DNA of 32,000 bases, taken from Candidatus Saccharimonadota bacterium. GTDB lineage: Bacteria; Patescibacteriota; Patescibacteriia; 2-12-FULL-60-25. The position numbers and the translations under genes are program-made. The notes under the pieces were generated by a model. The model ran no database searches. It had not been told where the DNA came from and saw nothing but the letters and a program-made list of their open reading frames with translations. Location: the NCBI GenBank assembly GCA_022843095.1, contig JALHOH010000001.1:210001-242000 (forward strand), written 5' to 3'. Of this stretch, positions 1 to 32,000 are shown piece by piece (positions within the stretch are counted from its first letter, which is position 1; every line of letters begins with the position of its first letter).

Positions 1-1
1 C

Positions 2-3000
2 GAAACATTGGGCGCAACAGCGGCGGCGGGCGTGTGGGGCGTCGCAACGACCTCGCAGACGATTGTTTTTACCCCACCCACGAATGCAGCTCTTGGAGAA
101 ATCGCGGCCTCGGCAAAGGTCGTGATTCGCATCGGGACAAATGCCTCTGGTGGCGTGGGTCAGATTGTGAATCCAAGCGGATCCGGTAGATTTACCATTT
201 CTATTGATGGGGGGTTTGGGGATGTGGGAGGCATCGAAGTGCCGATTGTTTCTGGAGACACGGCCGCAGTGTCTGCCACCATCCCTGCAGCAGGAGGTGG
301 GGGCGGCGGCGGAGGGGGTGGCGGCGGCGCTCCAATTCCAGGAGATACGACAGCACCGCTTATTTCGAATATTCGCGCAGAAGCAATTACGACCTCATCC
401 GTTCAGATTGCCTGGGATACCGATGAAGCGTCTGACACGAAGGTGGAGTTCGGGATGACGGTCGGGTATGAGCTTGGTGCATCTTCTACGTCGGGTTTGG
501 TGACCGCGCATCGTATTTGGTTGTCGAACCTGAATCCGAGCACCGTCTATCACTTTCGCGTTTCCTCCAAAGATGCGCAGGCAAACACGGCAACGTCGGC
601 GGATCAGGTCTTCACGACGCTCGCTATTCCGGCCCCTCCGGTTCTTTCGAATATCCGCGTTCAATCGCTGACCGATGTGTCTGCGGTGGTATTGTGGGAT
701 ACGGATATTCCCGCGACGACCCGTCTTGAATACGGCCGCGTTGTTCCATACAGCGCAGAGCAATCGATCGCCGGGACACGTACCAGTCACGCGGTGCCAC
801 TGTCGGGATTGCTTCCTGGAACGACCTATCAGTTTCGTGTTAGCGGGACCAGTACAGCCGCGCTTTTTTCTCAATCGGCAAATCAAACCTTCACAACAGT
901 GACGGATACCACCCCACCCGCGAATGTGAGTGGACTCGCGGCGTCACCGGGAGACGGGGTTGTGAAATTAACCTGGGTCAATCCGACTGATCCGGATTTT
1001 TCTCGTGTCATCATCGTTGCGCGCACGGATCGCTCGCCCACCGGAATCGCGGATGGACGCGTGGTCTATTCTGGGAATGCCTCGACCGTGACAGACAGCG
1101 GGTTGATTAATGGAGTCACGCAGTTCTATGCCGTGTTCGCCCAGGACGACAAAGGGAATGCGTCGAGCGGTGCTCTGGTTGATGCGACCCCGGTTGGACC
1201 ACCAGCCCCGCCACCAGTGCCGCCTGTTTTGCCTCCACCAGTTCCGGTTCCGACCCCAACGCCCACCCCCGCGCCCCCGAGTGGTCCGGGAGGGACGGTG
1301 ATCACGCCACAGCCGACGCCTGCACCGACACCAGCCCCGACCCCAACGCCTGCACCATCTCCTGCACCAACTCCAACGCCAGCTCCGATCCCGGAACCCA
1401 CGCCAACCCCGACGCCAGAACCGACACCGGATCCAACCCCCATTCCGGTTCCAACGCCAGGCGGGGAGATCGTTCGGATTCAGCCTCAATTTTCCGTTCC
1501 AAATAGCCCTCTTCTTCTTCAGCCAGGAACAACGGGTGAAGTAACTCTGCTTTTTGGGAAGCCTGTCTCAATTTCCGTCCCATCTGCCGGTTTGCCGTCT
1601 CTGCCTGTGCGCGGAGAGATTCAGTTTGGTCGAGATCGGTACGCGCTGACCCCTAGCCCATTAAGTGGTGCGTTCTCCGCCGTGTTTGTCCCGTCGTCGA
1701 TGGGAGCGGTTTCCGCAACGGTTCGGGTGTATTTTACAAACGGCGCGGAAGCGGTCACAACGATTCCGACACGCGTGATTGCGCAGGGCGTGGTACGAGA
1801 GGCCTCTTTGGCGGGTGAAGGTGCACTGATCGCGGATGCAACGGTCACGCTCTACGATGAAGCGGGTCGCGTTTGGAATGCGCGTGCATTTGGCCAACAG
1901 AATCCGGTGGTAACGGGGAAGGAAGGGGTGTTTGGTTGGTATGCGCCGACCGGAGCCTATCGCGTGGTGGCATCGAAGAATGGGTATCAGTTGCAAGAGA
2001 TTCGGATTCGGCCAACCGAACAAACCGTTACGGGGGCGCTCACCTTACGTGCTCTGCCTAAGCCTTTGCAAACAGTGATCCAGCCGGGTGCACCGGTGAC
2101 GCAGAACATCGCGGCTGTAGCCACGGAGGTGACAAAACGTGTGGAAGCGACGTTGGAAGCCGTTCGCACTCCGGAGACGGTAGCAGCGGCAGAACAGGTG
2201 GTTGCGCCGACGGTTGTAGCGGTTGCGGCGGCGAATGCGGTGACCGCAGTTTCCGCCTTTCAATTTTTGAACTATTTGTACTACCTCATCACCCAGCCGA
2301 TTTTGCTTCTGGGACGTCGAAAGCGATTAAAGTGGGGGATGGTGTATCACGCACTCACCAAGCAGCCGATTGATTTGGCGATTGTGCGATTAGTCACGGT
2401 CCAAAACGGTCGCGTCGTGCAGACGCGTATCACGGATGCACAGGGTCGGTTCAGTATTATCGCCCCTCCAGGCAAATTTCGGTTAGAGGTAGTTAAACAG
2501 GGATTTGTGTTTCCTTCCGTGTTGCTTAAACAGGACACAACGGATATTGATTTGGCGGATTTGTACCATGGCGAGCCGATCGACGTGAAAGAGAGTTCGT
2601 TGCTGAGCTATAACATTCCGCTCGATCCGATCGAGCGCGTTGTGACACCACGTGACATCGTCGTGAAACAATTGCTTCGCAAGATTCAACACGCCGTCGG
2701 TATTGTGAGCGTGCTTGTGTCCGTGATTGTGCTGATTATCGCGCCGAGTGGGTGGACGGTCGGGCTTCTAGTTGCGCAGGTGCTGATGTATTTCCTGTTC
2801 CGTCGTCTTTCGCTTCCGCCAAAGCCAAAAGGATATGGGCTCGTGGTGGATGCGGAAACAAAGAAGCCGATTGCGCGTGCGGTCGTACGTATCTTCGATA
2901 AGAAGTATAATAAGCTCTTGGAGACGCAGATCACGGATAGTAAAGGAAAATACGGCTTCATCGTTGGAAAGAATGTGTACTATCTCGTGGGCGTTTCTTC

Positions 3001-3100
3001 TGGGTACGCCGCCTACCGTTCCGACGATATCGATCTAACGGCGGCACCCTCCACGGTCATTGATGCACCGATTGTCCTGCAGAAGCAAAAAACCGCTTAG
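2..3100 (+). CDS. Surface/membrane protein, 5'-truncated by the window edge: three Fn3-like domains, poly-Gly, Pro/Thr linker, three carboxypeptidase-regulatory-like domains interleaved with TM helices
   Basis: The frame is open to the window edge, with no in-frame stop before nt 8. Two ~90-aa repeats (nt ~341-615 and ~628-900) carry the signature W.TD..A....V.[FY]G...H...L..L.P.T.Y.FRV, which is Fn3 / purple-acid-phosphatase-N-terminal-like. A third Fn3-like unit lies at ~905-1190. Three segments resemble CarboxypepD_reg, e.g. [26 protein letters not shown] and [26 protein letters not shown]. Long hydrophobic stretches lie at ~2210-2320 and ~2700-2810. The stop is TAG at 3098-3100. Confidence 0.72.
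293..328 (+). repeat. Poly-glycine run (12 consecutive GGN codons) inside the first CDS
   Basis: Read directly in frame: gga ggt ggg ggc ggc ggc gga ggg ggt ggc ggc ggc. Confidence 0.95.
1190..1460 (+). repeat. Pro/Thr/Ala-rich low-complexity linker (PTPAPTP-type) inside the first CDS
   Basis: The translation reads [30 protein letters not shown]...[49 protein letters not shown]. The antisense G/V-rich ORF 1126-1443 is its mirror image. Confidence 0.95.
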
Positions 3101-3119
3101 TTTAGACAGGAAAATATTT

Positions 3120-3150
3120 TCATCCACGTTTTATCCACAGGTTATACACG
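3120..3150 (+). promoter_or_regulatory. Three head-to-tail DnaA-box-like 9-mers with 11-bp phasing
   Basis: The three boxes are TCATCCACG (3120-3128, 7/9), TTATCCACA (3131-3139, 9/9 to the DnaA-box consensus) and TTATACACG (3142-3150, 8/9 to TTATNCACA). They lie in the intergenic gap, 20 bp after the upstream stop and ~245 bp before the giant gene start. Confidence 0.4.
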
Positions 3151-3394
3151 TTCAAGTGACGGGCGTCTCAGGGATGAAAGTGGCCAGAACTACGCAAAGA
3201 TGCGCATTCACAGAACGATGCCATACTGGGTATGTACGTGAAGATTCCGACTTCATGCACATCCTGGACGGCATCGTTCGCCGAAAAGGAGGAAGGAGGG
3301 CGTCGTTGGCCTCGCGATGACCGCGGGACCTCACGACATGGTCTGCCCTGCTTCCGCTCTCCTCGACCTCTCGAGGAACGTTCGTTCGTGTCGT

Positions 3395-6300
3395 ATGTTG
3401 CGCCTTGATTCCTTCCGTGCCCGGGTCCTCGCCTGGAGCCTCGCCGTCTTGTGCGGCGGAGGGATGGTTGTCTGTTCGTTCCTTTTCGCGTCGCGGACCA
3501 TTGCCGCGAACGGGATCAATCGCCAGATCAACTATCAGGCAAAGTTGTTGGATACCACGGGGGCAGCCGTTCCAGACGGAACGTATTCCATTAAGTTTAG
3601 TTTGTATGCCGCCGCATCCGGTGGTACACCGCTTTGGACCGCATCTGGTACCACGGCGACGCCGGTTGCCATGAACGTGAACGTTCAGAATGGATTGTTT
3701 ACGGTGTTGCTGGGCGACACGGCGCTGTCCGCGGGCTCCCAAAATCCATTGAATGACCTCATCAATTGGAATAGCGATAGCCTGTACCTTGGTGTCACGG
3801 TCGGCGCGGATGCAGAAATGACACCGCGTAAACGGTTGGCGAGTACGCCGTACGCGTTTAATGCCGAGCGGTTGCAGGGAATGAGCGCCTCCGGGACGGC
3901 GTTTGGCGCAAATGCGCTGTTTATTGTGAATCAGACGTCCCAGACAGGCGCAACCGGGACGCGTTCTGCATTGGAGATTCGTTCGAGCGGGATGTCGGAT
4001 ACCAACGATTACTTGGTTCGGGGGATCAATTCCTCCAGCACCGTCGTGTTTGAGATCACGCGTCTTGGCGTTGTTTCAAGCTCGGAAGCGTTTGTGTCCA
4101 CGAGCAGTACAGCGACCTCCACCTTCCAGGGGACGGTTTCTTCGACGCGTGGGATTTTTGATCAATACATTTTGGTCAACGGAAAATACGTGTGTCTTGC
4201 GGACGGGACCAACTGTCAGTCGGGCGGTGGGTCTGACGGGAGTTGGACGTACGTGACTGCAAGCGGGATGGTGCGTCTGACTACGTCAACCAATGATGTG
4301 GTCCTTGGCAACACGGCGACCTCCTCTGCCGCAGGTGGCGCGCCCGTGTATTTTGATCTTTCCGGCGGGACGGCGGGAACCTCCAACGTCTATTTTGGGC
4401 ATGCCACACAAACCAATGTCGTCATCGGCGGTACCTCGACAACGGCGCCGCTTCATGGATTGTTTACCATGAACGGGGACGACCTCCTTGTTACGGGCAA
4501 TATCGGGAGTGTGTCGTCGGTCTATACAAATGGCGCATTTGTCGCGGGATCGGGTTCGACCTCATACGGGTCCGGACTCATTTCTTCCGGCGGAACGACG
4601 CCCGTGCTTACGATCACATCTGTGAGTGGGACACGGATGTTTAATGGGATCGATAATTCCTTGGGGGCGGACACGCGGTTCTCTAAGGTCGCATCATCGA
4701 CCATCGTGGCGAGTAATACCACGCCAAAACAGACACTTGTCCGCGATCGTTTGTTGTTTGTTCTTTCGAGCGGTTCAGGTCAAGGGATTCAGATTTATGA
4801 TCTTGCCTCGAGTACCCCTGCGCTTTTGAAGGAGGTAACAATCGCAAACCAAGGAATTTCGCAGCTCGACGTTCAAGGTCGGTACATGTACGTGTATAAC
4901 TACACGAAATTGACGATCTTCGACATCGCGAACCCAAGAAATCCGTTGCAGGTTGGGGAGGTAGGGAGTATGGGAACGAGTTGTTCGTTCCAGGTTGCTG
5001 GAGGGTTCGCGTATGTCATGTGCGGTAGTTATTTCTACATCGTTGATGTTCAGAATCCTGCGAATCCGTTTATTGTTTCCGAGTTTTTCTACAGCAGTGG
5101 TTCTGGTGGATCAGGGGGTGCCATTGTTCGTGGGAATTATGCCTACCTCACGCAAACAAATTCTCCGATCCTTCGCGTGATGGATGTTTCCAATCCTTAC
5201 GCCCCAACGCTTCAATATACCTCTACGACCTCGGCAAGTACGGAACCGGCAGCCATTGCGCTGCAAGGTCAGTATTTATACATCGTGAATCGCGCGACGA
5301 CAGACGGGATCATCAACGTTTATAACGTGGCAAGTTCGACAAGCCCGGTATTTGTCACGAATATCGTCGTCGGAACAAATCTGTCCGATGACTATGGATT
5401 AGTTGTCTCTGGTCGATATTTGTATGTTGCCGCGGAGAACGGAACTATCTACGTCTACGACATCACGACGCCATCATCTGCGTCCCTCGTGCAGACCTTT
5501 GCAACGGGTCAGCAGGTGCCGAATGGGTTGTCCGTGAATGGAACATCACTGTATTCCGTAGACTATGGATCTACGAAATCGTTGAACGTCATCAATCTGA
5601 CGGGGATCGAAACGAACGGGTTGGTCGCGCCGGTTGCGGAACTGGGACGGCTGCAGGTGCAAAACGACGGATTTATCGGAAATCGTTTGGATGTTCTTGG
5701 GTCGATCGCGATCGGTCGTGGGGGGTTGTACTCGGATGGCGCCATCGCGGTTCATGCCTCGGGGACGACGTCGACGATCGTCGGTCGGTTGAATGTGGTC
5801 GGTGGAATCTTCCAGAACGGCGTCCGTGTGTGTCTTGCGGATGGGACAAACTGCACGGGTGGAAGCGGGAGTGATGCGAACTGGACATATGTTGGTGCAA
5901 GCGGATTGGTCCGTCTGACAACCTCGACCAACGATCTCGTGATTGGAAGCACTGCGACTTCAACGGGTGCGCCGATCTATGCCGACCTGTCCGGGTCTAC
6001 GGATGGGACGTCTACCGTGTATTTTGGACATGCGACAAATACCAATGTCGTGATTGGCGGAACATCCACCACACATCCGTTGAACGGGTTGTTCCGGATG
6101 AATGGGGATGATCTATTGGTTACAGGAAATATTGGGAGCGTTTCTTCGGTGTACACAAACGGCGGGTTGGTTGTCGGGACGGACTCCACCTATTACCAGG
6201 ACATGCGCATCACCGGTCGTTCTGCCGGCGTGTTCAAGATCGAGAACGTGCAGGGGGGTGGATCCATCGCATCGATTGTGTTGGATGCCAATACGTCTGG

Positions 6301-9300
6301 ATTGGATCCGATCGCCATTTTTGGCGGACAAAACGGATACAAGTCGTTTATCGACTACACCGGGGATTTTGTGGTCGCCTCTTCGACGCGGTACGAAGAA
6401 ACGCGTATTTATCGCCCCTATAACTCGTTCACGATTACGGCGAGCAGTGGGACGTTTATCAACGATCTTCGCAGCACGGGGCTGAACATCCAGCCACGCG
6501 GCCTCGCAACGACGACCGCGTCCGGCAGTGGGTTGGGAGAAGGTGCTTCTTCCGTTGTCATCAATGGTCGCTACGCGTATGTCGCGAACCAGGCGTCTTC
6601 TTCCGTCAGCGTTGTGGACATTGCGAATCTGGACCGTCCTCGCGTGGTGACGACGACGGCGCTCTCCGCCTTGCCGCGCGCGCTCGCGCTTTCCGGAAAT
6701 ACGTTGTTTGTTGCGGGGGATACGACCGGCGCCTTCTTTACCTTGGATGTCTCCGATCCGGCGAACCCACGTTTGTTGAATACAGTCGGCGGAGGGTCTT
6801 TCTATGATGTCGCCGTCCAAAATGGGTTTGCGTATCTTGCCGATTTCGCAAGCAACGTGGTGCGCGTCTATGACGTGCAAGACCCAACGAACATTGCGGC
6901 TGCAACTACGATCTCTATCACGGCACCACGTGCAGTGAAGGTCGCCGGTCGGTTCTTGTACATCACCAACAATTCGACGTTCTACGTGTACGACATCACG
7001 AATCCGCGTCAGCCCTATGCATTGGGTTCCTATGTCTCGGCGAATACGCTTGAATCCATCGCGATTGATGGCGCGTATGCCTACGTTGGCCGTTCGGGAG
7101 CAACAACGGGGCTTGTGTTGGACATCTCTTCTTCCACGAATCCGACGCTTGCGGGGACGTTCAGCTGTGTGCTCGCGGGCTGTACGGATGTTCAGGTGCA
7201 TGGACGGTATTTGTATGCCGCCACGACGGGGTATGGAACCGGAATCTACATTTTTGATCTAACGGATCCGACCTCACCGGGAGCGTTGTCCTTCGCAAGT
7301 CCTCTTACAGACGATTACACGAATGATATCGCCATTTCCGGTCGCTATGCGTTTGTTGCGCTGTCTTCTGCTGCGAACCAAACCGGAACTTCAACGCTCA
7401 AGATCTTTGACTTGGGTGGGATCGAAACGACGGGACTTGTGGCACATGCCGCGGAAGTCGGGTCGTTGCAGGTTCGTGGAGATGGATTTGTCGGAAACCA
7501 TTTTGATGTCATGGGATCGCTTGGTGTTGGACGTGGCGGGATCGCCTCCGAAGGAGCTCTTGTCGTGATGGCGACGGGCACCACGTCGACGTTTCAGGGT
7601 CGCTTGAATGTGATCGGTGGGCTGTTCCAAAACGGTGTCCGCGTCTGTCTTGCAGATGGGACGAACTGTCAGGTGGGAGGTGGCGGGGGTGGCAGCGACA
7701 GCAACTGGACCGAAGTGGCGGCAAGCGGGTTTGTCCGCCTGACGACCTCGACCTATGACGTGGTCATGGGGAGTACGGCAACGTCGACGGGTGCGCCGGT
7801 GTACTTCGATCTTTCCGGAGGAATCGATAATGTGTCCTCCACCGTGTACTTCGGCCACGGAACGGGCACGGATGTCGTGATTGGTGGAACCTCGACCACG
7901 GAATCCGGATTGCATCCGCTTTTCACCATGAACGGGAATGATCTGCTGGTCATGGGGAATATCGGCAGCGTCTCTTCGGTGTACACAAACGGCGCGTTTG
8001 TCGCAGGGACGGGTTCTGTCTTCTATGGCGCAAACGGCATCACCGCGACGACGGGGACGAATTTCACATTGAATTCCGTAAGTGGAACGCGGATGGTCGG
8101 TGGAATGACGGAAGAGTGGAATAACGCGAGTCCGGCAGAAATCACGGCGTATGCGGAAGGTCCCGCCTCTTCGTACCTCACGCGCATTGCCTATCGGTAT
8201 CCGTATGCGTTTGTGAATGATACGGCTTGGCAGCGGTTGTATGTCTTCCATATTGCCGGTCCTTCCTCTACGCGGTTAGTGACCTCTACGGAATGGTCGG
8301 TCTATGGATTTAGCGATGCAGCCGACATGGCCGTTGAGGGAAACACGTTGGTGGTGGTTGGAGCGAAGGCGCACAAGTTTGATATTTCAGACCCGGTTAA
8401 CCCGCGCTATGTCGCGTCTTCCGCACAAAACCTGAACGCGAATGCGGTGAAGATTCAAGGAGGATATGCCTACATCCTTGATACCAATGGCGCGGATTCT
8501 AAGTTCTTCGTCGTGAGTTTGCAGAATACGACGCCGACCGTGGTCGGAACGATTGGAGGGATGAATTCTGCAGCACATTTGACGGTACTGGATGGGCGTG
8601 TCGCCGTGTTAGGAAATCCATTCTTCGTTGGGCAGCCACTTTCGATCATCGATGTAAAGAATCCGTTGAATCCAGTCATCACCATGACATCGTCAACGGT
8701 GGAGACCTCACAGGCGCATGGGATGACATCAAAGGATGGGTATATCTATACCGCATTCTATACGTCTACCGGTCAGAATAAGATTCTCGTTTGGGATACG
8801 CATCATCCGACAGACGTTCGTGTCGTGAATGAAATTACGACGCAGTCCGCAGGGATGCAGTATCCGGAAAACCTCACGATTGCCGATCGATACTTGTACT
8901 ACGTGAACGAGAATTACGATATCGAAATCTTCGATATCTCGAGCTCAACGAATGCCTACCCGGTTAGAACGATTCTTGGAAACGGAAACTCTGCAGCAGA
9001 GAGTGCGGTTGGGGTGTTCGGAGATTTGCTCACGTTCGGGAACACGAACAATCGTTTCAACGTCATGGATATCGGAGGGATTGATGCGATTGGGATTCGC
9101 GCGGGATCCGCGAATGTGGGGCGGTTGCAGGTGCTCGGTCCCTCAGTCTTTAATGGTCAGGTTTCTATCAATGGAGGGTTGCAAGTTGGATATGGCGGGA
9201 TCTTTTCTGAAGGTGTCTTGTCTGCCGCGTTGTTGAACATCACAACGACGGCGACGGTGAAGAATTTGGACTTGCAAAAGTCCTTTAGCCAAGTGTTGTC

Positions 9301-12300
9301 GACATCGACGTATACGCTTTTAGATGAAACGACTTTCGCAGCAGATTCAAATCTTCGCATGGATGTGGAAGGGAATACGGTCGCGATGAATCGATACGTA
9401 AATTCCGACATTCTTCTCTACGATATTTCAGAGCCGACGCAGATTCGTCAGATGGGAACGACGACGATTTCAAGTGGGGCGTTTCCGGTCGCCATTTCGC
9501 AGAACATGGTGTATACCGGAGACTATAATTTTGGTCAGCGTTATGCGATCGATATTCGGAATCCTCAAGCTCCGTATATTGCGCAAACCGTCAACCAGTC
9601 AGGAGGTCCTTACTCCATGGAAGTCGTTGGTTCTTTCTTGTATGTCGCCGACGGGGATAGCTTTGACGTCTATTCGATCGGCGCTTCCTCGACGTTATCC
9701 TTGGTGAGTAAGTATTCGGTCGGCTGGGGGCAGCCAAATAGCGTGAAGGTCCGAAATGGGGTTGCGTATGTTGTCGAGCGTGTCTCAAACGAAATGTACG
9801 TGTTTGATGTGCAGAATGGATCAAGCACCCTTGTAAAGGTGTTAACGGGCCTTACGAATCCGGAACAAATTACAATTCGTGATCGAGCGTTGTTTGTTGC
9901 GGGGAGCACGGTGTTGCAGGCATTCGATATTACCGACCCCTACAACCCGATTGGGATGTCGACGACGACCGAACAGTTATCCGGGGTCGTCTCCGTGGAT
10001 GTTGCGGGGAACACCTTGTTCGTGGGTGATCAGGATGGGATTGAAGTCTTTGACGTCACTTCCGCTTCTGCAACGCGTCACATTACGCGCCTTAGTGATT
10101 TCTCTACACAGCGCCAAGTGCGGGTCGTTGGAAACATCTTGGTTGAACAGACGGGAAGTCGCATTCGGTTGTATGACATCGGCGGCATCAGTGTGCATGG
10201 ATTGCGCGCGGATTCCGGGGAATTTGGTCGCCTGCATGTGGAGCAAGATGGAGTATTTGCCAATCGTGTAGTGATTCATGGCGGCCTCTCGGTCGGTGAG
10301 CATGGGATCTATTCGGAAGGGCCGATTCAGTCCGGTGGGTTGTTCGTGAACGCCGGAGGGTATCTCTCCATGGGTTCTTCTACCTTCACGGTGTCCTCGA
10401 CGGCGGGGACGGTGTTGGTGAGCGCGTCTACCACGTCGCCTACATTCCGCGTCGTTAATGAGGCGACCTATATCGCAACCGGGACGGACGGTGGGGAATG
10501 GGGCGCATATATCAACTCCTTGCTTGTTGGACCGAATGAATATTCGACCGGGTCACGCGATTACGCCATGGTTGTGCGGTATAACTCGAACGCTGGATCA
10601 GACGGGATTTGTATTGCCCAGCTTTCGGAGACGTGTCCCTACGCCTCTTCGACACAGGTGACGTCGCTCATTGCGGATGCGGCGATCGTGGCGAACGGGT
10701 TTGACCTTGCAGAAGCCTACATGGCGACGGGAACGACGGTGAATGGCGATATTCTCGAGTTTGACTCGATGCAGACGACCTATGTTCGCCGCTCGTCTAC
10801 GCCCTACAGCACTCGGATCGCCGGGATTCGTTCGACGGCGCCGGGGATGGTGCTTGGGTTGGATGGGGTGAACGTCGCACTGACGGGGCGTGTGCCGACC
10901 AAGGTGTCCGTGGTGAACGGAGCGATTCAGGCCGGGGACCCGCTGACGACGTCGGAGTATCCAGGGTATGCGATGAAGGCTACGAAGCCGGGGATGATCG
11001 TCGGGTATGCACTGGAACCGGCATCGACGACCTCGACCATCGAAGTCTTCGTCAAAGTCGGATTTGAAGCGCGCATGGCGATTGGGGTGAACGCGAGTGG
11101 AACGGTGGCCCAAATCACGGATGACTTCGTGGTGCAGGCGACCTCAACGGCAAGCGCAGGCAATCCGAACGTCTCGTCGTGGGGGATCGCCTTCCGCGGT
11201 TCCAGCTGGAACGGATCGCAGGCCATCACGAAAGATTTTACCTTGCAAACGCAGGTCTTGAACGCCACGAATTCGCAGTTTGTCGTGAAGACGCCGAGCT
11301 CGACCGCTGGGATCGCGGTCACGGAATCCGGTGATCTGAAGGTAGGCGGAAAGCTCTTTCCGTCAGCTGCCGGAACGATGCAGGGAGATAAGTACATCTT
11401 CTTGGACACGTCCGGTGGGCCTACGACGACCTACATGGCGACCAACGCCGATGGGTGGCAGGCCAACACGTCCTACGACTTCGCGGAACGCTATTATTCG
11501 CCGGATCATTTGGAACCAGGAGACCTGGTCGTGATCAGTCGCACGGGTCGTCTGCATGTGCAGCGCTCCTTCAATGGCGATGGGATGCTTGCGGGGATCG
11601 TGTCCACAAAACCGGCCTTTATCGCCGGGGCGCCTGCAACCAGCACCTATCCGATTGCGCTCGCAGGACGTGTGCCGACCAAGGTGTCGACCTTGAATGG
11701 ATCGATCAAGATTGGGGACTGGCTCGCGCCGTCCACCATCCCGGGTGTTGCGGTGAAGGCGTTGAAAGCCGGGGCGGTCGTGGGTCAGGCGCTGGAAGAT
11801 TATGACGCGCCGTCCGTGGGCAAGATCGAAGTGTTTGTGAAAGCGACGTATTGGGCGGGCCCAGAAGCGCCAGTCGAGGAAGTGGTGGCATCGACACCGT
11901 CGACGGGGTTTGCCCCGCAGTCCGGATTGGCCTACATGTTGGCCGGCCAGAAGTCCGTGCGTGTGACGTATGCATCCGTCGGAAACTACCCATTGATTCA
12001 GGTGACGCCGTATGGGTCAGTGGATGGCGGATGGTACATCACGAAGCCGTCGGATAGCGGATTTACCTTGAACTTCCATCAGGTGCAGCAATCGGACATT
12101 GTCATCGCTTGGACGGTCACGCCCACGATGAACGGTCAGCTCATGCATGTCTCTGATGGAACGTATGGGCAGTTGAATCCGACGACCGGTTCCTTGGACC
12201 CTTCGGGGGCCACGGAAACGACGCCAGAACCGGCTCCCGCTCCAGTCGCACCGGTTCAACCAGTTTCTTCGCCACCGACAGAACCAGCGGTAACGGCTGA

Positions 12301-12457
12301 TCCAGCACCTTCCCCATTGCCTTCAACGTCCGTTGAAACGGAACCCACGGTGACGGAAACACCGTTGGTGAGTGAACCGGTCCCGGAAACCGGTCCATCC
12401 ACCTCGGGCTCCGAACCAGCGGCGGCTGAAGAACTCGCACCTTCTACATCCCTATAG
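3395..12457 (+). CDS. Giant secreted modular surface protein A (~3020 aa): signal peptide, INYQ-type N-terminal domain, 3 stalk modules, 4 LVIVD-type 7-bladed propellers, tandem Peptidase_G2-like C-terminal domains, Pro-rich tail
   Basis: This is an uninterrupted 9.1-kb ORF; the longest version starts at 3317. ATG 3395 gives MLRLDSFRARVLAWSLAVLCGGGMVVCSFLFASRTIA|ANGINRQINYQAKL, which is collinear with the N-terminus of paralog B and has an AXA-type cleavage site. An AGGAGG pair at 3287-3299 lies 17 nt before ATG 3317, so the start is ambiguous. The stop is TAG at 12455-12457. Confidence 0.9.
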   Translation: MLRLDSFRARVLAWSLAVLCGGGMVVCSFLFASRTIAANGINRQINYQAKLLDTTGAAVPDGTYSIKFSLYAAASGGTPLWTASGTTATPVAMNVNVQNGLFTVLLGDTALSAGSQNPLNDLINWNSDSLYLGVTVGADAEMTPRKRLASTPYAFNAERLQGMSASGTAFGANALFIVNQTSQTGATGTRSALEIRSSGMSDTNDYLVRGINSSSTVVFEITRLGVVSSSEAFVSTSSTATSTFQGTVSSTRGIFDQYILVNGKYVCLADGTNCQSGGGSDGSWTYVTASGMVRLTTSTNDVVLGNTATSSAAGGAPVYFDLSGGTAGTSNVYFGHATQTNVVIGGTSTTAPLHGLFTMNGDDLLVTGNIGSVSSVYTNGAFVAGSGSTSYGSGLISSGGTTPVLTITSVSGTRMFNGIDNSLGADTRFSKVASSTIVASNTTPKQTLVRDRLLFVLSSGSGQGIQIYDLASSTPALLKEVTIANQGISQLDVQGRYMYVYNYTKLTIFDIANPRNPLQVGEVGSMGTSCSFQVAGGFAYVMCGSYFYIVDVQNPANPFIVSEFFYSSGSGGSGGAIVRGNYAYLTQTNSPILRVMDVSNPYAPTLQYTSTTSASTEPAAIALQGQYLYIVNRATTDGIINVYNVASSTSPVFVTNIVVGTNLSDDYGLVVSGRYLYVAAENGTIYVYDITTPSSASLVQTFATGQQVPNGLSVNGTSLYSVDYGSTKSLNVINLTGIETNGLVAPVAELGRLQVQNDGFIGNRLDVLGSIAIGRGGLYSDGAIAVHASGTTSTIVGRLNVVGGIFQNGVRVCLADGTNCTGGSGSDANWTYVGASGLVRLTTSTNDLVIGSTATSTGAPIYADLSGSTDGTSTVYFGHATNTNVVIGGTSTTHPLNGLFRMNGDDLLVTGNIGSVSSVYTNGGLVVGTDSTYYQDMRITGRSAGVFKIENVQGGGSIASIVLDANTSGLDPIAIFGGQNGYKSFIDYTGDFVVASSTRYEETRIYRPYNSFTITASSGTFINDLRSTGLNIQPRGLATTTASGSGLGEGASSVVINGRYAYVANQASSSVSVVDIANLDRPRVVTTTALSALPRALALSGNTLFVAGDTTGAFFTLDVSDPANPRLLNTVGGGSFYDVAVQNGFAYLADFASNVVRVYDVQDPTNIAAATTISITAPRAVKVAGRFLYITNNSTFYVYDITNPRQPYALGSYVSANTLESIAIDGAYAYVGRSGATTGLVLDISSSTNPTLAGTFSCVLAGCTDVQVHGRYLYAATTGYGTGIYIFDLTDPTSPGALSFASPLTDDYTNDIAISGRYAFVALSSAANQTGTSTLKIFDLGGIETTGLVAHAAEVGSLQVRGDGFVGNHFDVMGSLGVGRGGIASEGALVVMATGTTSTFQGRLNVIGGLFQNGVRVCLADGTNCQVGGGGGGSDSNWTEVAASGFVRLTTSTYDVVMGSTATSTGAPVYFDLSGGIDNVSSTVYFGHGTGTDVVIGGTSTTESGLHPLFTMNGNDLLVMGNIGSVSSVYTNGAFVAGTGSVFYGANGITATTGTNFTLNSVSGTRMVGGMTEEWNNASPAEITAYAEGPASSYLTRIAYRYPYAFVNDTAWQRLYVFHIAGPSSTRLVTSTEWSVYGFSDAADMAVEGNTLVVVGAKAHKFDISDPVNPRYVASSAQNLNANAVKIQGGYAYILDTNGADSKFFVVSLQNTTPTVVGTIGGMNSAAHLTVLDGRVAVLGNPFFVGQPLSIIDVKNPLNPVITMTSSTVETSQAHGMTSKDGYIYTAFYTSTGQNKILVWDTHHPTDVRVVNEITTQSAGMQYPENLTIADRYLYYVNENYDIEIFDISSSTNAYPVRTILGNGNSAAESAVGVFGDLLTFGNTNNRFNVMDIGGIDAIGIRAGSANVGRLQVLGPSVFNGQVSINGGLQVGYGGIFSEGVLSAALLNITTTATVKNLDLQKSFSQVLSTSTYTLLDETTFAADSNLRMDVEGNTVAMNRYVNSDILLYDISEPTQIRQMGTTTISSGAFPVAISQNMVYTGDYNFGQRYAIDIRNPQAPYIAQTVNQSGGPYSMEVVGSFLYVADGDSFDVYSIGASSTLSLVSKYSVGWGQPNSVKVRNGVAYVVERVSNEMYVFDVQNGSSTLVKVLTGLTNPEQITIRDRALFVAGSTVLQAFDITDPYNPIGMSTTTEQLSGVVSVDVAGNTLFVGDQDGIEVFDVTSASATRHITRLSDFSTQRQVRVVGNILVEQTGSRIRLYDIGGISVHGLRADSGEFGRLHVEQDGVFANRVVIHGGLSVGEHGIYSEGPIQSGGLFVNAGGYLSMGSSTFTVSSTAGTVLVSASTTSPTFRVVNEATYIATGTDGGEWGAYINSLLVGPNEYSTGSRDYAMVVRYNSNAGSDGICIAQLSETCPYASSTQVTSLIADAAIVANGFDLAEAYMATGTTVNGDILEFDSMQTTYVRRSSTPYSTRIAGIRSTAPGMVLGLDGVNVALTGRVPTKVSVVNGAIQAGDPLTTSEYPGYAMKATKPGMIVGYALEPASTTSTIEVFVKVGFEARMAIGVNASGTVAQITDDFVVQATSTASAGNPNVSSWGIAFRGSSWNGSQAITKDFTLQTQVLNATNSQFVVKTPSSTAGIAVTESGDLKVGGKLFPSAAGTMQGDKYIFLDTSGGPTTTYMATNADGWQANTSYDFAERYYSPDHLEPGDLVVISRTGRLHVQRSFNGDGMLAGIVSTKPAFIAGAPATSTYPIALAGRVPTKVSTLNGSIKIGDWLAPSTIPGVAVKALKAGAVVGQALEDYDAPSVGKIEVFVKATYWAGPEAPVEEVVASTPSTGFAPQSGLAYMLAGQKSVRVTYASVGNYPLIQVTPYGSVDGGWYITKPSDSGFTLNFHQVQQSDIVIAWTVTPTMNGQLMHVSDGTYGQLNPTTGSLDPSGATETTPEPAPAPVAPVQPVSSPPTEPAVTADPAPSPLPSTSVETEPTVTETPLVSEPVPETGPSTSGSEPAAAEELAPSTSL
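4190..4550 (+). repeat. Stalk (S) module copy A1, ~120 aa
   Basis: The translation reads YVCLADGTNCQSGGGSDGSWTYVTASGMVRLTTSTNDVVLGNTATS...VYFGHATQTNVVIGGTSTT.PLHGLFTMNGDDLLVTGNIGSVSSVYTNGAFVAG. The first Cys codon is at 4193. Confidence 0.9.
4733..5606 (+). other. Propeller block A-P1: seven LVIVD-type blades
   Basis: Seven ~40-aa units of the form G.Y.YV......L.[IV].D[IV]..P..P. Examples are GRYMYVYNYTKLTIFDIANPRNP, GGFAYVMCGSYFYIVDVQNPANP, GNYAYLTQTNSPILRVMDVSNPYAP and GRYLYVAAENGTIYVYDITTPSS. Confidence 0.75.
5828..6179 (+). repeat. Stalk (S) module copy A2
   Basis: The translation reads RVCLADGTNCTGGSGSDANWTYVGASGLVRLTTSTNDLVIGSTATSTGAPIYADLSGSTDGTSTVYFGHATNTNVVIGGTSTTHPLNGLFRMNGDDLLVTGNIGSVSSVYTNGGLVVG. 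The first Cys codon is at 5831. Confidence 0.9.
6535..7430 (+). other. Propeller block A-P2: seven LVIVD-type blades (closest counterpart of B-P1)
   Basis: Blades include GRYAYVANQASSSVSVVDIANLDRP, GNTLFVAGDTTGAFFTLDVSDPANP, NGFAYLADFASNVVRVYDVQDPTN, GRFLYITNNSTFYVYDITNPRQP, GAYAYVGRSGATTGLVLDISSSTNP, GRYLYAATTGYGTGIYIFDLTDPTSP and GRYAFVALSS...TLKIFDLGG. Confidence 0.8.
7643..8008 (+). repeat. Stalk (S) module copy A3
   Basis: The translation reads RVCLADGTNCQVGGGGGGSDSNWTEVAASGFVRLTTSTYDVVMGSTATSTGAPVYFDLSGG...VYFGHGTGTDVVIGGTSTTESGLHPLFTMNGNDLLVMGNIGSVSSVYTNGAFVAG. The first Cys codon is at 7646. Confidence 0.9.
8165..9078 (+). other. Propeller block A-P3: seven more divergent LVIVD-type blades
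   Basis: Blades include GNTLVVVGAKAHKFDISDPVNP, GGYAYILDTNGADSKFFVVSLQNTTP, DGRVAVLGNPFFVGQPLSIIDVKNPLNP, DGYIYTAFYTSTGQNKILVWDTHHPTD, DRYLYYVNENYDIEIFDISSSTN and GDLLTFGNTNNRFNVMDIGG. Confidence 0.7.
9350..10186 (+). other. Propeller block A-P4: seven LVIVD-type blades
   Basis: Blades include GNTVAMNRYVNSDILLYDISEPTQ, QNMVYTGDYNFGQRYAIDIRNPQAP, GSFLYVADGDSFDVYSIGASST, NGVAYVVERVSNEMYVFDVQNGSS, DRALFVAGSTVLQAFDITDPYNP, GNTLFVGDQDGIEVFDVTSAS and GNILVEQTGSRIRLYDIGG. Confidence 0.7.
10700..11070 (+). other. Peptidase_G2-like (phage pre-neck-appendage intramolecular-chaperone-like) domain, copy A-1
   Basis: The translation reads FDLAEAYMATGTTVNGDILEFDSMQTTYVRRSSTPYSTRIAGIRSTAPGMVLG...VALTGRVPTKVSVVNGAIQAGDPLTTSEYPGYAMKA. 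It follows the recalled G2 pattern ADYAEYFE...G.FV.L.G..I....DYILGVVS..PSV.G...VGMMGKL.V.DDG...V.G.C....G. The match is by motif recollection only. Confidence 0.45.
11474..11855 (+). other. Peptidase_G2-like domain, copy A-2
   Basis: The translation reads YDFAERYYSPDHLEPGDLVVISRTGRLHVQRSFNGDGMLAGIVSTKPAFIAGAPATSTYPIALAGRVPTKVSTLNGSIKIGDWLAPSTIPGVAVKA...GKIEVFVKATYW. Confidence 0.45.
12200..12454 (+). repeat. Pro/Thr/Glu/Ser-rich low-complexity C-terminal tail of giant protein A
   Basis: The translation reads PSGATETTPEPAPAPVAPVQPVSSPPTEPAVTADPAPSPLPSTSVETEPTVTETPLVSEPVPETGPSTSGSEPAAAEELAPSTSL. Confidence 0.9.
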
Positions 12458-12474
12458 AACGGAATCAGGGAAGA

Positions 12475-12506
12475 AAAGACCCGTGGCTATTAGCGACGGG
12501 TTTTTT
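12475..12506 (+). terminator. Putative Rho-independent terminator after giant gene A
   Basis: The stem is CCCGT (12480-12484) / ACGGG (12496-12500), extendable by A:T pairs, with an 11-nt loop. It is followed by TTTTTT (12501-12506). The GC core is short, so the call is moderate. Confidence 0.55.
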
Positions 12507-12520
12507 CGTTTGCACCCAAT

Positions 12521-12549
12521 CCGACAAAAAAAGAAAAATGCGGTATACT
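12521..12549 (+). promoter_or_regulatory. Candidate sigma70-type promoter for giant gene B
   Basis: The -35-like element is CCGACA (12521-12526), followed by a 17-nt A-rich spacer and the -10 element TATACT (12544-12549). The start codon at 12560 lies only 10 nt after the -10, which implies a very short or absent leader. Confidence 0.3.
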
Positions 12550-12559
12550 AGAGAAGCCG

Positions 12560-15500
12560 ATGCGTGTGTCTCATCTTTTTGCGCGTGCGAGCAGCGTATT
12601 TGCCGCCGCCATCCTCGGCGTCTCTTTGGTTTTGTCTGGCCTCATCCAGTTCGGCGAAGTAGAGGCAGCAAATGGCATCAATCGTCAGATCAACTATCAG
12701 GCAAAATTGTCCGACAGTTCTGGATTTCCGGTAGCAGACGGTCAATATGCCATTAAGTTTAGTTTGTACGCCGCTGCATCCGGTGGAACGCCGCTTTGGA
12801 CCGCATCCGGAACCACGGCATCACCGAACGCGGTAACAACCACCTTGCGAAACGGGTTGTTCACGGTGCTGCTTGGGGATACTTCTGCCTCCGGTGGTTC
12901 TCAAAATCCCCTGAACGACCTCATCGATTGGAATAGCGATAGTTTGTATCTTGGAGTCACGATCGGGACCGATAGCGAAATGACCCCGCGCAAGCGCCTC
13001 GCGAGCACGCCGTACGCCTTCAATGCAGAACGGTTGCAGGGGATGAGCGCCTCCGGGACGGCGTTTGGCACCTCTTCACAGTTCGTGGTGAATCAAACGT
13101 CTCAAACGGCGGCGACCGGAACCCGCTCTGCGTTAGAAGTGCGTTCAAGCGGGATCTCAGACGCAAATGATTTTCTCATTCGTGGGATTAATTCTTCCGG
13201 AACCGCGGCTTTTCAGGTGAATCGGCAAGGGAATGTCACGACCACCGGGTATATCGTGTCCACAAGCACCGCGACCTCCACGTTCTACGGCGCCGTTTCA
13301 TCCAGTCGTGGGGTGTTTGATCAATCCTTGCAGGTAAATGGACAGCTTGTGTGTTTGGCGGATGGAACCAACTGTCAGCCTGCAAGCGGTGATTCGAACT
13401 GGGCATACAACGCGTCCGGTGGGTTGGTGCGTCTCACAACCTCGACGAATGATCTTGTGCTGGGAAGCACGGCGACCTCGACTGGTGCACCGATCTACGC
13501 AGATTTGTCCGGCGGTACTGCGGGAACCTCAACCGTGTATTTTGGCCATGCGACAAACACAAATGTCGTCATTGGTGGAACATCTACGACGCAATCTGGG
13601 TTGAATGACTTGTTTACCATGAACGGGAACGATCTTCTCGTCACGGGAAATATTGGCAGCGTTTCTTCGGTGTACACGAATGGTGCTTTCGTCGCAGGGA
13701 CGAACTCGACGTACTACCAAGACATGGGGATCGTTGCTTCTGGAACCGGGTTCTACGTTATCCGTAATCACAAGGATTGGCCGGGTCCGTCGGGAGCCAT
13801 TGTCATGGATGCGGACGCGCCGACGCAGGATTACATCACGATTTTTAGCACGCAGGGACAATTTGTCTCGTATGTCGATTACACCGGTGCGTACGTGGTC
13901 GGATCGTCTACGACGTATGGTGCTACGGATATTACGCGTCAATATGGGGCATTCACGTTGAATGCCGGAAGTGGGACGTATGTGAATGATTTGCGCAGCA
14001 CGTCGTATCGGGTAGAACGGCGTGGATCGATTTCGACCTCACCGGCCATCACTGGAGGTGGAATCGGGGCGGGCGGGACGGCGCTTGCGGTGTCTGGCCG
14101 GTATGCGTTTGTTGCAAATCGCACCTCATCTTCCATTTCGGTCATCGACGTCTCGAATCCGGATGCCCCGAAACAGGTCACGACCACCGCACTTTCGGCG
14201 CAACCGCGCGATCTGACCGTGGTTGGGAATACGTTATATGTCGCGGGAGATTCAACCGGAGCCTTCTTTACATTGGATATCTCCGATCCGGCGCGTCCGC
14301 GATTGTTGGATTCTGTGGGGGCGGGGAGTCTCTATAGCGTGAGTGTTCAGGGAGGGTATGCCTACACGGCGGATTTTGGGAGTAACTTTATCCGTGTGTA
14401 TGACGTCTCGAATCCAACGGACATTTTGACTGCAACCTCCGTTTCCGTATCGGCGCCACGCGCGGTACTTGCGCTGGGAAAATTCCTCTATGCCGTAAAT
14501 GGAAGCAACTTTTTCATCTACGACATCAGCGTCCCACATGCGCCTGTCTTGATGGGAACGTATGCGAGTGCCGGAACGCTGGAATCCATCGATATCGATG
14601 GTCGTTATGCGTATGTCGGGCGATCGGGGGCGACATCTGGTCTTATTCTAGATATCGCAAGCTCAACGAATCCCTACGCAGTAGGTTCTCTGGATTGTTT
14701 TCCAACCGGATGTACGGATGTAGCGGCGCACGGACGGTTTGTGTACACCAATCGTACGAGTGATGGTTTTGGCTTCCGTATTTTCGATGTGCTGGATCCA
14801 ACCTCTCCCCAAACAATCACGTTTACCAACCCGCTCGTGTCCGGATACATGAATGATGTGGTGGTGAGCGGACGGTATCTGTATGCGCTTCGTTCCTTCG
14901 ACAACGTCGAAACAGGAACGTCGTCACTGACGATTGTTGATCTTGGGGGGATTGAGGCGGCAACGCTCGCAGCGCATTCCGCGGAAGTCGGAAAACTCCA
15001 GGTGCGGACGGATGGATTTGTCGGGAATCATTTGGATGTGATGGGATCGCTCGCCGTTGGACGTGGAGGAATTCAAACGGACGGACCGTTGTCGGTCAGC
15101 GCAACCGGAACAACCTCGACCATTCAAGGGGCGTTGAACGTATTTGGCGGATTGTTTCAGGGAGGCGTTCGTGTGTGTCTCGCGGATGGAACAAACTGTC
15201 AGGCAGGTGGCGGAAGTGACTCGAATTGGACCTACGTTGGAGCAACGGGTCTGGTGCGTTTGACGACCTCGACGAACGACCTGGTGATTGGGAGCACGGC
15301 GACCTCGACCGGCGCACCGATCTATGCAGATTTGTCCGGAGGAACGGCCGGAACGTCGAACATCTATTTTGGTCACGCCACCAATACAAACGTGATTCTT
15401 GGCGGAACCTCCACGACACATCCTCTGAACGCCATGTTCACCATGAATGGCGATGATTTCTTGGTGACTGGAAATATTGGAAGCGTGTCGTCGGTGTATA

Positions 15501-18500
15501 CGAACGGAAACTTTGTGGCTGGGAACGGAACGAGCGTAAATATCGGAGGTGCAGGGATGTTCATGACCGGTTCTCAGTATGTCTATACAGTGACCGGCGA
15601 ATCCGCTGAACTCTCAAATCCCTCGCATTTGTTTGTATCGACGGATGGCAACCAGAGAGACGTTGCGCATTTCCTACATCAGCCATCAGGAAACCGCACT
15701 CGATTTGCCTATGATGGAAGTATCTATGCTGATGGATACGTTACAAGCTCCCAAGGATTCCGCGTTGGGAATGTCACGCTCGGCGCGACAACGCTTTCGC
15801 CTTCCGTCGGAAGTTACACCATCAGTTCTCCAAGCGGGACGATCATTAACGATATCCGAAGTCGTGGCTATAACATGGTAAAACGGGGAGCGGTGACCTT
15901 TGACGGATCATTGGGTGGGTCAGTCGACGCCGGGAAGATCCTCGTCTCGGGTAGAAATGCCTTTATTGCGAACAAGACCTCGGGCACCGTAAGCATCGTA
16001 GATATTCAGGATCCGGATGCCCCGCGGTTCGTGACCTCGACCTACGTCGTGGCCGGTGCCGGTGATGAGGTCCGAAATATCCGGACGGACGGGAAATATC
16101 TCTATGCGGGGACAAATGTCGGAACCGTTCGGATCTTTGATGTTCGTGCACCAGGGCAACCGGTGTTTGTAGGGTCCGCAACGCTCACGAGCGCAGGGAC
16201 GGTAACGGCGATCGAGGTCCAAGGGAACTCGCTCTACGCCATCTTGGGGGGAGGGGTGCTTGAAACCTTTGATGTCAGTAATCGAGCAAGTCCCGTCCTC
16301 ACGAGCTCGACGACGTCGCTTGTCGCGGGTCGTGATTTGGTGGCGGTTGGTGGACGTCTCTATATTGGTGGCGACGATTATTTCTCTGTTTTCTCACTGG
16401 ACAACCCACGCGCGCCACAGCTGCTCGCGCTTTTGCCGACTCCCGGGGTATCCAACTTCTATCTGGCAGCGCAGGGGAGTTATGTCTACACCGTAGACAT
16501 TTTTACCGTGACAAGCTCGGTCTACGACGTTTCCAGTTCCACGAATCCGTTCCGTGCCGCAGTGTATTCTACGCAAGGGCGTATCTCGCTTGCAGGCCGA
16601 ACGGCATATAGTCCGGCGTTGGAAACGTCTCGGATGCGCATCATGGATGTGACGGATCCGTATGATATCGACGGATCGCCCTCCTCTACGATTCAGATCG
16701 ATGCGACTCATACGGTGAAAGATGTGATGCCACAGGGGCGTTACGCGTATGTCCTTAGTGCGGCGAATAGTACCAATGGGCCAAATACGCTAACCGTGGT
16801 CGATGTGGGCGGAGTTGATACGAGTAATCTGACGGCAGATGTGGCTCAGCTCGGATGGCTCGATGTTTCTTCCGACGGGTTTATCTCGAACGATTTGTTT
16901 GTCGGTGGAGCGATTTCCGCAGGTCAAGGATTAAGTGTTGGCGGATCTTTCTCCGTGGTCGCCTCTAGTACCTCCAGCACGGCAAAGTTCGTGAACACCG
17001 CCTCGTTTTCAGATGGAAACCAGAATACAGGCGGAACAGAATGGGGGGCCTATATCAACTCGCTTCTTGTAGGGAGTAAGGAGAACGCAACGGGTTCGCG
17101 TGATTATGCGATGGTCGTGAATTATCGATCGAGTGGCGGTACGAGCGATGGGGTGTGTATTTCTCAAGATTCGCTTTTCTGCCCGTATTCGTCTTCCACG
17201 CAGGTTGTTTCACTGATTACGGACAGAGCCATTGTTTCAGACGGGTTTGACCTCGCGGAACTGTATCCATCATCGGGTGCAGTTGAACCGGGTGATGTCT
17301 TGGTTCTGGATTCGATGGCCTCAACCACGGTGCGACGTGCTCCGGGTGTGCAATACGATCCGCAGCTGATCGGGGTGTATTCCACGCGTCCGGCATTTCA
17401 ATTGGGGGCAACGGGAGGGATTCCGGTCGCACTCACAGGGCGCGTTCCGACCAAGGTTTCTGCTGTGAATGGGGCGGTAAGTATTGGTGATGCGCTTACC
17501 TCTTCGCCTTTTGCAGGGTACGCGATGAAGGCGACCAAACCCGGAAAGATTCTTGGATATGCGTTGGAGTCCGCGGCTGTAACCTCGACAATTGAAGCGT
17601 TCGTGAATGTCGGATATTCAGGCGGCCGAACATTGGCCGTGGATGCGACCGGACAGATTGCACAATTGCAGGATCACCTGTTCGTCGCCCCGACCACCAC
17701 CGCAAGTGCGGGCAATCCATTTGTTGGATCGTGGGCACTTACCTTCCGCGGGAGCGCGTGGGATGGGTCACAGGCGGTGGATCGGGACTTTGCCTTCGCG
17801 AATGAAGTGCTGTCCGCAACATCCGCGCGGTTGACCTTGCGCGGCCCGTCCTCGTCACAGGTTTTCAGCGTGGATGAATCCGGAAACGCGCGCGTGAGTC
17901 AGGATTTGTTGATCGGTGGCAAGTTGTATCCCTCTGCGGCAGGGTCGATGCAGAGCGACAAATACATCTTCTTGGACACGTCCGGTGGACCATCCTCGAC
18001 CTACATGGCGACGAATGCGGACGGATGGCAGGCCAACACCTCCTACGACTTCGCGGAACGGTACTACTCGCCGGATGCGCTTGAACCGGGAGATCTGGTC
18101 GTCGCGTCCGATCGCGGTCGGTTGCACGTCCAGCGTTCCTTGGACGAAAAGACGCCACTCCTTGGGATCGTCTCCACTAAACCGGCATTCATCGCCGGGG
18201 CACCTGCGACCAGTACCTACCCGATCGCGCTCGCCGGTCGTGTGCCGACCAAGGTGTCGACCATGAAGGGGGCGGTGAAAATCGGTGATCCGCTTGCGCC
18301 GTCAACCATTCCGGGGATCGCGGTCAAGGCAAAGGAATCCGGTCCGATCGTTGGGTACGCCCTGGAAGCCTATGACGGAGTCGGTATTGGGAAGATCGAG
18401 GTATTCGTAAATCCAGGATATTGGGGCAAACCGGATGAACCGACGACGCCTGCTGCGGATGCGAATGTCACGGTCACGAAGTCAGGAAGCGGCTATCGCG

Positions 18501-18985
18501 GTTTTGCCACGATTACCGCCGGGATGAAGCGGGTACGCGTGACCTATCCTTCCATCCATAGCTATCCAAACGTCCAGGTAACGCCACGCGGATCGGTCGA
18601 TGGAGGATGGTGGACGGATCATTACTCAGACGTCGGATTCGACATTCTCTTCCGTGACGCGCAGTTGCACGATGTCACCTTCTCCTGGCGCGTGGATGTG
18701 ACAGAAGATGGCCAAACGGTCTTCTTCTCGGACGGAACGACGGCGCCGATTGATCCATTAACCGGTCAGGCGGTGAATGGCGGGGAGCCAGAACCTGTTG
18801 CGCCACCGGTCGCACCCGCGCCTGCTCCTAGCGCTGTTCAGCCGGAGCCCGTTCCAGAAGAGCCAGCCGTCGAAGAAGAGACGCCTGTTGTTCCGGAACC
18901 GGTTGTTGTTCTGCCAACACCGGTCGAAGTCACGACAGAGGTGCCGGTCGAGCCGCTTACGCCGCCGACCGAGCCAGCCCCATAA
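12560..18985 (+). CDS. Giant secreted modular surface protein B (2141 aa), paralog of A: signal peptide, INYQ-type N-terminal domain, 2 stalk modules, 2 LVIVD-type 7-bladed propellers, tandem Peptidase_G2-like domains, Pro/Glu-rich tail
   Basis: This is an uninterrupted 6.4-kb ORF. Its N-terminus is MRVSHLFARASSVFAAAILGVSLVLSGLIQFGEVEA|ANGINRQINYQAKL. It is collinear with A over the first ~290 aa and over the ~600-aa C-terminal region upstream of the Pro-rich tail. The stop is TAA at 18983-18985. Confidence 0.92.
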   Translation: MRVSHLFARASSVFAAAILGVSLVLSGLIQFGEVEAANGINRQINYQAKLSDSSGFPVADGQYAIKFSLYAAASGGTPLWTASGTTASPNAVTTTLRNGLFTVLLGDTSASGGSQNPLNDLIDWNSDSLYLGVTIGTDSEMTPRKRLASTPYAFNAERLQGMSASGTAFGTSSQFVVNQTSQTAATGTRSALEVRSSGISDANDFLIRGINSSGTAAFQVNRQGNVTTTGYIVSTSTATSTFYGAVSSSRGVFDQSLQVNGQLVCLADGTNCQPASGDSNWAYNASGGLVRLTTSTNDLVLGSTATSTGAPIYADLSGGTAGTSTVYFGHATNTNVVIGGTSTTQSGLNDLFTMNGNDLLVTGNIGSVSSVYTNGAFVAGTNSTYYQDMGIVASGTGFYVIRNHKDWPGPSGAIVMDADAPTQDYITIFSTQGQFVSYVDYTGAYVVGSSTTYGATDITRQYGAFTLNAGSGTYVNDLRSTSYRVERRGSISTSPAITGGGIGAGGTALAVSGRYAFVANRTSSSISVIDVSNPDAPKQVTTTALSAQPRDLTVVGNTLYVAGDSTGAFFTLDISDPARPRLLDSVGAGSLYSVSVQGGYAYTADFGSNFIRVYDVSNPTDILTATSVSVSAPRAVLALGKFLYAVNGSNFFIYDISVPHAPVLMGTYASAGTLESIDIDGRYAYVGRSGATSGLILDIASSTNPYAVGSLDCFPTGCTDVAAHGRFVYTNRTSDGFGFRIFDVLDPTSPQTITFTNPLVSGYMNDVVVSGRYLYALRSFDNVETGTSSLTIVDLGGIEAATLAAHSAEVGKLQVRTDGFVGNHLDVMGSLAVGRGGIQTDGPLSVSATGTTSTIQGALNVFGGLFQGGVRVCLADGTNCQAGGGSDSNWTYVGATGLVRLTTSTNDLVIGSTATSTGAPIYADLSGGTAGTSNIYFGHATNTNVILGGTSTTHPLNAMFTMNGDDFLVTGNIGSVSSVYTNGNFVAGNGTSVNIGGAGMFMTGSQYVYTVTGESAELSNPSHLFVSTDGNQRDVAHFLHQPSGNRTRFAYDGSIYADGYVTSSQGFRVGNVTLGATTLSPSVGSYTISSPSGTIINDIRSRGYNMVKRGAVTFDGSLGGSVDAGKILVSGRNAFIANKTSGTVSIVDIQDPDAPRFVTSTYVVAGAGDEVRNIRTDGKYLYAGTNVGTVRIFDVRAPGQPVFVGSATLTSAGTVTAIEVQGNSLYAILGGGVLETFDVSNRASPVLTSSTTSLVAGRDLVAVGGRLYIGGDDYFSVFSLDNPRAPQLLALLPTPGVSNFYLAAQGSYVYTVDIFTVTSSVYDVSSSTNPFRAAVYSTQGRISLAGRTAYSPALETSRMRIMDVTDPYDIDGSPSSTIQIDATHTVKDVMPQGRYAYVLSAANSTNGPNTLTVVDVGGVDTSNLTADVAQLGWLDVSSDGFISNDLFVGGAISAGQGLSVGGSFSVVASSTSSTAKFVNTASFSDGNQNTGGTEWGAYINSLLVGSKENATGSRDYAMVVNYRSSGGTSDGVCISQDSLFCPYSSSTQVVSLITDRAIVSDGFDLAELYPSSGAVEPGDVLVLDSMASTTVRRAPGVQYDPQLIGVYSTRPAFQLGATGGIPVALTGRVPTKVSAVNGAVSIGDALTSSPFAGYAMKATKPGKILGYALESAAVTSTIEAFVNVGYSGGRTLAVDATGQIAQLQDHLFVAPTTTASAGNPFVGSWALTFRGSAWDGSQAVDRDFAFANEVLSATSARLTLRGPSSSQVFSVDESGNARVSQDLLIGGKLYPSAAGSMQSDKYIFLDTSGGPSSTYMATNADGWQANTSYDFAERYYSPDALEPGDLVVASDRGRLHVQRSLDEKTPLLGIVSTKPAFIAGAPATSTYPIALAGRVPTKVSTMKGAVKIGDPLAPSTIPGIAVKAKESGPIVGYALEAYDGVGIGKIEVFVNPGYWGKPDEPTTPAADANVTVTKSGSGYRGFATITAGMKRVRVTYPSIHSYPNVQVTPRGSVDGGWWTDHYSDVGFDILFRDAQLHDVTFSWRVDVTEDGQTVFFSDGTTAPIDPLTGQAVNGGEPEPVAPPVAPAPAPSAVQPEPVPEEPAVEEETPVVPEPVVVLPTPVEVTTEVPVEPLTPPTEPAP
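13349..13699 (+). repeat. Stalk (S) module copy B1
   Basis: The translation reads LVCLADGTNCQPASGDSNWAYNASGGLVRLTTSTNDLVLGSTATSTGAPIYADLSGGTAGTSTVYFGHATNTNVVIGGTSTTQSGLNDLFTMNGNDLLVTGNIGSVSSVYTNGAFVAG. The first Cys codon is at 13352. Confidence 0.9.
14070..14950 (+). other. Propeller block B-P1: seven LVIVD-type blades
   Basis: Blades include GRYAFVANRTSSSISVIDVSNPDAP, GNTLYVAGDSTGAFFTLDISDPARP, GGYAYTADFGSNFIRVYDVSNPTD, GKFLYAVNGSNFFIYDISVPHAP, GRYAYVGRSGATSGLILDIASSTNP, GRFVYTNRTSDGFGFRIFDVLDPTSP and GRYLYALRSF...SLTIVDLGG. Confidence 0.8.
15173..15523 (+). repeat. Stalk (S) module copy B2
   Basis: The translation reads RVCLADGTNCQAGGGSDSNWTYVGATGLVRLTTSTNDLVIGSTATSTGAPIYADLSGGTAGTSNIYFGHATNTNVILGGTSTTHPLNAMFTMNGDDFLVTGNIGSVSSVYTNGNFVAG. 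The first Cys codon is at 15176. Confidence 0.9.
15930..16813 (+). other. Propeller block B-P2: seven LVIVD-type blades
   Basis: Blades include GRNAFIANKTSGTVSIVDIQDPDAP, GKYLYAGTNVGTVRIFDVRAPGQP, GNSLYAILGGGVLETFDVSNRASP, GGRLYIGGDDYFSVFSLDNPRAP, GSYVYTVDIFTVTSSVYDVSSSTNP, GRTAYSPALETSRMRIMDVTDPYD and GRYAYVLSAA...TLTVVDVGG. Confidence 0.75.
17246..17617 (+). other. Peptidase_G2-like domain, copy B-1
   Basis: The translation reads FDLAELYPSSGAVEPGDVLVLDSMASTTVRRAPGVQYDPQLIGVYSTRPAFQLGATGGIPVALTGRVPTKVSAVNGAVSIGDALTSSPFAGYAMKA. Confidence 0.45.
18044..18424 (+). other. Peptidase_G2-like domain, copy B-2
   Basis: The translation reads YDFAERYYSPDALEPGDLVVASDRGRLHVQRSLDEKTPLLGIVSTKPAFIAGAPATSTYPIALAGRVPTKVSTMKGAVKIGDPLAPSTIPGIAVKA...GKIEVFVNPGYW. 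Confidence 0.45.
18780..18982 (+). repeat. Pro/Glu/Val-rich low-complexity C-terminal tail of giant protein B
   Basis: The translation reads GGEPEPVAPPVAPAPAPSAVQPEPVPEEPAVEEETPVVPEPVVVLPTPVEVTTEVPVEPLTPPTEPAP. Confidence 0.9.
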
Positions 18986-19011
18986 CCACCCGCCCGCGCG
19001 GGTGGTTTTTG
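18984..19011 (+). terminator. Strong Rho-independent terminator after giant gene B
   Basis: A perfect 8-bp GC-rich stem, CCACCCGC (18986-18993) / GCGGGTGG (18998-19005), closes a 4-nt loop (CCGC). TTTTT follows at 19006-19010. Confidence 0.85.
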
Positions 19012-19050
19012 ATCCCACCGGACCCGTGGTATGATGCGAAGGATCTCCGT

Positions 19051-21549
19051 ATGCCTTCATTGACCCGTGATCCGTCTCCGACGCCTATCGCGTCCGTTGT
19101 GGAACCAGCGCCTGCCTATCCACTCCTTGCCGTGTTGCTTGGGCGTCTCATGGACATCGCGTTTCACGCGGTGGCGTTCTTGATCCCGCTTGTCGTTTGC
19201 ACGGCGGCGCAAGATGCCGTTGAGCTCCCCAAGCAAACGGTCTTGGTCGCCGCGGCGGCCGTTGCGGCAATTGCATGGATCGGTCGTGTTGTCGCAGAAA
19301 AACGTGTTGCCATTACACGTAACTGGGTCCACTTGGTGGCTGTGGTGTGGCTTGTCGCGTACGCCGTGCTTTCATTTACTTCAGTCGATCGTGGAACCTC
19401 GCTGTGGGGGAGCATGGGGCAGGCATCCTGGTCATTCGCGACCATGGCGAGCTTGGTCGTCCTCTACAGCGTGCTCGTGAATCGTGTTCGATCAACGACG
19501 CAGGTATACAACCTGTTGTTTAGCTTTTTGCTTGGATCAGGGCTTGCGGCTGGGTATGGGGTGTTGCAGTTGTATGCGGGAACGGCCTTTTCGTTTGGGA
19601 TCGCCGGCGCAAGTGGGGTGACCACCATCGGAACGGTTTTTGCACTTTCCATGCTTGCGTCTGTCACGACCGTCATCGCTGCCGGACTTGCGTTTCATGG
19701 ATGCAAGAATCATGTCTGCGCCTTAGGAGAGCCGGGGGTGCTTGGCAACATCGCGCGCGGAATTACGGTTGGATCCGGAATTCTTTCGCTCCTTGTTCTT
19801 GTGCGCGTGGATTTTTGGGGAGCATGGCTTGCGGTGTTGGTTGGAACGGTTTGCACCGTGTTGATGGGGTTCTGGAAGGGCGGCCGCCTGTTCGAAACCA
19901 AACGATTGATCGCGCCGGCGTTTCTGGCCTTGGTTTCATTGGTCATGCTCTTCGTCCGTCTTCCCTGGCCGACCACGGTTCCGGGAGAACTCGCCCCTTC
20001 GGCGAAGGCAAGTTGGTTGATCGCGCAATCCGCCTTGAAAGAGCATCCAGTTTTGGGGACCGGCCCGGGGACGTGGGTGTATAGCTACGCCAAGTACCGC
20101 GTGCAAATCATCAATGAATCGCCGCTGTGGAACGTGCGTTTTGAACGCGGCTCAAGCGCCTTCCTGACATTGCTCGCGACCATTGGGATTCTTGGGGTTT
20201 CGTTGTGGGTGTTACTTCTGGGATCGGTTCTGGTCAAAACAATTGCCCATTATCGGGAGGAAACCAACGAAGACGTCCAAACGGCGATTGCGGTTGTGAG
20301 CGGGGGATGGATTGCGCTCGCGTTTTCTGGATTCGTGTACAACTACAACGTGGCGCATCAAACCGTCTTTTGGCTGCTGCTTGCCCTGTTGGGGGCGCTC
20401 ATGACTCGCCAGGTGTTGGTTTGGGATGGGCGTAAAGCGGCGGGGACTTCCGGAGCATTTGGGATCGCGTTTCTTATCATCACCGTGGTTGCCTGTTCAA
20501 GTGCGTGGGTTGCCGGTCAGCGCATGTACGCAGAACGTGTGTTTACGCAGGCACTTCGAACGTTCCAGGGCGGTGCGACGATCGACACGGTTTTGCCTGA
20601 ATTTGAGCGCGCGGTTTCGTTGAATGCAGCAAGTGATTTGTATCTTCGTAATCTCTCGCAAGCGCTTCTGGTCAAAGCCTCGCTCTTGATGAAAGACGGG
20701 GCAACGCCAGACGTGTTTGCGAATCAAGTGCGTCCGATTGTGGCGCGGTTGATTGAACTTGGAATCCGGGCCCGAGAATTGAACCCTTCCAACGTCGATA
20801 ACTGGTCAAACTTGGCATTCTTGTACCAAAGCATCGCCTCATTTTCTGCCGGAGCAGACGAACATGCGATCAAGCAGTATCGCGAGGCAGCCGTGCGTGA
20901 ACCCAACAACCCTGTCTATCTCACCGAAGTCGGAAAGCTGTATATCTTGCGAGCGGATGCCTATCGCGCGCAGTTGCAGGCGAAGGATCCAAAGGCGGTT
21001 GAGATCGCACGCGCATCCATTGCGGAAAACTTGCGTGATGCTCGTGCGGCATTGGAAGAGGCGACGCAGTTGATGGGGACCTTTTTCCCGGCGCGTTATC
21101 ACCTAGCCGTAGTCAATGAACGCGAAGGACGCATTGGGGATGCGATCGCGCAATTGACGGCCGCGGCGCAAACGCGACGTTCCGATGCGGGGTTAGCGTT
21201 TGAGCTTGCCATGCTGCACTACCGCTCAAGCTACATGACGCAAGACGTAAAACAGCGCGCAGCGCGCCAAGATGCAGCGCGGCAGTTGTTGGATCAGATT
21301 GCTGGATTTGATCCGTCGCGTGTGAACGCTCGCTGGTATTTGGCGGCGCTTCATGAAGAACGCGGGGAGGGCGCTCAGGCGATCGGTCACCTGGAGGCGT
21401 TGATGAAACTGGTCAGCGGTCCTGAACGCGAGTTGGTGAAGGCAAAATTAGAGGCATTCAAAAAGCAATCTCCAAAGGCCGGTCCGCGTCCGATGCCAGA
21501 GCCGTTGCGTGAACGGGTGGTTACGGATGGGCAATCGGGTGTTCGGTAA
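19051..21549 (+). CDS. Polytopic O-antigen-ligase-like (Wzy_C-type) membrane protein with C-terminal TPR repeats
   Basis: The first ~500 aa contain at least 10 hydrophobic segments. Motifs typical of this family in small-genome bacteria are present (LSFTSVDRGTSLWGS...; HPVLGTGPGTWVYSYAKYR). The C-terminal ~330 aa (nt ~20520-21480) is a helical repeat with TPR-like Y/A/L spacing. The longest ORF starts at 19009, inside the upstream terminator stem, so ATG 19051 is preferred. Confidence 0.6.
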   Translation: MPSLTRDPSPTPIASVVEPAPAYPLLAVLLGRLMDIAFHAVAFLIPLVVCTAAQDAVELPKQTVLVAAAAVAAIAWIGRVVAEKRVAITRNWVHLVAVVWLVAYAVLSFTSVDRGTSLWGSMGQASWSFATMASLVVLYSVLVNRVRSTTQVYNLLFSFLLGSGLAAGYGVLQLYAGTAFSFGIAGASGVTTIGTVFALSMLASVTTVIAAGLAFHGCKNHVCALGEPGVLGNIARGITVGSGILSLLVLVRVDFWGAWLAVLVGTVCTVLMGFWKGGRLFETKRLIAPAFLALVSLVMLFVRLPWPTTVPGELAPSAKASWLIAQSALKEHPVLGTGPGTWVYSYAKYRVQIINESPLWNVRFERGSSAFLTLLATIGILGVSLWVLLLGSVLVKTIAHYREETNEDVQTAIAVVSGGWIALAFSGFVYNYNVAHQTVFWLLLALLGALMTRQVLVWDGRKAAGTSGAFGIAFLIITVVACSSAWVAGQRMYAERVFTQALRTFQGGATIDTVLPEFERAVSLNAASDLYLRNLSQALLVKASLLMKDGATPDVFANQVRPIVARLIELGIRARELNPSNVDNWSNLAFLYQSIASFSAGADEHAIKQYREAAVREPNNPVYLTEVGKLYILRADAYRAQLQAKDPKAVEIARASIAENLRDARAALEEATQLMGTFFPARYHLAVVNEREGRIGDAIAQLTAAAQTRRSDAGLAFELAMLHYRSSYMTQDVKQRAARQDAARQLLDQIAGFDPSRVNARWYLAALHEERGEGAQAIGHLEALMKLVSGPERELVKAKLEAFKKQSPKAGPRPMPEPLRERVVTDGQSGVR

Positions 21550-21554
21550 TCCCT

Positions 21555-22241
21555 ATGTCTGCCTGGTGGCGCCGTTTTCTTGATCGATTCCGGGGAACTG
21601 CCGCGGAAGGGGGTTCGGATCGTCACGCGGAAGCGCAGGAGTTTGGTGCGCTTTCGCAGTCGTTCCAGGAAAGTCGCGCCGCGATTGAGGCGCGTCTTGT
21701 GGCATGCGTGGATGCGTTAGAAAAAGGGGGTGGCGATCGTCGTGCGCTCCATGCGCTCCGGGAAGAGCGTGCGCGTTTGAGGCAGCTGGTGCAGCGTCTT
21801 GCTCTGGCGGAATCGACAACGGCGGAGCTGCAGCAGGAGTGGGAAGACTGGCGCCAATACGCCGGCCGACTGGATTCAGAAGGGGAGCATCGCCGTCTGG
21901 AACGGATGGAGTTGCTTCGTTCCGAGCTCGCGCTTCGAGGGATTCGCCTTGCGGTGGATCCAGCGCCTCAAGAATCGTACGTCACCTCCGGACGTGGGTT
22001 GAATGTGGAATCCGCGTCAGATGAGCCCGTGGATGATGTCGTGGACAAGGTGCACGCCGTGGTTCGGGATGACCTTTCTGAGGTGCGAACATTTGTTCTT
22101 CCGGCGTTGGAGAAAGAAATCGAGGCCTCGTGTCCCGCGACCGGTTGCACGGAACGGGATGCGGAGCGTTGGATGGCGGCTGTTGCACGCCATCAGCGCC
22201 GCGTACATGGCGTTCACCGCCTGTTGTCGCGTACGCATTGA
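21555..22241 (+). CDS. Hypothetical soluble protein, Arg/Glu-rich, probably coiled-coil
   Basis: The ATG lies 5 nt after the upstream TAA, so the two genes look coupled. The protein is 228 aa with no TM segment. It has heptad-like charged helices (RALHALREERARLRQLVQRLALAESTTAELQQEWEDWRQ). I recognise no family. Confidence 0.5.
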   Translation: MSAWWRRFLDRFRGTAAEGGSDRHAEAQEFGALSQSFQESRAAIEARLVACVDALEKGGGDRRALHALREERARLRQLVQRLALAESTTAELQQEWEDWRQYAGRLDSEGEHRRLERMELLRSELALRGIRLAVDPAPQESYVTSGRGLNVESASDEPVDDVVDKVHAVVRDDLSEVRTFVLPALEKEIEASCPATGCTERDAERWMAAVARHQRRVHGVHRLLSRTH

Positions 22242-22295
22242 CGCGTTTGCGGGCGTTTGGCATAGTTTGCGAGCAAAACAAAGCCCTTACACGTC

Positions 22296-22371
22296 GGGCC
22301 CTTAGCTCAGCTGGTAGAGCGCTTCCATGGCATGGAAGAGGTCAGCGGTTCGATCCCGCTAGGGTCCACCA
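22296..22371 (+). tRNA. tRNA-Ala (anticodon GGC), CCA end encoded
   Basis: The cloverleaf reads directly as GGGCCCT TA GCTC AGCTGGTA GAGC G CTTCC ATGGCAT GGAAG AGGTC AGCGG TTCGATC CCGCT AGGGTCC A CCA. The G3:U70 alanine identity pair is present, and the anticodon loop is AT-GGC-AT. Confidence 0.97.
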
Positions 22372-22376
22372 TGACG

Positions 22377-22403
22377 AAAACCCACCTACAAAAGGTGGGT
22401 TTT
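22377..22403. terminator. Bidirectional Rho-independent terminator between tRNA-Ala (+) and the convergent PNPOx-like gene (-)
   Basis: The sequence is AAAA CCCACCT acaaa AGGTGGG TTTT: a 7-bp stem (22381-22387 / 22393-22399) flanked by an A-run and a T-run. Confidence 0.8.
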
Positions 22404-22424
22404 CGAATTGCAGAAACACGGGCG

Positions 22425-22886
22425 CTATTCACCCAGAATGACGACTTGAGGAGGCACGGAGGTGCTAATTGTGGCAGTATCGAGCTTCATGGCAGTCATG
22501 TGCGTCGGGGTGATCTCAAAAACAATGTAGTCGAGTCCACGCATCTGAAAAATCGGTGGCCAAAAATCCGGCATTGCCATGGCTTTTTTTGCAAGGAGCT
22601 CGAGCCAGTGATCCACTTCCGCGCCGCTGATTTCCTTGGCGGTTCCATGCCATTGGACATTCATTTCGTTCACCGCCCAGTGCACGCCACTCACGTGAGG
22701 ATTTTTGAGCAGGTCCTGTGCCTTACGGCTACTTCGATGGGTAGCGATATAAAAACGCGGCGTCGCCTCCATGACGTAGAGAACTACCGACGTATGCGGC
22801 ATGTTTTTTTCTGATCCGCAGGTACTGATGGTCATGAACGGCTGGCGTTCTAAAAAGCGGAGGACGAGCGAAGGGATGGCGGACAT
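22425..22886 (-). CDS. Pyridoxamine 5'-phosphate oxidase-like (split-barrel FMN-binding) family protein
   Basis: The translation reads MSAIPSLVLRFLERQPFMTISTCGSEKNMPHTSVVLYV...RFYIATHRSSRKAQDLLKNPHVSGVHW....VQWHGTAKEISGAE. This follows the PNPOx-family layout: substrate-free N-terminus, 'laT...g.P' strand, 'yf.t....K...l..np.v'. The longest ORF reaches 22934 but would run into the terminator hairpin at 22931-22952, so ATG 22886 is preferred. Confidence 0.6.
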   Translation of the reverse strand: MSAIPSLVLRFLERQPFMTISTCGSEKNMPHTSVVLYVMEATPRFYIATHRSSRKAQDLLKNPHVSGVHWAVNEMNVQWHGTAKEISGAEVDHWLELLAKKAMAMPDFWPPIFQMRGLDYIVFEITPTHMTAMKLDTATISTSVPPQVVILGE

Positions 22887-22930
22887 AGACGTTTCAAGTA
22901 TACACCCATCGACGCATGACGCGAACAAAA

Positions 22931-22956
22931 ACACCTCTTCAAGAAGAGGTGTTTTG
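22931..22956 (-). terminator. Rho-independent terminator downstream of the M23 peptidase gene
   Basis: A perfect 9-bp stem, ACACCTCTT (22931-22939) / AAGAGGTGT (22944-22952), closes a 4-nt loop. On the minus strand it is followed by TTTTTGTT. Confidence 0.8.
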
Positions 22957-22958
22957 TC

Positions 22959-24416
22959 TTATCGAGTGTAGGAAAGCGGGTTGACACGTTTTCCATTCAC
23001 GTACACTTCGTAGTGCAAGTGGGTCCCGGTGGATCGACCGGTGGTCCCAAGCATGGCGATCACCTGACCGCGCTTCACGACATCGCCTTTTTTCACGAAC
23101 AATTTGCTGGCGTGTGCGTAGCGGGTACGGAATCCGTTTCCGTGGTCAATCACGATTTGAAGACCGTATCCACCGCTATTCCATCCGGACGTTTCGACGA
23201 CACCGTCGTCAGAGGCATACAACGGATCGACATAGTCTCCATCGATGTCGAGACCCGTGTGTTTCCATCCGTAGTACTGGGTGATCACGCGTCCCGTGGT
23301 TGGCCAAAGCAGTTTCGTGGTGGGAACCGTGGTGTTGTCCGCCGGTTTTGGACGGGAATCCGTTTTAATGGTGTTCAGCTCCTGATATTTGTCGAAGTTT
23401 TTGTTGCGGATCGTTGCGCTGGACTGTGCTTCTGGACGCACGGCGATCGGTTTCGGCTTCGGCGGTTCAAGCGGAATGGCGCCCGGAAGAATGAGTTCTT
23501 CCCCAACCGCGAGGACCGCATCCGGAGCAAGGTGGTTCGCCGTTAAGATCTCATCCGCGTTGATCTTGTAGGCGCTGGCAAGTTTTTGCAGCGTATCGCC
23601 CTTCTTCACGGTGTGAAGAACACCTGAGACCGGAGGAATCTTGAGCGAATCACCGGGCTTCAGCACGCTTCGCATCGTCAGATTGTTGGCGGACGTGATG
23701 GTCCCGACCGTCACCTGGAAATGGCGTGCGATCGTTCCAAGCGTGTCGCCGGGCTGAATGGCGTACGTTTCCGTTTTCGTCCGTTGGACGTGGACATCCG
23801 TTTGCTCGCCGGGTTCAAGACCAGGAATCACGGCAATGGTCCCAGGAAGCTGTTCATCCGTCCCATAGTCTTCCATGGGTTCATAGTCGTAGTCGATGTC
23901 CGGCATGGCCTGAATCGTTTCCATCCCAAGATAGTGTGTATCTTTGGCGAACGTTTCGGGTTCAACCATTTCTTCAAAGGCGTCGACACGTCCATCATTC
24001 ACGATGGCGTAGAGCATGGTTTGCCGGCCTGCCTCCATGGCGGTCGCTTGGCGGGCATTCCATTGGCTAAAGGTCGTCGCGACCGACGCGATCAGGATGA
24101 CACTGTGAAAGATGTAGCGATTCGTGAACACCAAGAACAGGAGACCGCGTGCCGAGGCCAAGACGCGGCCGACGCGGATGCGAACCATCACCAGCGTTCG
24201 GTAAATTGGCAGCAAGACCCAGCGCGTGAACACGCGACCAATAAGTGAAAAAAACGGCGCGAGTGGTGCGGAAACGCGACGATACGCATGAAGACACCCT
24301 CCCAACCCTTTGAGGAAGGCGAAGGCGACTTTGTGGGCAAACCGTGAAAGTGGTGTAGGAATAGAGACCTCCCTGGCGGACACAGGTGTCATGCGTATTC
24401 CCATCTCTCGTTTCAT
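22959..24416 (-). CDS. Membrane-anchored LysM-LysM-M23 family metallopeptidase (peptidoglycan hydrolase)
   Basis: Two LysM units are present: YAIQPGDTLGTIARHFQVTVGTITSANNL and HTVKKGDTLQKLASAYKINADEILTANHL. The C-terminal M23 core reads HTGLDIDG...DDGVVETSGWNSGGYGLQIVIDHGNGFRTRYAHASKLFVKKGDVVKRGQVIAMLGTTGRSTGTHLHYEV. There is an N-terminal TM helix. Confidence 0.92.
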   Translation of the reverse strand: MKREMGIRMTPVSAREVSIPTPLSRFAHKVAFAFLKGLGGCLHAYRRVSAPLAPFFSLIGRVFTRWVLLPIYRTLVMVRIRVGRVLASARGLLFLVFTNRYIFHSVILIASVATTFSQWNARQATAMEAGRQTMLYAIVNDGRVDAFEEMVEPETFAKDTHYLGMETIQAMPDIDYDYEPMEDYGTDEQLPGTIAVIPGLEPGEQTDVHVQRTKTETYAIQPGDTLGTIARHFQVTVGTITSANNLTMRSVLKPGDSLKIPPVSGVLHTVKKGDTLQKLASAYKINADEILTANHLAPDAVLAVGEELILPGAIPLEPPKPKPIAVRPEAQSSATIRNKNFDKYQELNTIKTDSRPKPADNTTVPTTKLLWPTTGRVITQYYGWKHTGLDIDGDYVDPLYASDDGVVETSGWNSGGYGLQIVIDHGNGFRTRYAHASKLFVKKGDVVKRGQVIAMLGTTGRSTGTHLHYEVYVNGKRVNPLSYTR

Positions 24417-24480
24417 CCGGGGAATACGGACCGTTCTGCGGACGCGTTAGAACTGCAATACACGAGTTTTGGTGATTGGT

Positions 24481-24509
24481 ATCCTATCGTGAAGGGGTTT
24501 TTTTGTCAA
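24481..24509 (-). promoter_or_regulatory. Candidate sigma70-type promoter for the M23 peptidase gene
   Basis: On the minus strand there is TTGACA (plus coordinates 24504-24509), a 17-nt spacer and TAGGAT (24481-24486), about 65 nt upstream of ATG 24416. Confidence 0.35.
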
Positions 24510-24541
24510 TGGATAAAGTCTATTTTTTACGTAAAACTACG

Positions 24542-26053
24542 TCATTTAGCTGTGGGTTGTTGCCGATAACGGAGGGCTTCGGCGATGTGTCCGGCAAGGA
24601 TGGTCGGAGAGCCGGCAAGATCCGCAATCGTCTGTGCGACTTTGAGTACGCGGACATACCCGCGCCCACTAAGCCGATAGGCCTCCATGGCTTTTTTGAG
24701 CAAGGTCAAGGCAGCGGTTTCTAGATGTGTGGTTTGTTCGAGGATAGACGTGGTGAGCTCTGCATTGGTTGTGAGGTGAAACGGACGAAGGCGACGAAGC
24801 GCGCGCTCGCGGGCAGTGGCGATGCGGATTCGAACGTCTGCGCTTGTTTCTGGGGCTGTTTTTGCCTGAAAGGCGTCTGCATCTACGCGCGGGACGGCGA
24901 CGACCAGATCGATCCGATCAAGGAGTGGGCCGGAGATTTTGCGTTCGTATTTTTGGCGTTCTTGAGCCGAGCAACGGCAGGTGCGCGTGGGGTCTGTGGC
25001 AAATCCGCAGGGACAGGGGTTCATGGCGGCAACGAGTTGAAAGCGCGCAGGGAAGGTCATGCGTTCTTGCGTGCGAGCGATCGAGACGACTCCGTCTTCC
25101 AGGGGTTGTCGAAGCGCTTCAAGGACGGCGCGGGAACATTCCGGGAGTTCATCCAAAAACAAGACGCCTCGGTGTGCGAGCGTTACTTCACCGGGACGCG
25201 GGATTGTTCCTCCGCCCGTCATCGCGCTTGCACTGGTGTGGTGATGTGGCGCGCGAAACGGTGGCATCCGATGGATGAGCGGCGGCGAGGAGAGCGCGAT
25301 GGAGTGGATGCGAGTGACTTCGAGTACTTCTTCTGGAAGAAGAGGAGGAAACAGAGACGGGATACACCGCGCGAGCAGTGTTTTTCCTGATCCGGGTGGA
25401 CCGGAAAGCAAAAGATTGTGTCCTCCGGCGACGGCGATCTCGACCGCGCGCTTCGCCTCGGTTTGTCCGCGCACATCCTCAAGGACGGGAGAAACGGAGG
25501 GCGCAGGGAGTGACTCTTCCGTGGGGGGAGGAATTGGGGCAAGGAGACGACGTTGTAAAAAATGATCGACGAGATCCGCTAGACGTTCCACTGGAAATAC
25601 CCGGACATCTGGAAGGAGCGCGGCTTCATGCGCTTGGGAGGCGGGGATATATAGGGAGGTGACTCCGCCGGCGCGTGCGGCAAACGCCATCGACAGCGCC
25701 CCTCGAACCGGGAGCACGGTTCCATCTAACCCGAGTTCACCTACAAGCAACGACGGTTCTTTGCATTGCGGGAGAGCGCCTTGTGCTTGTAGTAATGCGA
25801 TCGCAATGGGGAGATCGTAGCCCGTCCCGATTTTTCGGACATGCCCGGGGGCAAGGTTTACGGTGACGCGTGCACGGGGAAACGGAAGATCCCCATGTCT
25901 GAGTGCGCTTCGGATACGCTCGCGGGCTTCTTGCACGCTTGCATCCGGCAGACCTACAAGTGTCACCTGCGGAATCCCGGGTGAGACATCGACCTGTACG
26001 TCGACGAGCACGGCTTCGAGACCGGTGAGTGCGGCGGTAAAGAGAGAGGGCAT
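24542..26053 (-). CDS. yifB: YifB/ComM-family Mg-chelatase-like AAA+ ATPase
   Basis: The N-terminal Lon-protease-like domain reads VDVQVDVSPGIPQVTLVGLPDASVQEARERIRSAL. The Walker A motif is LLSGPPGSGKTLLA and the Walker B motif is VLFLDELPE. The family-typical Cys cluster CPCG....P...CRCS is present. The family-typical N-terminus begins at MPSLFTAALTG (ATG 26053); the longest ORF reaches 26131. The stop is TGA. Confidence 0.93.
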   Translation of the reverse strand: MPSLFTAALTGLEAVLVDVQVDVSPGIPQVTLVGLPDASVQEARERIRSALRHGDLPFPRARVTVNLAPGHVRKIGTGYDLPIAIALLQAQGALPQCKEPSLLVGELGLDGTVLPVRGALSMAFAARAGGVTSLYIPASQAHEAALLPDVRVFPVERLADLVDHFLQRRLLAPIPPPTEESLPAPSVSPVLEDVRGQTEAKRAVEIAVAGGHNLLLSGPPGSGKTLLARCIPSLFPPLLPEEVLEVTRIHSIALSSPPLIHRMPPFRAPHHHTSASAMTGGGTIPRPGEVTLAHRGVLFLDELPECSRAVLEALRQPLEDGVVSIARTQERMTFPARFQLVAAMNPCPCGFATDPTRTCRCSAQERQKYERKISGPLLDRIDLVVAVPRVDADAFQAKTAPETSADVRIRIATARERALRRLRPFHLTTNAELTTSILEQTTHLETAALTLLKKAMEAYRLSGRGYVRVLKVAQTIADLAGSPTILAGHIAEALRYRQQPTAK

Positions 26054-26123
26054 AGCGTCTCTTGTACTACGTTGCATGCCTTGGATGCGTTGTCTAGTGG
26101 GCGGGGTTCGGGTAGGGTGTCCG

Positions 26124-27257
26124 ATGAACATGGATGGAGATATTCAGGTAATGGTGTCTCGAGAAAGCGCCATCCTGGCGTATGGAACGTCAGGCGGGCG
26201 CATCCGAGGACGTCTGCTCGCGATTGCGGCCGTTGTGGTTTGCATCGTTTTTGGTATGGGCGTAGCGCTGTTTCTAGCTTGGCCGTTGCGCGAGCCGGTG
26301 GGCCTTGTGTTCATGACGCGCTGGACACGCGCGCAAGCGCAGGCGGTTTTGTCACCCGAGGTACGTGAGGCGCTTCCGGCACTTTGGAAAGAGGCGCTTG
26401 CGCGAGACACGCGATTGCCGATGACCTTTGGTCTTTTGGAACAGGAAGGGGTGCGACGCCCGTTTGTTCTGGTGCCTCGTTGGCAGCAGAGTGGTTTTAC
26501 ACACGGTCAAACCCGTCAGGTGGTGGGTGGATGGGCGTTGATCGCAGAGGAACAACCTGAAGAGGCCGTAGAAACCCGGTTCTATCCGCTTTGGACGGCG
26601 CCCTCACAGGGGATTTGGTTCCGTTCCGATGTAGGAACAAGTACGGCGATGGTCTTTCGTTGGAAAGAGGGGATCTGGCGAAGCGGGGTAGAGATGGAGG
26701 CGGGTTCGGAATTGCGGCCGAAGCAGACGGATCTAAGCGTTGTGTTTTCCAAAGAGCAGGCCGAAGGGTTGGATTTTTTAGAGTCGCTTTCCGGGTTTCC
26801 AGTCCGTCCTCGGGATATTTGGGCACCCCCGTTTATCGTGAGTCTCGGTTGGGGAGAGGCGAGCGGGCGACCATCGTTTGAATTGGCGTATGAAGACCCA
26901 CTCCCATCCCTGAATAGATCCGCAGTGTTGGGATCGCTTGGGGTTGGGGAATCGGTAGCGCTCGAACTACCGGATGGATCGTTCGTACGCGAATGGCGAC
27001 TTCCAACCTCAACGGTGTCTGGGGAGGTGACGAGTACCCGCTATTTTGTCTCGGACCAGTTGTTGCAGTTTCCCAATCAAGAGGGGGTGCGTCGCCCGGA
27101 GGTTATCGGGTGTGATGGGTTGCACCCGTATACCCGAGCATCTGGGAAGGTCACGTCTCCCTATCTTGCCCGGTATTTCGGAACGGCAGAAGCGCGTTGG
27201 CCTGCGGTGCAGATCGGGGAGTCTGACGGGAAGTTGGGGTTCTGCTTTGAGCCATAA
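26124..27257 (+). CDS. Hypothetical protein with a single N-terminal membrane anchor
   Basis: The ORF 25863-27257 overlaps yifB antisense at its 5' end. The internal start MNMDGD (26124) precedes one TM helix (LLAIAAVVVCIVFGMGVALFLAW), which is followed by a ~330-aa Trp/Arg-rich domain. I recognise no family. Confidence 0.55.
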   Translation: MNMDGDIQVMVSRESAILAYGTSGGRIRGRLLAIAAVVVCIVFGMGVALFLAWPLREPVGLVFMTRWTRAQAQAVLSPEVREALPALWKEALARDTRLPMTFGLLEQEGVRRPFVLVPRWQQSGFTHGQTRQVVGGWALIAEEQPEEAVETRFYPLWTAPSQGIWFRSDVGTSTAMVFRWKEGIWRSGVEMEAGSELRPKQTDLSVVFSKEQAEGLDFLESLSGFPVRPRDIWAPPFIVSLGWGEASGRPSFELAYEDPLPSLNRSAVLGSLGVGESVALELPDGSFVREWRLPTSTVSGEVTSTRYFVSDQLLQFPNQEGVRRPEVIGCDGLHPYTRASGKVTSPYLARYFGTAEARWPAVQIGESDGKLGFCFEP

Positions 27258-27260
27258 GAC

Positions 27261-27326
27261 TTATGCACAGCATGTGGATAAGATTAATCCACAGCGAGTT
27301 TTAGCCAAAAAAATGGCATATCCACA
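27261..27326. promoter_or_regulatory. Cluster of four phased DnaA-box-like 9-mers
   Basis: The boxes are TTATGCACA (27261-27269, fits TTATNCACA), TGTGGATAA (27273-27281, the perfect box on the opposite strand), TAATCCACA (27285-27293, 8/9) and ATATCCACA (27318-27326, 8/9). Start-to-start spacings are 12, 12 and 33 bp. The cluster begins 4 nt after the upstream stop codon. Confidence 0.45.
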
Positions 27327-27865
27327 CCGGAAGATTGCGAGAAGGGAAAAATATGCTACAGTGTAAGTACGCACCTTTTCTCCCGAGTCATCGGGAATAG
27401 CGTACTTTCTAAGGCAGTGAAGCAACGAACGGTTGCCACTTCCTGTGCGTACTCTCTGTTGGTTTGTTCGATTCTCGTTTGTTCGCCGCTCACGCGGTGA
27501 GTGCACCTTAAGATTGCTCGGGACCGATGCCGATCTGTTGCTCCGCCCTCGTGCGTTTGAGCACTCCATGAGTTTCATTCTCATGTGGAGATGGGTATCG
27601 ATTCCATCTATCAACTCCGTTCATTCTTTGTGTCATTCATTGCGTTTACGCAGTGATGCACATGACAAAACACATCAATCCCAAATACCTTTGGCATGGG
27701 CCTATTTTATCGTACCCTCGTGGTCGATCAGGTCGTCTGCCATGAATGGGGTAGATGGAGCAATTCTGGATTCTGTGGAGCGCCTCGGCGTTCCCTCGCT
27801 CATAATCGTCCTTGTCACGTTGTGCCTACGGGTAGAGCTCGCCTGAGTTCCCCAACCGGTCTTCG

Positions 27866-27985
27866 ATGACGAAACCGATAACGAGCGGATGGATCCACTC
27901 TCTCGAAGCGTCACATGCGCCCAAAAACTTCTTTGCGGGCGTCCTCTGTGGCGCTTTCGTATTTCTTGTGAACCGCGCCTCCTGA
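27866..27985 (+). CDS. Very tentative 39-codon small ORF with a hydrophobic C-terminal half
   Basis: The translation is MTKPITSGWIHSLEASHAPKNFFAGVLCGAFVFLVNRAS. The ATG sits inside the hairpin CGGTCTTCG-ATGA-CGAAACCG, and the TGA stop (27983-27985) lies in the loop of the terminator. There is no Shine-Dalgarno sequence. Confidence 0.2.
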   Translation: MTKPITSGWIHSLEASHAPKNFFAGVLCGAFVFLVNRAS

Positions 27986-28000
27986 CAGGGCGCGGTTTTT
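27971..28000 (+). terminator. Rho-independent terminator-like hairpin immediately upstream of the DksA/TraR-type gene
   Basis: A 9-bp stem, AACCGCGCC (27971-27979) / GGCGCGGTT (27989-27997), closes a 9-nt loop. The T-run covers 27996-28000. Confidence 0.7.
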
Positions 28001-28022
28001 CGTGTATAGTGTGCCAAACACT

Positions 28023-28391
28023 ATGCTGACCAAAGAGTTTATTGCCGAGATGCAGGCACGGCTCGAGAAGGATAAGCGCCAGCTGGAAGCGGATCTTGCG
28101 GATTACGCGAACAAACAAAACGGGTCCTATCAAGCGGCCTATCCAGAATCTGGAGGCAACTCCGAAGATGATAATGCAAGCGAAATCACGGCCTACGCCG
28201 ATGAGGTGTCGCTCGTGGATCGCTTGGAGTCTGATTTGCGCGATACGGTGAAGGCGCTTGAATCTATCGAGAAGGGGACGTACGGCAAGTGCAAATACTG
28301 CGGACAAGAGATCGACCAGAAACGATTGGAAGCGCGTCCCGCTTCTTCCGCCTGCATCAGTTGCAAGAAGACGCTGACGCAAGAAATGTAA
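28023..28391 (+). CDS. DksA/TraR-family C4-type zinc-finger protein
   Basis: An N-terminal coiled coil (EMQARLEKDKRQLEADLADYA) is followed by a C-terminal zinc finger, CKYCGQEIDQKRLEARPASSACISCKK. ATG 28023 is preferred over the GTG at 28002. The stop is TAA at 28389-28391. Confidence 0.85.
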   Translation: MLTKEFIAEMQARLEKDKRQLEADLADYANKQNGSYQAAYPESGGNSEDDNASEITAYADEVSLVDRLESDLRDTVKALESIEKGTYGKCKYCGQEIDQKRLEARPASSACISCKKTLTQEM

Positions 28392-28393
28392 CC

Positions 28394-28861
28394 ATGCTTT
28401 CGCAGACATCGCGACTAAGTGGGATTGGGGCGGCATTCTTCGGAGTTGCCGCTCTTTTTGCGGATCTTGCCACCAAGGCCTGGGCATTTGGGATTTCATC
28501 ACCTGAATTGGACTGGCGATTTCAGGGGATTCTGACCTGGACGCATCATCGCAATATGGGGATCACGGCGAATATTCCCGTCCCGTTGCCGTTGATCCTT
28601 GCATTTACGTTGTTTGTCCTGGGTTACGCCGTGAAAGAGTTACGGCAAGCGATTCTACGGGAAGATTGGATCAAGGCTCTGCTGCTTGGGCTCTTGATCG
28701 GGGGCGCGTGCGGTAATTTGTTTGATCGCGTGTATTACGGACATGTACGCGATTGGATTTTGCTCTTTGATCGCTCGGCGATGAACATTGCGGATTTTTG
28801 CATACTGATCGGATTGATCGGGCTGCTGCGCTCGACGAACACACAAAAAAACCCGGCGTGA
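28394..28861 (+). CDS. lspA: Lipoprotein signal peptidase (signal peptidase II)
   Basis: The motifs DLATK, HRNMGI, LIGGACGNLFDRVYYGHVRDWI and MNIADFCILIG are in family order across four TM segments. The ATG lies 2 nt after the upstream stop. The longest ORF (28289) overlaps the upstream gene. Confidence 0.88.
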   Translation: MLSQTSRLSGIGAAFFGVAALFADLATKAWAFGISSPELDWRFQGILTWTHHRNMGITANIPVPLPLILAFTLFVLGYAVKELRQAILREDWIKALLLGLLIGGACGNLFDRVYYGHVRDWILLFDRSAMNIADFCILIGLIGLLRSTNTQKNPA

Positions 28862-28876
28862 GCCGGAGTTTTTTTG
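28850..28876. terminator. Bidirectional terminator between convergent lspA and pnp
   Basis: The sequence is AAAAAAA-CCCGGC-GTGA-GCCGGAG-TTTTTTT. A 5-bp GC stem (28853-28857 / 28862-28866) closes a GNRA-type loop, flanked by A7 and T7 runs. Confidence 0.7.
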
Positions 28877-28883
28877 GTGCCTG

Positions 28884-31193
28884 TTACAGTTGCACGTCTG
28901 TCGGATCGTGCGCAGGGGTCTGCGGGGGGCGCGGGGTGCTGGCACGGCGTTCATCGCCGCCGCGACCATTCCCACGTCCACCAAATCCACCGCGACCTCC
29001 ACCGAATCCGCCACGTCCTCCGCTTGAGGGGCCCGTGTTCTCTGGAGCCGGCGGGTACGTGTTTCCTTCTGCGCGCTTCATGGAGAGGTTGACCCGTCCC
29101 ATGCTGTCGATTTCGTGGACGACCACGTGGACGATATCACCAACCTTCACGATATCTTCCGGCTTTCCGACGCGATACGGGGCCATTTCGCTGACGTGGA
29201 CCAACCCTTCTACCTTCGGAAGGATTTCCACGAACGCTCCAAATGCCATCATACGCGTCACGCGACCGGTAAAGGTTTCTCCAGCCTTCACTTCGCGCGT
29301 CAGCTGCTTGATCCATTCCACCGCCTTCTCCAGCGAGTCCGCGTTGGCGGAGGTGACCATCACCTGACCATCGTCTTCGATGTCGATTTCAACCTTGTGC
29401 GTGGCGATGATCTCGTTGATGACCTTCCCACCCGGACCGATCACGTCACGGATCTTTTCCGGATTAATCTTGAAGGAGACGATGCGTGGCGCATACTTGG
29501 AGAGCTCGGCGCGTGGGGCAGGGATGGCCTGCTCGATCAGATCAAGGAGTTCTGCGCGTGCTTTTTTTGCCTGCACCAACGTTTGTTCAACCACAGACCA
29601 GGGCAATCCGCTGGTTTTCGTGTCCATCTGGATCGCAGTGATCCCGTCGCGCGTCCCGGCGATTTTGAAATCCATCCCCCCTTCGCCATCTTCCAAATCC
29701 TGCAGGTCGGTGATCACCTGATAGCGCCCCGTTTTCTCGTCGCTCGCAAGTCCCATGGCGATCCCAACAACCGGTGCGGCGATCGGAACACCTGCGTCCA
29801 TGAGGGCGAGGGTTGATCCGCACGTTGCGCCCATGGAGCTCGAACCGTTCGAGCCCAGCACTTCGGAGACGACGCGTACCGTGTAGGGGAACTGCTCTTT
29901 TTCCGGAAGGACCGGCATGAGCGCGCGTTCGGCGAGTGCGCCATGACCGATTTCACGACGGCCCGGACCGCGGTTTCCCTTGGTTTCTCCCACCGAATAG
30001 CTGGGGAAGTTGTAGTGGTGGAAATACCGCTTTTTAGCTTGGTATTCCATCGTATCCAGCGTTTGTTCCATGCCCGGCGATCCAAGTGTGACGCTCGAAA
30101 GCACCTGTGTGGATCCACGCTGGAACAATCCGGATCCATGTGTACGCGGCATCACCCCAACCATCGCGCCCAGCGGACGGATCTCGTCTAATCCGCGGCC
30201 ATCGGCGCGCCATTTTTCATCCAAGATTTTGCGGGTGATTTCGGCGTCGACAAACGCATCTACCGTTTCTTCGGCATATTTGCGCTTTTCTTTGCCAATC
30301 CCGAGCTCGGCGAGATGAGCGACCAGATCCTGCTTCAGACGTCGAACTGCGGCTTTGCGATCTGCCTTGGTCCGAAGTGGTTCGGCAAACAGCAAACCAA
30401 TTTTCGTGCGCAGATAGGCCTCTGCCTTTTCGTGAATAGCGGCGATGTCTGCCTTTTTGGCGGCGTCATCTTCGTCCTTCGGCGCCTGCCAGTTGAGCTT
30501 GTTCTTTCCAACTTCTGCGCGGACACGTTCCACGAGGTCGATGATGGGACCGAGTGCAGCGTGCGCAAATTGCATGGCTTCCAGGACGAGTTCTTCGGAG
30601 ACGCGCTTTGCGCCCGCTTCCACCATGAGCGTTTTATCCGCCGTTCCTGCCACGACCAAATCCAAATCTCCGCCATCGGTTTCGGCGTAGGTCGGCATCA
30701 GGATAAATTTTCCGTCTTTGCGTCCAACACGGACGGCGGCAATTGGACCGTTCCACGGAATATCCGAAATCGCGAGCGCACAGGATGCGCCAATGAGTCC
30801 CGGGATATCCGCGTCGTTTTCTTGGTCATGCGAAAACACGGTCGCGACCACGGCGACTTCATTTTTGAATCCGTCCGGAAACAGTGGGCGCACTGCGCGA
30901 TCGATGAGGCGTCCGGAGAGAATGGCTTCATCCGTCGGGCGACCTTCGCGCTTGATGAACCGCGAGCCTTTGATGCGGCCGGCGGCATACATGCGCTCTT
31001 CAAAATCGACCTGAAGCGGAAAAAAATCTCCGTCTTCACGAGCTTCTCCCAACGTTGCGGTGCAAAGCACCACCGTGTCTCCAAATTGGACGACACAAGA
31101 CCCGTTGGCTTGCTGGGCAAGTTGGCCGGTTTTGATGGACAGCGTCCGTCCGGCAACCTCCATGGAATATTCTTTTGCGTGCGGAATAGACAT
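28884..31193 (-). CDS. pnp: Polyribonucleotide nucleotidyltransferase (PNPase) with a C-terminal RGG-rich extension
   Basis: The match is full-length and collinear: two RNase PH domains (e.g. GSSSMGATCGSTLALMDAGVPI), a KH domain (KIRDVIGPGGKVINEI) and an S1 domain (GETFTGRVTRMMAFGAFVEILPKVEGLVHVSE). The family-typical N-terminus starts at MSIPHAKEYSMEVAGRTLSIKTG (ATG 31193); the longest ORF reaches 31280. Confidence 0.97.
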   Translation of the reverse strand: MSIPHAKEYSMEVAGRTLSIKTGQLAQQANGSCVVQFGDTVVLCTATLGEAREDGDFFPLQVDFEERMYAAGRIKGSRFIKREGRPTDEAILSGRLIDRAVRPLFPDGFKNEVAVVATVFSHDQENDADIPGLIGASCALAISDIPWNGPIAAVRVGRKDGKFILMPTYAETDGGDLDLVVAGTADKTLMVEAGAKRVSEELVLEAMQFAHAALGPIIDLVERVRAEVGKNKLNWQAPKDEDDAAKKADIAAIHEKAEAYLRTKIGLLFAEPLRTKADRKAAVRRLKQDLVAHLAELGIGKEKRKYAEETVDAFVDAEITRKILDEKWRADGRGLDEIRPLGAMVGVMPRTHGSGLFQRGSTQVLSSVTLGSPGMEQTLDTMEYQAKKRYFHHYNFPSYSVGETKGNRGPGRREIGHGALAERALMPVLPEKEQFPYTVRVVSEVLGSNGSSSMGATCGSTLALMDAGVPIAAPVVGIAMGLASDEKTGRYQVITDLQDLEDGEGGMDFKIAGTRDGITAIQMDTKTSGLPWSVVEQTLVQAKKARAELLDLIEQAIPAPRAELSKYAPRIVSFKINPEKIRDVIGPGGKVINEIIATHKVEIDIEDDGQVMVTSANADSLEKAVEWIKQLTREVKAGETFTGRVTRMMAFGAFVEILPKVEGLVHVSEMAPYRVGKPEDIVKVGDIVHVVVHEIDSMGRVNLSMKRAEGNTYPPAPENTGPSSGGRGGFGGGRGGFGGRGNGRGGDERRASTPRPPQTPAHDPTDVQL

Positions 31194-31261
31194 AGCGTTA
31201 GCAAATAGTGTGCTCCTCCGGAAACGGAGTGCATAGAGGCACCGGCGTTTCCGGACGAGCA

Positions 31262-31291
31262 GAGGAAAACCATCGCCCAAACGGGCGATGG
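31262..31291 (-). terminator. Rho-independent terminator after the NYN-domain gene
   Basis: A perfect 9-bp stem, CCATCGCCC (31270-31278) / GGGCGATGG (31283-31291), closes a 4-nt loop. On the minus strand it is followed by TTTTCC. Confidence 0.7.
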
Positions 31292-31295
31292 TGTA

Positions 31296-31931
31296 TTAAA
31301 AGGTGATCTTGACCTTACGGCCTCCGGACGCGGTTTTTCCGCTCCGGCGTGGCGTCGCAGGGGCATCCGGCGCCGGTTCATGGTGCGCCGGGGCGATCTC
31401 CGGGGTTTCGGCATCCGCGCCAGGGCGTCGCGCACGGCTGTGCATGAGCACATGGGTCGCTTCGGCGGAAAGGTTGGTGAAGGTACTCGCCGTTTCCTTT
31501 AAGCGAGCGTTTGTGGATTCCTCGAAGGCGACCACCTCCGCAAGCACACCGTTCGCCTTCAGGTACTCCACGAGCGGGACAAAATCCCCATCGCCCGTGA
31601 CCAGCACCACGGCATCCACGCGGGGCGCCATCGCCATCGCATCAACTGCCATGCCGACGTCCCAGTCCGCCTTTTTTGCGCCGCTTGCGAATTCTTGAAC
31701 GTCTTTTACTTTGAGTTCAATGCCGGATTTGGTCAGTGCATCAAAAAAGGCATCTTCTTCGCCCGTTTTTGATTTTGCGACATAGGCGACCGCGCGAATA
31801 AGCTGCCGGCCCGCAAGCGCGGCTTCAACGACCGCGCCAAAATTGACGCGTGCGCCGAACAGATGTTTTGCGGAATGGTACATGTTTTGCGTGTCGATAA
31901 AGATGGCGACGCGCTGAAAAGAGTGTTTCAT
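31296..31931 (-). CDS. NYN-domain (LabA/DUF88-like) putative ribonuclease
   Basis: The translation reads RVAIFIDTQNMYHSAKHLFG...IRAVAYV...ADWDVGMAVDAMAMAPRVDAVVLVTGDGDFVPLVEYLKANG. These are the conserved acidic residues and the layout of the NYN/LabA fold. A basic Pro-rich C-terminal tail follows. Confidence 0.85.
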   Translation of the reverse strand: MKHSFQRVAIFIDTQNMYHSAKHLFGARVNFGAVVEAALAGRQLIRAVAYVAKSKTGEEDAFFDALTKSGIELKVKDVQEFASGAKKADWDVGMAVDAMAMAPRVDAVVLVTGDGDFVPLVEYLKANGVLAEVVAFEESTNARLKETASTFTNLSAEATHVLMHSRARRPGADAETPEIAPAHHEPAPDAPATPRRSGKTASGGRKVKITF

Positions 31932-32000
31932 ACAGGAAGGGCAAAGGATGCGCCCTCAAGAAAAGAATCAATGAACAATTCAAAGAATAGCAGGTTTTAT

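Follow-up and report, generated by a model that had tools for sequence, protein, structure and literature searches.

A conserved gene cluster of Patescibacteria that encodes giant modular proteins, a candidate for surface fibres and their assembly machinery

Described fibre systems and how the locus compares

The mosaic adhesive trimer (MAT) fibres of Bdellovibrio bacteriovorus have been established by experiment as surface-located adhesins (Caulton et al. 2024, PMC10769870), and they carry a conserved N-domain of ~130 aa after the signal peptide (PMC10769870). The CPR bacterium Vampirococcus has a fibrous surface, which its authors attributed to giant proteins (PMC8080830). Among small or predatory bacteria, the giants of Vampirococcus lugosii (Moreira et al. 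2021, PMC8080830) and GhpA, the grappling-hook protein of Aureispira, are modular proteins associated with the surface, for which a role in cell-cell contact has been proposed or shown. In phage phi29, mature gp12 ends at residue 691 (PMC6542822), and the chaperone is released by auto-proteolysis (PMC4690869).

We analysed a 32 kb stretch of DNA (the window) in which positions 2-22241 of the plus strand hold five co-oriented genes, named g1, gA, gB, g4 and g5. All five ORFs were found as the preliminary description of this DNA had reported, including a row of ~22 kb and two giants of ~3020 and 2141 aa (Table 1). That description had also held that the combination is not a described system. No characterised adhesin or S-layer family matched the giants end to end in PDB, Pfam, NCBIfam or PHROGs, which agrees with this view, but the analogous MAT fibres of Bdellovibrio have been described since 2024. 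A literature search found no paper describing the giant-protein family, and named database homologues are annotated as "hypothetical" or as generic beta-propeller proteins.

Judged by plan, the MAT fibre family appears to be the closest described system to the window giants. A signal peptide, an N-domain of ~130 aa, a fibre and a chaperone are common to both, a likeness of architecture, and both families have many paralogues with constant N-termini and swapped distal modules. Furthermore, the N-domain of the window giants also occurs in CPR proteins with Bd2133-like MAT shafts (26 of ~229 other proteins sharing the domain match such shafts, e.g., P0116 against 8ond, E = 7.5e-7) and in others, distant relatives, with S74 chaperones (PF13884). 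In contrast, comparison with the Bd2133, Bd2439 and Bd3182 structures revealed no MAT shaft, of beta-helix or beta-prism type, in the window giants or in the stalk profile. The window giants are 2-3 times longer and contain LVIVD propellers in series. Where MAT fibres have an S74 chaperone-protease (SDxxxK) or an alternative tip domain, the giants carry two G2-type (phi29-like) cassettes and show no match to PF13884 (Peptidase_S74), and their genes belong to a conserved cluster that includes g1, g4 and g5. Propeller beads, a doubled G2-type chaperone and partner genes are new relative to MAT fibres. The Vampirococcus lugosii giants and GhpA differ in having other domain sets (WD40, PKD, integrin and others), and a shared N-domain or chaperone has not been reported for them; the match of GhpA to our cassette profile was not significant (E = 1.6).

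Table 1 Features of the locus, with positions in the window.
Feature	Position	Strand	Description or basis
g1 (5' end cut by window start)	2..3100	+	Fn3 x2, Pro/Thr-rich linker, Ig-like, 3 CarboxypepD_reg, 3 C-terminal membrane segments
gA (giant A)	3317..12457	+	ORF 3046 aa; ~3020 aa from likely start Met27 at nt 3395
gA conserved N-terminal region, aa 64-285	3506..4171	+	contains ~130-aa "INYQ" beta-sandwich domain
gA stalk module 1 (CLADGTNC ... GNIGSVSSVYTNG)	4172..4576	+	protein identity, DNA repeats
gA propeller 1 (LVIVD type, 7 blades) and collar	4724..5641	+	Pfam, blade motifs
gA stalk module 2	5807..6211	+	motifs, identity, DNA repeats
gA propeller 2	6494..7441	+	Pfam Beta_propel aa 1079-1315; blade motifs
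gA stalk module 3	7625..8041	+	motifs, identity, DNA repeats
gA propeller 3 (divergent)	8234..9100	+	blade motifs; weak MRJP match aa 1800-1868
gA propeller 4 (divergent)	9284..10207	+	Pfam, blade motifs, identity matrix
gA chaperone cassette 1 (DxAE ... GRVPTKVS ... GD.L)	10703..11086	+	motifs, cassette profile vs PDB, DNA repeat D8
gA chaperone cassette 2	11477..11866	+	motifs, cassette profile vs PDB, DNA repeats
gB (giant B)	12560..18985	+	2141 aa; identical to database protein P0001
gB N-terminal region	12665..13330	+	AlphaFold2: confident beta-sandwich, aa 40-147
gB stalk module 1	13331..13729	+	identity, DNA repeats
gB propeller 1 (LVIVD, 7 blades)	14030..14971	+	Pfam LVIVD best stretch aa 589-623
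gB stalk module 2	15155..15559	+	identity, DNA repeats
gB propeller 2	15890..16834	+	Pfam Beta_propel aa 1169-1376; blade motifs
gB chaperone cassette 1 (FDLAELY ... GRVPTKVS)	17249..17629	+	aligns with Peptidase_G2 match in homologue P0058
gB chaperone cassette 2 (YDFAERY ... GRVPTKVS)	18047..18427	+	profile and tblastn matches
Terminator-like hairpin CCACCCG-cccgcg-CGGGTGG, then TTTTT	18986..19010	+	directly 3' of gB stop
g4	19051..21549	+	database start ATG 19051 (832 aa); mechanical ORF start TTG 19009
g5	21555..22241	+	228 aa, helical, charged; fixed downstream partner of g4
tRNA-Ala(GGC)	22296..22371	+	conserved neighbour downstream of g4-g5 pair

Architecture of the giant proteins

In both giants, the signal peptide leads straight into the conserved N-domain. 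Three stalk modules and four propellers, each with a collar, follow in gA (database homologue P0002), then a C-terminal region with two chaperone cassettes and a Pro/Thr/Glu-rich tail; gB has two units of stalk, propeller and collar, a C-terminal region that also holds two cassettes, and a Pro-rich tail. Motif positions and an identity matrix bear out the earlier claim that the signal peptide, INYQ domain, stalk, collar and C-terminal motifs recur. The proteins are 76% identical in the N-terminal region and 61% in the C-region, and the modules differ in conservation: stalks, N-domain and C-region are constant, whereas the propellers are very divergent. Every cysteine of the mature giants lies in a close pair, and the mature composition is rich in Ser and Thr (21% together) and poor in Lys, with a pI of 4.7. 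Pfam, NCBIfam and PHROGs recognised the propellers alone, phmmer of gB against PDB returned nothing, and the giants were found to lack a sortase signal, a C-terminal anchor and any known wall-binding domain.

An AlphaFold2 monomer of gB was confident for the N-domain only (pLDDT >90 at model residues 5-112), with the stalk below 60. The INYQ domain occupies the N-terminal position in 18,774 cluster representatives. Sequence searches of Pfam and PDB found no match for it, and Foldseek none of significance among PDB and viral structures. The five stalk copies are 72-82% identical as protein, and their DNA repeat families (D1-D5) only 61-80%, which argues for selection on the protein rather than recent gene conversion.

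The 7-bladed LVIVD-type propellers of the preliminary description were confirmed by strong matches to LVIVD (PF08309; gA, E = 5.2e-37, 125 bits; gB, E = 2e-29, 101 bits; cut-off 20.2 bits) and by a blade motif with a period of 40-47 residues. A regular expression found six blades in gA propellers 1 and 2 and five in gB propeller 1, the rest being assigned by eye to give ~7 each. In gA propeller 1 the motif lies at aa 532, 573, 619, 666, 711 and 756, with a seventh near 487 by eye, and Pfam places the best LVIVD stretch at aa 553-588 and a Lactonase 7-bladed match at aa 633-717. In gB propeller 1 it lies at aa 526, 569, 611, 651 and 790, and near 694 and 739 by eye. The identity matrix showed the propellers to be mutually 23-35% identical, with gA propeller 3 at 24-30% to the others; gA propeller 2 is closest to gB propeller 1 (57%).

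The C-terminal region had been likened to phage-appendage chaperones, and our results support this. Searches of PDB with a cassette profile (A3) revealed the phi29 gp12 autochaperone (3gqh, E = 2.2e-5; 6qz9, E = 2.9e-4); the profile also matches the chaperone domain of the tailspike Dpo31 (E = 4e-4), and tblastn with gB cassette 2 recovered the C-terminus of jumbo-phage baseplate proteins (E = 4e-6). At profile level, the cassettes are homologous to the gp12-type chaperone. The window giants did not match PF11962 (Peptidase_G2) even at E <= 10; the homologues P0058, P0059 and P0080 did (39, 32 and 31 bits, cut-off 25), at a position that aligns with gB cassette 1. All four window cassettes carry DLAE or DFAE, and in an alignment of 29 cassette sequences the Glu is invariant and the Asp is kept in at least 90%. 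The two residues align to D692 and E695 of gp12 (full-length chain numbering of 6qz9), the start of the released fragment DFAEYFES, so that DxAE is kept where gp12 is cut. In MEROPS family G2, such an acidic pair is assigned a catalytic role. The window cassettes likely share the fold-then-release logic of gp12. Unlike gp12 and the tailspikes, however, the giants are cellular rather than viral, their cassette is duplicated, their body consists of propellers and novel stalks instead of a beta-helix depolymerase, and their N-terminus is a proposed secreted docking domain instead of a virion-binding one.

Partner genes and their linkage to the giants

That the first gene encodes an Fn3/TM protein was corroborated by Pfam matches of g1 to fn3 (3.7e-12) and CarboxypepD_reg (2.2e-18) and by three hydrophobic segments at aa 726-756 and 891-938. 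A full-length homologue (L025:5969-9841, 1290 aa) has a signal or anchor sequence, and g1 is a candidate large envelope protein that may serve as a membrane anchor or platform.

The g4 product had been described as a Wzy_C-like/TPR membrane protein; its polytopic and TPR character held up, while the Wzy_C likeness was reduced to a remote relationship. An AlphaFold2 model (pLDDT 87) and the positive-inside rule predict ~13 membrane helices, with an external loop at aa 316-383 (motif GTGPGTW..Y.KYR..N..WNVRF), and then a TPR domain that is predicted to face outward; Foldseek with this model returned TPR matches only. In its numerous membrane helices, and in a large external loop with a G.G..TF motif after it, g4 resembles the Wzy_C/O-antigen-ligase proteins (WaaL, PglL, PilO) with TPR extensions. 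However, g4 did not match PF04932 (Wzy_C) even at E <= 10, and its membrane-domain profile had no match in PDB. Two members of the membrane-domain alignment were indicated as matching Wzy_C, of which only P0147, the most distant member, had its match verified by coordinates (E = 9.6e-17). An HMM of the g4 core aligns to P0147 on both flanks (12-87 and 333-527) and leaves the Wzy_C core unaligned, which suggests that g4 is related to Wzy_C and TPR proteins only remotely, by transitive homology. The His of the P0147 motif AHNEYL is replaced in g4 (GSSAFL); lacking this histidine of its Wzy_C-bearing relative, g4 may not be catalytic.

The g5 start lies 5 nt after the g4 stop, and this spacing is the one line of evidence for the translational coupling that had been proposed. 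The g5 product has no Pfam, NCBIfam or PHROG match, no signal peptide and no membrane or hydrophobic segment. A TATGAT hexamer (19030-19035) follows the hairpin 3' of gB, and with this terminator-like element lying between gB and g4, the locus may comprise more than one operon.

Conserved co-occurrence of the genes was found among 69 species-level genomes identified through g4, so that neither of the two outcomes named in the preliminary description as refuting (an end-to-end match to a characterised family, or no co-occurrence) was observed. Within the flanks examined, a giant or g1 accompanies g4 in 57 loci, adjoining g4 in 45 of the 69 genomes, with a giant elsewhere in the locus in 12 more. 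A homologous g5 ORF lies directly 3' of g4 in 49 of 59 loci, and tRNA-Ala(GGC) lies downstream of the g4-g5 pair in all 15 related loci scanned. Two different gene orders occur: in L001, L060 and L069, g1 precedes the first giant, and in nine loci with the alternative order it lies directly upstream of g4. The linkage of the giants, g1, g4 and g5 is real; nevertheless, g4, g5 and tRNA-Ala form a fixed block, so part of it could be due to stable synteny in the region rather than to a common function. The relatives are almost all Patescibacteria, mainly Ca. Uhrbacteria, and named homologues come from Ca. Uhrbacteria, Magasanikbacteria or Patescibacteria on contigs of ~0.7-1.1 Mb, which fits the earlier guess of a small-genome episymbiont. 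Giants among the relatives range from 1250 to 3700 aa, with 1-3 per locus, and copy and module numbers differ between genomes.

A candidate fibre system and its alternatives

We consider it reasonably probable that the locus is a CPR-type cell-surface fibre system, and the cluster is a good candidate for surface fibres and fibre-assembly machinery that these bacteria may use for cell contact. Both giants would be exported by Sec. Folding, and probably trimer formation, would start at the C-terminus with the help of the gp12-type intramolecular chaperone cassettes, which may afterwards release themselves by cleavage at the conserved DxAE site. The mature protein would be a long fibre displayed at the surface, in which constant stalk/collar connectors alternate with diversified 7-bladed LVIVD propellers as putative ligand-binding beads, perhaps for host or prey. 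The N-terminal beta-sandwich, exposed by signal-peptide removal, may dock the fibre at the cell envelope. For this, g1 (Fn3/Ig ectodomain, three membrane segments) is a candidate anchor or platform, and g4 with its putative cytoplasmic partner g5 a candidate assembly, attachment or glycosylation factor.

A broader and tentative proposal, which we regard as more doubtful than not, is that the INYQ beta-sandwich defines the main surface-fibre superfamily of CPR bacteria, with g1, g4 and g5 as its dedicated anchoring and assembly machinery, g4 as a repurposed Wzy_C-derived TPR protein and the propellers as a swappable host-recognition array. If so, g1, g4 and g5 would constitute the surface element onto which MAT-type N-domains dock, which has not yet been found in Bdellovibrio; g4 would serve as a fibre assembly or attachment factor, and the serial propellers would set which host an episymbiont can attach to.

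The giants could instead form a static coat (S-layer-like, or a spacer "fur") that protects or excludes by size and binds no partner, with propellers as lattice contacts and g1, g4 and g5 acting in general envelope biogenesis. Their acidic, Ser/Thr-rich, Lys-poor composition is consistent with this, as are the fibrous coats of CPR cells (PMC8080830), the stability of the g4/g5/tRNA-Ala block wherever the giants sit, and the Pfam family description, which records LVIVD repeats mainly in surface proteins. We nonetheless judge a static coat unlikely, because extremely diverse propellers on constant connectors, with copy and module numbers that vary between genomes, characterise receptor-binding proteins rather than lattice subunits, and because a chaperone of phage type indicates a fibre or spike. 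Quite unlikely, too, is that the giants are released enzymes or nutrient-capture proteins whose propellers, lactonase-like or acting on polysaccharide or peptidoglycan, degrade or bind substrates. In favour of this reading, depolymerases are frequent among the phage spikes that have intramolecular chaperones (PMC4690869), the giants have no detected cell anchor, and Pfam and NCBIfam gave weak matches to lactonase and choice-of-anchor B families. The lactonase matches, however, are partial and at fold level only (E = 1e-7 to 1e-8), no catalytic family reached its curated cut-off, and a shared role in docking is suggested by the strong conservation of the N-domain in thousands of giants that otherwise differ.

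The phage-like chaperone cassette and the tRNA gene at the cluster end could also suggest that the locus is what remains of a prophage or tailocin, or that unrelated genes came together by chance. This explanation is largely refuted and, in our view, highly improbable. As the preliminary description had noted, no phage structural, integrase or secretion genes accompany the locus; lysis genes are likewise absent from the 32 kb window, and searches with the N-domain gave no match among 50,697 phage records or the viral contigs. Moreover, ~69 species genomes conserve the cluster, in one or other of two gene orders, GC content is uniform, and the neighbours of the locus are M23/LysM, ComM, PNPase and NYN genes.

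Conserved linkage of the giant genes with their partners

ORF calling in the window recovered five consecutive + strand ORFs, as in the preliminary description of five co-oriented genes in a row: g1, a membrane protein with Fn3 and CarboxypepD_reg domains (Pfam); the giants gA and gB; and the partner genes g4 and g5. GC content is uniform across the window (51-59%). A terminator-like hairpin and a TATGAT hexamer lie between gB and the database start of g4, an ATG that is probably the true start instead of the upstream TTG; together these features point to possible transcription of g4 and g5 as a unit of their own, apart from the giants.

Coordinates of features in and around the cluster
Feature	Coordinates	Strand	Remarks
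g1	8-3100	+	ORF, 5' end cut by window start
gA	3317-12457	+	ORF, 3046 aa
N-domain of gA	3506-3895
gB	12560-18985	+	ORF, 2141 aa
N-domain of gB	12665-13054		aa 36-165
Hairpin CCACCCG-cccgcg-CGGGTGG, then TTTTT	within 18986-19051		GC-rich; stretch starts directly after gB stop
TATGAT hexamer	19030-19035		3' of gB hairpin
g4	19009-21549	+	ORF from TTG; database ATG start 19051, 832 aa
g5	21555-22241	+	ORF
tRNA-Ala(GGC)	22296-22371	+	55 nt 3' of g5
464-aa ORF	25863-27257	+	real start probably near 26120
Stretch without convincing ORF	27260-28000		~750 bp
PNPase C-terminal extension	28884-29010	-	beyond S1 domain

The neighbors 3' of the cluster are ordinary genes, encoding an M23/LysM peptidase, ComM, a DksA-type zinc finger, an LspA-like protein, PNPase, and a NYN protein. 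The same region holds a 464-aa ORF that has a single hydrophobic segment, is unmatched in Pfam and NCBIfam, and overlaps at its 5' end with the beginning of the divergent ComM gene; the stretch that follows it gave only chance-level Rfam matches (E ~0.6-0.8). The PNPase ends in an unusual Gly/Arg-rich extension (GGRGGFGGGRGGFGGRGNGRGG...).

Chance juxtaposition of the five genes was rejected. A linkage scan based on a g4 alignment, with one genome per species, yielded 72 loci, 69 of them Patescibacteria-type, and a giant or g1 accompanied g4 in 57 of these 69. When locus classes were assigned by tblastn with parts of the window, a giant C-terminus lay directly upstream of g4 in 36 loci; nine loci showed the alternative order g1, g4, followed by g5, the tRNA and a giant wherever flank sequence covers them; 12 carried a giant elsewhere in the locus; and in 12 neither giant nor g1 was found (8 of these have <700 bp of upstream flank). 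The linkage was kept even for g4 homologues at only 27-31% identity (L068-L071). The cluster is real, non-random, and conserved. A prophage or tailocin was also rejected; as originally described, the window contains no phage structural, integrase, or secretion-system genes.

In 50 of the 59 loci with enough downstream sequence, g4 is closely followed by an ORF of 205-323 aa, and 49 of these 50 ORFs are homologous to g5 by HMM. Downstream of g4-g5, tRNA-Ala(GGC) was present in all 15 related loci scanned (L002-L064), with giants 3' of the tRNA in some. In most of them, as in the window, it comes immediately after g5 in the same orientation; L028, L038, and L051 have it on the opposite strand, as does L006, where it is also farther off. 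Because a g5 homologue is found in 49/59 loci and the tRNA in 15/15, g4, g5, and tRNA-Ala make up a fixed block; giants occur to either side of it and g1 upstream. Two related genomes share the layout of the window: Uhrbacteria GCA_021413945 carries, in this order, a g1-like gene, three giants, and g4-like and g5-like genes, and the complete 1.08-Mb genome CP064964 has three giants and a 301-aa ORF 5' of its g4-like gene.

In loci with the alternative order, g1 is immediately preceded by a NYN-domain gene and by genes for three small secreted proteins, all conserved. In L025 (2471-5862) these secreted proteins are 306, 341, and 333 aa long, with no Pfam match, and they recur in L021, L027, L032, L035, L039, L044, and L061. 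The window begins inside g1, and these genes may be part of the same system.

Modular architecture of the giants

By motif mapping and pairwise alignment of modules, gA, which likely starts at Met27, consists of a signal peptide, an N-domain (the ~130-aa 'INYQ' region), three stalk-propeller-collar units, a fourth propeller with collar, a ~580-aa C-terminal region, and a Pro/Thr/Glu-rich tail. Both ends are alike in gB, which has only two stalk-propeller-collar units. LVIVD repeats are very strong in both giants in Pfam (E = 5e-37 and 2e-29), with a blade motif whose period is 40-47 residues. The 7-bladed propellers proposed earlier were borne out for gA propellers 1 and 2 and gB propeller 1, with 5-6 blades in each identified by regex and the remainder by eye.

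The modules differ strikingly in conservation, with a constant scaffold set against hypervariable propeller beads. Protein identity is 72-82% among the five stalk modules, 76% between the two N-domains, and 61% between the C-terminal regions, versus 23-35% among the six propellers, the exception being gA propeller 2 and gB propeller 1 (57%). Recent gene conversion could have made the stalks alike; however, the stalk copies are only 61-80% identical in DNA, which rules this out and argues that their protein identity reflects selection. The mature giants are acidic, with 21% Ser+Thr and few Lys, and every cysteine sits in a close pair (e.g., gA 293/300, 839/846, 1444/1451; gB 265/272, 873/880), one conserved pair (CLADGTNC) per stalk module. 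This spacing suggests local disulfide loops, and the cysteine pairing and Ser/Thr-rich acidic composition fit extracellular proteins. Searches of the PDB with the gB and stalk sequences returned no match.

The N-domain (i.e., the first ~130 residues after the signal peptide) likewise has no sequence relative in Pfam or the PDB. When gB aa 36-470 was modelled with AlphaFold2, only this domain, a beta-sandwich, came out as confident (pLDDT >90); the stalk scored <60, in keeping with a module that folds only in an oligomer. Foldseek comparison of this model with PDB and viral structures gave nothing at E <= 1e-3 and a weak tail-fibre enrichment that was not usable. Exhaustive HMMER searching matched 18,774 representatives of clusters at 50% identity (E <= 1e-3; 3,807 at E <= 1e-10), including proteins of up to 6814 aa. 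In most of the best 150 of these matches, the domain lies at about residues 30-180. The N-domain is a very large N-terminal domain family for which Pfam has no model. It had no match in 50,697 phage genomes or IMG/VR viral contigs at the sensitivity used.

The C-terminal region of each giant contains two copies of a ~130-aa cassette with the motifs xDxAE, GDVV, GVVST.PGF, VAL.GRVPTKVS, NG.I..GD.L, and G.ALE. A cassette profile of 29 sequences, searched against the PDB, matched the autochaperone of the phi29 pre-neck appendage gp12 (3gqh, E = 2.2e-5), full-length gp12 (6qz9, E = 2.9e-4), and the Dpo31 tailspike chaperone domain (E = 4e-4). In the profile the E of xDxAE is invariant and the D occurs in at least 90% of sequences; we take this Asp/Glu pair to be catalytic in gp12-type chaperones (MEROPS family G2). 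Both residues align to the start of the released gp12 fragment (DFAEYFES; residue 692 of the full-length chain). A cut at this site is backed by the end of mature gp12 at residue 691 (PMC6542822) and by the auto-proteolytic release of the phi29 chaperone (PMC4690869). gA and gB fall below the Pfam Peptidase_G2 threshold; three homologues (P0058, P0059, P0080) reach it, at the position aligned with gB cassette 1. gB cassette 2 matches jumbo phages (E = 4e-6), where the matched segment is the C-terminal end of a baseplate or tail-pin protein (478 aa) encoded next to a T4 gp10-like gene, and a PHROGs search gave no phage family match. The gp12 homology, the Peptidase_G2 homologues, and the jumbo-phage match demonstrate that the region was correctly described as a phage-appendage-like chaperone.

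We found 125 homologues of gB. Those with a named source are nearly all Patescibacteria (mainly Ca. Uhrbacteria, also Magasanikbacteria and Paceibacterota), and a few records bear odd labels (Verrucomicrobiae, Methylomirabilis, Udaeobacter). A protein identical to gB is encoded on a 683,555-bp NCBI contig. Family members span ~1250-3700 aa, with conserved N- and C-terminal regions and a variable middle, and some end in Peptidase_S74 instead of a G2-type cassette. Many TPA MAG records among the related loci (L005, L006, L008, L021, L022, and others) are titled 'uncultured Gammaproteobacteria bacterium'; these are probably mislabelled, because they carry the Uhrbacteria-type cluster.

Partner proteins g4 and g5

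g4 contains TPR repeats (Pfam), and its AlphaFold2 model is confident (pLDDT 87, pTM 0.84), with ~13 membrane helices, a large loop at aa 316-383, and a ~300-aa TPR solenoid. The loop bears the most conserved motif of the family, GTGPGTW.Y.YAKYR..N..WNVRF, and by the positive-inside rule the loop and TPR domain are predicted to lie outside the cell. Foldseek returned only TPR proteins, which swamped the membrane fold; the sequence likewise gave TPR matches or none in the PDB, and a profile restricted to the membrane domain had no match there. The preliminary description of a Wzy_C-like/TPR polytopic membrane protein holds for the TPR and membrane parts. Its Wzy_C kinship is remote and partial: g4 has no Pfam Wzy_C match; a true Wzy_C domain (E = 9.6e-17) is present in P0147, the family member most distant from the rest. 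With P0147 left out of its construction, a g4 core HMM covers the flanks of that protein (12-87, 333-527) and leaves the Wzy_C core unaligned. Since the His in AHNEYL of P0147 corresponds to GSSAFL in g4, g4 may be non-catalytic. g5 is helical and charged, has no match in Pfam, NCBIfam, or PHROGs, and is presumably cytoplasmic because it has neither signal peptide nor membrane segment.

Relation to known surface fibres

The CPR/Patescibacteria account for a large part of bacterial diversity, and their members are believed to live attached to other cells. To our knowledge, how they recognize and hold hosts is mostly unknown, except for type IV pili in Saccharibacteria. The best-supported reading of the locus, and in our judgement a fairly probable one, is that it encodes a surface appendage that resembles a phage fibre, bears diversified propeller beads, and has a dedicated partner gene set; contact with a host or prey is its most plausible role.

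Fibres of this kind are already known as MAT or tailspike-like bacterial surface fibres, and the nearest described system is the mosaic adhesive trimer (MAT) fibre family of Bdellovibrio, with 21 paralogues (PMC10769870). In each MAT fibre a trimeric shaft is accompanied by an S74 chaperone-protease or, alternatively, by a variable tip; these fibres sit on the cell surface and attach to glycans of the prey, and the surface partner of their N-domain is explicitly described as unknown (PMC10769870). P0116, a CPR protein whose N-domain is 53% identical to that of the window, matches the Bd2133 crystal structure 8ond (E = 7.5e-7). Bd2133-like shafts occur in 26 of ~229 proteins with a window-type N-domain (P0116 and 25 others), some of which end in S74 chaperones, and by sequence these shafts appear to link the CPR N-domain family to MAT fibres. 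The window giants differ in that no Bd2133-like shaft was detected in them. A likeness by eye between the stalk and MAT shaft motifs was unsupported by profile search, and a search with a PDB-derived Bd2133 fragment found only proteins of <=401 aa, none with the N-domain. In CPR, giant surface proteins of Vampirococcus have been proposed to form a fibrous host-contact surface (PMC8080830). Our literature search found no description of LVIVD giants in Patescibacteria, of this giant family, or of the gene cluster.

New here are the serial propellers, the doubled G2-type chaperone, and the conserved linkage of g1, g4, g5, and tRNA-Ala. The locus provides CPR bacteria with a specific candidate host-contact fibre that is widely conserved, with a clear split between constant scaffold and hypervariable propeller beads. 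It offers g1, g4, and g5 as three genetically linked candidates for the anchor and assembly apparatus, which is likewise unidentified for the related MAT fibres. As annotation models, the N-domain and doubled cassette would be useful for thousands of proteins now called 'hypothetical'.

Follow-up and report, generated by a model that had tools for sequence, protein, structure and literature searches.

Two giant secreted proteins of a Patescibacteria bacterium carry paired relatives of the auto-chaperone domain of a phage appendage protein

Background

What are the repeated units near the C-termini of two giant secreted proteins encoded by a Candidatus Saccharimonadota bacterium, and what would they imply for the way in which such proteins are put together? 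Patescibacteria (CPR) are ultra-small bacteria whose way of life is attachment to other cells, and almost none of their giant surface proteins carries an annotation. Both genes lie in a 32,000-nucleotide stretch of contig JALHOH010000001.1, hereafter the window. A sequence-only reading of the window had likened the units to domain D4 of gp12, the pre-neck appendage protein of phage phi29; this domain is Pfam PF11962 (Peptidase_G2) and MEROPS family G2, represented by PDB entries 3GQH, 3GQK, 3SUC and 6QZ9. The D4 auto-chaperone sets three chains in register and is then removed by autoproteolysis. Our search of the literature found no earlier description of a G2-type intramolecular chaperone, or of LVIVD proteins, in Patescibacteria/CPR. 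We find that the units are a compact and duplicated version of a known phage domain, carried here by cellular giant proteins and so far without annotation.

Two giant proteins, each with two units

ORF A occupies positions 3317 to 12457 of the forward strand and encodes an uninterrupted giant secreted protein of 3046 aa; in the public collection its product starts at Met8 and has 3039 aa. ORF B, its paralogue (12560 to 18985, forward strand; 2141 aa, likewise uninterrupted and secreted), has a product identical to P0137 in our set of relatives. A probable signal peptide was recognised by eye at about residues 27-63 of A, and another at residues 1-36 of B (ending in EVEA, before ANG). LVIVD beta-propeller repeats are present in both proteins. 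Two minus-strand ORFs (10598 to 11113 and 10927 to 11409) lie wholly inside ORF A; they were taken as mechanical and set aside because the homology support for the enclosing ORF is strong.

Each protein had been described as carrying two units of ~125 aa, and all four motif starts fall exactly on the nucleotides assigned to them. On the forward strand of A, unit 1 extends from 10700 to 11071 (FDLAE at aa 2462-2466, with FDLAEAY starting at nt 10700; unit HMM E 2e-51) and unit 2 from 11474 to 11860 (YDFAE at aa 2720-2724, YDFAERY from nt 11474; E 1e-55). The corresponding forward-strand limits in B are 17246 to 17626 for unit 1 (FDLAE at aa 1563-1567, FDLAELY from nt 17246; E 3e-50) and 18044 to 18430 for unit 2 (YDFAE at aa 1829-1833, YDFAERY from nt 18044; E 1e-55). 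Searched as a regular expression, the full unit pattern occurs at only these four places when the window is translated in all six frames, and each unit contains one copy of GRVPTKVS. Each unit is a compact, G2/D4-like domain of ~125-145 aa. In A as in B, the unit HMM recognises exactly two full copies (E 1e-50 to 1e-56) and nothing that would count as a third. The two units of A are 41% identical (BLASTP E 4e-24), so the repeat is not a product of chance. Unit 2 of A and unit 2 of B are 77% identical, despite an identity of 42-49% between the whole proteins.

The starts of the two units are 258 aa apart in A and 266 aa apart in B. In A they lie 585 and 327 aa, and in B 579 and 313 aa, short of the C-terminus, with more folded domains following; the units are thus not at the extreme C-terminus, where D4 is located in gp12. 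Between the units of A (11072 to 11473, forward strand) lies a ~90-aa beta domain and then an invariant strand, YxxTNAxGW, from which the chain passes into unit 2; the model of this segment has a pLDDT of 60-80. After unit 2 comes a C-terminal beta-sandwich of ~87 aa (11918 to 12178, forward strand; pLDDT ~90) with a weak fold likeness to H-type lectins and to the C-terminus of the Pam1 tailspike. Neither the inter-unit segment nor this beta-sandwich has a Pfam match or a significant PDB sequence match. Protein A then ends in a low-complexity tail with a high content of Pro, Thr, Ser and Glu (12179 to 12454, forward strand), in which no transmembrane segment and no LPXTG motif was found. In B, a beta-sandwich with approximate limits 18497 to 18754 (forward strand) aligns to that of A with 46% identity, and is followed on the same strand by a Pro/Val/Glu-rich tail that reaches 18982.

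Relationship of the units to gp12 D4

A Pfam search had been proposed as the check on the likeness to gp12, and it did not bear the likeness out directly: hmmscan found neither Peptidase_G2 nor Peptidase_S74 in the C-termini of the window proteins or in the isolated units, with no PF11962 match even at E<=1 (the PF11962 gathering score is 25 bits). NCBIfam held nothing relevant for the window sequences, phmmer of the C-terminus against PDB returned only a low-complexity match to DedD, and the PHROG matches (phrog_6427, head scaffold, head decoration) were weak and gave no information apart from a hint at a domain of beta-tulip type. Since the window sequences have no Pfam G2 match, the link has to be made through profiles or intermediate sequences.

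Both routes lead to gp12, as does structure, and the homology that the sequence-only reading had suggested is upheld by all three; it survives the refuting condition set for it, a lack of significant similarity in profile or structure. Against PDB, the unit-family profile matched gp12 (6qz9/3gqh) at E 3.6e-4. An hhalign comparison with an alignment of gp12 and Bacillus PF11962 sequences gave a probability score of 96.9 and E 1.9e-10 over 122 columns, with positions 22-153 of the unit aligned to 41-213 of the gp12 family, so that the whole unit is covered. The Asp of D-x-A-E had been singled out as a candidate cleavage or catalytic position; it falls on the first residue of the fragment that gp12 releases (3gqh, DFAEYFES). 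In 3suc, the uncleaved, pre-mature form of gp12, the motif reads DFAQ, with E changed to Q at the Glu that aligns to the Glu of the unit motif. A second conserved block of the unit, L-x-G-[RQ]-V/I, aligns to gp12 LLGQIAVRID. The AlphaFold (AF2) model of the unit (pLDDT 89.8 for A unit 2) is all-beta, without helices, and shows the tandem beta-tulip fold of D4. With this model, Foldseek retrieved 3gqh_A (E 6e-4) and 3suc (E 1.5e-3), both at TM 0.62, and phage entries named preneck appendage protein at TM 0.76-0.81. As for intermediates, P0023 (35.9 bits) and P0026 (32.1 bits), which are 39-40% identical to the window sequences, exceed the PF11962 threshold over the part that bears DxAE. Across 36 family units PF11962 was the most frequent family match, found in 14 of them at E<=1 (best 2.3e-5). 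We are therefore confident that the units are homologous to phi29 gp12 D4.

A large family with a conserved D-x-A-E motif

The tandem pair had been thought a rarity; it proved to be the usual domain arrangement in a very large family. The unit profile matches 32,448 protein clusters, and in 140 of the 145 best-scoring representatives two units lie ~264 aa apart, in proteins of up to 6,814 aa. Family members continue for a median of 231 aa beyond their last unit, and the paired-unit architecture recurs across many Patescibacteria lineages. Collagen triple helix or YadA-type repeats precede the unit in some relatives.

D-x-A-E stands at the N-terminal edge of the domain in all four window units. 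Among 36 diverse units, its Glu is invariant and its Asp and Ala are at least 90% conserved. D, A and E are kept in all 32 unit 2 sequences of cassette homologues (Asp2721, Ala2723 and Glu2724 in A) and in 15-16 of 16-17 unit 1 homologues. In P0029, Peptidase_S74 takes the place of unit 1, and in P0088 and P0102 it follows a unit; throughout the relatives it occurs only as a separate neighbouring domain. The window units themselves are not S74 domains, an alternative that had been entertained: they have no PF13884 match, and the unit model is all-beta.

Proposed assembly and self-cleavage

Because both proteins end in two relatives of the gp12-type auto-chaperone, A and B are probably three-chain fibres assembled in the manner of phage tail spikes, and they are likely to cut themselves as tail spikes do. 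Trimerisation and cleavage before the Asp are proposed on the strength of the homology and the near-invariance of D, A and E. The giant proteins would be exported by way of Sec, as their signal peptides suggest, and the C-terminal cassette would emerge last, in the order unit 1, beta linker, unit 2, small beta-sandwich and acidic, Pro-rich tail. Both D4-like units would trimerise and nucleate the C-to-N folding of a three-chain fibre, acting as two successive checkpoints. After trimerisation, a cut may be made directly before the Asp of D-x-A-E, in one or both units, with the motif Glu assisting. The candidate cut sites are F2462/D2463 and Y2720/D2721 in A, and F1563/D1564 and Y1829/D1830 in B. 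In A unit 1 the bond proposed to be cut precedes Asp2463 (nt 10703-10705), and Glu2466 (nt 10712-10714) is the candidate catalytic residue.

It is this full mechanism, with D4-like units that trimerise and cleave themselves, towards which we lean, with modest confidence. In its favour, a unit in relatives is sometimes preceded by segments of trimeric type (a collagen triple helix or YadA-type repeats), and S74, another self-cleaving trimeric chaperone, interchanges with the units. On the other side, the window sequences reach no Pfam Peptidase_G2 score, the release of gp12 D4 reportedly requires ATP, which is absent outside the cell, hhalign shows that the ~50-aa insertion of the gp12 family is absent from the units, and the units are internal, whereas the phage copies are terminal. 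A cut at unit 1 would discard a long conserved region, comprising unit 2 and the folded C-terminal domain, and this is a poor fit to a cut-and-discard device. The beta-tulip fold also occurs in capsid cement proteins, which are not cleaved.

The internal position, the folded domains that follow, the missing insertion and the shared fold suit an alternative in which the units are gp12 D4 homologues that no longer cut, and are instead retained as beta-tulip trimerisation or 'clamp' modules. The mature fibre would keep them, and its distal tip (the linker domain and the C-terminal beta-sandwich) would be held in threefold symmetry; the analogues would be the P22 tailspike, whose C-terminal auto-chaperone is not cleaved (PMC4690869), or the capsid cement proteins. 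A C-terminal domain weakly like sugar-binding H-type lectins or a tailspike C-terminus is what would be expected to stay on a fibre tip. We nevertheless hold retention to be rather unlikely: in both units D, A and E hardly vary even among very diverse sequences, the position of the motif coincides exactly with the cleavage site of gp12, the cement proteins align to the second half of the unit only, without D-x-A-E, and a domain known to cleave itself, S74, can stand in for unit 1.

It is very unlikely that ORF A and ORF B are phage or prophage tail-fibre genes, or encode part of a phage-derived particle, with ordinary phage chaperone domains. The unit is present in phage virion proteins, and PHROG gave its weak matches to head-decoration and scaffold families, but no phage gene lies within the 32-kb window. 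The neighbours there encode a LysM/M23 peptidase, a ComM-type Mg-chelatase-like ATPase, PNPase, a NYN domain protein, a TPR protein and another fn3 surface protein. That both proteins have signal peptides and LVIVD beta-propellers, that the source contig measures 683,555 bp and that the architecture occurs in many Patescibacteria lineages all speak against such an origin as well, and a prophage origin of the two ORFs was rejected on gene context. That the resemblance to Peptidase_G2 is a short motif arising by chance or convergence on an unrelated beta domain, as the missing Pfam G2 match and a PDB profile E-value no better than 3.6e-4 might suggest, is extremely improbable given an hhalign E of 1.9e-10 across 122 columns, the fold match to gp12 D4 and to phage proteins, the intermediates P0023 and P0026 above the Pfam threshold, and a second block, L-x-G-[RQ]-V/I, that also aligns with gp12.

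The trimerising, self-cleaving mechanism can be carried one step further, although here we offer a speculation that is itself improbable. The conserved double cassette could be a two-stage, C-to-N 'zipper and cut' device with which Patescibacteria build trimeric fibres of several thousand residues outside the cell. The device would need neither ATP nor separate chaperones, and its products would be phage-fibre-like fibres for attachment. Unit 2 would act first, bringing the distal piece into register and folding it; unit 1 would follow and bring the main shaft into register. After the two D-x-A-E cuts, the distal piece would be lost or would stay on without a covalent bond, in which case it could form a separate trimeric tip with a lectin-like domain.

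Implications

If the mechanism holds, thousands of giant proteins would be predicted to consist of three chains, to fold from the C-terminus and to undergo processing at a specific bond. There is also a gap in the domain libraries, as Pfam and NCBIfam call nothing at the units of the 32,448 clusters that match the unit profile. The authors of the gp12 structure remarked on sequence homology between D4 and some bacterial adhesion proteins (bioRxiv 10.1101/216911), and the present finding extends that remark. The paired internal units and the interchange with S74 raise the question of why a chain should have two self-cleaving chaperones, and the pairing further raises that of the fate of the piece between them. 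Were the 'zipper and cut' device real, the cassette-bearing giant proteins of episymbiotic Patescibacteria would be a cellular counterpart of phage tail spikes.

Comparison with known systems

In gp12, D4 consists of two beta-tulips that direct trimer assembly (bioRxiv 10.1101/216911; PMC4690869). Like D4, the unit is all-beta, and each of its halves resembles single beta-tulip proteins. It differs in being ~50 aa shorter, with the insertion between the two halves missing, and in occurring as two copies per chain, ~260 aa apart, that are not the most C-terminal domains. The units are found in cellular proteins of 2,000-3,000 aa that have beta-propellers and are apparently exported through Sec, whereas gp12 is a phage beta-helix spike, and the window proteins would have no extracellular ATP available for an ATP-dependent release.

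The D4 chaperone domain of Dpo31, a marine podovirus tail spike, starts at Asp664, trimerises alone and acts as an auto-chaperone, and it was found cut off after expression (PMC13317679). It was matched by the unit-family profile in PDB (28nb) at E 0.018; unlike the window units, it occurs once, and forms the C-terminal end of a phage depolymerase spike. Compact D4-like domains are also found in PA5oct gp359, Phosso gp292, Atu_ph07 and CP220/CP20. The hosts of these phages are Pseudomonas (jumbo phage PA5oct), Sinorhizobium (Phosso), Agrobacterium (Atu_ph07) and Campylobacter (CP220/CP20). By tblastn the units are 34-41% identical to the compact phage domains, and by fold they match phage proteins at TM 0.7-0.8 with 25-38% identity. 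PA5oct gp359, which adjoins a tail fibre, and Phosso gp292 have the compact unit at the extreme C-terminus, unlike the window proteins.

The beta-tulip cement and decoration proteins (PF09956, Phage_cement_2/DUF2190; 6QYY, 8HDT, 8PKH and 9OCB), with which the phi29 head-fibre base gp8.5 is grouped, are capsid-binding trimers. The second half of the unit (G-x-I-x-x-GD-x-L…PG-x-A-x-KA) gives a weak sequence match and a fold match to them. The units fall outside PF09956, for which the gathering score is 24 bits: A unit 1 reaches 15 bits (E 0.034), over its second half only, and 7 of 36 family units match weakly, below the threshold. The cement proteins have neither the D-x-A-E strand nor cleavage, and relative to a single beta-tulip the unit has an extra N-terminal half, which bears DxAE.

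Peptidase_S74 (PF13884; endosialidase K1F, T5 pb1 and the GA-1 appendage) is a C-terminal trimerising chaperone that releases itself, and its fold is elongated, with a short triple coiled-coil, beta-hairpin tentacles and a catalytic Ser (PMC4690869). S74 and the units are unrelated in sequence and fold, yet they share the same position in the chain and, it appears, the same job.

Results

Four units homologous to a phage auto-chaperone

The two giant-protein ORFs of the window, A (3317..12457, plus strand, 3046 aa) and B (12560..18985, plus strand, 2141 aa), are paralogues with 42-49% identity, and near its C-terminus each carries paired ~125-aa units with a D-x-A-E motif at the N-terminal edge. 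On the plus strand, units 1 and 2 of A start at nt 10700 (FDLAEAY) and 11474 (YDFAERY), and those of B at nt 17246 (FDLAELY) and 18044 (YDFAERY), exactly where an earlier sequence-only reading had placed them. Its full pattern, run as a regular expression, matched only these four sites in all frames of the window, and an HMM detected exactly two full units in A and two in B. The two units of A are 41% identical (BLASTP, E 4e-24).

Direct scanning of the window sequences against Pfam returned neither Peptidase_G2 nor Peptidase_S74; the sole phage-like match was a sub-threshold hit of Phage_cement_2 to the second half of one unit. An NCBIfam scan and a single-sequence PDB search added nothing; the units of the window proteins carry no domain call from either Pfam or NCBIfam. 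A set of 209 homologues of the region with both units includes two at 39-40% identity, P0023 and P0026, that pass the PF11962 (Peptidase_G2) cutoff of 25 bits on the D-x-A-E part (35.9 and 32.1 bits). It is through such relatives that the link to PF11962 first shows. Most listed homologues of the region have no precomputed Pfam domain.

A profile was built from 36 diverse units, for which PF11962 was the most frequently matched family (14/36). Searched against PDB sequences, this profile matched gp12, the phi29 pre-neck appendage protein (E 3.6e-4), with its DlAEay falling on residue 1 of 3gqh, the released C-terminal fragment that starts DFAEYFES; the 'pre-mature', uncleaved 3suc has DFAQYFES at this position. 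The D4 chaperone domain of the tail spike Dpo31 was also recovered (E 0.018), and the second half of the unit matched the phi29 head fibre base (E 0.0016). Aligned profile to profile with gp12 plus six Bacillus PF11962 proteins, the unit family matched over 122 columns, the entire unit, at a probability of 96.9% (E 1.9e-10).

AlphaFold gives A unit 2 a confident, all-beta model (pLDDT 89.8). Foldseek matched it to 3gqh and 3suc (TM 0.62), to trimeric capsid cement/decoration proteins and, in the viral library, to phage proteins (TM 0.7-0.8, identity 25-38%), including two 'preneck appendage protein' entries. D4 of gp12, its Peptidase_G2 auto-chaperone domain, consists of two beta-tulip barrels that steer trimer assembly, and its authors already remarked on its homology to bacterial adhesins (bioRxiv 10.1101/216911); D4 of Dpo31 begins at Asp664, is a trimer by itself and was found cut off (PMC13317679). 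Profile, fold and this literature therefore make each unit the counterpart of an entire D4 in compact form, a homologue of the G2 domain rather than an S74-type chaperone. The central claim of the sequence-only reading, homology to phi29-type Peptidase_G2, holds by way of relatives, profile-profile comparison and fold.

The C-terminal cassette

Residues 2400-2960 of A, which take in the cassette, were modelled (mean pLDDT 79). In order, this cassette comprises unit 1, a linker domain that is beta-rich and less confidently modelled, unit 2, a short disordered spacer, a confidently modelled ~87-aa beta-sandwich (11918-12178, plus strand; counterpart in B at about 18497-18754, plus strand) and a Pro/Thr/Glu-rich tail. 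A and B agree best, at 90% identity, over the 20 residues preceding unit 2, followed by unit 2 itself (76%), unit 1 (59%), the linker (53%) and the last domain (46%). All 32 cassette homologues share the D, A and E of the unit 2 motif as well as the TNA-x-G before it; in unit 1 the D, A and E are kept in 15-16 of 16-17. Foldseek finds a weak resemblance of the A beta-sandwich to H-type lectins (2ce6, 3wmp and 4q56; TM about 0.5 on target) and to the C-terminal part of the tailspike of cyanophage Pam1 (7eea); at the sequence level it gave no Pfam match and nothing significant in PDB. Sugar binding by this domain, if it occurs, would bear on whether unit 2 really gets cut off. The acidic, low-complexity tails (both plus strand) are Pro-rich; Pro is accompanied in A (12179-12454) by Thr, Ser, Ala and Glu, and in B (18755-18982) by Val, Glu and Thr. 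Neither a transmembrane segment nor an LPXTG (sortase) motif was seen in them.

Architecture and genomic setting of A and B

Both N-termini have a hydrophobic signal-like segment followed by a common ANGINRQINYQAKL start. The region past this segment is conserved between A (3395-3900) and B (12560-13100), running ANGINRQINYQAKL…FSLYAAASGGTPLWTASG; aa 1-328 of A gave no Pfam match, and the region may be a cell-proximal attachment domain. LVIVD beta-propeller repeats are present in both proteins, and P0023 has Kelch repeats in their place. A ~100-aa module with no assigned family, from CLADGTNC to GNIGSVSSVYTNG, occurs three times in A (4193, 5831, 7646) and twice in B (13352, 15176), and appears to alternate with the propeller regions in a beads-on-a-string layout.

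A and B lie on an NCBI contig of 683,555 bp among cellular neighbours (LysM/M23 peptidase, ComM-like ATPase, PNPase, NYN protein, TPR protein and a further fn3 surface protein), and no phage genes were found in the 32-kb window. The flanking genes (8-3100 and 19009-22241) share the strand of A and B. The upstream one, within 8-3100, encodes 1030 aa and combines fn3, purple-acid-phosphatase-N and CarboxypepD_reg domains. Downstream, within 19009-22241, an 846-aa TPR protein starts 24 nt past the B stop and is followed by a 228-aa protein without family. Together these genes may form one surface-protein operon.

Distribution of the unit

The unit profile was scanned against 1.84 billion representative proteins clustered at 50% identity, and matched 32,448 clusters (E<=1e-3), of which 6,158 reach E<=1e-30. 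The best 145 of the 32,448 representatives, which include the window's own proteins (P0135 and P0137), have two full units in 140 cases and three in 5, with a median start-to-start spacing of 264 aa, a median tail of 231 aa beyond the last unit and lengths up to 6,814 aa. Most of the named relatives and related loci belong to Patescibacteria (Uhrbacteria, Magasanikbacteria, Zambryskibacteria, Doudnabacteria, Saccharibacteria). Two members carry archaeal labels (Nanoarchaeia, Bathyarchaeia) and one Acetothermia, P0070 and P0116 being among them; either the family has truly reached further lineages of small-celled or episymbiotic organisms, or the contigs may be mis-binned. Among unit-bearing relatives, collagen triple helix occurs in P0077 (upstream of the unit) and P0092, YadA-type repeats in P0118, and Peptidase_S74 in place of unit 1 in P0029 and after a unit in P0088 and P0102.

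In phages, the compact unit occupies the extreme end of a virion protein, as in the jumbo-phage proteins gp359 of Pseudomonas phage PA5oct (locus L010, 1505-2941), whose gene adjoins a tail-fibre gene, and gp292 of Sinorhizobium phage Phosso (locus L011, 1064-2944). Both are probably fibre or spike proteins that process themselves. Jumbo-phage unit proteins are annotated merely as 'virion structural protein' or 'hypothetical protein', and a related record reads 'baseplate wedge subunit and tail pin'. The tandem, thought unusual in the initial reading, is therefore the standard form of the cellular family; no earlier description of this layout was found in the searchable literature.

Discussion

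We have identified a variant of the phage G2/D4 auto-chaperone that is compact, duplicated and as yet unannotated, set in a conserved cassette at the C-terminus of giant surface proteins of Patescibacteria. The unit family marks a sizeable hole in current domain annotation, and its assignment lets structure and processing be predicted for a very large number of giant proteins now listed as 'hypothetical'.

The units are homologous to gp12 D4, share its fold and hold their motif in register with the gp12 cleavage site; these results, with the established behaviour of gp12 and Dpo31, suggest how they most likely work. The units would trimerise, aligning three exported chains in register, would promote folding of the upstream fibre, and would afterwards cut the bond directly before the motif Asp, using the motif Glu. 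Supporting context comes from relatives in which the unit is placed after collagen triple helix or YadA-type repeats, both obligate trimers. Further context comes from relatives in which unit 1 is replaced, or the unit joined, by Peptidase_S74, the other known self-cleaving trimeric chaperone (PMC4690869).

The main competing reading sees the units as trimer clamps that stay in the protein and do not cleave; D-x-A-E is near-invariant in the units but absent from non-cleaving cement proteins, which makes such clamps less probable. Against a simple 'cut and discard' version of the self-cutting chaperone stand the internal position of the units, the conserved folded region that follows them and the lack of the gp12 insertion. 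Release of gp12 D4 reportedly required ATP (Xiang et al. 2009), which also counts against this version. Why one chain uses two such domains is a question raised by these proteins.

A and B also differ from the known systems. The gp12 family has a ~50-aa extra insertion between the two halves of the domain, whereas the unit of A and B is without it; and the compact unit of phages is terminal in a virion protein, whereas A and B are cellular proteins with two internal units.
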